A DNA stretch of 64,000 bases from Cyanobacteria bacterium auto_48_18 (GCA_036170915.1 JAVHQC010000034.1:1-64000); one strand, 5' to 3'. Shown: positions 1-64,000, counted from the first letter of the stretch. Numbers and translations are program-made. Notes: generated by a model from the sequence alone, not told the origin.

Positions 1-53
1 AGAGACGATCTTAGCTAATTAATAAATCGGTCCAGAGTTGCGGGTCCACCACA
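1..53 (-). mobile_element. possible IS3-family terminal inverted repeat (element would continue beyond the window start)
   Basis: Minus strand from 53 reads TGTGGTGGACCCGCAACTCTGGACCGATT. This resembles IS3-family ends (5'-TG...GGAC) and begins exactly where the nuclease ORF stops looking like its family. No transposase is visible. Confidence 0.45.
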
Positions 54-1190
54 GTGTTCTTCACTACGGCGGGCATTATCCCAAAGCACTGGCAACAAGT
101 GAGAATACCGAGAGCCCTCAATGAAATACAATCCGCAATCTGCTGATATTTGTTCAATCATTTCCTTGCTTGACGTACCTTCGCGCCAAAACTTAGCCTC
201 CACAATCAACTTCATTGACGGTATGGCAATATCAGAACGCGGCTGATAGCCACCAATTAGTGGAGTGAACTCTTCGTATGTAAGGTCCGGAAAGATTGGC
301 GCTAGGATGAGCCAGAGCATATTTTGAAAATGATACTCATGATCCAAATGCCACTTCCTGGCAGTTCCTCCCCGCGTCTTTGGTTTTTCTTCCCAAGTCC
401 ATCGCCGCAACCCAAACGGCAAACTGTGAAGGATAGAAGTTACTTGTTCAATCGTCGCCTGGTTCGGCACGATTCTCGGAGAGGCTCTTCTGATCCATCG
501 AATAGCTGCCAATTGAAAGAGTACTCTCTGGTGATTACTTACATTCGGACTCTGATTCATAGCCATATCGAGAGTGTCGAACAAATCATTATCACTATTG
601 GACTGTAAATGGATGTCTTTGGATTGCAACGCAATCCGAACGTCTGCGCAATCCCGTGTAGGTGAAAAAGTAGGAGGCTTTTGAGAACCTAATACGACAT
701 GAGCAGCTGCAACCAACGCACGTTGATACTCATCAACACCTGGAAATTCGCAGATTCGATCACTGAAACTCTCCAACCACGTGATAGTTTTCTCAATCTT
801 CGCAGTGTCTTTAAGCGCAGCAACTCCCAGCGATATACCAAGTAATGCGACTGCATCGATCGCAAAACCAACAGGTACATTGTCGATAAACGCAGAGCAC
901 CCGCACAGCCAAGAAAGTCCTACGTCAAAAGCTAATAAGCTTTCGCTATCGTGCAAACCACTTGCGTGTAAATAGCCTAATACTGCAATGTCGCGATAAG
1001 TCCGACTTGCCCCTTGAACAGATGTTTTCGTCGCAGTCAAGATTTCATTCAATGAACATTTGGTACCGTCCGCTCCCAGTAGCCAAACCAAGAGTGCTAC
1101 GCCGATAAAATCAGTGCAGCTTATTTGCCTAACAGATCGATCAAGCATCGACTCAACGTCACCCAGGAGGACTTCGGCAGCTTCAATCAT
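15..1190 (-). CDS. Argonaute-associated PD-(D/E)xK nuclease (DpnII/MboI-like C-terminal domain, helical N-terminal domain); probably C-terminally truncated
   Basis: Motif EYHFQ...EEFTP...RSDIAIP...IVEAKF...EQISADCGLY. ATG at 1190 overlaps the pAgo TGA (ATGA), so it is preferred over 1241. Confidence 0.8.
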   Translation of the reverse strand: MIEAAEVLLGDVESMLDRSVRQISCTDFIGVALLVWLLGADGTKCSLNEILTATKTSVQGASRTYRDIAVLGYLHASGLHDSESLLAFDVGLSWLCGCSAFIDNVPVGFAIDAVALLGISLGVAALKDTAKIEKTITWLESFSDRICEFPGVDEYQRALVAAAHVVLGSQKPPTFSPTRDCADVRIALQSKDIHLQSNSDNDLFDTLDMAMNQSPNVSNHQRVLFQLAAIRWIRRASPRIVPNQATIEQVTSILHSLPFGLRRWTWEEKPKTRGGTARKWHLDHEYHFQNMLWLILAPIFPDLTYEEFTPLIGGYQPRSDIAIPSMKLIVEAKFWREGTSSKEMIEQISADCGLYFIEGSRYSHLLPVLWDNARRSEEHCGGPATLDRFIN

Positions 1191-3472
1191 AAGAACCACC
1201 TGGTTGTCCCAATTCGCCCCAGCATTACATCGGGATTCCATTTCGATACTTTGTTTAGATTACCGAGAAGCGATGCCACCAAATCTGAATACAGAATCGA
1301 AACAGGCATTGACGAAGGGAAAAAACTCCTCCAGGAATGATTTGAAAAACTATAGACCTGCCTAGCGATATAAGTCATGTCTCTAAACGTCGAACGCCTG
1401 TCCAAACGCAAAAGGATTGGTCTCGGCAAGCCCTGATCTGGTGTCTTCAGATCATTGGGTCCGGTTAGAACAACAAGAATTTCATGATCACTCATCGAGA
1501 GAAATTGACCACGTTTGGCGGCCCAAATGCCCTTTTTACCTTTGGTCGCATAATCAAACACGCCTGCCTGTCCTTTGTCGAACAGCTGGAGCTGGTGATG
1601 CTCGACCACGTGAACAAAGGCCACTTCAACATCGAAATCAGACAGTTCTTTCATTACTTCAAAAACTGCTTCCGCTTCTTCGTTTTTAACTGGCTTGAAT
1701 CCATGAAATATAAGCCGAACATGGTCACCCTTCTGCCAGTTCATAGACGTCTTTATTCTGGTCACTGTTCTCTGAAGCGATGAGACAAGCGCTTGGCGAT
1801 AATCAGCAAAAGGCACAGCCTGCGACAAATTCTGTAACCAGTAATTACCGTCCCCAGAAAACACTGTAGTGATACCAACAACACGTTCCCTTTTTCCTAG
1901 CCGACCTTCTCCAATACTTGCACTTCCTACGCCGATTACGAGTTCATGTGCAATAGCAGGATTAGCCTTCAGTAGCCACGGTACTCCGCCTAATTTCGCA
2001 TATGTAGCAAGAGCCATATTGTTTAAAACAAATCCGACTTGATAGTCAGAAACCGCAGCCGTCTCGATCTCGAAAGCCTGCGTGGGAATTTGATGTGATA
2101 AAAACATTGACTTCGTCGTGAGGTATGGATTTGCATCACCAATCAATTCATGAAAGTGTTCGTCGATTTGAACAAGAGCAAGATCCCATTTCATCGACTT
2201 ATCTGTGGCATGCTCAATTGCTTTCTTTGCAGCGGCTTGATATGACTCAGTCGAATCGCCCTGTGTCGTGAAAAATTCTGTTCTGACAGAATTCAGACCA
2301 TATTTCCTTATAAATCCCTTCTGAAAACGATCCTTCTGATTGCCACTGTCTACGCCGTCAAGGAATTTCTTGACGAATTGCTCTACCTGTCCTTTTCTGT
2401 TCCCTTGACAGATCACACACACATTGGGTTGGTTCGGTGTAAATGTCTGTGCTGAATATGGACCGTTCGTCTCCAAGCCGCGGTCATGCCAAATGTCGGT
2501 TTTCCTTCCTGCTGGATCGAAAACATATGTTGGCCGTGGGGCATCCTCTATGTGGGCTAGAAAAGAGCTGCCGGACGATGCAAATTCTCCAATTTCGAGA
2601 TTTACTCCCGGAATTATCTCAAGCGACAAATTCGCAAAATACTTGCGGATCTGTTCAATTCTTCTAAATCGCTCAGGTCCAGCTCGAAAATCGGCCAATA
2701 TTTTCCTAAGGCGAATCTGCACAGCATCGGTCTGTGTTCCACACACAAATTCTAAAGACCTTTCGAAAGCATTTCTATCTGGAACCAACGACACCGATGC
2801 AAGCGTCACTTCAGCATAGCCATCTCGATTGTCCACAAGCTTGGCTGTCGTTTCCGTAATTGACTGTACCTTTCCGAGATTCTGTATTTTTTCGCTGTCA
2901 TGATAACGCTTTCCGACATACAATCCTTCCAACACGACTCCGTCACGGCTTAACTCGGAGCAGCTTGCATCGATTCGTTGGGCACTTCTTATATCAACAA
3001 TAAAAACAAGCTCCGAGTGTCTTCCCGCCCGCATTGTTCTGACGGAAACTTCGATTAGTGGTCGCACTGCTAGCCACTTCGGCAGAGCTATCCCGTTAGC
3101 AGCTGCTACTAGTAGATTTTCCGACTCACTCAAAAAACTAAGTGGATCTCTTCCGAGAATTACTCGCCCCATCTCCTTAACTCTTCTTGCAAGAGCTTTT
3201 CTAGCGGCTTCTGCAAGGAGTCCTAGATCGTCTCTAAGACTTTTCTTCTCAACAGTAAAGTCCAACGTCGGTGCATTGGCGACAACAGGCAACAACACAA
3301 CGGAGTCTCCGCGACGGAGTATCGCAAAATGATCCTGATATTGAATCCGCAACTCTTTCAGAGAACCTGAATCCTGGAACGGAGTTGAGTAAACATCCAC
3401 TTCCAGATCGGGAACTTTGATCGGAGCTGCATTCATTACCAATTCGGTTGTACTTGTTGGTCTGTTCGACAT
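1187..3472 (-). CDS. ago: long-B prokaryotic Argonaute (RsAgo-like), catalytically inactive
   Basis: 761 aa. MID 5'-phosphate pocket Y..K..Q..K (NPYLTTK, IPTQ, YAKLGG). PIWI acidic tetrad positions are substituted (VIGVGSA, LIFHGFK). C-terminus SWRSFFPSSMPVSILYS...TRWFL. Confidence 0.93.
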   Translation of the reverse strand: MSNRPTSTTELVMNAAPIKVPDLEVDVYSTPFQDSGSLKELRIQYQDHFAILRRGDSVVLLPVVANAPTLDFTVEKKSLRDDLGLLAEAARKALARRVKEMGRVILGRDPLSFLSESENLLVAAANGIALPKWLAVRPLIEVSVRTMRAGRHSELVFIVDIRSAQRIDASCSELSRDGVVLEGLYVGKRYHDSEKIQNLGKVQSITETTAKLVDNRDGYAEVTLASVSLVPDRNAFERSLEFVCGTQTDAVQIRLRKILADFRAGPERFRRIEQIRKYFANLSLEIIPGVNLEIGEFASSGSSFLAHIEDAPRPTYVFDPAGRKTDIWHDRGLETNGPYSAQTFTPNQPNVCVICQGNRKGQVEQFVKKFLDGVDSGNQKDRFQKGFIRKYGLNSVRTEFFTTQGDSTESYQAAAKKAIEHATDKSMKWDLALVQIDEHFHELIGDANPYLTTKSMFLSHQIPTQAFEIETAAVSDYQVGFVLNNMALATYAKLGGVPWLLKANPAIAHELVIGVGSASIGEGRLGKRERVVGITTVFSGDGNYWLQNLSQAVPFADYRQALVSSLQRTVTRIKTSMNWQKGDHVRLIFHGFKPVKNEEAEAVFEVMKELSDFDVEVAFVHVVEHHQLQLFDKGQAGVFDYATKGKKGIWAAKRGQFLSMSDHEILVVLTGPNDLKTPDQGLPRPILLRLDRRSTFRDMTYIARQVYSFSNHSWRSFFPSSMPVSILYSDLVASLLGNLNKVSKWNPDVMLGRIGTTRWFL

Positions 3473-3666
3473 CCTTCAATAATTTCTCGCACCGCTCAGT
3501 GATATCCAGGCGATATGCCTCAATCGAAGATACGCCCATATTCAAAACTAAGTCCACAATTGTATCGCTAACGAACAAGGATCAAAGGAGTGCACAGGAA
3601 AACTTGTCAAAATCCGGATAAGGGGCGTCGCATCCAAGTTGTTAATTGACTCCTCCATCGCACAAC

Positions 3667-3874
3667 CTACTTTCGATGCACCGAAAGTAGTATCAACACA
3701 TATCTTTGTTTTTGCCAACTTACTTGACGCCGGGGCCCCTTGCGCCCGCTATTTCGGCAGCCGCAGCAGCAGGGGTGGGCCTACTCTTTCGATGCACTAA
3801 AATGACATGGTGAGCGCTTCGGCGCTCCCTGGCTGCCCGGCGTAAGCCTAGCGGACGCAAGCCCGGCGTCAAGT
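3667..3874. repeat. cluster of inverted and direct repeats and tetraloop hairpins
   Basis: 9-bp stem 3667-3690; 13-bp IR 3722-3734/3862-3874; 12-bp direct repeat 3670-3681/3786-3797; GAGCGC-TTCG-GCGCTC at 3812-3827. Confidence 0.7.
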
Positions 3875-4331
3875 CAGAGACTTTGATACTAAAAATTCTT
3901 CACTCACTGGCTAAGCACGGCCGAGCCTCCAGCCATGCTTAGAGCCCTGTCTTTCGGTTTTTTTGTCGTGTAGTTTCCGTTTTCATTCTATCAGCGATCC
4001 CGGTATATCTGAGATACCATGCGTGGTTTGCTGTAACGATTAGAGTATCTAAACATTAGGGTTTTTAGCACAGTGCTCTCCAAAGCTGCTTCCAGCCCAG
4101 TTCTGTCTTGTGGAATTTTGAAAATATGCTGCATCGAACCAACAAACTGTCAATGCAAATCAAGACTAAGCGCCGCTCTTGTCAACGCGCAAAACGACCA
4201 CATGGTGGATTCATTCGGCACCATGTGGTCGCAAAAACGAGGTCTCTGACATAGAGCCGAGGGGTTTACCCTCCCCCCCAGTAAAAAACGGCTCATCTTC
4301 CGAGAAGCCGTAAAAGAAGCCGTTTTAAGTT

Positions 4332-4402
4332 CCTGCCCGGCAAGATTCGAACTTGCGACCTCATGGTCGTAGCCATGCAATCGTTCAATCAAGACTTGGC
4401 AG
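4332..4402 (-). pseudogene. degenerate tRNA-Arg(ACG)-like sequence
   Basis: Minus strand CATGG-CTACGA-CCATG (anticodon arm, 6-nt loop), AGGTC, GCAAG-TTCGAAT-CTTGC (perfect T arm), CGGGCAG. The acceptor stem pairs 5/7, the D arm is poor, and there is no CCA. Confidence 0.6.
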
Positions 4403-4433
4403 ATGGGCCGCTCTGTTTAATAAGTTAAAAAAT

Positions 4434-4518
4434 TGGTGGGCGAGAGAGGACTTGAACCTCCACGTATTACTACACATGATCCTAAGTCAAGCGCGTCTGC
4501 CAATTTCGCCACTCGCCC
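4434..4518 (-). tRNA. trnL: tRNA-Leu(TAG)
   Basis: GGGCGAG...CTCGCCC-A-CCA acceptor, TGGCGAAATTGGCAGACGC D arm, CTTAGGA anticodon loop, long variable arm, GGAGGTTCAAGTCCTC T arm. Confidence 0.97.
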
Positions 4519-4674
4519 ACGAGCGTCTGCCGGGCAAACCGAGTTATCCACAATACCATAAGGTCTAGCGCCTTAGCCAGCCTTTGCGCCCGATGCTACG
4601 GCTTCCGTAACTGTTCGCCCTCTTTGCAAGCGCTAACAGCTATCATATTGCCGTGCCAGCGAGAGGATGAACAG

Positions 4675-4905
4675 ATGAAAAGAATGAACGCCCGCGAAAT
4701 GATGCTCGCCTATTGCGACGGCTGCGACAAACGCCTGGGCGAAATTGGGCTGCCCTCACCGGTCGACGCCGAGCAAGCGGTCTATTCCACCAATGACCTC
4801 GACCTCTGCAACGAATGCTTGCCTGCCGCCGACCCAAAAGTCTGGGATATCCTGGCCAGATTGTATAAGCGCATCGCCGAACTCGAAGGCGCCGCGGCTA
4901 AATGA
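4675..4905 (+). CDS. small CxxC...CxxC (putative Zn-binding) protein
   Basis: GAGAGGA RBS before ATG 4675; CDGC and CNEC motifs; C-terminal coiled-coil-like helix. Confidence 0.65.
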   Translation: MKRMNAREMMLAYCDGCDKRLGEIGLPSPVDAEQAVYSTNDLDLCNECLPAADPKVWDILARLYKRIAELEGAAAK

Positions 4906-5018
4906 AATTTGCCGCTCGAGTTCAGCTTTTCATGTTCTCCGGCATCTTCGGCCTGATGCCGGTCTATTTTTTTGAGCCTCCTCATGCGTGAGGTCCCCGC
5001 ATGCTAATTCTCACTCGG

Positions 5019-7433
5019 CTATAAATCCGATTGTCGTTGTCGATCCTTGATCGACTCAAAAGATAGGGGCACGGTGACATCACGTATTCGCTTTTTTAAT
5101 TCAACTATTTGTCCATATGAAAAAATTCCATCTGGCAAAGCAAGACTATTCAAGTTTTTCATCGTCAGCAAAGCTGGTCGGCATCCGGCTGTGAGACCAG
5201 TGCAAGTTGTTATGTTTAGGTTTCGCAGATTTTTTGCGGCTAAAAGTTCAAGTTTATGATCCGTCATTTGGACACTACGCAGTGATAGTTCTTCTAAATT
5301 TTCGATAGTGGCTATCTGTTTGCAATCGAAGTCTGAAATCGGAGTGCTTCTCAAGGACAGTGATTTCATTTTTTCGCTGTGAGTTAATTTTTCGAGCACG
5401 GTTGACGCATTTGAGCAATAACGAATTTCTAATTTTCGCAGCTGCGGCAGTATTTTGCATCCGACGAACTCTGCAATTGATTTTGGATTGGCCAGCGAAA
5501 TTGTGAAGTCCTCTAGCTTAGTAAGTCTATCGAGTCGGGCAAAATCTACCTCTTCTGAATCAAATAGATCCAGGGTTTTAAGAGAGGTAAGTTTTCCTAT
5601 TTGGTTCAATAACTCAGGGCTGCAATTCCCAGTTGGCAAACCAATTCCTTGAAGTTCATCTTTGCCAAAAAAGCTTAAAAGTTCAGGAAACTCCTGGACG
5701 ATCTGATTCGCTTGAAGCAAAGGCAGCGAGTTGCAGTTTTGTGCAAGCAAGATTCTCCCTTGAGCGTTTTGATATCTGTAATCGGGAAATTGGATGGTAC
5801 CAAGCGAAAAATCGCTGGGAAAATAGAAGGCTTTTTGCATTCGACCATTCATTTCAACCATCCTGGAATAATTGGCCTTATTCGTTTTTAGAAAAGCTTT
5901 CGCCTTTGTTGAGTCTGAGTCTGCGCCTGAGTCTATTGCTGCACTCGTCGCTGCTTGTCTCTCTAATGCTAAAGCTTCGGCTCTTTCATTAGCCCTTGCT
6001 TTCTCATGAGCGGCCAGAATTTTTGAGTAGTCGTGAACGAAAAAAGTCTGCCAGACATAGAAAATGCCTACTGAAATTCCCGCTAAGCAGATAAAGGCAA
6101 AAATAAGCTTTATCGCAGTTTTACTCTGATTTTCGTCCGCCAGATCAGTTTCCAGCAACTGTTTTGGCGCAGGTAGTTCTGCGGCTACACTTTTGCCATC
6201 TCTGATGCGCTCAAGATCAAGAGCGAGTTCTTTAGCCGATTGATAACGCTGGTTCGGTATTTTAGCCATGCATTTTGCAATGACAAAATCAAAAGGTTTG
6301 AGCAGCGAATTTCCCACAATCTCTGCAACACTGGGCGGCTTATCTTCCTCATGCATGAGCGCAATTTCTACAGCAGAGTCTGCTTCAAAAGGTACAAGGC
6401 CGCTAAGTGTTTCAAAAATGGAGCAACCAACTGAATAGATGTCTGACCGCACGTCCACGTCCTGGCCGTTGCACTGCTCAGGGCTCATGTAGTATGGGCT
6501 GCCAAATATTTCACCCACAGAAGTGAGTTCTTGCTGGCCATCTGCCTTTATTAGCTTGGCGATGCCAAAATCGAGTATTTTGACATCCACTGCGCCGCTC
6601 GCGCTCTTGGAACAAATAAAAATGTTGGCTGGTTTGATATCACGATGGATAATACCGTTGCGATGCGCGTAGGTCAGTCCGTCTAGAACCGCAAGAAATA
6701 TCTCCAGTGTGCGCTCGATTGATTGTGGACCTTCACGAGCCAGAATATCTTCCAGATTACGACCTTCGAGATAATCCATCGAATAATAAAAGACAGACTT
6801 TTGATGAATGCCTAAATCGTAAACACTTACCATACAGGGATGCTTTAGCGATGCCAGAGTTTTAGCTTCGGCCTGGAAACGCATCCAGTATTGCTCGCTC
6901 ACCAGATTGGGTGCTAAAACTTTTAATGCATACCGTTGTTGCATGTTTTTGTGGCTAGCAAGATACACAATTCCCATCCCGCCCTGGCCAATAATCCTTT
7001 CTATTTGAAACGCGCCACCGATGATGGTGCCTGGCCCAATAGGCACTTCTATTTGGCTGCCGTTCATCAATTGAGCTTGCCGACTCTTTGCTAACTGACG
7101 CCTTTGATTTATTCGCACGCTAGTTTGCGTTCGACTATAGTTTTTGGCCTTAGCTGCCGGGTTGTTTTGTGGCCCTCTGCATGTGCATCGCAATTCTTTA
7201 AAGAGAAAGGCGGTCATTGATCCGACCTTTTGTACTTCTGATTTCGATTTCCCGCAGCGTTGGCAAATCGTTACTGCTTTAACCTTACTCTCAGGGTCTC
7301 GGGAAAGGCGGAGGTCGCGCTGACGTTTTTTCTCACACTGGCAAAAATTATGTTGAAAGAAATAAGACGTGATCGAGCCAGCCCTTTCGGAAGGCTCGGG
7401 TTTACCGCAACTTTTACAAAGTGGTTTGCTCAT
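5019..7433 (-). CDS. K1: receptor-like Ser/Thr kinase (2x Cys repeat - kinase - TM - LRR)
   Basis: GQGGMG, ALK, HRDIKPAN, DFG, GSPYYMSPE; TM LIFAFICLAGISVGIFYVW; LRR-like C-terminus. Start set at MSKPLC by comparison with paralogs. Confidence 0.92.
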   Translation of the reverse strand: MSKPLCKSCGKPEPSERAGSITSYFFQHNFCQCEKKRQRDLRLSRDPESKVKAVTICQRCGKSKSEVQKVGSMTAFLFKELRCTCRGPQNNPAAKAKNYSRTQTSVRINQRRQLAKSRQAQLMNGSQIEVPIGPGTIIGGAFQIERIIGQGGMGIVYLASHKNMQQRYALKVLAPNLVSEQYWMRFQAEAKTLASLKHPCMVSVYDLGIHQKSVFYYSMDYLEGRNLEDILAREGPQSIERTLEIFLAVLDGLTYAHRNGIIHRDIKPANIFICSKSASGAVDVKILDFGIAKLIKADGQQELTSVGEIFGSPYYMSPEQCNGQDVDVRSDIYSVGCSIFETLSGLVPFEADSAVEIALMHEEDKPPSVAEIVGNSLLKPFDFVIAKCMAKIPNQRYQSAKELALDLERIRDGKSVAAELPAPKQLLETDLADENQSKTAIKLIFAFICLAGISVGIFYVWQTFFVHDYSKILAAHEKARANERAEALALERQAATSAAIDSGADSDSTKAKAFLKTNKANYSRMVEMNGRMQKAFYFPSDFSLGTIQFPDYRYQNAQGRILLAQNCNSLPLLQANQIVQEFPELLSFFGKDELQGIGLPTGNCSPELLNQIGKLTSLKTLDLFDSEEVDFARLDRLTKLEDFTISLANPKSIAEFVGCKILPQLRKLEIRYCSNASTVLEKLTHSEKMKSLSLRSTPISDFDCKQIATIENLEELSLRSVQMTDHKLELLAAKNLRNLNITTCTGLTAGCRPALLTMKNLNSLALPDGIFSYGQIVELKKRIRDVTVPLSFESIKDRQRQSDL

Positions 7434-7603
7434 AAAACAGTAGGTCTGAGATTGATGCCGGTTAATATGCTTCCGCGGGTTCTTCCAGTTAGACCGCTTA
7501 TAATAGCTTATTAAACTACAGGCTGTGAAAGGCTGTATTCTTGCTAAGCACCGGAGCTGGGGCCCCACGTTCAAAGGCAGCCAGATATAACAAGGATTGA
7601 TTC

Positions 7604-9016
7604 ATGACAGGCACTGAAGAAGAGATTCCAGAATACGTTGACCTTCGCTACGAGGCCTTAATCGCACTTGGTGCCGAAGCTCTCGCCGATGCCTTATACG
7701 AGCTGGCAGACTTTAGCGAAGAAGCCGAACAAACTATCGAGCGACTGATCTCTGATGAAGCCACCAATCTCGCCCGCATCGAATCGCGCATTGCCGATTG
7801 CGTCTACGACGAAGAAGCCGAAATTGCCGGACCAATCGACTTCGCTAAGCGCCTCGAATTCTTGTTGCATGACCTCACAGCTAGCGTGCCAACTTCAAAT
7901 AGTTTCGACGGGTTCAGGTTGACTTGTCTCTTCATCGAAAACGACGTAGATGTCTTCGCCAACATTAACGACGATGGCACTTTTTCCCGCATTTTTCAAG
8001 AAGAAGCTATCATCCTGCTTTATTATTACGGAAGCGAATGCACAGATAAAGAATGGCTTTGCCACCAACTTTTCCGCCTTTATGAAGAAGATAAAATTGG
8101 CTCAAGGTGGAATGTTTTCCATGGCGCCCTTGACTATATTCCTGAAGAAAAAGTACGTCAGCTAATTGAGCGCTTGCAGAGTGCCACCAAGAGCAATCCG
8201 GGCCATGAGGAGAAATGGTTGTATGCAGTTGAAGCATTGGCAAAGCAACTTAGAGACTTCGATCTTTTAGAACAGGCTCGCCTTGCGGGCAGTAGCACTT
8301 TATCTACTGCAGACATTTGCGAAATCGCGGGCTTGCGTTTAGATGCCGGCGACGCATCGGGTGCGCTTACTCTGCTGAAAAAAGTAGACGCGATTCGCAA
8401 TCGTCAGACTGAATACAACAAATTGCTTCTGGCTGTCTACAAAGCGCTCGACATGAAAGAAGAGCAGACAGCCCAGGCCTGGAAGTTATTCAAGTCTGTT
8501 CGCAGCGAAGAAAATTTCGAGGCCCTGTTGCAGGCGATTGGTGAAAGCGAACGCGAGACCGTCATCGAAAACGAAATGCCTGATATTTTCGCTAAGCATG
8601 GTGTAACTTACACCGACGCACACTTCCTTTTAAATGGTAAGCGCTTCGACGAAGCAGAGAAGTATCTCTGGCAACACGAAGTGCCTCTCAAACGCGGTCT
8701 CTATGCCAATATTTTGCCTCTCGCCCAGGCCATGGAAGAGCAAGAGCGATATCTCATTTGCAGCGTCTTATATCGAGTGGTGCTCGATGAACTTCTGCGC
8801 GAAGGTTACACAAAGTCTTATCATCATGGAGTTGGTTATCTGCGCAAACTAGATGCCATGTCTGACAAAATCACCGACTGGAAACACGTCGAACCCCATT
8901 CCGATTATCTTGCTCACATTCGCACTCTTCATAGTCGCAAGGGCAGTTTCTGGAGCCAGTACGGCGGCATTTTACCTTCGAAAGAAATTGATCCTTTAAC
9001 CGATAGTGTCCACTGA
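7604..9016 (+). CDS. helical-repeat hypothetical protein (DUF6880-like)
   Basis: 470-aa ORF with AAGGA RBS. C-terminal YHHGVGYLRKL...HSDYLAHIRTLHSRKGSFW matches the DUF6880 pattern as I recall it. Confidence 0.7.
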   Translation: MTGTEEEIPEYVDLRYEALIALGAEALADALYELADFSEEAEQTIERLISDEATNLARIESRIADCVYDEEAEIAGPIDFAKRLEFLLHDLTASVPTSNSFDGFRLTCLFIENDVDVFANINDDGTFSRIFQEEAIILLYYYGSECTDKEWLCHQLFRLYEEDKIGSRWNVFHGALDYIPEEKVRQLIERLQSATKSNPGHEEKWLYAVEALAKQLRDFDLLEQARLAGSSTLSTADICEIAGLRLDAGDASGALTLLKKVDAIRNRQTEYNKLLLAVYKALDMKEEQTAQAWKLFKSVRSEENFEALLQAIGESERETVIENEMPDIFAKHGVTYTDAHFLLNGKRFDEAEKYLWQHEVPLKRGLYANILPLAQAMEEQERYLICSVLYRVVLDELLREGYTKSYHHGVGYLRKLDAMSDKITDWKHVEPHSDYLAHIRTLHSRKGSFWSQYGGILPSKEIDPLTDSVH

Positions 9017-9050
9017 TTGATGATTGCCAGCTTTTGACAATCATCAATCA
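9014..9050. terminator. hairpin between convergent genes
   Basis: 13-bp perfect IR TGATTGATGATTG / CAATCATCAATCA. Confidence 0.55.
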
Positions 9051-9067
9051 ATGTCTCACTTCACGCG

Positions 9068-11881
9068 CTAATTAAATAGCGCCGCATCGCGAGCCGATGC
9101 TACGAAGAAGTTCAAGACTCCTGGCACAGCTAGACCGACGATGATGCAAACTGCACCTCCCACGATAAGACCCGTGCGGCCTAAGTGCATTATTCTAAAT
9201 ACATCTACGCTGCCCCCTTTCAGCAATGCGCCTTTGATTATGCCTACAATTCCTCCTGTCACCATTATCAGTTCGGCAACGTTGGCAATCAAATTCAGCA
9301 GAGCCTCTAAGTTGGCGAGGTTGTTGACCCTAATTGTACCGGCAGTGTTGACACCTCTAACCACAATGGCTTGGGCGCCTTGAGGCACGATAGTTCCATT
9401 GGTCGCATCCGAAAGACTTGGACCACTCGTAACTACTATTGGTGCTTGAGCAGAGTAGAAAGAGATAGAGCTGTTCAGTGAAACGATTCCTGCTCTTGTC
9501 GCGAAACTTATTGATTCAGCTCTGGCATTCTGTGCCACAAGCTCAGAATTGAGACTGCGAGCAAGTAGGGCACTGACCTCTTTCTCAACTGCTTCACTGA
9601 CTGGCACAACATTGGGCAGTGCGCTCAAGCTCATTTTTGAAACCACACTGTATTCTTTTCTTTCAGCTTGCCAGCGGCGGAAGAATCTGCTCAGATCTGC
9701 AAGTTGATTGCCGCTTCTTGTTACTTGAGAGAACGCCGACAACTCACTGTGGTTTCTGAAGAATTTGTCGTCCACAGCTTCAGCTGGGTCGTAGGCAAAC
9801 TCATACAGAGCCGGTTTGAAGGCAAAGGGAGAAATTATATAAATCTCCTTATGAAAAGCCGGTTGCCTTCCATGCAACCACAAGACTACGCCTTCTTTTG
9901 TATGGCCGGCAAATTCTGCTGCTTTTACCAGAGCCTTGAGATTTTCTTGTCCTCCTGTGAATTTAACCTCTTTAAGTTTAGGCAGAGCAGTTTTGAGATT
10001 TTCTGGATTGGTGAATGTTTTGTCTTCATTGCTTGCCACCATCAGTGATACTGGTATACCACCAGGAATATGATTGAGAGATTCTTTTATCTGGTCAAGA
10101 TAATTAGCGGTTTCTACTGAGCCGTCCAGCACAACCACCACTCGCCCAGGGGCTTTGGCAATAGTTTGCACAATCTGTCTGGTCAAGTAGAGACCGTCCG
10201 GGCTGCCAGGTTTTTTCTCAGTCGGCCTCCCAACTTTGTGAAAGTGTTGTTGGAAGATACCTTTGTCTTTGCAAGAAGCAAGATTTGTTACCGGGTGTCG
10301 CTTGCAGAGAAACGCAACTGGCGATTTTTCGATTTGCTCAGTTGTTAGTAAACCAGACAAGAAATTCAGTCCGTCTTCTCTTTGCCCTGTGGTAAAGGCC
10401 GACTGTGTATTTTCAAAAGTATTGTCTGATAGCATTTCTACGTTGTGATCTCCCTCCAGCGAAAAATTGCTGTCTACTATTTGCGGCAACTTAATTTGTG
10501 CACTTTCTAACTGTTCTAATTCCATAGGCAGCACCATAGTCACTTGCATCTTGACCTGGCTATCTGGTGTCAACGCTTTGCTTTGTAGCAGATATTTACC
10601 CCGACCAAGTTCAGTTAGTCTGCCATCAGATCCTCCTCCATTGTTGTAAGCTGAGGTAACGAATTGGGGCGAGAAATTGCCATCAATGGCTTGACCGTCT
10701 TGCCAAACTTTGGCACCAGTGATGGCGGCATTCTCAGGTAGTGATAATTCTGCTCGCGCGGTTTGCGCTTCTTTACCTTCATTTTGAAATACCATTGTCC
10801 AGACTAGTGTGGCCGAGAGATTGTCTGGATGTAGGTTACCGTTGATAGTTGACCGAGTAAGAGACACACCGGGAATTTTTGCTCCGATGGCAAAATTTCT
10901 CAGTTGCTCAGCAGTCATCTCATTGGTCGATTTATAGTAACCGAATGGTTCGATCGGCATTTCGGCCGGGGTGTTAGACCCGTTTTCGATCATGAAGGGT
11001 TTGCCCTCAATCATGAAGTAGAGCCTCTCAGCTTCGGTTGGTTTTACAGGAATGAAAAGACCGGCAAGGCCGGCAGAACGAGAGTCAGCGCAGAGCAATC
11101 GTAATTGCTTTTCGCAATTTGCTTGCCGCAAAATTGAGAGCGCTGGCAGGCTAATTTTAGGATTCGAATTTAGCGCTTGCCTCTCATAATAGTGAGCAAC
11201 CAGTGTTTGCACTTCGGTGCCAATTAAAATTATTGCCGCCGACAGTGCACCAAAACAAAGATATGACAATATTCTTTTTTTTGCTGAATCTAATTCTTTT
11301 GTCTTTCTAATTGTTAGCACCAATTGCAGTGTCACAAGAGAAGACGCTAGATAGAGCGCACTGAGCACCCACATATTGGCTAAAATCAGAGCATCCGCGG
11401 TCAAAGGGAATGCGCCGTTGTTGGTGTTAACCGAAGCTGCCGCCATACAAGCGATGGCGATGGTCACCGCTGTGCCTATTGCTTGGCCAGCTGCTAGACC
11501 TGGCTTTAGGCCAAAAACAAAATTATCTTTGCAAATCGCTCGGTGCAATTTTAAATTTGTAATTGGTATTGATAGGCAAAGAGCAAGTGCCACCAGAGTC
11601 TCTACTGGATGGGCCAACAATAGTAGTACGACTCGCTTGTGGCTGCTTACGGCAAACACCGCTGGAATTAAAATTGGAATCACCACTCCAAAAATCATTA
11701 TTAGAATATTGGTACCGTTGAACCAGAGACCCTGGTCTGGCCGTGGGGGCTCCGGCGCCCAGCGCCCAGCAAATGAATCTAGCGAGTGGTCTTCTCTATC
11801 TATAGTCTGAGTGGTGCTTTTTTTTGTCCGCGCAGAAGCGCTGGCGTCCGAATAATCGGACGCCTCAATATGCTCATCCAT
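9068..11881 (-). CDS. integral membrane protein with VIT (vault/inter-alpha-trypsin) domain, vWA-like region and C-terminal two-TM tail
   Basis: About 5-6 N-terminal TM helices; WTMVFQN...ARAELSLPENAAITGAKVWQDG (VIT); VVVVLDGS. GGAGGG RBS precedes ATG 11881. Confidence 0.75.
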   Translation of the reverse strand: MDEHIEASDYSDASASARTKKSTTQTIDREDHSLDSFAGRWAPEPPRPDQGLWFNGTNILIMIFGVVIPILIPAVFAVSSHKRVVLLLLAHPVETLVALALCLSIPITNLKLHRAICKDNFVFGLKPGLAAGQAIGTAVTIAIACMAAASVNTNNGAFPLTADALILANMWVLSALYLASSLVTLQLVLTIRKTKELDSAKKRILSYLCFGALSAAIILIGTEVQTLVAHYYERQALNSNPKISLPALSILRQANCEKQLRLLCADSRSAGLAGLFIPVKPTEAERLYFMIEGKPFMIENGSNTPAEMPIEPFGYYKSTNEMTAEQLRNFAIGAKIPGVSLTRSTINGNLHPDNLSATLVWTMVFQNEGKEAQTARAELSLPENAAITGAKVWQDGQAIDGNFSPQFVTSAYNNGGGSDGRLTELGRGKYLLQSKALTPDSQVKMQVTMVLPMELEQLESAQIKLPQIVDSNFSLEGDHNVEMLSDNTFENTQSAFTTGQREDGLNFLSGLLTTEQIEKSPVAFLCKRHPVTNLASCKDKGIFQQHFHKVGRPTEKKPGSPDGLYLTRQIVQTIAKAPGRVVVVLDGSVETANYLDQIKESLNHIPGGIPVSLMVASNEDKTFTNPENLKTALPKLKEVKFTGGQENLKALVKAAEFAGHTKEGVVLWLHGRQPAFHKEIYIISPFAFKPALYEFAYDPAEAVDDKFFRNHSELSAFSQVTRSGNQLADLSRFFRRWQAERKEYSVVSKMSLSALPNVVPVSEAVEKEVSALLARSLNSELVAQNARAESISFATRAGIVSLNSSISFYSAQAPIVVTSGPSLSDATNGTIVPQGAQAIVVRGVNTAGTIRVNNLANLEALLNLIANVAELIMVTGGIVGIIKGALLKGGSVDVFRIMHLGRTGLIVGGAVCIIVGLAVPGVLNFFVASARDAALFN

Positions 11882-12196
11882 TGTTGAGCCCTCCATGAGT
11901 AGTGCAAACATGCTTCGCGCTGTCAAAACGACAGGCAAAACAATTACTTCTCTCAGTGAGAGAAGTGCGGTTGCATTGGTGTAGTAGTAAGAAACTCCAG
12001 GCACCGGTGAATTTTTACATCACAGGCGGCTCGAAAAAGCCGAGCGCCCCCAATGTACTCCTGAAGCCAGCGGGCTGTCAAGTGGGGTTTTGGATAGCCT
12101 TCGGCTTTCCTCAAGTCACATTTCTTCGAAGTCAGAGCCGCAAGACTTTGCTATTGTTGTACGAACAATCATCTTACGAAGTCTCGAGGACCTCCA

Positions 12197-12652
12197 TTGA
12201 AGCGCTTAATCTGCACAGTACTCTTAACCCTTTTAGTAACCGGCTGCTCCGGCGGCACCGAAAAGTCGCTGGCCGTCAAAGGCGACCCGCTCGAGTGGTG
12301 CGCTGAGCATGATCATTTGCCGATCTATCCTGCCGCCAAGGGCGACAAGATTGAAAAGGAGCCTGAGACTTGCACCGTTGTTGCTCCTGATGAGTTAGCC
12401 ACAGTCGCGCCATGGTATGAGAAAACGTTAGGTAACGACGGCTGGCAGGTCTTCAAAGAGCGTGATACCAAGCAGCCACCAGATGCTCCTGCGCAGTTGT
12501 ACTTGCTAGAAAAAGGCACAGTGCAAGTGACCATGATGCTATTGCAATCGCCTGCGGATAGATCAACCAAGGTTGTATTCAGCCCACAGACCACACCAAT
12601 GGCGCACGGCAATTTTGATGCCGTCGTTGCGAAGGCCGACACGGCGAAATAG
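12197..12652 (+). CDS. lipoprotein
   Basis: GAGGA RBS, TTG start, MKR + hydrophobic stretch + VTGC lipobox. Confidence 0.8.
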   Translation: MKRLICTVLLTLLVTGCSGGTEKSLAVKGDPLEWCAEHDHLPIYPAAKGDKIEKEPETCTVVAPDELATVAPWYEKTLGNDGWQVFKERDTKQPPDAPAQLYLLEKGTVQVTMMLLQSPADRSTKVVFSPQTTPMAHGNFDAVVAKADTAK

Positions 12653-13102
12653 TTGACACAGTCATTCGAACAGCTGGCGGCAGAAATAGAAGATGCGCTT
12701 GGTGGTATCACCGCCAGGCATATCTTGGACAACTCTGGACGTGGAAGCGGCATCGATTATAAGTATCCCGAAGAGGTGGCTTCAGAGCTTCTTTCTAATG
12801 TTATTGATCTGTATATCGAACAACTTACAGAGCTTTGTCGCGAGAAAAATGATAGTGAAGCACTAGTTGTTTGCCAGGCAATTATTCTTGCCCTCTACAA
12901 TTTTCACAACAGTGAAGAATTTGTAGAAGTAGAAGAATATGCCGCAGAGTTTCCTGAAGAAGCTGCCCAGGCTGTTTTGCGCATATGGCAATTAGATGGC
13001 GATGGTGAAAAAGCTGCTGTGAGTCCACAACTTTCTACACGGAAAATATCTGCTGACTTTGTGGCCAAATATGTGCCTAAGTGGGAGTGGCTACTCTTCT
13101 GA
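12653..13102 (+). CDS. acidic hypothetical protein
   Basis: 149-aa ORF starting immediately after the lipoprotein stop; helical, acidic composition. Confidence 0.65.
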   Translation: MTQSFEQLAAEIEDALGGITARHILDNSGRGSGIDYKYPEEVASELLSNVIDLYIEQLTELCREKNDSEALVVCQAIILALYNFHNSEEFVEVEEYAAEFPEEAAQAVLRIWQLDGDGEKAAVSPQLSTRKISADFVAKYVPKWEWLLF

Positions 13103-14170
13103 CCATTCTTCTGGCATCTGTCGATTTTCAATCTCTGAACGCCAGCGTGCAAGGCGCCCTCGATTGTTCTTCCAGAATTCTGCGCAGCCATCCAAGTAAT
13201 CGATAACAGCCGATCTCTCGCCCGCTTCTAATAACGTTTTTGCCAGATCAAACTTGGGGCCAAATGATTTAAGCACCGGAGACGGTGCCACTTCACAAGA
13301 TGATTTTAAATGCCTCTTGGCCTGCTCTATGTCACCTCTGATCAATGCAATTTGTCCAAGAAAAGTGTGTGCTCGGTGCGTGCCATCGCTGCTGATGGTT
13401 GGTGCGATTGGGTTTTCCTTACTTGCATCTTCAAGCAGTCTATGAGAATAATTGGCGGCCTTCTCGAATTCGCCAGCTTGAAAAGCAAGCTCAGGTAGGT
13501 CTAAGAGCATGAATATTATCTCTAACGGATCGCGTGAAAGCGCTAGAGCCCGTTCTTGTTCTTGTAGTGCTCTTCTTTTGCTTTCACTATAGTCTAAGTG
13601 TTCAAGGCCTAAGTCATATACTTGAGCAAGCCGTTTAGCTAAATCGCGATTGTACGGCTCAAGTGTTTTGCCTTTTTGCAAACACGACTCTGCAAGCTCG
13701 CGATCAAAGATCAAGAAGTACTGGGCGGCGTTAGTCAATATCTCAATATTTTCTTGTTGGTTGCGGCAGTGGTCCAACCAGAGCTTCTTTCCCTTTTCAT
13801 ATGAGGCATCATCATCGTCTGGGGTAAGACGAGTTAGCTTGTTCAACGGGGAAAGAGGCTTATGCTCGATAATCCAAAGAGAGTGTGCTTGAAATTTTTT
13901 TCTGTCAGCCGTGCCTGCAAATGGGCGCCCGTAGTATCCGAGCAGTAACCCTCGTGCATTTAGGTTCTCTTGATTGGTCGCCAATATGACTTCTTGCCTT
14001 TCTGCGTCGGTCGGGGTAAAGCGCAACCCGGCTAGAAGAAGCTCAGTGGGAAGCGACTGAATCTCCTTTCGAATCCGAACTTTTAATATCTTGACCATTA
14101 AGCGATCGATGGCAACTATAAGAGCCACTGTACCGATACCGACGCCTAACATCTTTATCCAAAGTTTCAC
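13091..14170 (-). CDS. membrane-anchored TPR-like protein
   Basis: N-terminal TM; TPR-like helices (AFQAGEFEKAANY, LGQIALIRGDIEQAKRHL); SPVLKSFGP motif. Confidence 0.75.
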   Translation of the reverse strand: MKLWIKMLGVGIGTVALIVAIDRLMVKILKVRIRKEIQSLPTELLLAGLRFTPTDAERQEVILATNQENLNARGLLLGYYGRPFAGTADRKKFQAHSLWIIEHKPLSPLNKLTRLTPDDDDASYEKGKKLWLDHCRNQQENIEILTNAAQYFLIFDRELAESCLQKGKTLEPYNRDLAKRLAQVYDLGLEHLDYSESKRRALQEQERALALSRDPLEIIFMLLDLPELAFQAGEFEKAANYSHRLLEDASKENPIAPTISSDGTHRAHTFLGQIALIRGDIEQAKRHLKSSCEVAPSPVLKSFGPKFDLAKTLLEAGERSAVIDYLDGCAEFWKNNRGRLARWRSEIENRQMPEEWSEE

Positions 14171-14413
14171 AGTGCAGCTCCTAATAACTTGCTTCCCATT
14201 CTTTGGAGGAACCCCGCCAAACAGCGATTACAGGTGGTGTTCATTTTCGTACCGTTCATTAAGCACAATTTCTATAAGTCTAGCTGCCTCCGAGTCGTCA
14301 CGCCGATTGGCTGCCTCGCTTAAAAGCAAAAAGTCGCTGTTGTTACGTAGACGTAGTACCCAAAATCTACATTTTGTTCTCGATGATATGGGCGGACTGT
14401 CATCCTTCGCTAC

Positions 14414-15550
14414 TCAGAAAAAATATTCCTTCCTTCTATATCCAATTGTTGTTGAGTTTGCGCTTGATACACAGATGTCTTTATCAAAGGTTAAATTCAT
14501 TGCCGCATGTCTCGCAAAGTTGTAGACGTAAACTGTTCGTCCCTCAGTGTTCTTGCTGATTGTAGACGGCTCGCCAATGGCGTTAACGATGAATGCGGCG
14601 CTGCGTCCGACTGGGTGTAAATCGGGGTTGTAAAAAGGGGCGATTTCATCAGGGATACGATAAAATTTCAACTGAGAAAGCTGGCTAATATTCCACCTAT
14701 AAAAGTTGCTACATTGTTCACCAGATAAAAACATAGAATCAACACACTTTCCGTTTTCGATAATTAGCCTTACTGGTGTACACGAGTAGCCAAGAAAGTA
14801 AATCCAACTAGTTGAGCCGTCACTGCTGTCACCCCAAATTTTGCCCAGACGAGTTTTACTGGTTGGGTTACCGGCTCGAGAGAGAATATTGTCAGTCGTC
14901 TCACCAATCATCTGCTTTTGAAACAAAAGTGCGGCTGCTATTTCGGCTTTTTGAAAAAGTGCGCGCTCAGAATTGTGATGGCTGGTGTAAGAAAAATCAG
15001 AATTTAACTGACGCATCTGCCAGTCACTCAAAACACTAGATTCGAAAGATTCTTCTGCGGCAATATTTAAAACTGGGTGCCTGAGCCTGCCGCAGTTTTC
15101 GGCACCGATAAATTTTGCGTCAATGTTTCTGTCTGTGTCATCAGAGATAAAGGCCGAGGTATATTTGCCATTCAAATAGAAAGCCTTAATTGGAATCTGA
15201 TTGAAGCCAAAATTGTATGTCTCGCAAATTCTTCCTTCGTGCCACAGATCAAAGTGTTGACCTGCGACGAGAGCGTGACAAAAGGCGTTTGCCGCATCGG
15301 TTTCAGCTTTCTCATGCTTTAAATAGTTTGCATCAAGAGTAGCTGCCCGCATCTTTTTAACCATATCCAGATTCAACGCTTGTTGAAACGGTTCTCCTTG
15401 CTTTGTGCCCAAAATGGGATGGATACTAAAATCGCGTTTGTTTACACTCGATGCAAAGGCAGGCGCACTTAGAGGCAAGTTTTCGGTATAGATGGCGCAG
15501 CCGATAAGCAGTGCAGTAGCAATGAGAACAAAACGTCCGTTGTAGATAAT
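14414..15550 (-). CDS. exported protein/lipoprotein with SmpA/BamE-like repeats; probable non-canonical ATT/ATC start
   Basis: IGETTDNILSRAGNP and VGRSAAFIVNAIGEP repeats. The frame stays open 24 codons above 15478, encoding a signal peptide downstream of AAGGGGG. Confidence 0.6.
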   Translation of the reverse strand: MIYNGRFVLIATALLIGCAIYTENLPLSAPAFASSVNKRDFSIHPILGTKQGEPFQQALNLDMVKKMRAATLDANYLKHEKAETDAANAFCHALVAGQHFDLWHEGRICETYNFGFNQIPIKAFYLNGKYTSAFISDDTDRNIDAKFIGAENCGRLRHPVLNIAAEESFESSVLSDWQMRQLNSDFSYTSHHNSERALFQKAEIAAALLFQKQMIGETTDNILSRAGNPTSKTRLGKIWGDSSDGSTSWIYFLGYSCTPVRLIIENGKCVDSMFLSGEQCSNFYRWNISQLSQLKFYRIPDEIAPFYNPDLHPVGRSAAFIVNAIGEPSTISKNTEGRTVYVYNFARHAAMNLTFDKDICVSSANSTTIGYRRKEYFF

Positions 15551-15645
15551 CGCCCCCTTGCTCTAAATCCTGACAGCTAAAGCTTAGTTGAGTATACTTC
15601 ATGTTCTAATTGGCCAATCGCTGGCAAGCACCTCAGGTCAAAAGC

Positions 15646-18600
15646 ATGAATATCAAAAAGGTTTTTAGCACAGCTTTGGCCGTGTCTGTTGGTCTCAACG
15701 GCTTCAGTAGCCAGGTGGTTGGCGCAAGTAGCACTTCTGCTCGGAAGCCGGTCATTGCTGTCCGCAGGCCGGCTTTGAAAGATGTCAGAGGCTGTGCGCC
15801 TGTGAAAATTACTGTTAATGATAATTTTGGCTATTCTGTTGATTTTGTTGCTAGGCTCGATGGCGGCGAAGAGCCATGTCTATTATCTATTGACGGTAAG
15901 CTTCTGCGCACCGCTTCCTGGCCGGAAATCAAGTTACTATTGGCCGGCCCTGTTGGTTCTAAAGTCAATATCGAAGTGCTAACCAAATATGGTGAGGTCA
16001 AAAAAATCGATTTAGACCGAGTGCCGAATGTCACCCAGGATGAGCGACACATTTCACCGGTTTGGTTTTTTGAAAAACTAGATGATATCGACCTGCGCCG
16101 TTTTGCTAATTGGGATAGCGGAGACGCCGACAAAGACTTAGATATTTTTGCAAAAGCGAGTTGTGGCATGGCAGTTTCGCGAGCTCAAAGTATTCCTGTT
16201 CTATTAGAACCGTCAAACTTGCTCGAACGAACGGCACTTTCGGCAATGTTAGACATGCAAAAAGTTGGTGATTTAGAAGCCGCCGATAGATATCTAGAGA
16301 TCGGTTTGCAAGAATTGGCGAAGCAGGAGAATGGTCGTTGGCTTGATGCTGAGACCCTTGAAATTATTCTGGCAAATCTTGCTGCAACAGGCCGTTCTAC
16401 TGATGCTCTACAAATTGGCCTGGCACAACTGCGCGACAAGAAGAGAGACGGGATGGAAGCTGCCATCTCGACGTGGGCCAACTATTATTTGCTTCAGTCG
16501 CTACGCAGTCTTGTGAAGTTTCCAGCCGGCCGGACTAATGTTGAAGTTCAGGAACTGGCGCAATACATGCGTCGAAAATATACAAACAGAGCCAGCCATC
16601 TTCGCTGGTTGGGCAGATATTTTGAGAAAATCGGCCAGCCTTCAGAGGCACTGCTAGTTTATCAATCCCAAATTGACGGATGGAGAAAGGCGAATAGTTC
16701 TGTTACGGCTAAAAAAGTTGCATGTGATGATCTGCAAGCGCTCGCAGCCGCGCTCTATGATAAAGCAAGACTCACGGCTCAAAAGAATAATTTTGCTGAC
16801 GCTCAGCAGTGCCTGGCGTCAATCTCATCACTGTACAACTCAAGATACGATTTGCAGCAACTGCGTAGACTCGATCAACTTCCGCTGTATTTCCCCACGC
16901 CAGCTCAAGTTGATAAGGCAAAGATTGATTTAAAGATTCGCAAGCAAATTTGCGATGTTGAGGAAGGGAATTTGGTCGAGATAAATTGTGACCAGGATTT
17001 CAAGACACTTACCCAATGTACGAATGCTATAAAGAATTTGAAACGTTCGGAAGCGCAACAGGCAAGCCGTGTCTTGTTAAAACTATATTTGGACCAACCA
17101 CAAGCGGTGGCAGCGTTCCAGGGATATCAGTTTCCTTCCCATGGTAAGCACAGGCCACGATCGCGGCTTAATTTGTATCTTGCCAATTTAACTATTGCAA
17201 GAAAATTCGCAGATCAAAAATGGTTTGATTTATCGAATAATATTCTTTCTAAATTGCATCAATCGCTAGATGAGAAGTCTCTCGATAAAGAGTCAATTAA
17301 AGTACAAAGCACCTTACTTGCTGCTGAGATGGCATTTAACAAAGTAAAGGCGGGGCAAGTCAACTCGTTGCCACCAGACTTCCGTAGCCCGTTTGAATTG
17401 CGATTACTGGCTTTGACTTATCACTATGCAGGCGACAGTGAACGGGCCAGGACATTTATAGAACAAGCTTTGACAGAATCTGGGAAGCGAGACACGCTTG
17501 GTTCTAGACTTCTAAAGATAGATGCCGCTTGTATCTATGCATCTATTGCTGATTTTGATAAAGCGCAGGCTTTTTATCTTAAGAGTCAGATGAGTGGCAC
17601 TGCATTCAGTGACGCTTATGTTGCTACGGTGGTTGAGCTCGCAACCATTTATAGAAGAGCTGGAAAGAGTGCTCAGGCAATTTCCATGATGCAGGATCTC
17701 CATAACACTTTAGCGAAAGTTCGAAACAGCAATGTCAAAGTTTCACTTGAGAATTCCCAGCTGTTTCTTGCTGAAATGTATCTGGAAAGGAAACAGTGGG
17801 CGGACGCACTCGCTGCCGCAAATGCTGCAAATAAAGAAAGTAGGTCTTCTTTAAGTGAGGCGCACATTATTGCTGCGCTCGCTGCTGAGCAATTGCACGA
17901 CTATGCCACTGTCGCCTTTAATTATTTTGATGCCCCGGCTTATGTTTCAGAACCAGGCTTGCCGCCTTTTGAACCAAATCAGAGAGGCTTATTCGATAAG
18001 CTTGCACTTGAAGCTGTAACGAAGCCAATAGCTATGCATGAAGAAGAAATGCTCGAGGTGTGTCTGAAGCGCTCAGCCGAATACAGAATTGAAGCGAGTA
18101 AAGCGCTGATTCTAAGTAAGCGCGCACTTACGTTGATCAAAGATAACGACTCTCGAAAACCAGATCTTCTAATTAAGATTGCTGACCTGGAGGCACAAAC
18201 GGTTCCCAGGTCGACTGGTCAAACTGCAAATACCATTAAGGCAAATCTTGATGCGGCCATGCTTGCACAGACCAACAAACTAACAAACGCGAGTCACTAC
18301 TGGCTTAAATTGGCGTGTCTTGAAGCACAGGACAACCGAGTTGATTCTGCTGTTGAACACGCCCGGCATGCATTTACTCTTTTTAGCACTACTGACCCCG
18401 CAGCTGCACATCTCCAATCGTTGTTACCGGCTTATGGACTACCCTATCTATTGACAAAAAATGGTGCCAGAGATAAAGCTTCAATGCTGATGGAAGAAGC
18501 CGTTGAGCGTGTCATGGCAGTAATGGGAGCTGGAAGCACGGCTCACCTCTCCCAGATGGCCTGTCAGATGCAGTACCATAGTCAACAAGCTGACTATGAC

Positions 18601-19161
18601 AAAGTCAAGAAAATTCTATCGTCGATTTTAGAATATGATTTTGCTACTAACTCTGGGCACCCAACTGATGACAAACCAGGCTGGGGTGACGACAATCTCG
18701 TTCTCGAAAATAATGAGCAGGTCTTGGGGTTTTTAAGGCTGATTGCAGTTGAAACAGTGAAAGGCAACAACTGTAGCTTAGCCCAAGATATGCTCAGTCA
18801 AATTTTGACGAAACAAAAATCTCAACTTGGTGAAAATGACAAAAAACTAGCTACTACCTTACGAGCCATCGCTCACGCTTATTATTTGGCTGAAGATTAT
18901 CCGGCCGCTTACATTGCATATAACAATCTGGCTGAACACCTGCGGAAAAGCGAGACAGGTAGAAAAGCCTCACTTGCCTACAACTTTGAATTCGAGGATG
19001 TCCTACAGCGTTTGGGCAAGCTATCTGAGATTGATACCATTCAAACTGAACGCGCCAATGACAATAAACAGACTAATGAAAGTTTCAAGCAGTCTGACCG
19101 TTTGCGTGAAGCTAGCAAAAAATTGCAGCTGGACGCGAAAATACGAGCGGTGAAGTGGTAA
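15646..19161 (+). CDS. large exported protein with PDZ-like N-terminal domain and TPR-like repeats
   Basis: Signal peptide MNIKKVFSTALAVSVG; LLSIDGK...LLAGPVGSKVNIEV (PDZ-like); helical repeats to the C-terminus. Confidence 0.75.
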   Translation: MNIKKVFSTALAVSVGLNGFSSQVVGASSTSARKPVIAVRRPALKDVRGCAPVKITVNDNFGYSVDFVARLDGGEEPCLLSIDGKLLRTASWPEIKLLLAGPVGSKVNIEVLTKYGEVKKIDLDRVPNVTQDERHISPVWFFEKLDDIDLRRFANWDSGDADKDLDIFAKASCGMAVSRAQSIPVLLEPSNLLERTALSAMLDMQKVGDLEAADRYLEIGLQELAKQENGRWLDAETLEIILANLAATGRSTDALQIGLAQLRDKKRDGMEAAISTWANYYLLQSLRSLVKFPAGRTNVEVQELAQYMRRKYTNRASHLRWLGRYFEKIGQPSEALLVYQSQIDGWRKANSSVTAKKVACDDLQALAAALYDKARLTAQKNNFADAQQCLASISSLYNSRYDLQQLRRLDQLPLYFPTPAQVDKAKIDLKIRKQICDVEEGNLVEINCDQDFKTLTQCTNAIKNLKRSEAQQASRVLLKLYLDQPQAVAAFQGYQFPSHGKHRPRSRLNLYLANLTIARKFADQKWFDLSNNILSKLHQSLDEKSLDKESIKVQSTLLAAEMAFNKVKAGQVNSLPPDFRSPFELRLLALTYHYAGDSERARTFIEQALTESGKRDTLGSRLLKIDAACIYASIADFDKAQAFYLKSQMSGTAFSDAYVATVVELATIYRRAGKSAQAISMMQDLHNTLAKVRNSNVKVSLENSQLFLAEMYLERKQWADALAAANAANKESRSSLSEAHIIAALAAEQLHDYATVAFNYFDAPAYVSEPGLPPFEPNQRGLFDKLALEAVTKPIAMHEEEMLEVCLKRSAEYRIEASKALILSKRALTLIKDNDSRKPDLLIKIADLEAQTVPRSTGQTANTIKANLDAAMLAQTNKLTNASHYWLKLACLEAQDNRVDSAVEHARHAFTLFSTTDPAAAHLQSLLPAYGLPYLLTKNGARDKASMLMEEAVERVMAVMGAGSTAHLSQMACQMQYHSQQADYDKVKKILSSILEYDFATNSGHPTDDKPGWGDDNLVLENNEQVLGFLRLIAVETVKGNNCSLAQDMLSQILTKQKSQLGENDKKLATTLRAIAHAYYLAEDYPAAYIAYNNLAEHLRKSETGRKASLAYNFEFEDVLQRLGKLSEIDTIQTERANDNKQTNESFKQSDRLREASKKLQLDAKIRAVKW

Positions 19162-19279
19162 CTGCTTTTGAACAGTGTTCTAGCACCAGATGTAATCGCA
19201 ATTCCCACAAAGTTCGCTCATGTTTTCACGTCGCAAATACTACATCTAGATTTAATCGTAGGAGCTTTCATTATCGCCC

Positions 19280-21658
19280 CTAGCTCTCAATAATCTTGAG
19301 CTTAGGCAATGCTTTTCTTAGTTCAGCTAAGTCTTGCGGCGTCAATATATCAAACGGTACGCTAAGCTCACGCAGGCTTTTAAATTGTTTAAAATAGATT
19401 AGAGCGTTTCGGGTAAGCCTTTCGCAGCGAGTCAGATCCAGTTCTTTTAGGCCGTGCATCTGAGATATCATGCCTAGGTTTTCGTCTGTCAAATTAGTAT
19501 TGCAGAGCCGTAAACGCCAAACACCTCTTAGCTTAGCTAATAAGGCATAATCTTGTGCTGTCGGCCTGGTGCTCCCAATATTCAAAAATCGCAGTTGTCT
19601 TTCTGGTGCAAGTTTTTCCAACACAGGAGTGATATTTTTCATACTATCGATTTCAATGGTGTTCAGACGAGTAAAACTTTTGCTTTTGCTAAAGGCTTCG
19701 CCTGTGACAAAAGTGTTGCTCAAATTGAGTTCTGTAATTGAATTCATTCTATCGATCCAGCTGAAATCTTCATCATAGATGCGGCTGCCTGCTAAGTCGA
19801 GTTGTCTGGTTTTAGTAAGGCGAACTAAATTAGCTCCTAATTTGGGAACTTTTTTTTCCATATGTCTAAATCGCAGACAAGTGAAATCTTCGGGCCGGAA
19901 AAATTTGATCAGATCGGGATATGTATATACGCAATCTTCGGCATCAAATTTTCTGTTCACATCGACAGGAAATATTAGCTGCCCTATGGCAGCTCTTTGC
20001 CCATCATCACTGTTACTTTGCGATATAATCGTACCCAATTTAATATCTGCAGGAAAGTCAAAAATCAAGAACTTTTTGTCTTGTGAAAGATGGCTGTACG
20101 GAGTTTTTTGCTGTGCCAGAAATTGCTTGATTCTGCTGTGTTGTTGCGGTGTTATTTTGTCCGTGTTTTCGGTCAGTTGATCTACAAGGCTCACACGGTC
20201 TACACTGGGAGGAGCGTCAAGATAGAGTTTGGCTGTGTTTGTTTTTTCAATTCTTTCTGCTTCTGTTTGTCTAGGCTGGAAAAGAAAATTACTCCATAAG
20301 AAGAAGCCGCCCAACAAAGAAAATGTTACGACCGAAAGCGTTATCAGCAATGGCCCTGTTAAATTCCTGTCGTGCGCAGTTTCAGTAGCTACCTGAGCTT
20401 GTTTTGCTCTAGCACTTCTATATGCGGCCACATCTTTGCCATCCCGAATACGTTCGAGATCTATCGCTAGCTCTTTAGCAGATTGATAGCGATCGCGTGG
20501 AAGTTTGGCCAGGCATTTTGCAATTACGGTGTCAACCGAGGTGGGCAGTTGATGGCTTATAACATCAGAAAGTAATGGTGGCGTATCTTCCTCATGCATC
20601 AACGCTATCTTAAGTGACGTGTCTGCCTCAAAGGGAACGAAACCAGTCAATGTCTCAAAGAGTGAGCAACCCACTGAATAAATGTCAGAGCTCGCGTCCA
20701 CTGCATTACCCATGCACTGCTCAGGGCTCATATAATAAGGGCTGCCAAATATCTCACCCACGGCAGTTAGTTCTTGGCCTGCGTTATCACCTTTAACTAA
20801 TTTGGCTATGCCAAAATCAAGAATCTTCACTTCGGCACCATTTGTGCCTTTGTTGCAAATGAAGATATTGGCTGGTTTAATGTCGCGATGTACGATGCCG
20901 TTGCGATGCGCGTAGGCGAGGCCGTCTAACACTGCTAAGAATATTTCTATGGTGCGTTCTAAAGTCTGTGGTCCATCATCTGCAAGTATGTCTTCGAGGT
21001 TGCGCCCCTCAAGATAGTCCATTGAATAATAGAAGATAGATTTTTCGTGAATGCCTAAATCGAAAACGTTGACGAGATTTGGATGCTTTAGCGCGGCCAG
21101 GGTTTTTGCCTCGGCCTGGAAGCGCTGCCAGTATTGTTCGCTTACAAGACTCTGGGCCAATATCTTTAAAGCAAACTTCTGCGGCAGGGTTCGGTGTTGG
21201 GCTAAATAGACTGTTCCCATACCACCTTCGCCGATGGTTGAGATTATTTTAAAGGTGCCACCGATTATAGTGCCTGGGCCTATGGGTATCGATCCAGAGC
21301 CGCCACGTAAGTTTTGTATTTTGCTTCTTGCAATTTGGCGTTTTTGTTGTATTCGATCGGCAACTTGTGTGCGCTTATTTTGTACCGCCGCAAATTTGGG
21401 ACGGCTGCACTGGCACCGTAGCTCTTTAAAAAGAAAGGCGGTAAATGAACCTGCTTTCTGATCTTCAGGGCGAGATTTGCCGCAATTAAGGCAAATGCGC
21501 CCGCTTTTGCCCGGCGCGGTAACATCGTGTGATAGTCTCAGATCTTTCTGCTTGCGCCGCTCGCACTGGCAATATTTATGTTCAAAAAAGTATGACGTAA
21601 TTGAGCCGACTTCAGCCGGCGACTTTTCTTTACCGCAATTTCGACAAAGCTCGCTCAT
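19280..21658 (-). CDS. K2: receptor-like Ser/Thr kinase with LRR ectodomain
   Basis: Two Cys repeats, GEGGMG/HRDIKPAN/DFG/SPE intact, TM, LRR. Confidence 0.93.
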   Translation of the reverse strand: MSELCRNCGKEKSPAEVGSITSYFFEHKYCQCERRKQKDLRLSHDVTAPGKSGRICLNCGKSRPEDQKAGSFTAFLFKELRCQCSRPKFAAVQNKRTQVADRIQQKRQIARSKIQNLRGGSGSIPIGPGTIIGGTFKIISTIGEGGMGTVYLAQHRTLPQKFALKILAQSLVSEQYWQRFQAEAKTLAALKHPNLVNVFDLGIHEKSIFYYSMDYLEGRNLEDILADDGPQTLERTIEIFLAVLDGLAYAHRNGIVHRDIKPANIFICNKGTNGAEVKILDFGIAKLVKGDNAGQELTAVGEIFGSPYYMSPEQCMGNAVDASSDIYSVGCSLFETLTGFVPFEADTSLKIALMHEEDTPPLLSDVISHQLPTSVDTVIAKCLAKLPRDRYQSAKELAIDLERIRDGKDVAAYRSARAKQAQVATETAHDRNLTGPLLITLSVVTFSLLGGFFLWSNFLFQPRQTEAERIEKTNTAKLYLDAPPSVDRVSLVDQLTENTDKITPQQHSRIKQFLAQQKTPYSHLSQDKKFLIFDFPADIKLGTIISQSNSDDGQRAAIGQLIFPVDVNRKFDAEDCVYTYPDLIKFFRPEDFTCLRFRHMEKKVPKLGANLVRLTKTRQLDLAGSRIYDEDFSWIDRMNSITELNLSNTFVTGEAFSKSKSFTRLNTIEIDSMKNITPVLEKLAPERQLRFLNIGSTRPTAQDYALLAKLRGVWRLRLCNTNLTDENLGMISQMHGLKELDLTRCERLTRNALIYFKQFKSLRELSVPFDILTPQDLAELRKALPKLKIIES

Positions 21659-21671
21659 CTACTCATTATAT

Positions 21672-24032
21672 CTAATGTGTAAATGAAAGTTTTGGATTTG
21701 CGCGTTTCACTTCTTCAATTTGAGCTTCTGTGAGCAAGTCTGCTGGTAAGGTCACCGATTCTAGGCTTTTAAATTTGGTCAAAGAGTTTCGACATGCCTG
21801 GGTCAGTCCAATACATTTTGGCAGTCTCAATTGTTTCAATTTTTTTGCTTCAGAGAGCTGCTCAAGATTTTGGTCCGAAATGATAATGTCATCTAAAGCA
21901 AGCTCCTCCAGGTTTGGAATCGCCGCGAGGTTTTTACAGTCTTGAGCAGCAATGCGGCTTCGAACTAAATAGAGGGAAGTCAGCTTATTGCAGTGAGTTA
22001 GTTTCTCTATTAGAGGCGAGGCAGTAGAACACTTTGAAATGTAGAGTGAGTCTAGCTGCGGTAAAACCGTGCTTCTGGCTAAGTCTGCACCATGGGTGGT
22101 TAACTTTAATTCTAAGTTTGTCAGATTTTTGAGTTTATCAAAATACGGAAAATCTTGACTTTCCAATTCAATTGCCACAAACCGCAAACTTTTAAGCGAC
22201 GTCAAATCTGAAATATACCGCATTAGCAGCGGGTTGCTAATTTGGCTGTTTCGAAACTCAAGGGCGTTTATATCGTCTTTCTGGAAGTATTTTAGAAGCT
22301 CTGGATACTCTGCCACGTTGTTATTGGCTTGAATTATCAAAGTGCCGTCTTTTGGCATTGTGATTATGCCGCGCGCCTTGAAAAATCTCTGGTTGGCTAA
22401 ATATGTGAGATTACCCATCGAAAAATCGGTAGGGAAAGAAAATTGCTTTTTCTTGACGCCCTGTACTTCGATAATGCGTGAATAATTTGTGTGCCTAGTT
22501 CGTAAGAATCTGTCCACAAAAGGTTTGTCGGCCATTTCAGAGACAAACTGATCGTCACCATCCGGATCAGAGAAGTTTTTTTCGGTGTCATCATTCTTCT
22601 TTACCGTTTTTTCGACAGTTTCCACTTTTGGCTTTTCAACTGGTTTAAAAAACGCATTCCAAACAAGAAATCCGCCGGTGCCCGCAAACACCAGTATTGT
22701 TGCCAGTACCACCAGTAGTGCTGTGCGATTTTGCTTATCTTCTAGTTCTAGGTCTAGTTCTGGTTCGTCTTCGGCGCGGCCAGGACGAAGGGGGCTATAG
22801 CTTGTCAGATCTTTGCCATCCCTTATGCGCTCCAGGTCTAGCGTGAGCTCTTTGGCAGACTGATAACGGTCACGTGGATGCTTTGCCAGGCATTTGGCAA
22901 TCACCAGGTCTACTGAGTATGGCAATTGATCTGGTATCACCTCTGAGAGCGTCGGCGGCTCGCTTTCCTCGTGCATCATTGCTATTTCGATGGCCGAGTC
23001 AGCCTCAAATGGCACAAAGCCGCTAAGAGTTTCAAACATGGCGCAACCCACTGAATAAATATCAGAGCGTGGGTCCACGGCATTGCCTGCGCATTGTTCT
23101 GGGCTCATGTAAAAAGGGCTGCCGCATATTTCGCCTGCGGCAGTTAGGCCCTGGCCTGCGGTGTCAACGTTGAGCAATTTGGCGATGCCAAAATCTAGAA
23201 TTTTTACGTCGGCGGCGCTTGTGCCCTTATTGCATATGAAAATATTGGCAGGCTTGATATCGCGATGCACGATGCCATTGCGATGGGCATAGGCCAGGCC
23301 ATCTAGTACTGCTAAAAATATTTCTATGGCGCGCTCTAAGGTCTGTGGCCCTTCTTGAGCAAGGATGGTTTCGAGGTTGCGCCCTTCGAGATAATCCATT
23401 GAATAATAGAAGACTGAGTTCTCATGTATGCCTAAGTCATAAACATTGACCAGGTTTGGATGCTTGAGCGCCGCCAGTGTTTTTGCCTCGGCCTGAAAGC
23501 GCTGCCAGTGCTGCGCGCTTACCAGGTTTTGGGCCAATACTTTCAAGGCAAAGTTTTGCGGCAGCGTGCGATGCTGTGCCAGGTATACTGTGCCCATACC
23601 GCCAACGCCGATAACGGAGGATATTTTAAATGTGCCACCGATGATAGTGCCAGGGTTAATCGGTAATGTTGCTGACTCGCCACGGCGATGCAATTGACTT
23701 ATGGCGGTTTGGTTTTTTTGCTTAACCCTATCTGCAACCTGCGTGCGTTTATTTTGTGCCACCGCAAGTTTTGGCTTGCTGCACTGGCAGCGCAGTTCTT
23801 TAAAGAGAAATGCCGTAAAAGAACCAACTTTTTGCTCTTCTGGGCATGACTTGCCACAGTTAAGACAAATGCGCTCACTCTTTCCAGGTGAAGTGGCACT
23901 GCCAGGTAGTCGCATCTCTTTTTGTTTGCGCTGCTCGCACTGGCAATAATTATGTTCGAAAAAATATGCAGTGATAGAGCCGGCCCTTCCCGACGACTTC
24001 TCTTTACCGCAATTTTTGCAAAGCTCACTCAT
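21672..24032 (-). CDS. K3: receptor-like Ser/Thr kinase with LRR ectodomain
   Basis: Same architecture; all Hanks motifs intact. Confidence 0.93.
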   Translation of the reverse strand: MSELCKNCGKEKSSGRAGSITAYFFEHNYCQCEQRKQKEMRLPGSATSPGKSERICLNCGKSCPEEQKVGSFTAFLFKELRCQCSKPKLAVAQNKRTQVADRVKQKNQTAISQLHRRGESATLPINPGTIIGGTFKISSVIGVGGMGTVYLAQHRTLPQNFALKVLAQNLVSAQHWQRFQAEAKTLAALKHPNLVNVYDLGIHENSVFYYSMDYLEGRNLETILAQEGPQTLERAIEIFLAVLDGLAYAHRNGIVHRDIKPANIFICNKGTSAADVKILDFGIAKLLNVDTAGQGLTAAGEICGSPFYMSPEQCAGNAVDPRSDIYSVGCAMFETLSGFVPFEADSAIEIAMMHEESEPPTLSEVIPDQLPYSVDLVIAKCLAKHPRDRYQSAKELTLDLERIRDGKDLTSYSPLRPGRAEDEPELDLELEDKQNRTALLVVLATILVFAGTGGFLVWNAFFKPVEKPKVETVEKTVKKNDDTEKNFSDPDGDDQFVSEMADKPFVDRFLRTRHTNYSRIIEVQGVKKKQFSFPTDFSMGNLTYLANQRFFKARGIITMPKDGTLIIQANNNVAEYPELLKYFQKDDINALEFRNSQISNPLLMRYISDLTSLKSLRFVAIELESQDFPYFDKLKNLTNLELKLTTHGADLARSTVLPQLDSLYISKCSTASPLIEKLTHCNKLTSLYLVRSRIAAQDCKNLAAIPNLEELALDDIIISDQNLEQLSEAKKLKQLRLPKCIGLTQACRNSLTKFKSLESVTLPADLLTEAQIEEVKRANPKLSFTH
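23919..24032. repeat. 114-bp exact direct repeat, copy 1 (5' end of K3)
   Basis: Identical to 26355-26468. Confidence 0.9.
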
Positions 24033-24092
24033 GTCATTACTCTATGCGAATGCTGCCTGTAGCCTTAAGTGTGGTAATTTTCAATGTTACTG

Positions 24093-26468
24093 TTACAGCT
24101 GGTCGATTCGGGTTTTTGGTAATGCTTTTCTAAGAGCAGCCATATCTTGCGGTGAGAGTATGTTACTGGGTATCGTAAGGTTACGCAGGTTTTTAAATTG
24201 TTTAAAATAGACAAGAGAATACTTGGTTAAGCCTTTGCAGAAGCGAAGATTCAATTCTCTCAATGACTGCATCCGCACTAGTGATTTTATGTTTTCGTCT
24301 TTCAAAGTCGTACCATAAATAATTAGAGATTTAACACCAGATAATTTTGACAGTAATGCAAAGTCTCTTGCTGTGGGCTTAGTGGCACCGATACTGATGA
24401 ATCGCAGTTGCCGTTCTGGTGAAATTTTTTCCAACACAGGCGTGATATTCTTCATGCCATTTATAATGTAGGAATCGAGACGAGTGAAAATTTTGCTCTT
24501 ACTAAAACCGTCGCCGGTTACTTTAGTATTGCTCAGGTCGAGAAAAATAACTGATTTCATTTTGTCGAGCCAGCGGAGATCTTCATCCTCAATATTGCTG
24601 CCTGCTAAAACAAGCTCTTTGGTCTTGGTTAGGCGAACTAAATTAGGTCCTAATTGGGGATTTTTCTTTGCCATGTTCGTAAATTCTAGACAGGTAAAAT
24701 CGTCGGTTCTAAAAAACTTGATCAGATCAGGATACTCTTTTACACTGTCTCCGGCAACGAATTGGGCGATACTACCGACAGGTATTTCTACCTGACCGTT
24801 GGCGTTTACTTGTGTGAATTTATTGCCTTTCTTATAAGTAATTGTGCCCAAACTAATATCGGCAGGAAAATCAAAAATTTGAAGTTCTCCGTGTAGCGAT
24901 AAGTGGCTGTAGGGCGTCTTTCTCTGTGCTAGGTATTGCTTGATATTAGTATGGTGTTGCGGTGTTAATTTGTCCGTGTAGTTAGTACGTGACTCTAGAA
25001 TGTAACTTTGGTCTACAGTGTAAGCTTCATCAGAAAGAAACAGTTTGATTGCTTTTGTTTTTTCAGTTCTTACTGTTTCTATTCGTGCTGGCGTGAGCAT
25101 CGTGTTCCATAGAAAATAGCCGCCCATTAAAAGGAAGGTCGCCACCGCTCCTCCAATCAGCAAGGGTCCTGTCAAATTTTTGCCGTGCTCAGCTTCAGTA
25201 TTGACGTGAGCTTTTTTCTCACCAGCACTTCTGTACTCGGCAACATCTTTACCCTCCTTTATGCGCTCAAGATCAAGAGACAACTCTTTGGCTGATTGAT
25301 ATCGGTCGCGGGGGTTTTTAGCCAGACATTTTGCTATTACAGCATCAACCGAAGAAGGTAGCTGATTACTCATAACGTCCGAAATTAATGGTGGTGTGTT
25401 TTCTTCATGCATCAATGCTATTTCAAGTGACGAGTCAGCCTCAAAGGGCACGAAACCGCTGAGACTTTCAAACAATGAGCAGCCCACTGAATAAATATCA
25501 GAGCGTGCGTCCACTGCATTTCCCATACATTGTTCTGGGCTCATGTAAAAAGGGCTGCCAAATACTTCGCCTGCGGCAGTTAGTTCTTGCCCGGCATTGT
25601 CACCTTTCACCAATTTGGCAATGCCAAAGTCGAGAATTTTTACTTCGGCGGCGCTTGTGCCTTTATTGCATATGAAAATATTGGCAGGCTTGATATCGCG
25701 ATGCACAATGCCGTTGCGATGGGCATAGGCGAGGCCATCTAGTACTGCCAAGAATATTTCGATGGTGCGCTCTAGAGTCTGTGGTCCATTATTTGCAAGT
25801 ATGTCTTCGAGGTTGCGCCCCTCGAGATAGTCCATTGAATAATAAAAGACTGAGTTCTCATGTATGCCTAAGTCATAAACATTGACCAGGTTTGGATGCT
25901 TGAGCGCAGCAAGGGTTTTTGCCTCGGCCTGAAAGCGCTGCCAATATTGTTCGCTTACAAGACTCTGGGCCAATATTTTTAAGGCAAATTTTTGCGGCAA
26001 AGTGCGGTGTTGGGCTAAGTAGACCGTTCCCATGCCCCCTTCGCCAATAATGGAAGCTATTTTAAATGTGCCACCGATTATGGTGCCCGGGCCAATTGGT
26101 ATTGCTTCTCCATGGCGTAACCTGTCCATGTGGCGTCGGGCCGTCTGACGTTTTTGTTTAAATCTTTCTGCAACCTGCGTACGTTTACTTTGAGCTACTG
26201 CAAATTTAGGCTTGCTGCACTGGCAGCGCAGTTCCTTAAACAGAAATGCTGTAAATGAGCCGGCTCTTTGATCTTCTGGGCACGACTTGCCGCAAGCAAG
26301 ACAAATGCGTTCACTTTTGCCTGGCGCGGTGGCTTTTCTCGATAGTCTCAGGTTTTTTTGTTTGCGCTGCTCGCACTGGCAATAATTATGTTCGAAAAAA
26401 TATGCAGTGATAGAGCCGGCCCTTCCCGACGACTTCTCTTTACCGCAATTTTTGCAAAGCTCACTCAT
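24093..26468 (-). CDS. K4: receptor-like Ser/Thr kinase with LRR ectodomain
   Basis: Same architecture; all Hanks motifs intact. Confidence 0.93.
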   Translation of the reverse strand: MSELCKNCGKEKSSGRAGSITAYFFEHNYCQCEQRKQKNLRLSRKATAPGKSERICLACGKSCPEDQRAGSFTAFLFKELRCQCSKPKFAVAQSKRTQVAERFKQKRQTARRHMDRLRHGEAIPIGPGTIIGGTFKIASIIGEGGMGTVYLAQHRTLPQKFALKILAQSLVSEQYWQRFQAEAKTLAALKHPNLVNVYDLGIHENSVFYYSMDYLEGRNLEDILANNGPQTLERTIEIFLAVLDGLAYAHRNGIVHRDIKPANIFICNKGTSAAEVKILDFGIAKLVKGDNAGQELTAAGEVFGSPFYMSPEQCMGNAVDARSDIYSVGCSLFESLSGFVPFEADSSLEIALMHEENTPPLISDVMSNQLPSSVDAVIAKCLAKNPRDRYQSAKELSLDLERIKEGKDVAEYRSAGEKKAHVNTEAEHGKNLTGPLLIGGAVATFLLMGGYFLWNTMLTPARIETVRTEKTKAIKLFLSDEAYTVDQSYILESRTNYTDKLTPQHHTNIKQYLAQRKTPYSHLSLHGELQIFDFPADISLGTITYKKGNKFTQVNANGQVEIPVGSIAQFVAGDSVKEYPDLIKFFRTDDFTCLEFTNMAKKNPQLGPNLVRLTKTKELVLAGSNIEDEDLRWLDKMKSVIFLDLSNTKVTGDGFSKSKIFTRLDSYIINGMKNITPVLEKISPERQLRFISIGATKPTARDFALLSKLSGVKSLIIYGTTLKDENIKSLVRMQSLRELNLRFCKGLTKYSLVYFKQFKNLRNLTIPSNILSPQDMAALRKALPKTRIDQL
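26355..26468. repeat. 114-bp exact direct repeat, copy 2 (5' end of K4)
   Basis: Identical to 23919-24032. Confidence 0.9.
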
Positions 26469-26473
26469 TGGCT

Positions 26474-28846
26474 TTAGCCTTCAAAGATTTTGGTTTTGGG
26501 CAAGGCTTTTCTCAGTGCGGCGATCTCTTCTGGCGAAAATGCTGGCGGCAATCGCAGTGTAAGCAGACTCTTTAGATTTTTAAGATATGCCAGCGATGTT
26601 TTTGTCATTCCTTCGCAGCCGCTAAGGTTTAAGCCTTTTAGTGATTGGTTTTTTGTCAGCAATGCTAAATTCTCATCGTTCAATTTGAAATTGTCGATGG
26701 TCAAATTTTCTAGATTCGACAACTTCGACAGCAAGTCAAAATCTTTTGCTGTTAATTTCGAGTGGCCAATATCAACAAATTTCAAACGCCTCTGTGGTGG
26801 GATTTTTTCCAATACAGCAGTGGTATTGCTCATACCATTAATGTCAAAACTATTGAGGTGACTGAAGACTTTGCTCTTGCCAAAAGCTTCGCCTGTTATC
26901 TTTGTAAATCTCAAATTGAAACTAGTGAGTGACTTCATTTCATCAAGCCAGCGTAAGTCGCTGTCATCGATAGCGCTATAGTTTAGATCGAGTTGCTTTG
27001 TCAAATTAAGGCGCACTAGATTAGGACCCAAGCGGTCATTTTTCACATTTGCATTTCTGAAGGCCAGGCTTGTAAAGTCTTCGGGTCTAAAGAACTTGAT
27101 CAGATCTGGATAAGCTTTTGTGTAATCTGAAGCTTCAAATCGGCTAGATATGTTAGTGGGAACCTTTACTTGACCCTGAGCCTTAACGCTAAGAAACTGC
27201 GTTTTAGCAGGGTTTTTGAATATGACCTTGCCCAGATTAATATCAGCAGGAAAATCGAAAATTAGAAACTTTCGGTCAGGCGAAAAGTGGCTATACGGCG
27301 TCTTTCTTTCTATTAGAAATTGCTGGATTCTGTTTTGTTGCTGCTCTGCTACTACAAACGTACTGTCAGTTTGTGAGTCTATTATAGAATCTTGGTCTAA
27401 AATCACCCTCTTGTCAAAGAGCAGTGATACTGGTTTTATTTTCGCAATTCTTTCTGCTTCTGGTCTTGCTGGTGGGTAGACCACAATCCATAACGCGTAA
27501 CCGCCTAGTAAAAGTAATACCATCGTAACTGGTATTAGCCATCTCCTGGTGAGATTATCGTCATGCTCCTCAACGCTGCCCTGCGCCTCTTGTACTTCGG
27601 CAGTTCTATATGCTGCCACTTCTTTGCCATCGCGAATGCGCTCGAGATCAAGCGCTAGCTCCTTAGCTGATTGATAGCGATCTCGCGGCAACTTGGCCAT
27701 GCATTTAGAGATAACAGTATCAACAGAAGTGGGTAATTCAACACTTGCAACATCAGAAAGTAGTGGTGGTTCATTTTCTTGATGCATAAGCGCAATTGCA
27801 AGTGACGAGTCAGCCTCGAAGGGAACAAAACCGGTCAATGTTTCGAACAGAGAGCAGCCCACTGAATAAATGTCAGAGCGCGAGTCCACAGCGTTTCCCA
27901 TGCATTGTTCGGGGCTCATGTAGTAAGGGCTGCCGAATATTTCGCCTACGGCCGTTAGTTCTTGCCCTGCTTTGTCACCTTTCACTAATTTGGCTATGCC
28001 AAAGTCAAGAATTTTCACTTCAGAACTACTTGTGCCTTTATTACAGATAAAAATATTTGCTGGTTTGATATCGCGATGCACAATGCCATTGCGATGCGCG
28101 TATGCAAGGCCATCTAGCACGGCTAGAAATATTTCTATGGTGCGTTCTAGAGTCGGTGGCCCATCCTTTGCAAGTATATCTTCGAGGTTGCGCCCTTCAA
28201 GATAATCCATAGAATAGTAAAAGACCGAGTTTTCGTGAATGCCCAGATCAAATACTTGAACAAGATTTGGATGCTTCAGCGCAGCAAGAGTTTTTGCCTC
28301 GGCCTGAAAGCGTTGCCAATATTTTTCGCTTACAAGACTCTGCGCTAATATCTTTAAGGCAAACTTCTGCGGCAGAATGCGGTGCTGGGCTAAGTAGACC
28401 GTTCCCATACCACCTTCGCCGATGGTCGAGGCTATTTTAAATGTGCCACCAATAATAGTGCCAGGGCCTATGGGGATGGGCCCCGATTGACCGAAGCTTT
28501 GTATTCTGCTTCTGGCGGTCTGGCGTTTCTGTTTGATTCTATCGGCAACTTGTGTGCGTTTGTTTTCTGCTGCCGCAAATTTAGGCACGCTGCAGTGGCA
28601 ACGTAGTTCTTTAAAGAGAAATGACGTGAATGAGCCGGCTTTTTGTTCTTGGGGGCGAGACTTGCCGCAAGCAAGACAAATGCGTCCGCTTTTGCCTGGC
28701 ACCGTAGCACTTTTCGATAGTCTCAAATCTTGCTGTTTGCGCCGCTCACACTGGCAATATTTATGTTCGAAAAAATACGACGTGATTGAACCGGCCCTGT
28801 CAGGCGACTCTGCTTTACCGCATCTGGTGCAAAGTTGTTCTGTCAT
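26474..28846 (-). CDS. K5: receptor-like Ser/Thr kinase with LRR ectodomain
   Basis: Same architecture; start overlaps the K6 stop (ATGA). Confidence 0.93.
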   Translation of the reverse strand: MTEQLCTRCGKAESPDRAGSITSYFFEHKYCQCERRKQQDLRLSKSATVPGKSGRICLACGKSRPQEQKAGSFTSFLFKELRCHCSVPKFAAAENKRTQVADRIKQKRQTARSRIQSFGQSGPIPIGPGTIIGGTFKIASTIGEGGMGTVYLAQHRILPQKFALKILAQSLVSEKYWQRFQAEAKTLAALKHPNLVQVFDLGIHENSVFYYSMDYLEGRNLEDILAKDGPPTLERTIEIFLAVLDGLAYAHRNGIVHRDIKPANIFICNKGTSSSEVKILDFGIAKLVKGDKAGQELTAVGEIFGSPYYMSPEQCMGNAVDSRSDIYSVGCSLFETLTGFVPFEADSSLAIALMHQENEPPLLSDVASVELPTSVDTVISKCMAKLPRDRYQSAKELALDLERIRDGKEVAAYRTAEVQEAQGSVEEHDDNLTRRWLIPVTMVLLLLGGYALWIVVYPPARPEAERIAKIKPVSLLFDKRVILDQDSIIDSQTDSTFVVAEQQQNRIQQFLIERKTPYSHFSPDRKFLIFDFPADINLGKVIFKNPAKTQFLSVKAQGQVKVPTNISSRFEASDYTKAYPDLIKFFRPEDFTSLAFRNANVKNDRLGPNLVRLNLTKQLDLNYSAIDDSDLRWLDEMKSLTSFNLRFTKITGEAFGKSKVFSHLNSFDINGMSNTTAVLEKIPPQRRLKFVDIGHSKLTAKDFDLLSKLSNLENLTIDNFKLNDENLALLTKNQSLKGLNLSGCEGMTKTSLAYLKNLKSLLTLRLPPAFSPEEIAALRKALPKTKIFEG

Positions 28847-31221
28847 CTGGGTGCCTGCCCTTTTAACTTTGGCAGCGCTCGGGCTAGCTCTTGCTCTTGT
28901 GCGGCATTGAGCAGGCCTGGTGGAAGGGTCAGATACTCTAACTTTTTAAACTTTTTCAGGCTGTCCAGGCACGAAGCGTCTAAGCTCGGGCAATTACTAA
29001 TTTGCAGATAATTGAGTCGCTTCAGTGCGGTCAGTTTTGCCAGGTCAGCGATTGTTATCGGCACATTGACTAGAACAAGCCGCTGTATATTTTTGCATGA
29101 TGCAATGGCGTCAAAGTCTTTTTCCTTTAGCATCATTCGCCGCAAATTGAGGTGCATCAAATTATCATTGTGTGCCAGTTTTTCAAATATGGGTGAAACT
29201 TTACCGGCGCAGCTTAAACTGAACCAGAGTAATTGGGGCAACAGCTCAAGCTTCGTTAACGCACCTGTTCCGGCACCAGTTACAGTCAAGTTTAAATCTT
29301 GAAGTTTCTTTAGTTGGTTCAGATAGGCCACGTCTCTATCAGTGAGTGTGGCTACAGTAATTGATACCGACTGCAGTGCCGTCAGTTTTGCTATGTACGG
29401 CAGCGAAGAACTTGAGTTAGCGTTGCTGTCTAAAAAATTGATGGCATACAGATCGTCGCTCTTAAAATATTTCAGCAACTGCGGATGATCGCTGACAAAT
29501 TTATTTGCTTCCAGTCTGAGTACATGCCCTGAGGGCACTTTGCAGTCACCTTGTGCCAGGAGAGTATCGATTTTGACGCCATTTTTCCACACAGAGAGAT
29601 TGCCGATGCAAAATCGGGGAAAGGAAAATAGCTTTAGTTTCTGACCAGCAATAGTAATGATTTTTGAGTATTCGTCAGGATTACTGTCAAGAAAAGGTTT
29701 GACTTGATAGTCTGCTGGTCTTTCTTTGAAATCAGGCTGAGCGCTTGCGATTTTTGCCGGCTCACTTTCTACTGTTGATGGGCCTTCAGGTTTTTCACCG
29801 TCGCTGGCAAAGAAAAACCAGGCGGGTATCGAACTGAGACAGGTGATGATGATGGCAATTGCTGCCATCAGTGGCGCTTTGCTTTTATTTTTATCTTGAT
29901 AATCTGCATTGTTATCTTCGCTGTCATCTTCATTATCATAATTATCAGGTGGTTCTGATGCAATTTTCCGCTCATATATGATTATTGCTTTGCCGTCTTT
30001 AACGCGTTCTAAATCTGCCATTAACTCGCCGGCAGACTGATAGCGCCGCTCCGGTAGTTTAGCCAGACATTTGGCCAGTACCATCTCTATCGATTGGGGA
30101 AATTCTCTCTTGCTTGCGCTCGCTAGTGACGGTGGCTCTTTTTCTTGGTGCAGCATGGCAATTTCTACCGATGAACTTGCTTCAAAGGGCACATAGCCAG
30201 TGAGACACTCATACATGGCGCAGCCAACCGAATAAATATCAGAGCGAGCGTCAATTTCGTCACCAAGACATTGTTCTGGGCTCATATAAAATGGGCTGCC
30301 AAATATTTCTCCGGCGGCGGTGAGTTGTTGCAGATTGTCTGCATTGACCAATTTGGCAATGCCGAAATCAAGAATTTTAACTTCTGCACCACCAGGAGTA
30401 CAGATAAAAATATTGGCTGGTTTAATGTCGCGATGAACAATACCATGGCTGTGAGCGTATGCCAGACCATCAAGCACTGGCAGAAAAGTATCGATGGTGC
30501 GCGCCAGGGTGAGTGGGCCTTCTTCAACCAATAAATTTTCTAAGTTGCGGCCGGTGAGGTAATCCATCGAATAGTAAAAGACCGACTGTTCGTGAATACC
30601 CAGATCGTAGACATTGACTAAACTTGGATGATTAAGTGTGGCAAGAGTTTTTGCTTCTGCTTGAAAGCGAATCAAATGCTTTTCGCTCACCATGCTCGGC
30701 AGCAAAATCTTTAAAGCATATTGCCTGCGCATGGCCAGGTGCTCTGCCAGGTACACGGTACCCATGCCACCTTCGCCAATAACAGATTCGATTTTAAATG
30801 TGCCACCAATAACTGCACCAGGTCCAATTGCTTTGCCAGTTTGATTTGAGGCTTCAGCCTTGAAACTTTTCGCCAGAGTGCGCCTGTAATTGGCCCGCTC
30901 TGCTGTGCCGGTGTGTTCGTGTTCTATGATGCTGGCAGAGTCTTCGAATTGCGGAATTCTAAATTGTGGATTTAGACATTGACAGCGCAGTTCTTTAAAA
31001 AGATATGCAGTAAATGATCCGGCTTTTTGATCTTTAGGGCTCGACTTGCCGCAATTGGTGCAGATGCGATTGTTGCTTTCAATGATTGTCGCTCGCCGCG
31101 ATGCGTGGCTTGATTTGCCGTTACTGTGGCAATTACAATATTTTTCTTGAAAAAAGTACGATGTAATGGAACCGGCCCGTGTAGCCGCTTTTGATTTGCC
31201 GCAGTCGGGGCAAAGAGCCAT
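28843..31221 (-). CDS. K6: receptor-like Ser/Thr kinase with LRR ectodomain
   Basis: Same architecture; acidic juxtamembrane linker; start overlaps the MoeB stop (TGATG). Confidence 0.93.
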   Translation of the reverse strand: MALCPDCGKSKAATRAGSITSYFFQEKYCNCHSNGKSSHASRRATIIESNNRICTNCGKSSPKDQKAGSFTAYLFKELRCQCLNPQFRIPQFEDSASIIEHEHTGTAERANYRRTLAKSFKAEASNQTGKAIGPGAVIGGTFKIESVIGEGGMGTVYLAEHLAMRRQYALKILLPSMVSEKHLIRFQAEAKTLATLNHPSLVNVYDLGIHEQSVFYYSMDYLTGRNLENLLVEEGPLTLARTIDTFLPVLDGLAYAHSHGIVHRDIKPANIFICTPGGAEVKILDFGIAKLVNADNLQQLTAAGEIFGSPFYMSPEQCLGDEIDARSDIYSVGCAMYECLTGYVPFEASSSVEIAMLHQEKEPPSLASASKREFPQSIEMVLAKCLAKLPERRYQSAGELMADLERVKDGKAIIIYERKIASEPPDNYDNEDDSEDNNADYQDKNKSKAPLMAAIAIIITCLSSIPAWFFFASDGEKPEGPSTVESEPAKIASAQPDFKERPADYQVKPFLDSNPDEYSKIITIAGQKLKLFSFPRFCIGNLSVWKNGVKIDTLLAQGDCKVPSGHVLRLEANKFVSDHPQLLKYFKSDDLYAINFLDSNANSSSSLPYIAKLTALQSVSITVATLTDRDVAYLNQLKKLQDLNLTVTGAGTGALTKLELLPQLLWFSLSCAGKVSPIFEKLAHNDNLMHLNLRRMMLKEKDFDAIASCKNIQRLVLVNVPITIADLAKLTALKRLNYLQISNCPSLDASCLDSLKKFKKLEYLTLPPGLLNAAQEQELARALPKLKGQAPR

Positions 31222-32402
31222 CAGCTTACACCAAGAGACGGATCAACCTCTTGGGCCCAACTGATGATGCCACCAGTGAGGTGACGCACCTTTTTAAAAC
31301 CGGCGGCCTTTAGCATATCCATGGCTCTGCGGCTGCGCGCGCCGCTTTTGCAGTAGACAACAATGTCTTTGTCTTTATCTAAAACTTCCAGTCGTTCGTT
31401 CAATTCATCTACTGGAATTAAAACTGAGTCAGGCAAATTGCCCAGAATATATTCTTCGCCGCGACGCACATCTAATAACAGCGGTGGATTATCTTGCGAC
31501 AATAGAGCTGAAAGTTCGCGCGCGCTTAAAGCTTCTTTGCCTGGCGTCTCACTGGTACACAAAGCGGCTTCGTCCGTGAGTTTCGAAATAGTCGGATTGT
31601 CACCACAAAGGGCACAATTTGCATCGCGCTTGATTTTCAATTCGTCAAAAGTCATGGGCAGGCAATTAAATAGTAGTAAACGCCCAACCAGAGGCTCACC
31701 AATACCAAGTATATGTTTTATCGCTTCAGTGGCTTGCAGCGTGCCGATAATGCCAGGCAAAACGCCTAACACTCCGCCTTCGGCACAGTTTGGTATTGTC
31801 TCCGCGGGTGGTGCCTGAGGAAACAGACAGCGGTAGCATGGCCCGGCCGGCGGGTTGAACAGGCTGACCTGACCTTCAAAGCGAAAGATGGCACCATAAA
31901 CATTTGGTTTGCCGAGCATGACGCAGGCATCGTTAACCAGATAGCGGGTAGAGAAATTATCGGTGCCGTCAATAACCAGATCATAGCCAGCAATTATCTG
32001 TTTGGCATTGGCAGTGCTGAGCTTTTCATGCAAAGCTTCTATTTCTATGTCGCCATTTAAAGCACCCATACGGGCTGCTGCGCTATTGGCTTTTGACTTG
32101 CCGATATCTTCTTTTGTGTAAATCACCTGACGTTGCAAATTTGATAAATCTACGTTGTCGTCGTCAATAATGCCAATGGTGCCCACACCTGCTGCGGCTA
32201 GATAGAGCGCTATGGGTGAGCCCAATCCACCAGCGCCAACTATGAGTATTTTGCTCTGTTTCAGTTTCAGTTGCCCGGCGCTACCCACTTCAGGCAATAG
32301 CAGATGCCGATTGTAGCGAGCCAGCTCCGATGGCGAAAAGTCGCCGGTGCGGTCTTGGCCTAGCTCTGGCACTTGGTCTGAATCTAGCTCAGGCTCTGGC
32401 AT
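31221..32402 (-). CDS. moeB: MoeB/MoeZ-type E1-like adenylyltransferase fused to rhodanese
   Basis: RYNRH, GAGGLG, DLSNLQRQ, DGTDN, CYRC and CALC Zn pairs, NCAEGGVLG active Cys, rhodanese CKSGARS. Confidence 0.93.
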   Translation of the reverse strand: MPEPELDSDQVPELGQDRTGDFSPSELARYNRHLLLPEVGSAGQLKLKQSKILIVGAGGLGSPIALYLAAAGVGTIGIIDDDNVDLSNLQRQVIYTKEDIGKSKANSAAARMGALNGDIEIEALHEKLSTANAKQIIAGYDLVIDGTDNFSTRYLVNDACVMLGKPNVYGAIFRFEGQVSLFNPPAGPCYRCLFPQAPPAETIPNCAEGGVLGVLPGIIGTLQATEAIKHILGIGEPLVGRLLLFNCLPMTFDELKIKRDANCALCGDNPTISKLTDEAALCTSETPGKEALSARELSALLSQDNPPLLLDVRRGEEYILGNLPDSVLIPVDELNERLEVLDKDKDIVVYCKSGARSRRAMDMLKAAGFKKVRHLTGGIISWAQEVDPSLGVS

Positions 32403-32663
32403 TTAGCCCCCGCTCAGGGCGCAGGTAATATGCACAATGTCATTGATGGCTAACGTGGTATCCAGTGTTTTCACTTCTTCTTTGTTGACGAATATTTTGA
32501 TATGTTGGCGTATGTGATCTTGTTCGTCTATTATGCGAAACTTCATTCCCGGAAATTCTTGGTCGAGCTTTTGCGTTAGTGCCAGAAGTGATGGTGCCTC
32601 CGTATCTAAGCTGCGTTGGCCCCTGGTATACGAGAGTAGTGGCCCGGGAATATGAACCATCAT
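32403..32663 (-). CDS. MoaD/ThiS-family ubiquitin-like sulfur carrier
   Basis: 86 aa, beta-grasp pattern (VHIPGPL...IKIFVN), C-terminal ALSGG. Confidence 0.9.
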   Translation of the reverse strand: MMVHIPGPLLSYTRGQRSLDTEAPSLLALTQKLDQEFPGMKFRIIDEQDHIRQHIKIFVNKEEVKTLDTTLAINDIVHITCALSGG

Positions 32664-32665
32664 AT

Positions 32666-33805
32666 TTACTCGCTCTCCTGCGTGGTGAGAGAATAAATTT
32701 CAGGCAAATATCGTACGATACAGCTCCAATTTTGACCCTCATCCAGGCTGGCCCAGACTTCACCAGATGTGGTGCCAAAGTAGAGACCGACTTTTTCGCA
32801 TGAGTCAGCGGTCATGCACTGGCGCTTCACCGTAAAATAACCGTGCTCTTTGGGCAGGCCGCTATCTAAGCGCTTCCAGCTGTTGCCACTGTCTTCGGTG
32901 CCATAAACTGCCGGTTTGCCGTCAGGGCTGGTGCGTGGCCACACCGTTGTGCCATCCATCGGAAATACCCAGACGCGGCTGGCATCTCGGGGGTGGGGCA
33001 CCATCGGAAAACCAATGTCTCCCACTTCTTTGGGCATGTTGTTGCCAATGCGAATCCAGTCGCTCGATGGTCTGTCCATGCGATAAATGCCGCAGTGGTT
33101 TTGTTGATACAGTTTGTCTGGGTCGCCAGGATGCTGTATTAAACAATGCGGGTCGTGCCCGTATTCTACAGTCTCGTCCGGAATCCAGTCGGCTTCAATT
33201 TTACGGTTTAATGGTTTCCAGGTGTTGCCTTTGTCATTACTTTCGAAGGTACCACCAACCGAAATCGAGGCGTACATGTGGGCGCTGTCGCGAGGGTCGA
33301 CGATGATTGAGTGCAGTGGCTGTCCGCCTGGTGTCTCGCCTGATGCAGACCATTTGTCGTAGTCGGCAGCATCATTGAAGCCTGAAACGGGCTCCCAGGT
33401 GGCGCCGTCGTCTTCAGAGCGAAAGAGCCCAGGTGGAGAGGTGCCCGCGTACCAGGTTGATTTTTCTGTCTCGTGGCCGGGAGTGACCCAGAAGACCTGG
33501 CCGACGGCACGTCCTTTTTGGCCTTCAGCTACCTTAGGAAAGGCTGGTGGTGAGCTGGCTTCTACCCAGGTAGTGCCGCCGTCTAAGCTGCGAAATACTG
33601 TGGGGCCTAAGTGCCCGGTTTTGGCTGCCATTAGCAGCACGCTGCTGTTGCGCGGGTCGGCTACTACATGGTGAATAATGTGGCCAAGAAAATGCGGGCC
33701 CTCGAGCTGCCAGCTTTTGCCGTTGTCGTTGGTGTGGAGATAAAAGGCGCCTTTGCGTGTGCCAACTAAGAGTCGTGGCCTTGCTGCGGCAATCTTGGCT
33801 ACCAT
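32666..33805 (-). CDS. BNR/Asp-box (sialidase-like) beta-propeller protein
   Basis: Repeated SxDxGxTW boxes (SLDGGTTW, SEDDGATW, SNDKGNTW, TEDSGNSW, SLDEGQNW). GAGGGT RBS precedes ATG 33805. No signal peptide. Confidence 0.88.
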   Translation of the reverse strand: MVAKIAAARPRLLVGTRKGAFYLHTNDNGKSWQLEGPHFLGHIIHHVVADPRNSSVLLMAAKTGHLGPTVFRSLDGGTTWVEASSPPAFPKVAEGQKGRAVGQVFWVTPGHETEKSTWYAGTSPPGLFRSEDDGATWEPVSGFNDAADYDKWSASGETPGGQPLHSIIVDPRDSAHMYASISVGGTFESNDKGNTWKPLNRKIEADWIPDETVEYGHDPHCLIQHPGDPDKLYQQNHCGIYRMDRPSSDWIRIGNNMPKEVGDIGFPMVPHPRDASRVWVFPMDGTTVWPRTSPDGKPAVYGTEDSGNSWKRLDSGLPKEHGYFTVKRQCMTADSCEKVGLYFGTTSGEVWASLDEGQNWSCIVRYLPEIYSLTTQESE

Positions 33806-33876
33806 TATCAACCCTCTAATTTTCCAGCATAATGATATCAAATGATAAACTAGGCCGTCTTCGCGCAGGTTATGAA

Positions 33877-34833
33877 ATGCGGCTTTTTTCCTGCAAAATC
33901 CACAAAAGCCAGGCTCATTTAATACTTGCCCTGCTGTTTGTCGCAGCTATGTATTCGACTGGCACAGTCAACGCTTTTAAAACTTACACTTTTGCTGGTG
34001 GAGCCATTCATGAGAATATTACCCGCACGGCGCTGGTGAGCGGCGGTGCAAAGATTAGCAAGCCGAGTTTTACCGTTATAAATAAGGGCAATTATAGCCA
34101 GGATGCTCTAGGCTCACCCGAATTTTTGAACGACAGTCACCATTTTGATAACTGCAAAATCAAAGAGAGTTTGGCTTATGTAGAAAGTTGCTACAGCGAG
34201 ATCAGGCATCATTTATGCCTTGCCGGCAAGAACAAGACAGACCAGCTTTTCGTTTTGCGCAAATTTGGGCAATTGTTGCATCCATTGCAAGATTTCTATT
34301 CTCATTCAAATTATGTGGAATTACAGCTGGCGAAGAGAAGTAATTTGCAGCCTGCTCAGCTGCCTTTAGTTGATTGGAAGGCCATACCACCAGTGGTGCA
34401 AACAGGCTTTTTCTATTTCAAAGACAATACCAGTAACGAAGTTTTTATGGGAGCCAATCCATTTACAGCTAGCAATCCTAGCCGCGATCTGGTCACGCCG
34501 CTGCTGGTTAAATGTGGCTTTTGTCGTCCTGGCACCAGATATGCCACCAGCGCTGAGTATGCGCTAATTAAAACTTTTGATCAGCGACTTAAATATGTCT
34601 GCAATGCAAAACTTTCTTTAATGCATCGCGACGTCAACAAAGACAATGATGCTACTGAAGAAGGCAAAATTATCAACCCCAGCACTGGCACTACGTTATT
34701 TGCTTACGCCGAGAATCTTGCTGTTCGTGAAACTGCCAGGCAATGGCAGCGGTTGGAGAACGAAGTAAAAGGCCAGTGCTCACCGGTGGAAGCGCCAAGA
34801 ATTATCAAAGCCTTGCGGGCGGGTTTTAACTAA
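33877..34833 (+). CDS. secreted HET-C / VWA7-N-like Zn-dependent (phospholipase C/P1-fold) protein
   Basis: Signal peptide ending VNA-F; IHENIT, HHFDN, GQLLHPLQDFYSHSNYVE, VNKD. Confidence 0.75.
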   Translation: MRLFSCKIHKSQAHLILALLFVAAMYSTGTVNAFKTYTFAGGAIHENITRTALVSGGAKISKPSFTVINKGNYSQDALGSPEFLNDSHHFDNCKIKESLAYVESCYSEIRHHLCLAGKNKTDQLFVLRKFGQLLHPLQDFYSHSNYVELQLAKRSNLQPAQLPLVDWKAIPPVVQTGFFYFKDNTSNEVFMGANPFTASNPSRDLVTPLLVKCGFCRPGTRYATSAEYALIKTFDQRLKYVCNAKLSLMHRDVNKDNDATEEGKIINPSTGTTLFAYAENLAVRETARQWQRLENEVKGQCSPVEAPRIIKALRAGFN

Positions 34834-34858
34834 CATGGATTAGAGCTTACCGAATTGC

Positions 34859-37186
34859 TCACTCTTTTGTTGTCGGAGACGCTGGATACTCAAAGCGGTC
34901 GAGAAGGCCGGCGTCTTTCTCATGGTCTGGCTTCATAACTGGCGGTCTCAGCGTCTTTAGTTGTTTGAATTTGCGCAATACTTTCATATAGTCGGTGTCT
35001 AATTTGCAATTATCATAGAATTTGAGCACGCGTAATTGTTTGGCCGGCAAAAATTGCTCCAACTCGCTGTTGTGGATAGTCAAACTGGCCAGCTCAAGCA
35101 TTCTTAGATGTTCTAATTTGGCGATGGTGGCCCATTGTTTTTTAGAGAGCGTAAATTCATACATAAAAAGGTCTCGTACCTGGTTGCCTTTTTGCCAGGC
35201 TTGCAGAATTGGTTCGATACTGGCTGGGCCAGCTATGCTGACAGAAGTCCACTGAGGCAAATATTTACATTTTGCCACTAGTGTGTAATCGGTGTCAGAG
35301 CCAAACTTAATTGACTTTAGATTTGGTAGATCATCTAGATAGTGAACGTCACCCGGTAACATCGGAGTATCGCGGAGGCTTAAATCGACAAGTGATGTTA
35401 ATTTAGATACGTAAGGCAGTAGGTCTTCGCTCAGGCCATCAACTGTCCAGAAGTCCAGGCCTTGCAGATCGTCTTTTCGAAAATGAGCGAGCAAATGTGG
35501 TCGGCTGGCAAACTCGCTACTGGCCTTAAGGTTAATTGCGCTATCCGCCGGTACATCGCAAAGGCCCTGGGCTTTCAATTTTATCTCTTTGCCGCGTTCG
35601 AAGTACGAAATTGTTCCCAGGCTAAAATCCTCAGGAAATTCAAATCGTTTGACCCGGCGCCCATCTATGCTAATCAGCCTTGAATAATATTGTGGTTTCT
35701 TTTGAACCTCTGCTGGAGGCTGTGCTGGCGCTTTGGGTGCTGAGAAATAACTCCAGGCAAATGCTGCCACACCTGCTAACAACAAAGTAACAATACCGGC
35801 CACCAGAAGTGGTGCGCCGGTATTATCAGAATTGGAACGTGAGTGAGAATTAGACTTTTTAGAAGATGGTTTAGACCCATTCGCAAGAGCCGCTTTTCTG
35901 GCTGCTACCGGTGCATAGTCGGCAACACTCTTGCCCTCTTTGATACGTTGTAAATCAAGGGCCATTTCTTTGGCCGATTGATAACGCTCACGGGGCAGTT
36001 TGGCCAGGCACTTACCAATAACAATATCGAAGCCGTCAGGAAATTTTGTGCTGGTAACTTCAGACAGAAGTGGTGGCTCTTGCTCTTCGTGCATCATGGC
36101 AATTTCTAAAGACGAATCGGCCTCAAAGGGCACAAAACCAGTAAGCGTCTCAAATAGCGAGCAACCTACCGAATAAATATCTGAGCGCAAATCTATTTCA
36201 CCACCAGTGCATTGCTCTGGGCTCATGTAATAAGGGCTGCCAAAAATCTCTCCCACCTGGGTTAGTTTCTGCCCTTCATCAATTTTGAGCAACTTAGAAA
36301 TACCGAAATCGAGAATTTTAACTGAGGCAGCACTGATGGTGGCACCATGGCAAATGAAAATGTTGGCCGGCTTGATGTCGCGGTGCACAATACCATTGCG
36401 GTGGGCATATGCCAGGCCGTCTAATACTGCCAGAAATACTTCGATTGACTCTTTAACTGTCAGAGGTCCATCGTCAAACAAAATTTGCTCTAAATTGCGA
36501 CCTTGCAAATAATCCATGGAGTAGTAAAAAACAGACTTTTCATGAATGCCGAGATCGTACACGTTGACAAGATTGGGGTGATTTAAAGCGGCCAATATTT
36601 TCGCTTCTGTTTGAAAGCGTTGCCAGTACGTGGCGCTTATCAGACTCGGTTCAAGAATTTTCAAGGCGAACTGGCGCCGCAAAGAAAGGTGTTCGGCTAG
36701 GTAAATTACACCCATGGCGCCAGCACCGATTTCTTTTTCTATCTTAAATGTGCCACCAATAATAGTGCCTGGGCCGATGACAATATTGCCATTGGCAGTG
36801 GGCAGCATTGGTTTAAATGTTTGGGTTAATGGTCGCTTCTGTCGAGTACGCTCACCTGAGCGCGTGCGGCTCTTGCCCGTACCACTTGTACCCGTACTAT
36901 TTTTGCCGCCGCGGGAACGAGCAAATTTTGGCTCCAGGCACTGGCAACGCAGTTCTTTAAATAAATAAGCGGTAAACGAGCCAACTTTTTGATCCACCGG
37001 GCACGATTTTCCGCAATTAAGGCAAATGCGATTGTCGCTTTGTTTTGTATCGCTGGTATTGCCGACAGCATTACCAGCGCCGTTCTTGTGGCATTGACAA
37101 TATTTTTCTTGAAAGAAATAAGACGTGAGCGAACCAGCTCTGGTAGAGGCTTGTGATTTTCCGCAGGTTCGGCAAATTACACTCAT
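34859..37186 (-). CDS. K7: receptor-like Ser/Thr kinase with LRR ectodomain
   Basis: GAGAMG, HRDIKPAN, DFG; TM; LRR. Start set at MSVICR. Confidence 0.92.
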   Translation of the reverse strand: MSVICRTCGKSQASTRAGSLTSYFFQEKYCQCHKNGAGNAVGNTSDTKQSDNRICLNCGKSCPVDQKVGSFTAYLFKELRCQCLEPKFARSRGGKNSTGTSGTGKSRTRSGERTRQKRPLTQTFKPMLPTANGNIVIGPGTIIGGTFKIEKEIGAGAMGVIYLAEHLSLRRQFALKILEPSLISATYWQRFQTEAKILAALNHPNLVNVYDLGIHEKSVFYYSMDYLQGRNLEQILFDDGPLTVKESIEVFLAVLDGLAYAHRNGIVHRDIKPANIFICHGATISAASVKILDFGISKLLKIDEGQKLTQVGEIFGSPYYMSPEQCTGGEIDLRSDIYSVGCSLFETLTGFVPFEADSSLEIAMMHEEQEPPLLSEVTSTKFPDGFDIVIGKCLAKLPRERYQSAKEMALDLQRIKEGKSVADYAPVAARKAALANGSKPSSKKSNSHSRSNSDNTGAPLLVAGIVTLLLAGVAAFAWSYFSAPKAPAQPPAEVQKKPQYYSRLISIDGRRVKRFEFPEDFSLGTISYFERGKEIKLKAQGLCDVPADSAINLKASSEFASRPHLLAHFRKDDLQGLDFWTVDGLSEDLLPYVSKLTSLVDLSLRDTPMLPGDVHYLDDLPNLKSIKFGSDTDYTLVAKCKYLPQWTSVSIAGPASIEPILQAWQKGNQVRDLFMYEFTLSKKQWATIAKLEHLRMLELASLTIHNSELEQFLPAKQLRVLKFYDNCKLDTDYMKVLRKFKQLKTLRPPVMKPDHEKDAGLLDRFEYPASPTTKE

Positions 37187-37199
37187 GTCTATGAACTCT

Positions 37200-39536
37200 T
37201 CATGAATCAATACTCTTTAGTTTTGGCAGCGCTTTTTTTAGTTCTTCTACATCGCTTTCATTCAAAAGATCTGGAGGCAATATTAGATCAGTCAGATTCT
37301 TGAATAGCTTCAGCTCTTTCAGGCAGGTTCTATCTAGGTTTAACGCGGTGCGGATGGTTAAATGGGTGAGATTTTTTAGGGCTGATAATTGGTGCAAATC
37401 ATCGCTGTCGAGAGGAACACTACGGAAACTCAAACTTCTCAAATTTTCCCATTTTGATATGGTTGCAATGTCGGCTTTTGGCAGTTTCATATAACCAAGC
37501 CCCAATACGATTAAATCATGATTATTGCTCAGCTTGTCTAAAATTGGAGTGATGTTGCCCACGTGCCTCAAACTTATGGCCTCTATGCGTCTTATGGTTT
37601 GGCTTTCTGCTAAAGGAACAATTGCACTCTGGAGCGGATCTATTTTAAGACTGCGCAAATGCACAAGCTCGTCTAAATATTTGACACTATCAGCTGTAAA
37701 TTCTGTGTCGGTCATTTCCAGGGTTATAAGCGATTTCAGTCTGGCGACGTAGGGCATTATGGTATCGCTATTGGGCTCTACAGTTGGCAGCTCCAGGTGT
37801 GTGAGATCGTTTGGTGCAAAATAAGAAAGCAGTTGAGGATGCCCTGAGACATTGGCGTTGGCATATAGATTGAGCTCTTGATTGGCTGATAGATTTACTT
37901 GCCCTGTGGCCTGTATTCCGTTAATTGTGCCAAGAGAAAAGGCTATGGGGAAATAGAATATTTTGTTCAGTTTTTCGTCTGTACGCAATTTGGCTGCATA
38001 ATTTTGAGGATGGCTGGCGAGAAATTTCTTTATCTCAGTAGCTTCTGGCCCGTCTATTTCTGAGAAAATCGATAGAGATTTGTTCCCGATGTCCTTCAAA
38101 ACCCCAGATCGCTCTTGTGTATAGGGCGTGTGTATTTTAGGAGCTGAAGGTGCAGGCCCTCGGTTCAAGCTGAACCAGAAAATGCCTGCGGACGCCGAGC
38201 TCATTAGCACCACAAATAGACCGACTAAAACTACAGGAAAATTCGTAGCTTCATTTTTGGCGTCATGGAGATCTTCTTTTGTCACTATGGGTGGTGCCAT
38301 TACTGCCTTGTCGTCTCTTGCCCGCTCAAGGTCAAGAGCCAGTTCTTTAGCCGACTGGTAGCGGTCGCGCGGTAATTTTGCCAGACATTTAGCAATAATC
38401 TGCTCAAAGGAAGGTAAATCAAGATCGCTAACATCTAAAAGTAGGGGCGGCTCCTTTTCTTGATGCATCAGTCCAGTATCAACAGACGACTTACCGTCAA
38501 AAGGCACACAGCCGGTGAGCGTCTCAAACATAGAGCAACCCACCGAATAGATGTCCGACCGCAAGTCAACAGTGCTGCCCATGCACTGTTCGGGGCTCAT
38601 ATAGTATGGGCTGCCAAAAATCTCTCCGGCGGCAGTCAGCTGTTGATTGTCGTGGGTAAGCTTCGAGATGCCGAAATCAAGAATTTTTACTTGCTCATTA
38701 TCGCTGCCGGCTTTCGCGCAAAGGAAAATATTGGCGGGTTTAATGTCACGGTGTACGATACCGTTGCGATGCGCGTAGGCCAGTCCATCAAGCACTTGCA
38801 GGAATATATCAATGGTGTGCTCTGGTGATAGTGGGCCTTCTCTCACTAGCCGATCTTCTAAATTTTCACCCTGCAAATAGTCCATTGAGTAATAAAAAAT
38901 AGAATTCTGGTGAATGCCCAGATCATATACATTGACTAAATTTGGATGTTTAAGGGCCGCCAGGGTTTTTGCTTCAGATTGAAAACGTAGCCAATAGGTG
39001 TCGCTCACTAAATTAGGAGCGAGAATTTTCAAAGCGAATTTGCGATGCAAAGCCAGGTGCTCTGCCAGGTAGACAACCCCCATACCGCCTTCACCAATTA
39101 GAGACTCAATTTTAAACGTGCCACCAATAACAGTGCCAATGCCTATAGCTTCGGCGCTGCCTGAATTTTCTAGTTGCTCTCTGACATTGTGGGCTAATTT
39201 TCGCCTGATTGTGTTTCTGGCGCTTGTGGTGCTGTGAGAGTTTTTGCCTCTGTGCGACTGAGCAAACTTTGGCGAAGTGCATTGGCAGCGCAATTCTTTA
39301 AAAAGAAAAGCTGTGAAAGATCCGGCTTTGCGATCTCGCGGCCGCGACTTGCCACATTTGAGGCAAATTTGGTTATTTTCTGCCAGGCCCGATTGACGGT
39401 TTCTATTGGGCGCATCTTTGACGTTATTATTGCACTGACAAAAGTTGTGTTGAAAAAAATAGCCTGTTATAGACCCGGCCCTACCGGTCGCCGGAGGCTT
39501 ACCGCAGCTTTGACAAAGTGTAGGCTGGTCGTTCAT
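37200..39536 (-). CDS. K8: receptor-like Ser/Thr kinase with LRR ectodomain
   Basis: Same architecture; motifs intact. Confidence 0.93.
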   Translation of the reverse strand: MNDQPTLCQSCGKPPATGRAGSITGYFFQHNFCQCNNNVKDAPNRNRQSGLAENNQICLKCGKSRPRDRKAGSFTAFLFKELRCQCTSPKFAQSHRGKNSHSTTSARNTIRRKLAHNVREQLENSGSAEAIGIGTVIGGTFKIESLIGEGGMGVVYLAEHLALHRKFALKILAPNLVSDTYWLRFQSEAKTLAALKHPNLVNVYDLGIHQNSIFYYSMDYLQGENLEDRLVREGPLSPEHTIDIFLQVLDGLAYAHRNGIVHRDIKPANIFLCAKAGSDNEQVKILDFGISKLTHDNQQLTAAGEIFGSPYYMSPEQCMGSTVDLRSDIYSVGCSMFETLTGCVPFDGKSSVDTGLMHQEKEPPLLLDVSDLDLPSFEQIIAKCLAKLPRDRYQSAKELALDLERARDDKAVMAPPIVTKEDLHDAKNEATNFPVVLVGLFVVLMSSASAGIFWFSLNRGPAPSAPKIHTPYTQERSGVLKDIGNKSLSIFSEIDGPEATEIKKFLASHPQNYAAKLRTDEKLNKIFYFPIAFSLGTINGIQATGQVNLSANQELNLYANANVSGHPQLLSYFAPNDLTHLELPTVEPNSDTIMPYVARLKSLITLEMTDTEFTADSVKYLDELVHLRSLKIDPLQSAIVPLAESQTIRRIEAISLRHVGNITPILDKLSNNHDLIVLGLGYMKLPKADIATISKWENLRSLSFRSVPLDSDDLHQLSALKNLTHLTIRTALNLDRTCLKELKLFKNLTDLILPPDLLNESDVEELKKALPKLKSIDS

Positions 39537-39566
39537 GGGCGGAAGGCTATTTTCCTTTTGTCATGC

Positions 39567-41933
39567 CTAGTCTATCCTTTTTAAACGCGGGAGTGCGCCA
39601 TAAAGTTCTTTTTCATACGCATCTTCTACAAGCTGATCTGGCAACACCAGCCTTTGCAATTTGGAGAATTTTTTGATGCTTACAAGGCAGCCGGCATCAA
39701 GGTTTGTATTGCGAGCTATGTTTAACAGGTCCAGGTCTTTTAGGGTCGTCAATTTTTCCAGATCGTCATTGGTGATCAGCGTGCTTGTTATGCTCAGCTT
39801 TTTCAAGTTGTGCATCCCGGCTAGCTTGACAATGTCTGCTCGGTTGAACTGACAACCTTGAAGCGAAAGCTCGATTAAATCGGGGCATTTAGCCAATTTG
39901 TCCAATATAGGTGAAATGCTCTGGTTGCTGTTAATTTCCAGCCTCTGCAGCTGTTGCCAAATTTTTGATTTGGCGATGGCCTCAGGGTCCATGGTCCAGG
40001 CGATGATCATGAGCCTTCTTAAACTCTGCATACGATCCAGGTAGACCACGTCATCAGGTAGAAAAATCATTTCGCTGATGCGCAGATGGGTCAGAGAAGT
40101 AAATTTAGCTAGACGGGGCAAGAAGTCGCTGGATTTCTTACCCGCAGCTCGAAGTTCAATGCTTATCAGATCATCGTTTTGAAAATAATCAAGCAATTGT
40201 GGATGTTCGCCCACGCTAATGCTGGCCATTAACGCCACTGACTTTTCTGGTGGAATTATGCATTTACCTAGAGCAGGTGTTTCAGGAGTACCTGATGGAT
40301 AAAAAGTTAAAGCACCAAGTGAAAAGTCACGAGGAAAGTAGAAGGCGCGCTCTATCTTGCCATTGACGATGCTCTCTTTTTTATAATTTGCTGGTTTACT
40401 TTGCAGGAAAGCTTCTACTTTGGCGCTGTCCGGATCGCTATCGATGTCTTTTTCGGTATTTTCCAGCGCTTTGGCATTGAGAACTGCTGCGTCATCTAAA
40501 TCTTTGCCAAGAGAATTTGACCCTTTTAGGGGTGTAGCTATTTCGCTTGTGGTATTGATAAATATAAAATAGGCAATACCAGCTGCCAGAGCTACCGATA
40601 TGGTTGAAATTGTAATTAATGCAACCGGAATCGAGTTTTTCACTAGCTTTTCAGCGCCGCCGCTGTCGTCTTCAAGCCTTGCAGTTGAGGGCAAAGCGGC
40701 AATGCTTTTACCGGCTTTGATGCGTTGGAGATCCAGAGCCAGTTCTCTTGCTGATTGATAGCGGTCGGCGGGCAATTTAGCCAGGCATTTATCAATGACA
40801 ATTTCAATTGCTTCTGGAATTTGCTTTTTGCTTACTTGCGAAATCAGTGGTGGCAATTCTTCTTCATGAAGCAAGCCAATTTCAAGGGCAGACCCACCAT
40901 CAAAAGGCACATAGCCACTGAGAGTTTCGAACATAGAACAGCCTACAGAATAAATATCAGATCGCGCGTCCACCGCTTTACCCGTGCATTGCTCGGGGCT
41001 CATGTAGTATGGGCTACCAAATACTTCACCGGCGGCGGTGAGAGTTTGAGCTTCACTGCCAACGGTAACTGATTTGGAAATGCCAAAATCTAGAATCTTT
41101 ACCTCGAGTGCGCTGGCGTTGTTTGAGCAAATGAAAATATTTGCTGGTTTAATATCCCGGTGAATAATGCCATGCCTATGGGCATAGGAGAGGCCATCGA
41201 GTACCAGGAGGAATATGTCAATTGTATAACTCAGGCTTTGGGCGCCCTCTTCTGCCAATATTTCCTCGAGATTACTTCCTTGAAGATAATCCATCGAATA
41301 GTAAAAAACAGATTTTTCGTGAATGCCCAGATCGTAAACATTTACCAGGCTCGAATGGTTTAGCGCAGCAAGCGTCTTAGCTTCAGATTGAAAACGTAGC
41401 CAGTATTGCTCACTAAGGCCTGGCGAAAGTATTTTCAAGGCAAATTTTTGCTGCATGGCCAGGTGCTGGGCCAGATATACAACCCCCATGCCACCTTCGC
41501 CTATGATCTTTTCGATTTTGAAAGTGCCACCAATGACAGTGCCGGGCCCAATGGCTGTTTGTGTACCAGCATTTTCTAGCTGGGCCGCAACGCTTCTGGC
41601 CAGGCGTCGGCGTTTAGTGTAACGTTCTGAAGAACTGGTGCTGCTAAATTTTCTATTCTGGGATGTGGTGGCAAATCGTGGTGTCACGCAGTGGCAGCGG
41701 AGCTCTTTAAAGAGAAAGGCTGTAAAAGAGCCGGCTTTTCTCTCATGGGGCCGTGACTTGCTGCAATTGAGGCAGACTTGCTGGCGACCACCTAAATTAG
41801 AAGTTTGCTTTAAGTCAGAGTGCTCATTCTTTTCATGGCATCGGCAATAATTATGCTGAAAAAAGTATGACGTAATTGAACCGGCTCTGCTGCTTGGTTC
41901 TGGTTTACCGCAATTTGGACAATTGTTAGGCAT
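39567..41933 (-). CDS. K9: receptor-like Ser/Thr kinase with LRR ectodomain
   Basis: Same architecture; motifs intact. Confidence 0.93.
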   Translation of the reverse strand: MPNNCPNCGKPEPSSRAGSITSYFFQHNYCRCHEKNEHSDLKQTSNLGGRQQVCLNCSKSRPHERKAGSFTAFLFKELRCHCVTPRFATTSQNRKFSSTSSSERYTKRRRLARSVAAQLENAGTQTAIGPGTVIGGTFKIEKIIGEGGMGVVYLAQHLAMQQKFALKILSPGLSEQYWLRFQSEAKTLAALNHSSLVNVYDLGIHEKSVFYYSMDYLQGSNLEEILAEEGAQSLSYTIDIFLLVLDGLSYAHRHGIIHRDIKPANIFICSNNASALEVKILDFGISKSVTVGSEAQTLTAAGEVFGSPYYMSPEQCTGKAVDARSDIYSVGCSMFETLSGYVPFDGGSALEIGLLHEEELPPLISQVSKKQIPEAIEIVIDKCLAKLPADRYQSARELALDLQRIKAGKSIAALPSTARLEDDSGGAEKLVKNSIPVALITISTISVALAAGIAYFIFINTTSEIATPLKGSNSLGKDLDDAAVLNAKALENTEKDIDSDPDSAKVEAFLQSKPANYKKESIVNGKIERAFYFPRDFSLGALTFYPSGTPETPALGKCIIPPEKSVALMASISVGEHPQLLDYFQNDDLISIELRAAGKKSSDFLPRLAKFTSLTHLRISEMIFLPDDVVYLDRMQSLRRLMIIAWTMDPEAIAKSKIWQQLQRLEINSNQSISPILDKLAKCPDLIELSLQGCQFNRADIVKLAGMHNLKKLSITSTLITNDDLEKLTTLKDLDLLNIARNTNLDAGCLVSIKKFSKLQRLVLPDQLVEDAYEKELYGALPRLKRID

Positions 41934-41940
41934 AATGGTT

Positions 41941-44289
41941 CTACAAAATCACCATCACTAATTTTGGCATAGTTCTTTGCAGTTCTTGATCATCGCTGGG
42001 TTCTAGAATGTCTCCGGCGATCACAAGCGTTTTCAGATGGTCAAACTTTTTTATAGAGTGCACGCATGCCCTGGTCAATTTGGTTGCCTGGCCAAGATTC
42101 AAATATGTTAGTTGTTTCGCACCAGTCAGCTGTTCTAAGTTTGCATCGGTAAGAAGTATATTCGTCAGTGTTAGTTTTGTCAGATTTTTTACGCTGCAAA
42201 TAGAATCAATATCCTCTGAGGCTAGTGTGGTATCGCGCAAACCTAAACTCCAGAGCACTTCGCTATTTTTCAGTGCTCTCAATATGGGTGAGACGTTTTT
42301 CGTATGCGCCAGAGTAAGCATTTGTAATTGAAGCAAGATAGATGAGTTTGCCATTGGCTCAACTGCTTCTGGCAAAAGTTCTACGTCTAATATGCGTAAT
42401 TTTTTTAAGCTACTCAAAATTTCGATGTTTTTTTTATCCAGTGGTACATAGAGTAATTCTAGATCGGTCAGGCTACCAAGCTTTGCAATATATGGCACAA
42501 CGTCAGGCTTTTGGCCGCTCACAGCACCAAATCTGAGTGTGGTTAGGTCGTCAGCCTTAAAGTATTGCAGCAACTCTGGTCTAGTGATGGTGGCCTGACC
42601 GGCAGTGAACATTGCAGGCGCGTCAGCCGGAATGATTATTTCGCCTGATGCTGGTCGAGTATCACCATAGTCAAACTCACCGAGAGAGAATGTTTTTGGG
42701 AACGAAAATTTCTTTTTCTTTTCTCCATTGACAGTAATGACAGAAGAATAGTCTGACGGTTTGCTGAGCAAGTAATCTTTAATTAGACTTGAGTTCGTTT
42801 CTTCGCCGCCCTTACCTAGAAAGTCTAAAGAAGCAGAGTCAAGGTTGTCCCTCATGGGCAAATCGGCTACATCTTTTGAAAACTTGTGCTCGGCTACGGC
42901 TTTAGAATGACTATTGGTAAAAGTATTCCAGACAAAAAGCAAAGCGGTCACCGTGCAAGCGCTCACTGCCACCATTGCTAAAATTGGCACAAGCGCCGGT
43001 CTGGCCCCCACTGGTTCACCGGTGTGGGCAACCGCTTCACTGGCAGAGCGTCTCGCGTGGGCAATGTCTTTGCCTTCCTTGATGCGCTCTAAATCAAGAG
43101 CCAACTCTTTAGCCGATTGATAGCGGTCATGGGGAAGTTTGGCCAGGCATTTATCAATTACATAATCGATTGACTGCGGCAGTGGAGTTTGAGTTTTTGT
43201 CACTGCTGATAGTATTGGTGGCAGATTTTCTTGATGCATGAGAGCGATTTCAAAAGCTGTTTTCGCTTCGAAAGGCACAAAGCCGCTTAGTGTTTCAAAC
43301 ATGGTGCAGCCAACGGCATAAATGTCTGAGCGCGCATCTACCGCCTCTCCGTTACATTGCTCAGGGCTCATATAATAAGGACTGCCGAAAATTTCGCCCA
43401 CAGCGGTGAGCTGCTGAATTTCATCTGCTTTAGTCAATTTAGAGATGCCAAAGTCAAGAATTTTTATTTCGTTGTCATCACAGAGAAAAATATTGGCCGG
43501 CTTGATATCGCGGTGAATGATACCGTTGCGATGTGCGTAGGCCAGACCTTCGAGTACTGCTAGAAAAATTTCAATAGTTCGATTCAGGCTTAATGCGCCT
43601 TCCCGGGTTAGGACGTCTTCGAGATTTTCACCCTCGAGAAAATCCATAGAGTAATAGAACACTGATTCTGCGTGAATGCCAAGATCATAAACTTTAACCA
43701 GATTTGCATGACTGAGTGCAGACAATATTTTGGCCTCGCTTTGAAAGCGTAACCAGAGTTTTTCACTGGTCAACCCTGCTCTCAGCACTTTAAGCGCTAC
43801 CACCCGCTGCAGCGCTATGTGCGTGGCCAGATATACCACTCCCATACCACCTTCACCAATAACAGAATTGACTTTGAAAGTGCCACCAATTATAGTGCCG
43901 GGCGAAATTTCGGCCAGGCTTTGCTCGTGGACGAGTTTAGAGAGTATGTCTTTTGCCTGGCTGCGTTTTTGTTCGATTCTTTCTCGCGTACCTGTACGAC
44001 TGAAGTTGTCAGTTGAAATTGCAAATTTTGGATGGGCGCATTGACAGCGCAGTTCTTTAAAGAGGAAACCTGTAAATGAGCCTGCTTTTTGCTCAAGTGG
44101 CCTCGATTTGCCACAATTGACGCAGATCTGATTGATGGCCGTTGTGCCACCAGCTTTATTCTTTCGGTCACCACTATTTTCTTGCTCAATTTTGCATCGG
44201 CAATAATTATGCTGAAAAAAGTATGACGTGATTGAACCGGCCCTGATGCTTGGTTCTGGTTTACCGCAAGTTTTGCAAATCACGTCCAT
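41941..44289 (-). CDS. K10: receptor-like Ser/Thr kinase with LRR ectodomain
   Basis: Same architecture; motifs intact. Confidence 0.93.
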   Translation of the reverse strand: MDVICKTCGKPEPSIRAGSITSYFFQHNYCRCKIEQENSGDRKNKAGGTTAINQICVNCGKSRPLEQKAGSFTGFLFKELRCQCAHPKFAISTDNFSRTGTRERIEQKRSQAKDILSKLVHEQSLAEISPGTIIGGTFKVNSVIGEGGMGVVYLATHIALQRVVALKVLRAGLTSEKLWLRFQSEAKILSALSHANLVKVYDLGIHAESVFYYSMDFLEGENLEDVLTREGALSLNRTIEIFLAVLEGLAYAHRNGIIHRDIKPANIFLCDDNEIKILDFGISKLTKADEIQQLTAVGEIFGSPYYMSPEQCNGEAVDARSDIYAVGCTMFETLSGFVPFEAKTAFEIALMHQENLPPILSAVTKTQTPLPQSIDYVIDKCLAKLPHDRYQSAKELALDLERIKEGKDIAHARRSASEAVAHTGEPVGARPALVPILAMVAVSACTVTALLFVWNTFTNSHSKAVAEHKFSKDVADLPMRDNLDSASLDFLGKGGEETNSSLIKDYLLSKPSDYSSVITVNGEKKKKFSFPKTFSLGEFDYGDTRPASGEIIIPADAPAMFTAGQATITRPELLQYFKADDLTTLRFGAVSGQKPDVVPYIAKLGSLTDLELLYVPLDKKNIEILSSLKKLRILDVELLPEAVEPMANSSILLQLQMLTLAHTKNVSPILRALKNSEVLWSLGLRDTTLASEDIDSICSVKNLTKLTLTNILLTDANLEQLTGAKQLTYLNLGQATKLTRACVHSIKKFDHLKTLVIAGDILEPSDDQELQRTMPKLVMVIL

Positions 44290-44293
44290 ATGG

Positions 44294-46627
44294 TCACTTT
44301 AACATTTCGACTAATGAATTAGAGGCGCCTTCTGTCAGGCGTTTGAGTTTGGGCAGCGCCTTTCTCAGACGCGCGCGCTCCGCTGCTGTTAAATTGTTCG
44401 ATATTTCAAGCGCTTCCAGGTTCTTGAATTTTTCTAACTCTTTAATGCAGTCAGCATCAAGAGGAAAACCAGCATCAAATTTCAAATTGGTGATTGATGC
44501 CTTGGACAACTGCGAAAGCTCGGTAGCGGAAAAGGCCATGTCTTTGCACGTGAGAGTGACAAGACTTTTTAGTGCCACCAGATGTTCTATATCTTCGCTG
44601 GTCAGTTCGGTGCCAACGAGATCTAGCTCGCGCAAATGGCTATGCGCCGCCAGCGCTCGCAAGAGAGGAGTAATTGACGGGGTGCCTTTGAGGCGCAATG
44701 TACGCCATTGCGGCAAGCTCTTGCAAGTTGCCAGTGCCTCATAATCATTACCACCGGTCAAATGCAGCGATTGCAACTTAGGCAGGTTATTTAGCCTGGC
44801 CACGTCGTCTCTATCTAGCCCTTCGCCTTGTAAGCCGATATACTTCAGGCTGGTCAATTTTTCAATATACGGTAAGAGCAATTTATTATTTGCCCTGACG
44901 CTCGAAAATCCGATACCCTCAAGGTCATCTTTTTTAAAAAACTTTAGCAGCTGCGGATGATCCGCCACTGTTTGACCGCAATAGAGATTGACCACAAGAC
45001 CTTGCGGTATTTTGCAGACACCTTTGGCCGGCATTGACACCGACTGGCCGGGTGGAAAATAGGTCAACGTGCCTAGAGAATAATTGAGGGGGAAAGAAAA
45101 GATTTTAAGATGCTTGCCGTTCTCCTCGACCATCTTGCTGTAGGCCTCGGGCGGCATGTGAATATCTTCGGCAGGCAAAATCTTTTCATCAGGAACGACT
45201 GACTGTAAGCGATCTAACTCTCGCTTCGATTGCTCAAATTTAGGATTTTTCGTTGCCTGTTTTACCGGGCTTGGGTTGAAATAAGTAAACCAGATTGTTA
45301 GTGCCACCAGGCTCAGTATCAGTACTGCTGCTAGTGCTCCTAATACTATGGTGCTGCGACTTACATCTGCTTCACTGGCGACTGCAGGCCTCGCTGACGC
45401 CAGTGGGGCGCTCAGTTCTTTACCCTCTTTAATTCGTTCAAGATCAAGGGCCAGTTCTTTAGCTGATTGATAGCGATTGCGTGGCAGCTTGGCCATGCAC
45501 TTTTCTATTAGTTGATCGATTGAATCAGGCAGTGCAATATCAGTCAAATCAGACAGTAGTGGTGGCTGGTTTTCTTGATGCATCAAGCCGATTTCAACCG
45601 CTGATTCTGCTTCAAAGGGAACAAATCCTGAAAGTGTTTCAAAAATGGCGCAACCCACTGCATAAATGTCTGAGCGCGCGTCCACTGACGTACCCATGCA
45701 TTGTTCGGGGCTCATATAAAAGGGGCTGCCAAAAACTTCGCCGGCTGCTGTTAGTTGCTGTGCCTGATCATCACGGCTGACCAGTTTGGCTATGCCGAAA
45801 TCGAGAATTTTCACTTCTGCTGCAAGAGCATTGGTGGCACTACTACATATGAAAATATTTGCGGGTTTGATATCGCGGTGAATAATGCCATTGCGATGAG
45901 CATAAGCGAGGCCTTCAAGCACACTGATGAAAATGTCTATGGTGCGCTCAAGAGTTTGAGGGCCGTCTTTGGCTAACAAATCTTCGAGCGTCTGCCCTTG
46001 AAGGTAGTCCATAGAGTAGTAAATAACCGAATTTTCATGGATGCCCAGGTCATAAACATTGACCAGATTCTGATGCTTCAGATTTGCAAGGGTCTTTGCC
46101 TCGCTTTGAAAACGCTTCCAAAAATGCTCACTAACCAGGCTTGGTGCCAGAACCTTGAGCGCGAACTTTTGTGGAAGAGTGCGATGTTGTGCCAGGTAAA
46201 CCGTACCCATGCCACCCACGCCAATAATCGATTCGATTTTAAAGGTGCCACCAATAATAGTGCCTGGGTTAAGTGGTTTTGCCTCGGCACGACTAAATTC
46301 AAGCTTGTCACCCATTCTGTCTGCGGTTCGTGTGCGGCCCAGAAGGTTTTTTTGATTAACGGCAAATTTGGGTCTGCTGCACTGGCAGCGCAGTTCTTTA
46401 AATAGAAATGAAGTGAATGACCCCACCTTTTTATCTTTTGGGCTCGACTTACCGCAATTAAGGCAAATTTGACTGTCTTGCGGGGTCGCCGAGCCGCGGG
46501 TGAGCCGCAAGCCGCGCTGCTTGTTCTTCTCACACTGGCAGTAGTTATGTTCAAAGAAATAAGCGGTAATGGAGCCGGCCCTGGTGGTCGACCTCGATTT
46601 GCCGCAACTTTGACAGAGGGTAGTCAT
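44294..46627 (-). CDS. K11: receptor-like Ser/Thr kinase with LRR ectodomain
   Basis: Same architecture; motifs intact. Confidence 0.93.
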   Translation of the reverse strand: MTTLCQSCGKSRSTTRAGSITAYFFEHNYCQCEKNKQRGLRLTRGSATPQDSQICLNCGKSSPKDKKVGSFTSFLFKELRCQCSRPKFAVNQKNLLGRTRTADRMGDKLEFSRAEAKPLNPGTIIGGTFKIESIIGVGGMGTVYLAQHRTLPQKFALKVLAPSLVSEHFWKRFQSEAKTLANLKHQNLVNVYDLGIHENSVIYYSMDYLQGQTLEDLLAKDGPQTLERTIDIFISVLEGLAYAHRNGIIHRDIKPANIFICSSATNALAAEVKILDFGIAKLVSRDDQAQQLTAAGEVFGSPFYMSPEQCMGTSVDARSDIYAVGCAIFETLSGFVPFEAESAVEIGLMHQENQPPLLSDLTDIALPDSIDQLIEKCMAKLPRNRYQSAKELALDLERIKEGKELSAPLASARPAVASEADVSRSTIVLGALAAVLILSLVALTIWFTYFNPSPVKQATKNPKFEQSKRELDRLQSVVPDEKILPAEDIHMPPEAYSKMVEENGKHLKIFSFPLNYSLGTLTYFPPGQSVSMPAKGVCKIPQGLVVNLYCGQTVADHPQLLKFFKKDDLEGIGFSSVRANNKLLLPYIEKLTSLKYIGLQGEGLDRDDVARLNNLPKLQSLHLTGGNDYEALATCKSLPQWRTLRLKGTPSITPLLRALAAHSHLRELDLVGTELTSEDIEHLVALKSLVTLTCKDMAFSATELSQLSKASITNLKFDAGFPLDADCIKELEKFKNLEALEISNNLTAAERARLRKALPKLKRLTEGASNSLVEMLK

Positions 46628-46718
46628 TAAGGGCCCTGGAACAACGGCCTCTAAGTATATCTTGTCTAGTGACTAATCTAGAGATAGCTGCGGCCAGCCT
46701 GCCGAGATGTCATTTCGG

Positions 46719-49133
46719 CTACTCCAAGGCTTGTGAATCGGTTGCTGAAGGCTCAATTTTTTTCAGTGAAGGAATGGATTTATACAAAGATTTTTTATAA
46801 CTATCGTTATCGAAATACTCTTGCGGTATCGTCAATAATTGAAGGTGTTTGAACTTTGTCAAAGTCGAAAGACACTGCGGATTTAACTTGCACTGAATAA
46901 TTTCGAGATGGTTTAGTCCAGGTAATTTTGCCAGTTGTTCCATTACGGCATTGCTTATGACCATACGTCTTAGCGTGATAAAACTCAGTGATTTGCAGGT
47001 GCTCAGGCTGTCTATGTCAGCTGCGGTCAATTTGACTTTTTCTAAAGTTAGAGCTTCGAGCTTACTGCTGCCACTAAGAGCTTTCAAAGTTTGAGGCAAA
47101 CTGTGACTAACTTCCAGGTACAAATACGATAGTTGCGGTAAAAGCTTGCACTTTGAAAATGATTTGTCTTCAAGTTGTGATGAGCTCATAGTCAATGATT
47201 CAAGCTTACGTAAACGGTTTAGATAAGCCACGTCTTCAGGGCGAAAATTTATGCCGTCCAGCCGCAGCCTGGTCATAGCAGTAAACTTGGCTATATGTGG
47301 CATCGGTGTACTTTCGGCGAATTTCGATACGCTAATTGAAAGTCCAGCCAGCTCGTCAACTTGAAATAGCTGAAGCAGCTGAGGAAAACCAGCTACGGCG
47401 TCGCTCGCGTCTAGAATATGCGGACCACTGTCTGGCAGAATCACATTACCCCGGGCTTGAACCGCCTGCCCCGAGTGAGCAGAGCTGGTCAGGCTGCCTA
47501 AAGAAAACTGCTGGGGGAAGTAATAAGCTTTTTGCAGTCTATTGTCTATGCGCACCATGCGTGAATAACTAACAGGTTTTGTGCGTAGATAGGCATTTAC
47601 TTTTCGCGTCAGGCCTTCATCGTCTAAGGAAGAATCTATTTTTGGTTCAACACCCGAGGCTTCGCTATCACTTAAGGTGTCTTGAATTTTACTAGCTATT
47701 TCTGGTTCTATTGGTGCAGACATATTGATGAAATAAATACCGGTGAAAGTTGCCCCAATTAGTGCCACCACCAGTACAACCAGGCCTATCATAGCGGCAG
47801 GAATTAAGCTGCCCTGGCGCTCAGAACTCTGCGCGCCTTCATTTTCATAATGGCGATTGCGAACGGTTGTTGTGGCAAAGCTGGCTAACTCTTTACCGGC
47901 TTTAATGCGCTCTAGATCGAGGGCCAGCTCTTTTGCTGTCTGGTAACGATCTTGAGGTAATTTTGCCAGGCATCTAGACACAACCAGATCGATTGACTCT
48001 GGTAAATCTGCTGTTGCTAAGTCAGAAAGCAATGGAGGTTCGTCTTCTTCGTGCTTCATGGCAATTTCAAGAGAAGATTGACCATCGAAAGGCACATAAC
48101 CACTCAGAGTTTCAAAAATCGAACAGCCTACAGAATATAAGTCTGACCGTATGTCGGCTTCGCCGCCGGTGCACTGCTCTGGGCTCATATAAAATGGGCT
48201 GCCAATAATTTGGCCCACTGCCGTTAGTTTTTGCGCCTCATCTCGATTGGTCAATTTTGCAATGCCAAAATCAAGAATTTTTATTGTTAGTAGAGCGCTG
48301 GCTTCAGTCTGAGCGAGAAAAATATTGGCAGGCTTGATATCGCGATGGATGATACCGTGGCGGTGAGCGTATGCAAGGCCGTCTAGCACTGCTATAAAAA
48401 TATCAAGGGTAGCCGTGAGCGTCAGCGGCCCGTCTTGCGCGAGAATATCTTCTAGATTGCGGCCTTGCAGATAATCCATCGAATAGTAATAGACACTTTG
48501 ATCGTGTATGCCTAAGTCATAGACAGTTACCAGGTTTGGATGTTTGAGCGCTCCTAAAGTTTTCGCCTCAGATTGAAAGCGTAACCAGAAATGTTCACTT
48601 ATTAAGGACGGTGACAGAACTTTGAGCGCATAAACTTTATTCATCGCTAAATGTTTTGTCAGGTAAACAGTGCCCATGCCGCCGGTGCCTATAATTTTGA
48701 TGATTTCAAATGTGCCACCGATAACGGTGCCCGCGGCAATTGGTCTTAACTGCTGATCGCCTGAAATCTCAGACTTCTTCTTTAGCTGGCTGCGTTCTGC
48801 AGTTTGTGTACGCCCGAAGCTATTCTTTCTATGCTTAACCAGCTTCGGATTCTTAGCCAGCTTCGGATTTTCGCACTGGCAGCGCAATTCTTTAAATAGG
48901 AAGGCTGTAAATGAGCCAATTTTTTCTTCAGTTGGTCGCGATTTTCCGCAATTCAGGCAAATTTGTGCTGCGTCTTTTTGGTCATTTCTATTACGCTCAG
49001 ATAAATTACTTTCAACACCATCAGCGGCCGAGCGGCATCGGCAATAGTTGTGCTGAAAAAAATAGGAAGTAATTGACCCGGCTCTATCTGCTAAGGGTGA
49101 TTTGCCGCACTGCGGGCAGAGGCTATCAGTCAT
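46719..49133 (-). CDS. K12: receptor-like Ser/Thr kinase with LRR ectodomain
   Basis: Same architecture; motifs intact. Confidence 0.93.
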   Translation of the reverse strand: MTDSLCPQCGKSPLADRAGSITSYFFQHNYCRCRSAADGVESNLSERNRNDQKDAAQICLNCGKSRPTEEKIGSFTAFLFKELRCQCENPKLAKNPKLVKHRKNSFGRTQTAERSQLKKKSEISGDQQLRPIAAGTVIGGTFEIIKIIGTGGMGTVYLTKHLAMNKVYALKVLSPSLISEHFWLRFQSEAKTLGALKHPNLVTVYDLGIHDQSVYYYSMDYLQGRNLEDILAQDGPLTLTATLDIFIAVLDGLAYAHRHGIIHRDIKPANIFLAQTEASALLTIKILDFGIAKLTNRDEAQKLTAVGQIIGSPFYMSPEQCTGGEADIRSDLYSVGCSIFETLSGYVPFDGQSSLEIAMKHEEDEPPLLSDLATADLPESIDLVVSRCLAKLPQDRYQTAKELALDLERIKAGKELASFATTTVRNRHYENEGAQSSERQGSLIPAAMIGLVVLVVALIGATFTGIYFINMSAPIEPEIASKIQDTLSDSEASGVEPKIDSSLDDEGLTRKVNAYLRTKPVSYSRMVRIDNRLQKAYYFPQQFSLGSLTSSAHSGQAVQARGNVILPDSGPHILDASDAVAGFPQLLQLFQVDELAGLSISVSKFAESTPMPHIAKFTAMTRLRLDGINFRPEDVAYLNRLRKLESLTMSSSQLEDKSFSKCKLLPQLSYLYLEVSHSLPQTLKALSGSSKLEALTLEKVKLTAADIDSLSTCKSLSFITLRRMVISNAVMEQLAKLPGLNHLEIIQCKLNPQCLSTLTKFKHLQLLTIPQEYFDNDSYKKSLYKSIPSLKKIEPSATDSQALE

Positions 49134-49143
49134 TTCATCACCA

Positions 49144-51531
49144 TTAAAACTGGGCCTTGTCTGCCTGGCGTATGCGCTTTAGCTTTGGCAAGGCGCGAAA
49201 TAATTGTTGCTCTTGCATGGCATCGAAAAGTCCGTCAGGCAAAAGTAGAGTTTTTAGATTTTTGAACTTTTTCAAAGCTTCAAGACACGAGCTGTCGAGC
49301 CTTGAACCCTGGTGTAGAGCAAGTGACTTCAGTCTCGGTAATTGTGATAGCTTATCGAGGGTTTCTTTGGTGAGAGTCATATTCTTGAAAGATAGACTTT
49401 TTAAATATTCTATTGATGCAATATTTTTCACATCAGCTTCTGTGAGCACAATATGATCCAGGTCAAGGCAGTCTAGGTTCGTGCTTGATGACAGCCGGGC
49501 CAACACTTCTGAAATATTAGACGGCCCGCGGAGACTGAGGCGAGAAAGCTGAGTTAGCATTTTGGTTTTGGCAAAATAAGACTGCCCTGCAGGAGTCAAT
49601 TCGATATGCAGTGCTGCAAGTTTAGTCAGCGGTTTAAGATATGGCAAGTCGGCATATTCGAAGCTGATGCCAGGCAGACTTAAATAATCAAGCTCGGTCA
49701 TTCTCGACACGAAAGGCATGACTCTGGTGCTGTCGCCTTTGCCTATAATAATTCCTTTTAAATCGTCTTTATAAAACTTCTTCAGCAGTTCAGGGAACTC
49801 GCCTACAAGCGGATTAGTGTTGAGGCTGAGGTAAGCGTCAGCCGGGACGATGCACTCGCCCCGAGCGTCAACGGTGTAGGGCATGCCTTCTTTAAAATAG
49901 GTCAAGGTGCCGATAGAAAAGCTTGGTGAAAAAGAGAACACTTTCAGTTGCTTTTCGTTCGAGCGCACTGTGTTTATGAGATAAGGTGCGGCTGATTTGG
50001 AGAATTCTTTTGCGCCAATACCATCGTCATCAACCACCGCTGGTAGCGTCAGGCTTGGACTTTTGGCAGTATCTTCCGCTTGTTCAATTCTCGGCACAAG
50101 TTCTGGTTGAGGAGCGTGATCGCGAGTAAAAACCCAGATTAATGCGGCACTGAGCGGCAACGAAAGCACGGCGGCAAAAACCAGCAATGTTGCGGGCGAA
50201 AGAATATTGGTGGTGTGCTCACCGCTGTTACCATTCTCATGAACCCGGGCCGATTGCTTACCACTCAATGATGAAAAAGCAGTTACTTCTTTGCCTTGTT
50301 TAATACGCTCAAGATCAAGAGCTAATTCTTTAGCAGACTGGTAACGATCACGGGGCAGCTTGGCCAGACATTTGGCAATGACTAAATCTATGGATGCCGG
50401 AAATTCTTTATCACTGACGGCGGAAAGATTAGGCGGATCTTTTTCTTCATGCATCAATGCAATTTCTACAGATGAATCTGCCTCAAAAGGAACATAACCG
50501 GTAAGGGTTTCAAAAATGGAGCAGCCCACAGAATACAGATCTGAGCGCGCGTCTACCGTCTCGCCCATGCATTGTTCTGGGCTCATATAAAAAGGGCTGC
50601 CGAAAACCTCACCTACGGCTGTAAGCTGCTGTGAGTCATCACCTTCGCTCACCAGTTTCGAAATGCCAAAATCGAGTATTTTAATTGCTGGCAAGACGCC
50701 GGCGGTTTCAGACGCACAAATAAAGATATTGGCAGGTTTGATATCACGGTGCACAATGCGCTGCCGGTGTGCGTATGCCAGTGCGTCAAGCACAGGCAGA
50801 AAGATCTCAATGGTATGCTCCAGGCTCTGGGCACCGTCCTGCGCCAAGATGTCTTCCAGGTTGCGACCTTTCAGATAATCCATAGAGTAGTAAAAAAGTG
50901 TTTTCTCGTGCACACCCAGATCGTAAACGTTAACCAGGTTGGGGTGATTTAAAGCTGCCAGTATTTTTGCTTCTGCCTGAAAGCGTAGCCAGTATTCTTC
51001 GCTGACAAAATCAGGGGCCAATATTTTTAGAGCATACTTTTTTTGCATTGCCTGGTGGTAGGCAAGATAGACAACACCCATACCACCTTCGCCAATCATT
51101 GATTCAATTTTGAACGTGCCACCAATAACGGTGCCCGGACGCAACGGCGTACCAGCTTCAATGCTTGCATTTTCTAGTTGCGCCTTTAAAATTTCAGTTG
51201 AGCGTCTTCTTTGTTTGATACGCTCGGCCGTGAGCGTGCGGCTGTTGTCAGACTTACTTTCGGTGCGGGTGCGAAACTTGGGCCGGGCGCACTGGCATCG
51301 CAGTTCTTTAAAAAGAAATGCCGTGAATGAGCCGGCCTTTTGGCCGGTGGGGCGGGACTTACCGCATTTTAAACAAATGGCTTCTTCGCGAACAATTGTC
51401 GCCTGCGACTTTTTTGACGATACTTCTTTTTGACATTGGCAGAAATTGTGCTGAAAGAAATAAGAAGTCATGGAACCAGCGCGAGCGGTGGCTTCAGGTT
51501 TGCCGCAGTTATGACAAAGATCTTTCGCCAT
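49144..51531 (-). CDS. K13: receptor-like Ser/Thr kinase with LRR ectodomain
   Basis: Same architecture; motifs intact. Confidence 0.93.
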   Translation of the reverse strand: MAKDLCHNCGKPEATARAGSMTSYFFQHNFCQCQKEVSSKKSQATIVREEAICLKCGKSRPTGQKAGSFTAFLFKELRCQCARPKFRTRTESKSDNSRTLTAERIKQRRRSTEILKAQLENASIEAGTPLRPGTVIGGTFKIESMIGEGGMGVVYLAYHQAMQKKYALKILAPDFVSEEYWLRFQAEAKILAALNHPNLVNVYDLGVHEKTLFYYSMDYLKGRNLEDILAQDGAQSLEHTIEIFLPVLDALAYAHRQRIVHRDIKPANIFICASETAGVLPAIKILDFGISKLVSEGDDSQQLTAVGEVFGSPFYMSPEQCMGETVDARSDLYSVGCSIFETLTGYVPFEADSSVEIALMHEEKDPPNLSAVSDKEFPASIDLVIAKCLAKLPRDRYQSAKELALDLERIKQGKEVTAFSSLSGKQSARVHENGNSGEHTTNILSPATLLVFAAVLSLPLSAALIWVFTRDHAPQPELVPRIEQAEDTAKSPSLTLPAVVDDDGIGAKEFSKSAAPYLINTVRSNEKQLKVFSFSPSFSIGTLTYFKEGMPYTVDARGECIVPADAYLSLNTNPLVGEFPELLKKFYKDDLKGIIIGKGDSTRVMPFVSRMTELDYLSLPGISFEYADLPYLKPLTKLAALHIELTPAGQSYFAKTKMLTQLSRLSLRGPSNISEVLARLSSSTNLDCLDLDHIVLTEADVKNIASIEYLKSLSFKNMTLTKETLDKLSQLPRLKSLALHQGSRLDSSCLEALKKFKNLKTLLLPDGLFDAMQEQQLFRALPKLKRIRQADKAQF

Positions 51532-51534
51532 TCG

Positions 51535-51571
51535 GATGGTTAGTTGCCCCAGTATTCAGCAACTAACCATC
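51535..51571. promoter_or_regulatory. 13-bp perfect inverted repeat just upstream of the K13 start
   Basis: GATGGTTAGTTGC-N11-GCAACTAACCATC, 3 nt from the ATG. Confidence 0.5.
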
Positions 51572-51598
51572 ATAGCGCCATCAAGGCAAAAAACAACT

Positions 51599-53284
51599 CT
51601 ACTTAGTGTCACTATCTGATTTGCTGCTCACCATTACTTTCTTTGGGGGCAAACGTTTGTCGATGGCCTCAGCGGCATATTTTCGACCAAAGTTAAATAA
51701 GCGCCAGTCAGTTTCCAGGCTCTTGTTTCTTGTGGTTTGCTGCTCTTTTAATCTTTGCAATATATCGTGCGCCTTTTCTGGCGGCAGGTCGTCGAGGCCG
51801 GCAATTAGCGGCCCAATGCCGTCAGCTGAAAGGGTCATGGCGTAGTTGACATCAAAGTTCTTCGGCGCTTCATTTAGCACCAGGCCGATGTCTTGAGGAC
51901 GCAATTTTGCCTGAGCCATATTGCTAGCTTGAACCATAGCATCAGGATTAGCGATGTTTACGCCAAGCATAATCGCTACTCCTGAAAGGTAGCTGGCAAA
52001 AGCGAAGCGCTGGCGATTGCCACTGAGAACGGTGGCGGCAAAGATGGCACAAACAGAGCCAAGCCAGCTCATAAAAACGGTGACGTACAAGCGCAGCTCA
52101 GATTGACCAAAAGCAGCTTGATACAAATTCATACGCACAAAGGCAGATGAAAGAATCACCAGCACCAGGGCAATTTGAGTGCCTGCCAGAAGCCTGAATG
52201 TATATTCGCCCAGCTTTGATTTGCGCGTAAGCATGGCATCTGCAGCTAAGAGCAGTGGCAGCACCAGTGCCACCACGGTATTCAATTCGAAGAATCCTTT
52301 GTGTACATAATCAGCGTAACTCAGTCCAGGTGTAAGTTCTACCAGGCTGGCGCCACCAAACAGGTAACGCAATTGCACAATTACAAATCCGGCGAAAAGC
52401 AAATTGATTGATCCCAGCACTGTTGCCATTTCGGTCAAACCGAGGGTTAACCATTGTTTGTTTTCCACCACAGTGTCTGGAATCACCGCATTAAATCTGG
52501 TGGCACTTATACTTGTACTTGAAGTGGCACTTGAGTTGGCACTGATTAATTCAGAATTGAGCTGATCGTATTCAAATCCGTCATGCAGAGGTGCGATTAA
52601 AGGCGAATTTGGCTGGTCAATTTTAAATATCGAAAGTCCATGAAGAAAACCGGCTGCCAACCAGGCAGTGGCTGAACCGAGCACGAGGTTAGAGGCCAGA
52701 TCGGCAAAGTCAATTTTAAAAGTCTGCTGGGCAATGGCAGCAAATGCCGGGTCGGCCGCGAGGAATAAGCCGAGAAATATTCCCACTAGCGGTGTGGCTA
52801 TGGCTAAGCCTTTGAGAAATGCGGCGAGATATTTGGCTTTAGATTCAGACATCATCTCGTTCCAATTAATATTGCGCACCAGAAGTTCGATGGTGTTGAA
52901 GAGCGGCGTGATGGCGAAAGTAACTAATGCCGCCGCATAATTTGCCAGAGTACCTTTGCCAAGCGGGGTGCCCATTAGTGAGAATGATGTGCAGGCCAGG
53001 CCGGTGAAAATAATGCCCAGGTCAATGGCTAAAAGAGTGGGTGAATCACGCAGAACAAAGAAGAGAGAAAAGAGCACCGCCGGAATGAGAAATGCCAGAC
53101 CTTTGCGCCGTGACGCGATTTTGCTGGCGCAGGCGAGCAGGCTCGTGGCCAGGGCTAGAGCGATGGTCATCACCGGAACGGCGAGTCCGGCCATTGTATT
53201 CGATTGAAGGTTTGCCTTGAGCAGTATGTCGGCCAGCACACCCATAACAGCTGCTGAAGCCAGAATTGCTAGAGGAATATTCAT
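51599..53284 (-). CDS. DUF4153/DUF4173-like multi-pass membrane protein
   Basis: Many TM helices; LFLAADPAF, VQLRYLFGG, SYADYVHKGFFEL, RMNLYQAAFGQSELR, YAMTLSADG. Confidence 0.85.
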   Translation of the reverse strand: MNIPLAILASAAVMGVLADILLKANLQSNTMAGLAVPVMTIALALATSLLACASKIASRRKGLAFLIPAVLFSLFFVLRDSPTLLAIDLGIIFTGLACTSFSLMGTPLGKGTLANYAAALVTFAITPLFNTIELLVRNINWNEMMSESKAKYLAAFLKGLAIATPLVGIFLGLFLAADPAFAAIAQQTFKIDFADLASNLVLGSATAWLAAGFLHGLSIFKIDQPNSPLIAPLHDGFEYDQLNSELISANSSATSSTSISATRFNAVIPDTVVENKQWLTLGLTEMATVLGSINLLFAGFVIVQLRYLFGGASLVELTPGLSYADYVHKGFFELNTVVALVLPLLLAADAMLTRKSKLGEYTFRLLAGTQIALVLVILSSAFVRMNLYQAAFGQSELRLYVTVFMSWLGSVCAIFAATVLSGNRQRFAFASYLSGVAIMLGVNIANPDAMVQASNMAQAKLRPQDIGLVLNEAPKNFDVNYAMTLSADGIGPLIAGLDDLPPEKAHDILQRLKEQQTTRNKSLETDWRLFNFGRKYAAEAIDKRLPPKKVMVSSKSDSDTK

Positions 53285-53565
53285 TGATTGGTTCTCTTTT
53301 AGAGTAGTCTTTTAACCGGAATAAAAATGTTAATTCAGGCACACGACAACGCAAGTGCTGCGCGCTGATTGCGCGCCACTCCAAGTTGGTGGTTGTGTGT
53401 TATTACCGTTATAACTCTGCGAAGTTAAGGCGCCGATCTATTCCTTAACCTCAAAAGCTTGTGTTAACTGACAAATTTCGCTGGGTGCTGCATTAGACTG
53501 GTGCTGTTAGAGCAAGTTAGACCTTGGTAAAGACTGGGGATGAAAAGTTAAGACAAGCTGAGTAA

Positions 53566-54438
53566 ATGAAAGGGAAAGCGATGCGCGACAAAATTGTGGC
53601 AGGGGCCGACCTGACCGGTTCAAAAGATAATCCGAACGAAGCCTGGTTGGTGGTTGGACGCTTCAGTAATCTGGGTTTTGAGCTAGTGGAAGTTAAGAAA
53701 ACAAGCTCTCACGCTTTAAATAAGGATCTGGCCGAGCACAAAACCTTAAGCGCTATTGGTATTGATTGCCCATTTTCTTTGCCTGCCGCATTTCTTGATT
53801 TTCTCGCTACTAAGAAGACCAAAAAGAGCTATCAATCCTGGCAAGAAGTGGTAGAAGAGTTGGTGTTTATTCCTTTTGATGAATTTACAGCTCTGGCTAA
53901 AGAATTTGGCAAAGAAGCGAAGCGCATTACTGATACTGCTGGTGGTGCTTCTGGTTTGAGCCCACTTAAGCGTGCCAACCCTGCCATGTTGCATCTGACT
54001 TATCACGGTATGCGCACCCTGGCGTCGCTTGACCCCAGTCGGTTTTTTGTACTGCCATTTCAGAACGCCATTCCTTTTGGTTGTGCCGTGCTTGAAGTGC
54101 AGCCCCGTGAAACTCTCAAATATCTTGGCATTACCGATGCTGTTTTTGTCACTAAAGAAAAACACGACGAAAATCTGGTTGAGGCCCACCGTGAGAAATT
54201 AGTACAAAATTTGCTCAAGGTCAAAGAACGCAAGGCTCTCACATTGAAAGAAATTCCCGCTTTGATTATTCAAAAATCTTTTTTGCATAATTTCCGCCAT
54301 TCTGACCGTGCCATCGATGCGCTGATTTCTTGCTACACCACTGCCATATTTAGTTTTGCTCCCACTCATTTTGATGATCCGTTTTCGTCAGACGCTCTGG
54401 AAGTCTTGTTAGAAGGATGGGTTTACCGGGCAAAGTAA
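53566..54438 (+). CDS. DUF429-like predicted RNase H-fold nuclease
   Basis: GADLTG, IGIDCPFSLP, KRITD, LEVQP, IDALIS, EGWVY. Confidence 0.78.
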   Translation: MKGKAMRDKIVAGADLTGSKDNPNEAWLVVGRFSNLGFELVEVKKTSSHALNKDLAEHKTLSAIGIDCPFSLPAAFLDFLATKKTKKSYQSWQEVVEELVFIPFDEFTALAKEFGKEAKRITDTAGGASGLSPLKRANPAMLHLTYHGMRTLASLDPSRFFVLPFQNAIPFGCAVLEVQPRETLKYLGITDAVFVTKEKHDENLVEAHREKLVQNLLKVKERKALTLKEIPALIIQKSFLHNFRHSDRAIDALISCYTTAIFSFAPTHFDDPFSSDALEVLLEGWVYRAK

Positions 54439-54462
54439 TTTTGCAGTTGGCGAGACAATTTC

Positions 54463-55035
54463 GTGACATTAAAATACCGCCTGGCCGTTGATAGTGATTT
54501 TGACAAAATGGTGCTTCTGCAAAATCGCTACCTTGGCGCAAATCTTGATAGTGATCAGAAGAAAGATGGTTTTCTGTCAGGCCAGTTTACGTCGCAGCAA
54601 TTTAAGCGCATTAATGAGGATGTGGCGGTAATTGTGGCCGAGAGTCGTGAGGCAGAAGATGGGTCGAAGTTTAAAAATAGTATCGTGGCATTTTTGTGTG
54701 CTTCCACTCCAGAATTAAATCAATCATCGCCCTTACCGCGGGCAATGATCGGCGAGTTTCCCACTGCTATGCTGGAAGGCGAAAAGCTTTCACATCTGCA
54801 TCCTTTAATTTGTGGTCCTGTCTGCGTCGATGCTAGTTATCGCGGAAAGGGTCTGGTTACCGAGCTCTACAGTAAGCTTTTTCTACACATTGCCGACAGA
54901 TTCAAAGCAGCTGTGGTTTTCGTGGCTGTGGACAACCCGCGTTCGATAGCTGCCCACCATAAACTTGGCATGCAGGTAGTGAAAAATTTCCATTACGCTG
55001 AAAAAGAGTATGTGATTATGGCACTAAATCTGTAG
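54463..55035 (+). CDS. GNAT-family acetyltransferase
   Basis: GPVCVDASYRGKGL (motif A); NPRSIAAHHKLG. Confidence 0.88.
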   Translation: MTLKYRLAVDSDFDKMVLLQNRYLGANLDSDQKKDGFLSGQFTSQQFKRINEDVAVIVAESREAEDGSKFKNSIVAFLCASTPELNQSSPLPRAMIGEFPTAMLEGEKLSHLHPLICGPVCVDASYRGKGLVTELYSKLFLHIADRFKAAVVFVAVDNPRSIAAHHKLGMQVVKNFHYAEKEYVIMALNL

Positions 55036-55077
55036 TAAGTCGTCTACGGCTCCGTCAAGTTTCCCTGAGGAGGGCGT

Positions 55078-55479
55078 ATGCGCACACTATTGTCTCTGGC
55101 TGCCGGTTTACTGGTAGCAATCAGTTGTTCGGCATCTATGGCATGGGCAGACGAGCCGCCGAAAGCAGATAATTCTGCTCACAATAAAGGGTCTATGCGC
55201 GAAGACGCTGTTACTGCTGAAAAGCAGGGTAATGCCAAAAGCGATATTGAGGTTTTGGCTAAAGTGCGTAAATCAATCGTAGCTGCAAAAGGGCTTTCCA
55301 TGAATGCCAAGAATGTCAAAATTCTTTCCAATGGTGGCTCTGTGACTTTGAAAGGGCCTGTGGATAGCGAGGCAGAGAAAAGCAGAGTTGAAGAGCTGGC
55401 TAAATCTTGCCGAGGTGTAACCGGAGTGACAAGTATGATCACGGTCGCCGAGCAAGCCACTAACCGTAACCCTAATTAA
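55078..55479 (+). CDS. BON-domain periplasmic protein
   Basis: Signal peptide; GSVTLKGPVDSEAEK...GVTGVTSMITV; GAGGAGG RBS. Confidence 0.9.
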   Translation: MRTLLSLAAGLLVAISCSASMAWADEPPKADNSAHNKGSMREDAVTAEKQGNAKSDIEVLAKVRKSIVAAKGLSMNAKNVKILSNGGSVTLKGPVDSEAEKSRVEELAKSCRGVTGVTSMITVAEQATNRNPN

Positions 55480-55510
55480 TAACAAGCAAAATTTTTTGGA
55501 GATAAAGACG

Positions 55511-56029
55511 ATGTCACAATCAGTAATGGGAATTGTTCATACCCGCGAAGAAGCAGAATACATGGTAGATGCGCTTAAGGCCGGCGGTTTTACCAATGAT
55601 GATATTTCTGTGCTTTTCCCTGATAAGGAAGGCACCAAAGATTTTGCTCACGACAATTCTACTAAAGCGCCTGAAGGCGCCATCACCGGCGTCAGCGCCG
55701 GCGGCGTTATCGGCGGAGCACTTGGTCTTTTGGCCGGCATTGGCGCACTAGCTGTACCAGGTGTTGGTCCATTGATTGCAGCTGGCCCACTAATGGCCGC
55801 ACTAAGTGGCGCGGCGGTTGGAGCCACAATTGGTGGCGTCAGTGGTGCCTTGATTGGTATGGGCATTCCAGAATACGAAGCAAAATTGTATGAAGGCAAA
55901 GTGCGCGACGGCAACATTCTAATTGCAGTGCACGGCGCAAACAACGACCAGTTGAAAGTTGCTGAAGACCTCTTCAAAGCCAATCGTGCCACCGATGTTC
56001 ACCGCGTGGGCGAAATAGCAGTTAAGTAA
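55511..56029 (+). CDS. general-stress-type membrane protein with Gly-rich hairpin
   Basis: LKAGGFTNDDISVL, GGALGLLAGIGALAVPGVGPLIAAGP, GMGIPEYEAKLYE. GGAG RBS precedes ATG 55511. Confidence 0.85.
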   Translation: MSQSVMGIVHTREEAEYMVDALKAGGFTNDDISVLFPDKEGTKDFAHDNSTKAPEGAITGVSAGGVIGGALGLLAGIGALAVPGVGPLIAAGPLMAALSGAAVGATIGGVSGALIGMGIPEYEAKLYEGKVRDGNILIAVHGANNDQLKVAEDLFKANRATDVHRVGEIAVK

Positions 56030-56046
56030 GCGCTGAGCTTAGTTTG

Positions 56047-56080
56047 AAAAGAGCACCTGGTTTCGGCGAGGTGCTCTTTT
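56047..56080. terminator. bidirectional intrinsic terminator
   Basis: AAAAGAGCACCT-loop-AGGTGCTCTTTT between convergent genes. Confidence 0.85.
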
Positions 56081-56124
56081 GATGTGTTTTCAAAGCTGTA
56101 TGCATGAGAAGTAAATATTCATAG

Positions 56125-56706
56125 TCACACTTTTATGTTGGTGCCAAGCAAATCGAGGAATTTTTTGATCCACTGTGGATGCCCTGGCCAGGCCGCTGCA
56201 CTGACCAAATTGCCGTCGACATTGGCATTGGTAAAATCTTTATTCTGCTCCACAAATGTGCCACCGCAGGCAGTGATCTCAGGAGCCACCGCCGGATAGG
56301 CCATGCAGGATCTGCCATTTAAAACGCCGGCGGCCGTCAGAATCTGCGCGGCGTGACAGACTGCCGCCACCGGTTTATTTTTGTCGAAAAAATGCCTGAC
56401 GCAATCGAGCACATCTTTATTTAGTCGAAGATATTCAGGGGCACGGCCCCCTGAAATCACCAGAGCGTCATAAGTAGTGTAATCGATTTTGTCAAAGTCA
56501 GCGGTAATACCGAAGTTGTGACCGGGCTTTTCGGTGTAGGTCTGGTCACCTTCAAAGTCATGAATAGATGTTTTCACCTTATCGCCGGATTTTTTACCGG
56601 GACAAACACTGTCGACCTGGTGGCCAACCATGAGTAGCATCTGATATGGCACCATGGCCTCGTAGTCTTCCACAAAATCGCCAACAAGTTGAAGTATTTT
56701 GGCCAT
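56125..56706 (-). CDS. DJ-1/PfpI family protein
   Basis: [33 protein letters not shown]. Start set at MAKIL. Confidence 0.92.
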
Positions 56707-56775
56707 AGTTGCCCCAATTAAGATGAATGTCAGTGACAGTAAAATCACAGTAGATAGATTAGAGCAACTATACAC

Positions 56776-56804
56776 AAAAAAGCACCGGCAGCGCCGATGC
56801 TTTT
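56776..56804 (-). terminator. intrinsic terminator after the 90-aa gene
   Basis: Minus strand AAAAGCATCGGC-GCT-GCCGGTGCTTTTTT. Confidence 0.75.
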
Positions 56805-56828
56805 ATTTGGCTACCTGATTTTCGACTG

Positions 56829-57101
56829 TTAGCCGGCCCGTCTGCGAGAAATATGCATTGCTACCACGTTATCCATCAACTCTCTGGAAAAACGAGTTTC
56901 TACCTGATTCAACTGTGTTTCCTGTTCTGTCATTACTGCTGTGCCTGGGTCGAGCATAAAACTGAAATTATCAAAACCATCGTTGATTGCGGCATTTCTG
57001 CACCTGATTCTTCTTGCCTCAACCATGGCACTGTAATCGCTATGAAAATCCTTAATCACGGCATGTTTGATTAGCCGGTCTTTTAGATTGTTGTCTGACA
57101 T
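56829..57101 (-). CDS. small hypothetical protein
   Basis: GAGGGTAGGG RBS, ATG, followed by a terminator. Confidence 0.65.
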   Translation of the reverse strand: MSDNNLKDRLIKHAVIKDFHSDYSAMVEARRIRCRNAAINDGFDNFSFMLDPGTAVMTEQETQLNQVETRFSRELMDNVVAMHISRRRAG

Positions 57102-57297
57102 TTCCCTACCCTCGTACTAAAGAACTTCACATCGATTGAGGACTTGGAAACCGGGTGGAAGTTCCGGATATTTGGGTCCAATTAATAAATTTATTTTGCT
57201 AGAAGCTTATGGGTAGCCGATTTGAGTCATGCATAGCTCAGCGTTAGTAGCCGATCTTACACAACAGAAACGCTGGAAGCATGACCAAGACTGAGCA

Positions 57298-58071
57298 TTA
57301 GTCGGCAGGCTTTTTCAGCGGCTGCGTGGGAACTCTTTCAAGTCTTTCACCAAGAGTAAACTTTGGCTCCGGCCGGCCTGCAAACTCAGGACGGCTGCGA
57401 ATGGCTTTTGCTTCGGAGAGTCGATTTTCGGCTGTGAGGAAGTCGGCATACTCGAGCCATACCAACTTTTCAAAGGCAGGGTCATGCTTAGATTTGGTCA
57501 AACTTGCCGTCGCTGCCTTAAAGAAACGTTCAGCATCTTTGCTGTTTTTCTTCAAAGCGCTAGCCCTGGCTTTTTCCAGATTTTTCAGGGCGCTTGTGTC
57601 CGCCGCACCTTCTTTCGATTTCGATTCAACTGTGCCGGTTTGCCCTTTCACTTTGTCAGGGGCAACGATAAAATTGCCATCTATAATTTGAATAGGCCCA
57701 GGTTTAAGCGGAGTGCTATCTGTTTTATTGCTGCTTTGGGCAAAGACGCTACTGCAAGAAATCACGAGAGCCCAAAAAGAAGCGGCAATTTGCCTGACTC
57801 TGCGAGCGGCATCTCTGATTTTCCTCAAGCCCACTGGACAGTCTTCGGTAAGCATAGTGCCGTCAGCCCGACGATAAATGCGCAAACATGAGGCGCTACC
57901 CCCGGCCAAAAGTTCCACCACCTCTTTTTTGCTCATCTGGCTGGTGTTGTAGACATTGAGCTGGCACGAGCCGCAAAAGCGCACCTTGTCTGTGCCTTCC
58001 ATGTTTTCCCAGCCGATATTGCAAGGCGAGGCAATCATCACGTCATTTAAAGGGTTTGATTCTTCGTTCAT
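57298..58071 (-). CDS. membrane/exported protein with N-terminal Cys-rich domain and TPR-like C-terminus
   Basis: IASPC..GWENMEG...RFCGSCQLNVYN...CLRIYRRADGTMLTEDCP, then a hydrophobic segment. GAGGT RBS. Confidence 0.78.
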   Translation of the reverse strand: MNEESNPLNDVMIASPCNIGWENMEGTDKVRFCGSCQLNVYNTSQMSKKEVVELLAGGSASCLRIYRRADGTMLTEDCPVGLRKIRDAARRVRQIAASFWALVISCSSVFAQSSNKTDSTPLKPGPIQIIDGNFIVAPDKVKGQTGTVESKSKEGAADTSALKNLEKARASALKKNSKDAERFFKAATASLTKSKHDPAFEKLVWLEYADFLTAENRLSEAKAIRSRPEFAGRPEPKFTLGERLERVPTQPLKKPAD

Positions 58072-58147
58072 GGTGACCTCTATGTGGTCGAGCTTAAAAC
58101 ACTATACCCGGGTACAACATTGATAATTTATTTTTGAAAGGCACAAA

Positions 58148-60142
58148 ATGGCAATAGTCGGCAACGCTAATCCTTACATGGAAAAATTGGCTGCCATCGG
58201 CAATAAGATTGGACTGAACGATGAGCAGTTCACTGCCGCTTCGGTGACCGCCGAGCACGAGCTCAAGCACAATCCATCACTCTACAAGTTTAAGGTGGGT
58301 GCGCTGGCCTTTGTCGGTTATGCCTTCATTGGCGTGATTATTTCTCTCGTGGGCCTTGCTTTGTGGGGCAGCTGGTCGCTGGTGATTTCGAGTCATATGC
58401 GGGTTTACAGCTGGAAGCTCTTGCTGGTGTTGGGCTTACTTCTGTGGGCACTGCTAAAGTCACTGTGGATTAAAATGCCACCACCGGAAGGCATTGAAGT
58501 TAAGCGCAGTGACGCCCCCGAATTGTTCAAAATGATTGATGAACTGTCGCAGGCTCTGCACACCAAGGTCGATAAGGTTCTAATTAATGGTGAGTACAAT
58601 GCCTCGGTGGTGCAAGTGCCCATGTTAGGTTTTCTCGGCTTGTTTAGAAATTACATGAATCTTGGGTTGCCCTTGATGCTGATACATAGTGCTGATGAAT
58701 TTAAGGCCGTGGTCGCGCATGAACTGGGGCACTTGTCAGGAAATCACAGCAAATCGAGCGCCTGGATCTACAATCTGCGCAAACGCTGGAGTAATCTTCT
58801 AATCAATTCGCAAGACAACCCGTTCTTTACGGTGTTTTATCTTTTTCTCAGTTGGTTTTCTCCGCGCTTTGATGCTTACTCTCTTGCTATGGCACGCGCG
58901 CACGAATTAGAAGCTGACGCTGACGCCGTTAAAATTACAGGGCCCCACGCTTTTAGTATGGGCATGATGCGGCTTGAAAGTGCCGGCGGTCTAATCGAAA
59001 GAAAATTTTGGAAGAAAATGAATGATTTGATCAATCATGAATCTAATCCACCAGAAAATAGTTATGAACGATATCGCAACGAAGTAAACTCATCGTTGCC
59101 TGAGAAAGAAGTATTGCAAAAAGCGCTTATGCAGGCGTTTAAGCAAGAGGCGCGGGCCGAGTCTACCCATCCTTCTTTAAAGCAGCGGTTGTTGCACGGC
59201 CATTTTGATGCTGTGGTATCACTGGACGAAAAGAGCTGCCCTGATGATAAGCTAATTGAAAAGTTGCTCAAACCTGTTGACACTACAGAGAGTGCCGGCG
59301 CAGTTTATCTTGGTCAGTGGTTTGATCAGGCACTCAAGCTTCAGAGTGCCGTTTGGGCACACCAGGCTGCCGACATCTGGCACCTCGAGCACAACTATCG
59401 CAAGAGTGCCAATGACCGCTTGACTGAACTTGATCAACTGATGGAAAAGCAAAGTTTGACGGCCGGTGAACTCAAGGAGAAAGCTCATCTTTTGCTTGTT
59501 TTAGATCAGGAAAGTTCTACTCTGCCGATTTATGAGCAATTATTTGAGATGGATCCGGACGATATTATCTCTCAATACAACATGGGCATAGTGCTGCTCA
59601 ATAGCGACAACGACCGAGGCATTGATGTAATTAAATCTGCAATGTCTAAGCGTTTACACCTGGCAGGTGACGGCTGCCCCTTTGCTATTTCTTATTTGAA
59701 GAAACAAAATCGCGACGCTGAAGCAAAGCATTTCGAAGACCTCTATAAAGACTACGAAGAAGAAGCTCACAAGGCACGCAAAGAAAGAATCGATGTAGAT
59801 GGCAAATCTCAACTGGAAGTGAACCAATTAACAGAAGAAGAGCGAGAACATTTGCAAGAAGTATTCAGGCAGTTCGACAAGATTTCTTACGTCTATATTG
59901 TTCGCAAGAAGGTTGAGTATTTTCAGTATTTGCCGTTTATGGCCGTTGGTATTGAAATGAATACTTCTGTTTTTAGTGGCCACGAGGCGGAAGACAAGTT
60001 AGAGCTGGCCACGTGGATGAAGCACAACCTGGGTCTGCCACACGAATTTTGTGTGATCACTTTTGAACTGGGTTCTAAGGCTTTGAAAGATAATATGAAA
60101 GCAGTGCCTGGCTCGCTGGTTTATAGCACTTATAAAAAGTGA
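58148..60142 (+). CDS. M48-family (HtpX/Ste24-like) Zn metalloprotease with TPR-like extension
   Basis: TM helices; YNASV; AHELGH; HELEADADA; STHPSLKQRL. Confidence 0.9.
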   Translation: MAIVGNANPYMEKLAAIGNKIGLNDEQFTAASVTAEHELKHNPSLYKFKVGALAFVGYAFIGVIISLVGLALWGSWSLVISSHMRVYSWKLLLVLGLLLWALLKSLWIKMPPPEGIEVKRSDAPELFKMIDELSQALHTKVDKVLINGEYNASVVQVPMLGFLGLFRNYMNLGLPLMLIHSADEFKAVVAHELGHLSGNHSKSSAWIYNLRKRWSNLLINSQDNPFFTVFYLFLSWFSPRFDAYSLAMARAHELEADADAVKITGPHAFSMGMMRLESAGGLIERKFWKKMNDLINHESNPPENSYERYRNEVNSSLPEKEVLQKALMQAFKQEARAESTHPSLKQRLLHGHFDAVVSLDEKSCPDDKLIEKLLKPVDTTESAGAVYLGQWFDQALKLQSAVWAHQAADIWHLEHNYRKSANDRLTELDQLMEKQSLTAGELKEKAHLLLVLDQESSTLPIYEQLFEMDPDDIISQYNMGIVLLNSDNDRGIDVIKSAMSKRLHLAGDGCPFAISYLKKQNRDAEAKHFEDLYKDYEEEAHKARKERIDVDGKSQLEVNQLTEEEREHLQEVFRQFDKISYVYIVRKKVEYFQYLPFMAVGIEMNTSVFSGHEAEDKLELATWMKHNLGLPHEFCVITFELGSKALKDNMKAVPGSLVYSTYKK

Positions 60143-60187
60143 CTATTGCTTTAGGACTTGTGAGGGTCTGTTTTCAAAGCCTAAGAA

Positions 60188-60236
60188 ATTTTACAACTCA
60201 TAAGTTGTATCATTTTACAACCTGGAGGTTGTAAAA
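60188..60236. repeat. tandem pair of palindromes TACAAC-N6-GTTGTA
   Basis: TACAACT-CATA-AGTTGTA (60192-60209) and TTTTACAACCT-GG-AGGTTGTAAAA (60213-60236), 24-bp period. Confidence 0.75.
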
Positions 60237-60304
60237 AAACGTAAGGCAGCATTTTTGTGTTCCACCCACAGGGCTAAAATCGAACCAATCCCAGCCACTG
60301 AAAA

Positions 60305-61387
60305 TCAAAAACCAATTTTATTCAAAAGCTTCTGAGCTGATGGATGTGACTTGATACGGTCAGTAATTCCCTTCATGTCTCTGGCCATATTTTCATTGTT
60401 CATGCCATATAAAGAATAGGCGATTAACTCGTGCACTTCGTTCAAATAGTCTTGGCCCACCGTGCCTAAGACCTGCCGCACATTTGAGATGCGCTTTACA
60501 CGCCAGGTGTCGGCGTAGGGTTCGTCGCTTGAAGAATTTTCTTTCGCTTTGAAAAATTCAATTTTGAGTATGACTTCGTCACTAATAATAGGGCTATAAA
60601 AACGCAGACCAACATGTGCAAATTGGTCAGGCGAGTATGGGCTTTTACTGACGTTTAAATCAGGGCCGCCGTCCAGTGGCAGAGCTGATTCAACTGCAGG
60701 TGTCTCCGGCGGCGGTTCGTCTAATTCACCTCCGATAGTGACTGCAGTCATTCCCTTAAAATTACTCTGACTGAAACCATGATCAGCTAAAATACGCCGC
60801 AGTGTTGCACCACGATCGTTGGGGTGGCAGTTTGCCAGGCGGCCTGGAATTGTGGCCGGATGATTGTGCATGTAATTTTCCATACGCTCAAAAGCTGTAT
60901 TCTTGAGCTTGCCCACTTCGCCGCCAAGTTCTTTTCCCACTGTGCGCAAAAAATCAGTAGATTCGCCGGCAGCGTAAGCAGGTGTCTCCCAGAAGTTTAC
61001 TCGCAACTTTGCAGGTAAAATTGATGTTGACTGATCATAGTGAGAGTCACCATATGTGACGGGTGCGTTCAGCGCTTTACTGATGGCTTCAAGCATTTGT
61101 GTGCGCAGTTTCGCTTTGGCCATGGCCAGGGCACCACTTGCCACTTGAAGCTGAAAAGCAGTTAGCTTTGGTGTGGTTAAAGCCGGATAGACGAGCACAT
61201 CGTCAAGCAAGTTATCCACAAGTTCAGCGGTCATCACGCGCCTTTCAAAACCTAACGAATCGTGATTTTGAGCCGCCATCATTGCTTCTTGCAGTGCGTA
61301 AAGAGGCGTAGTTGTCCAGTACCAGTAGCCGGCGCCGGCTGCTGAGAGTAAGACGATAAGCGAGAGCACTATTGCCTTGATCTTCAG
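60305..61387 (-). CDS. membrane-anchored hypothetical protein (DUF2939-like N-terminus); probable CTG start
   Basis: N-terminal anchor then TPLYALQEAMMAAQNHD. GAGGA lies 6 nt above an in-frame CTG at 61387. Confidence 0.7.
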   Translation of the reverse strand: MKIKAIVLSLIVLLSAAGAGYWYWTTTPLYALQEAMMAAQNHDSLGFERRVMTAELVDNLLDDVLVYPALTTPKLTAFQLQVASGALAMAKAKLRTQMLEAISKALNAPVTYGDSHYDQSTSILPAKLRVNFWETPAYAAGESTDFLRTVGKELGGEVGKLKNTAFERMENYMHNHPATIPGRLANCHPNDRGATLRRILADHGFSQSNFKGMTAVTIGGELDEPPPETPAVESALPLDGGPDLNVSKSPYSPDQFAHVGLRFYSPIISDEVILKIEFFKAKENSSSDEPYADTWRVKRISNVRQVLGTVGQDYLNEVHELIAYSLYGMNNENMARDMKGITDRIKSHPSAQKLLNKIGF

Positions 61388-61414
61388 AAAACATCCTCAG
61401 ACTGGCGAAAAATA

Positions 61415-61487
61415 TACGCCCGGTTGGATTCGAACCAACGACCTCCCGCTTAGAAGGCGGGAGCTCTATCCACTGAGCTACGGGCGC
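61415..61487 (-). tRNA. trnR: tRNA-Arg(TCT), CCA not encoded
   Basis: GCGCCCGTAGCTCAGTGGATAGAGC-T-CCCGC-CTTCTAA-GCGGG-AGGTC-GTTGGTTCGAATCCAAC-CGGGCGT-A. Confidence 0.97.
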
Positions 61488-61500
61488 TTAGCAGTCCGTT

Positions 61501-61506
61501 ATTATA
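61501..61506 (-). promoter_or_regulatory. putative -10 box of tRNA-Arg
   Basis: TATAAT on the minus strand 13 nt upstream of the tRNA; no clear -35. Confidence 0.45.
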
Positions 61507-61791
61507 ACCTACAGGGTTTTACTCGAGGTCGATATTGATGTAAAGCAGTGGCTGGATGCTGCTCAAGATGGTCGACTAGCCCAACAGTCTTTGTTTACGA
61601 AGCGTAACTTGTCACATTCCGGCTACAGCTGTGCTCTTCTTTGACAACTGGCTTCACTGTTAGGTTTCTGTCTACTGATGCCCGGGTAGGTAGTGTTAAG
61701 GTCAATCTTCTCGAATTTGTTTTTGGAACATAATTATGGTGACGGCATCATATAAGTGCCTGCTTACTGTAGCCATTGAGGTTCGAAACAG

Positions 61792-64000
61792 ATGAGTAGG
61801 CTTATGGAACGTGCAGAAATTGCACTGGAACCCAACGCACTATTGCTAATGCAGCGCTGTTCCACCGTGGCAGCCGTCGTGGCCACTCTTATCGGATTCG
61901 TTGTACTGGTGGCATGGGTCGGCTCCATTTCGAGCCTTTTGTTTCAAACTGCTGGGTATGCCACTATGAAGGCCAATACAGCTTTTTGTATTGTGCTCTG
62001 CGGTTGCGCCTCGTTGGCTGCACCGAAAGTGAAACCGCTAAGTCAATTTCTGTTTTTGCTTGCTGGCATTCTTGGGCTTCTGTCACTTGTTGAACATTGC
62101 ACACAATGGAATCTGGGAATCGACCACCTGTTGGCTTATGACAATAAGTATCAGCTTGCCGGTTCTCGTCCCGGCTTAATGTCACCAAGTACGGCATCGT
62201 GCTTGATTGCAATCTCTCTGGCTCAAGGTTTGTTCAGTAGCCGAGAAAAAGGTGGGGCAGTAAGTACAGGCTTAGTGCTGGCGACATTTATAGCTGGTCT
62301 TTTCAGTTTGATTATGCACCTTTACAATGTTCCGAATGTTTTTTCCGTTCAACCATTTACTCAGGTGGCAGTTCCCACAGCAATTGCATTAATGCTCTTA
62401 AGCGTAAGCGCTTTGTGTGCGCATCCGCGTAGAGCACCAGTTGCTATTTTGATCAGCAATACTGCCGGCGGCCTTGCCAGTCGTCGACTGATACCAGTTT
62501 GCATTGTTCTACCAGTACTGTTGGGCTGGTTGCGAGCGAAGGGTGAAGAGCAGGGCTACTACCCTTTCGAATTTGGTACGTCGCTTTTGATTCTTTCAAT
62601 GATTGTGCTTTTAAGCGGACTGATCTGGTGGGTCGCTGATACTCTAACAAGAGAAGATGCGGCTGAAAAACTTTCGACTGCGCTGAAAGCCAGTGAAGCC
62701 AAGTATCTAAGTGTTATGGAAACAGCTACTGATGCCATTTTTTCCACAGACAGAAGCGGCGCGATTGTTTTTGCCAACAGCGCTACTGCCAGTATGTTTG
62801 GCTATTCTGTTGATGAACTAGCCGGGTGCTCATTGCCGATGTTAATCACCGACGAGCCAAAACATCCACTCAACTCATCGCTTCCCGCACAGTCAGTAAA
62901 AGCTTTTGGTAAGCGAAAGAACGGTACTCTTTTCCCCGTTGAGCTCTCCATCGGCCCCTCTCGAGATGGTGGTGCTGAGGCTAATCATGGCACGATTACT
63001 TACATTGCCCGTGATACCACTCAGCGAAAACAAGCGGAGATTGCACTGCAGGAACATCAAGAACTTACGCAGGCTATTTTAGAAAGTGCCAATGATGCAT
63101 TTATTGCCATAGATGAGACAGGCTTGATTGTTGATTGGAATGATAAGGCCACTGAGACATTCGGCTGGACAAGAGAAGAAGCACTCGGCCGTAAACTTGA
63201 AGAAACGGTGCTGCCGGTGCAACACCATGAAGCCCATTCGCTCAGAATGCAGGAACTAATTAGCAATGGCGTCAATGCCACCGGCAATCAGCGTATTGAA
63301 TCGAGTTCGATGCACAAAAATGGTCATGAATTTCCTGTGGAAGTATCAATCTTCCCAGTTAGAACTAGTATTGGTACCACAGTCTGCGCTTTTATTCATG
63401 ATATTACAGAGCGCAGAAAATCAGAATTGTCGGTGCAAGCTGCTCGAGATGAAGCCCTCAGAGCCTCACGTTTCAAGACAAATTTTGTTGCGACTATGAG
63501 TCACGAAATTCGCACTCCCATGAATGGCATTCTTGGGCTTACCGAAATACTTCTGCTCACTAATCTCAACGACAAGCAACGTGATTATGCCACCACTATT
63601 CAGATTGCGGGAAACTCACTGTTAACCGTGATCAACGACGTTCTTGATTTTTCCAAAATGGAAGCTGGTAAGTTGTTTCTAGAGGTGTCCGACTTTGAGC
63701 CAATCAAGTTAGTAGAAAGTGTCGCAGAACTCCTCACTGCTTCAGCGAGCGAAAAGCAGCTTTCGCTGCTGACCTTTATAGATCCTAATCTACCACTGTC
63801 GATGAAAGGAGATCGAGGCAGGCTGAGGCAAATACTGATGAATTTGGTTGGAAACGCGATCAAGTTTTCGGAGCATGGAGAAATTTTAATTCGGGCGTCG
63901 CTTGAGAAGACTGCTAACAGCAATCAGTTGATGTTTGCGGTCACCGACACTGGAGTCGGACTATCAGAAGAAGAAATGAGCTCATTGTTTACTCCGTTTG
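61792..64000 (+). CDS. membrane sensor histidine kinase with 2 PAS domains (likely hybrid); partial, runs off the window
   Basis: Not in the ORF track. Frame 1 from ATG 61792: multi-TM sensor (MKANTA, MSPSTA), PAS domains (ATDAIF, ANDAFI), H-box FVATMSHEIRTPMNG, N-box NLVGNAIKF, DTGVG. Confidence 0.92.
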   Translation, partial: MSRLMERAEIALEPNALLLMQRCSTVAAVVATLIGFVVLVAWVGSISSLLFQTAGYATMKANTAFCIVLCGCASLAAPKVKPLSQFLFLLAGILGLLSLVEHCTQWNLGIDHLLAYDNKYQLAGSRPGLMSPSTASCLIAISLAQGLFSSREKGGAVSTGLVLATFIAGLFSLIMHLYNVPNVFSVQPFTQVAVPTAIALMLLSVSALCAHPRRAPVAILISNTAGGLASRRLIPVCIVLPVLLGWLRAKGEEQGYYPFEFGTSLLILSMIVLLSGLIWWVADTLTREDAAEKLSTALKASEAKYLSVMETATDAIFSTDRSGAIVFANSATASMFGYSVDELAGCSLPMLITDEPKHPLNSSLPAQSVKAFGKRKNGTLFPVELSIGPSRDGGAEANHGTITYIARDTTQRKQAEIALQEHQELTQAILESANDAFIAIDETGLIVDWNDKATETFGWTREEALGRKLEETVLPVQHHEAHSLRMQELISNGVNATGNQRIESSSMHKNGHEFPVEVSIFPVRTSIGTTVCAFIHDITERRKSELSVQAARDEALRASRFKTNFVATMSHEIRTPMNGILGLTEILLLTNLNDKQRDYATTIQIAGNSLLTVINDVLDFSKMEAGKLFLEVSDFEPIKLVESVAELLTASASEKQLSLLTFIDPNLPLSMKGDRGRLRQILMNLVGNAIKFSEHGEILIRASLEKTANSNQLMFAVTDTGVGLSEEEMSSLFTPF

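Follow-up and report, generated by a model that had tools for sequence, protein, structure and literature searches.

Thirteen intact genes in a 64,000-nucleotide stretch from Cyanobacteria bacterium auto_48_18 (GCA_036170915.1 JAVHQC010000034.1:1-64000; hereafter the window) probably encode single-pass inner-membrane receptor Ser/Thr kinases. They would belong to an Obscuribacterales-specific repertoire that combines stable, distinct specificities with converging outputs and episodic turnover. Expanded membrane kinomes are known from bacteria, and their ligands mostly are not. The present case would place the plant receptor-kinase pattern in the non-photosynthetic sister class of the cyanobacteria.

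The 13 paralogs (K01–K13) occupy the minus strand in blocks of one, five and seven genes (Table 1), as the initial annotation had described them, and none of the 13 frames is interrupted. Measured from the likely start codon, the proteins are 775–804 aa long, and intergenic gaps within blocks range from -4 to 91 bp. Blocks 2 and 3 are separated by ThiF-rhodanese, BNR-repeat and Het-C/VWA7_N genes, conserved synteny anchors that show no functional link to the kinases. The Het-C/VWA7_N-like gene (33832-34833, plus strand) lies within the array, encodes a secreted protein and is syntenic in the relatives L102 and L103. Between blocks 1 and 2, a multi-TM protein of 978 aa that matches VIT weakly (9068-12004, minus strand) has an 86% identical counterpart in L101, where its place between kinase blocks is kept. 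Contigs of one sequencing run, possibly that of the source sample, tile positions 32500-52400 with zero differences at a flat depth of 12-13, so that block 3 is no collapsed-repeat artefact; the tiling contigs overlap by fewer than 31 bases, and the joins are thus not strictly bridged. Among sequencing runs, one DNA dataset, possibly the source, was listed as containing the sequence, and no RNA dataset was. Promoter and terminator scans of block 3 gave no more than the shuffled expectation.

Table 1. Features of the kinase array and its flanks, numbered from the first nucleotide of the window.
Feature	Position	Strand	Block	Length (aa)	Remarks
K01	5019..7433	-	1	804	Cys2-kinase-TM-cap-LRR
K02	19280..21658	-	2	792
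K02 single transmembrane helix	20294..20350	-			aa 437-455; predicted by hydropathy
K02 kinase domain	20432..21286	-			Hanks-type Ser/Thr kinase, by motif
K02 tandem Cys repeats	21407..21646	-			Each CxxCGK-x8-9-GSxT-xx-[FL]F-x4-CxC
K03	21672..24032	-	2	786	Mosaic
K04	24093..26468	-	2	791
K05	26474..28846	-	2	790	Ortholog in L101 (77%)
K06	28843..31221	-	2	792	L017/L077 ortholog lacks one LRR repeat
K06 ectodomain	28846..29700	-			Beta-rich cap and 8 beta-alpha LRRs; AlphaFold2 model
ThiF-rhodanese, BNR-repeat and Het-C/VWA7_N genes	31221..34833				Between blocks 2 and 3
K07	34859..37186	-	3	775
K08	37200..39536	-	3	778
K09	39567..41933	-	3	788
K10	41941..44289	-	3	782	Nearest gene in place in L102/L103 broken into three ORFs
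K11	44294..46627	-	3	777
K12	46719..49133	-	3	804
K13	49144..51531	-	3	795	Orthologs in L011/L102 (75%) and P0013
DUF4153 membrane protein	51599..53284	-			Upstream synteny anchor of block 3

All 13 proteins match the Pfam Pkinase profile (E 1e-47 to 1e-53) and keep the Gly-rich loop, the ALK Lys, HRDIKPAN, DFG and GSPxYMSPE, which bears out the annotated catalytic motifs; judged by these motifs, they are catalytically complete Hanks-type kinases. One strong hydrophobic 19-mer per protein follows the kinase (mean KD 1.81-2.85, against at most 1.69 for the next best), consistent with the single TM helix first proposed, and an N-terminal hydrophobic segment is found in none of the 13. The contrast drawn at the outset between a conserved cytoplasmic half and divergent LRRs is also borne out, mean pairwise identity among the 13 falling from 71% for the kinase and 57% for the Cys region to 31% for the cap, 29% for the LRR and 15% for the stalk.

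Charge bias around the helix was uninformative on topology. This genome holds 54 cap/LRR ORFs, 18 of them kinase-less, and 15 of these 18 begin with a hydrophobic segment that in 13 cases looks by eye like a Sec signal peptide directly before the cap. Since these kinase-less homologs carry signal-like segments and a kinase needs cytoplasmic ATP, we infer that the cap and LRR of the array proteins lie in the periplasm; the class has been described as diderm (PMC4040986). The other three kinase-less proteins have no hydrophobic segment, so the cap/LRR module occurs in the cytoplasm also. Kinase-less cap+LRR proteins of ~310-350 aa with signal-peptide-like N-termini are encoded at 13 loci (for example C4:20232, C11:18637, C22:415144 and C36:66452), and they are possible co-receptors or decoys.

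Pfam recognizes the LRRs weakly, in 12 of the 13 proteins and mostly below cut-off, with no match in K07. The AlphaFold check suggested by the initial annotation was made on the K06 ectodomain (78-row alignment) and gave a confident model (pLDDT 94.7, pTM 0.91) of an FBXL/Skp2-like solenoid. Its best fold matches are Skp2 (E 1.2e-7; Z 17.0) and FBXL2 (Z 18.6; rmsd 3.5 over 247 residues), compared with Z 13.8 for the ectodomain of the plant receptor TDR.

Counts in the genome and genus indicate that a lineage-wide family clusters most densely in this array. This genome has 88 kinase-profile ORFs, among which 36 also have an LRR and 15 of those carry Cys repeats as well; the array contributes 13 of the 36 kinase+LRR genes. 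Cap+LRR matches, with at most 59 candidates scored, number at least 40-61 per genome in 15 genomes of the genus, with none in 13 genomes of other orders. The Cys module is present in all 14 congeners (5-16 matches each), in 21 of 24 family members and in two of three sister-family genomes, it is absent from 13 genomes belonging to other orders of the class, and records of Cys-repeat loci are mostly Obscuribacter, Obscuribacteraceae or Obscuribacterales. First-look counts of kinase candidates, of which the best 47 were scored, reach 92-131 per genome in the genus versus 0-5 in the 13 genomes of other orders. The candidate receptor repertoire of the initial annotation therefore stands as a set of single-pass kinases with variable, probably exported LRRs, but as a lineage-wide trait and not as a stand-alone array. 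A clade uniting the 13 kinases is recovered at 0.92 in FastTree and its base is not resolved in IQ-TREE (support 16), for which reason we do not claim strict monophyly.

Domain architecture varies across the wider family. The best 150 of 445 Cys-repeat representatives include 86 kinase-TM-LRR proteins and 25 kinase-TM proteins with other or unrecognised ectodomains (TPR and Sel1 confirmed). A further 19 show no kinase match, and the remaining 20 are fragments or have different forms. Short fragments make up most of the 19, which also include three full-length Cys2-TM-LRR or Cys2-TM-Sel1 proteins. At G000 C16:56390-58506 a kinase-TM-LRR gene is split into two ORFs, and at G000 C22:143868-147176 a kinase-TM gene without ectodomain stands beside an intact one; both are probably decaying family members.

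The N-terminal region contains two copies per protein of the pattern CxxCGK-x8-10-GSxT-xx-[FL]F-x4-CxC. GSxT occurs in all 26 repeats of the window, and position T+3 is F or L. In an alignment of 90 rows, Ser71 and six of the eight Cys never vary, and conservation is at least 90% at the remaining two Cys and at Ser19, Thr21 and Thr73. No Pfam family matches above cut-off (weak zinc-ribbon matches in 36 of 90 members at E up to 0.1), PDB sequences give no match at E up to 1, and a fold search returned a single match at Z 2.1, with Atlas matches below 0.8. The structure model is weak (pTM 0.37) and a poor guide to Thr exposure. Going by the Cys pattern, the repeat is a putative Zn-binding module, and the GSxT Thr is a candidate phospho-docking site for FHA proteins; the combination would be a signalling module of which we found no earlier description. 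There is precedent for such docking in PknG, where N-terminal autophosphorylated Thr dock an FHA substrate (PMC8546545), and FHA binding is modulated by the pT+3 residue (PMC5549992).

The genome offers seven FHA matches, six with the GR motif, one PP2C_2 match, 12 sigma-70 region 2 matches and 74 HATPase matches. Given 88 kinase-profile ORFs and few phospho-Thr readers, we propose that many inputs feed few outputs. At G000 C25:56692-60142 a PP2C-FHA-kinase gene cluster houses the sole PP2C_2 match, and the FHA protein of this cluster carries a Cys motif at its N-terminus. At G000 C32:43822-54103, two related FHA genes, one of them without the GR motif, lie directly downstream of the gene for a multi-TM kinase that has one Cys-GSxT repeat. 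The full-length, kinase-less proteins P0186, P0245 (from a cluster of 10) and P0246 consist of two Cys-GSxT repeats, a TM helix and an LRR or Sel1 ectodomain. With the repeats as the sole inner part of such receptors, this suggests that the repeat signals on its own. In this genome every one of the 16 Cys-repeat ORFs has a kinase, and a search of 41 genomes at E 1e-30 did not recover the kinase-less P0245 with the query used.

The locus evolves by birth and death, and its kinases and ectodomains have been shuffled. Relatives differ in gene number, the comparison that the initial annotation had put forward. Between the same flanks, the place of the seven genes here is taken in L102 and L103 by a single intact K13 ortholog and two genes that are each broken into three ORFs. 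In L077 a small lipoprotein gene comes immediately after the K06 ortholog, and K05-K02 are absent. In L101 one 707-aa paralog without about four repeats follows the K05 ortholog, in the place of three genes here. One relative keeps orthologs of six block-3 genes (K07, K08, K09, K11, K12 and K13), at 90-96% identity in the kinase and 78-88% in the LRR. Shuffling is visible in K03, whose kinase is 82-85% like those of K02, K04 and K05, whereas its ectodomain is only 27-28% like theirs and groups with K01; K03 and K04 share a 114-bp tract of identical DNA (permutation p 0.0002). The same discordance separates P0008 from K02 (94% kinase, 29% ectodomain) and P0027 from L060 (91% and 34%). Kinase and ectodomain trees mostly agree elsewhere in the genus, and orthologous groups span several species.

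Pooled over 35 hand-picked closest pairs, mostly orthologs with three paralogous or uncertain, dN/dS is 0.095 in the kinase, 0.091 in the Cys region, 0.27 in the cap and 0.256 in the LRR; within the outer part it is 0.342 on the concave face, 0.12 at buried LRR sites and 0.38 in the juxtamembrane/TM/stalk region. Because the last evolves as fast as the concave face, part of the ectodomain divergence may reflect relaxed constraint. Among the paralogs, no surface diverges more than the concave LRR face: its 32 positions are 12.4% identical versus 23.0% at 86 other polar LRR columns (13 paralogs; permutation p 0.0001), a contrast inflated by structurally conserved polar positions among the control columns. 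Between closest pairs, the concave excess over other exposed sites is OR 1.15 (0.97-1.37; heterogeneity p 0.048), pooled over 34 pairs after removal of one with a large deletion.

Codon models place concave omega at 0.13-0.36, significantly below 1, in four of seven groups, and at 0.53, 0.81 and 1.13, not different from 1, in the other three, which include K02/K04/K05. Kinase omega is 0.04-0.09 in all groups. The comparison of concave face and kinase raised at the outset thus came out in part: the concave face evolves faster, but no group is significantly above 1, on only 32 codons. Uniform purifying selection on orthologs, which had been named as evidence against a receptor repertoire, is seen to some extent, many cross-species orthologs being constrained, concave face included. 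The simplest reading is a burst of concave change after duplication or in some lineages, followed by conservation; ongoing positive selection on the concave face is neither shown nor excluded.

We suggest the following scheme for how these receptors may work. The concave face of each paralog would bind a different protein or envelope ligand, and ligand binding would cluster the kinases and lead to autophosphorylation. Clustering followed by autophosphorylation is the logic of PknB-type kinases. The Thr of each Zn-type Cys repeat would then be phosphorylated and recruit one of the few FHA proteins, such that many receptor inputs would converge on few FHA outputs. Following duplication, the concave face would change fast, most receptors afterwards coming under purifying selection. 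The array itself includes no FHA, phosphatase or sigma gene, and a Pfam search of 89 of the 172 neighbour ORFs at 16 loci revealed no recurring FHA, phosphatase, ECF sigma or defence gene.

A stable repertoire fits better than arms-race immunity, since orthologs are mostly under purifying selection and no omega is significantly above 1. We therefore hold it unlikely that the family serves non-self surveillance, in which phage, predator or competitor proteins (such as periplasm-entering toxins) would trigger defence and an arms race would drive variation. Such surveillance would account for the gains, losses and pseudogenes seen at a single locus, for LRR repeat deletions in intact genes and for the three groups whose concave omega is indistinguishable from 1. 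It is also favoured by the concave excess in K02/K04 (OR 4.3, p 0.001) and L063/L087 (OR 3.9, p 0.002), both uncorrected among 37 pairs, and in the six block-3 ortholog pairs, which differ at 37/191 concave versus 97/750 other sites (p 0.027, driven by K07); LRR immunity proteins do exist in polymorphic toxin systems (PMC3482391). Counter to this, the pooled concave excess is small, between K13 and its ortholog the concave face is better conserved than the rest (differences at 6/31 versus 37/85 sites), and many orthologous groups persist across the genus. The K02 ectodomain and Cys domain match none of the PADLOC 2023 families, and a prokaryotic Argonaute pair near K01 sits beyond a tRNA-Leu gene and looks like an unrelated island. 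With no defence-family match and no recurring defence neighbour, the phage or non-self recognition suggested by the initial annotation found no direct support; it is possible for a fast-changing subset and unsupported for the family. A broader version seems distinctly unlikely as a whole: a plant-like periplasmic network, independently built, in which dozens of LRR receptor kinases work beside secreted LRR proteins (co-receptors or decoys) and kinase-less receptors with the Cys-GSxT repeat as their sole cytoplasmic part, that repeat being a new phospho-docking module phosphorylated in cis or trans and read by FHA proteins, and the fastest-changing members sensing foreign phage, predator or competitor proteins.

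Alternatively, the LRRs might bind the cell's own periplasmic proteins (secreted cap+LRR proteins, TPR proteins, lipoproteins) and in this way adjust growth, the assembly of the envelope or contact between cells. Such self-monitoring agrees with the purifying selection seen on most orthologs and with a genome rich in secreted repeat proteins, about 13 exported LRRs among them as possible co-receptors, and comparable expansions in Planctomycetota and Myxobacteria accompany complex cell biology (PMC11032199). An essential role fits poorly with the loss of six of seven genes in a close relative, and as a separate account we think it very unlikely; it is compatible with a stable receptor repertoire, for which it names a ligand class. 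Highly improbable, in our judgement, is a mostly neutral expansion, with redundant kinases multiplying at a duplication-prone locus and LRR divergence reflecting weak constraint. The stalk and TM do diverge as fast as the concave face, and pseudogenes in relatives and gene-conversion tracts point the same way. Yet all 13 frames are intact though synonymous sites are near saturation between most paralogs, the LRR and its buried sites are constrained (dN/dS 0.26 and 0.12), and each of the 15 genus genomes maintains its dozens of cap+LRR matches.

Among openly accessible papers we found none on this architecture or on an Obscuribacterales kinome, in agreement with the initial annotation, which knew of no characterised system of this kind. 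The closest described case is the kinase-TM-TPR/WD40 expansions of Planctomycetota (PMC11032199), where Ca. Uabimicrobium amorphum alone has 525 kinases; the same source cites tandem duplicates in Myxobacteria too. Shared with Planctomycetota are the N-terminal cytoplasmic kinase, one TM, a C-terminal periplasmic repeat domain and lineage expansion, whereas the repeats there are TPR or WD40 and those here form an FBXL-like capped LRR, with Cys-GSxT repeats at the N-terminus. The main text of PMC11032199 contains none of the terms 'LRR', 'leucine', 'zinc' or 'Melainabacteria', and its supplementary tables may list LRR kinases; the accessible portions of PMC8195603 and PMC4040986 hold nothing on these kinases. 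PknB/Stk1 PASTA kinases and PknD-type kinase-TM-NHL proteins likewise join an N-in kinase, one TM helix and an extracytoplasmic sensor (PMC1262709). PknB_PASTA_kin (NF033483) is the best NCBIfam match here, over the kinase only, at 293-306 bits against a cut-off of 450 (four of the 13). Unlike PknB/Stk1, the present family has dozens of copies, and none of the 13 has a PASTA domain. A single LRR-bearing kinase was noted in Pseudomonas aeruginosa in 2005 (PMC1262709), so kinase plus LRR has precedent in bacteria. PknG resembles these proteins in that a Cys-rich module and candidate Thr docking sites precede the kinase and FHA partners are encoded in the genome. Its own Cys-rich module is rubredoxin-like, a TPR domain forms its C-terminus and its Thr sites are poorly conserved (PMC8546545); the proteins described here have two CxxC+CxC repeats with GSxT Thr, a TM helix and an LRR, and no TPR. 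A test of the repeats for rubredoxin likeness gave CxxCG twice, each with a CxC partner, and no fold match from the weak model.

The resemblance to plant LRR receptor-like kinases and proteins is analogy, not homology. Tandem arrays, birth and death, a divergent concave face and kinase-less LRR counterparts are common to both. Plant LRR-RLKs have a signal peptide, an N-terminal LRR and a C-terminal kinase. Here, by contrast, the domain order is reversed, there is no signal peptide, the kinase is bacterial and PknB-like, and the LRR is nearest to FBXL2/Skp2. The modular receptor set lends itself to ectodomain-swap screens, and the Cys module, with one predicted phosphosite, is easily tested.

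Two further observations concern other genes. Close to K01, positions 15-3472 of the window (minus strand) encode a long prokaryotic Argonaute (PADLOC pAgo_II, E 1e-254) followed by an Aga_Helical-REase (E 3e-83). A tRNA-Leu at 4434-4518 adjoins the pair, an arrangement that resembles a defence island at a tRNA; a link to the kinase array was considered and rejected, the pair lying beyond the tRNA. Elsewhere, adjacent pairs of soluble atypical kinase-like proteins recur (G000 C8, C25, C26, C29, C34 and C36; L105, L109, L111 and L137), in which one member has DFG and an altered HRD and the other lacks both.
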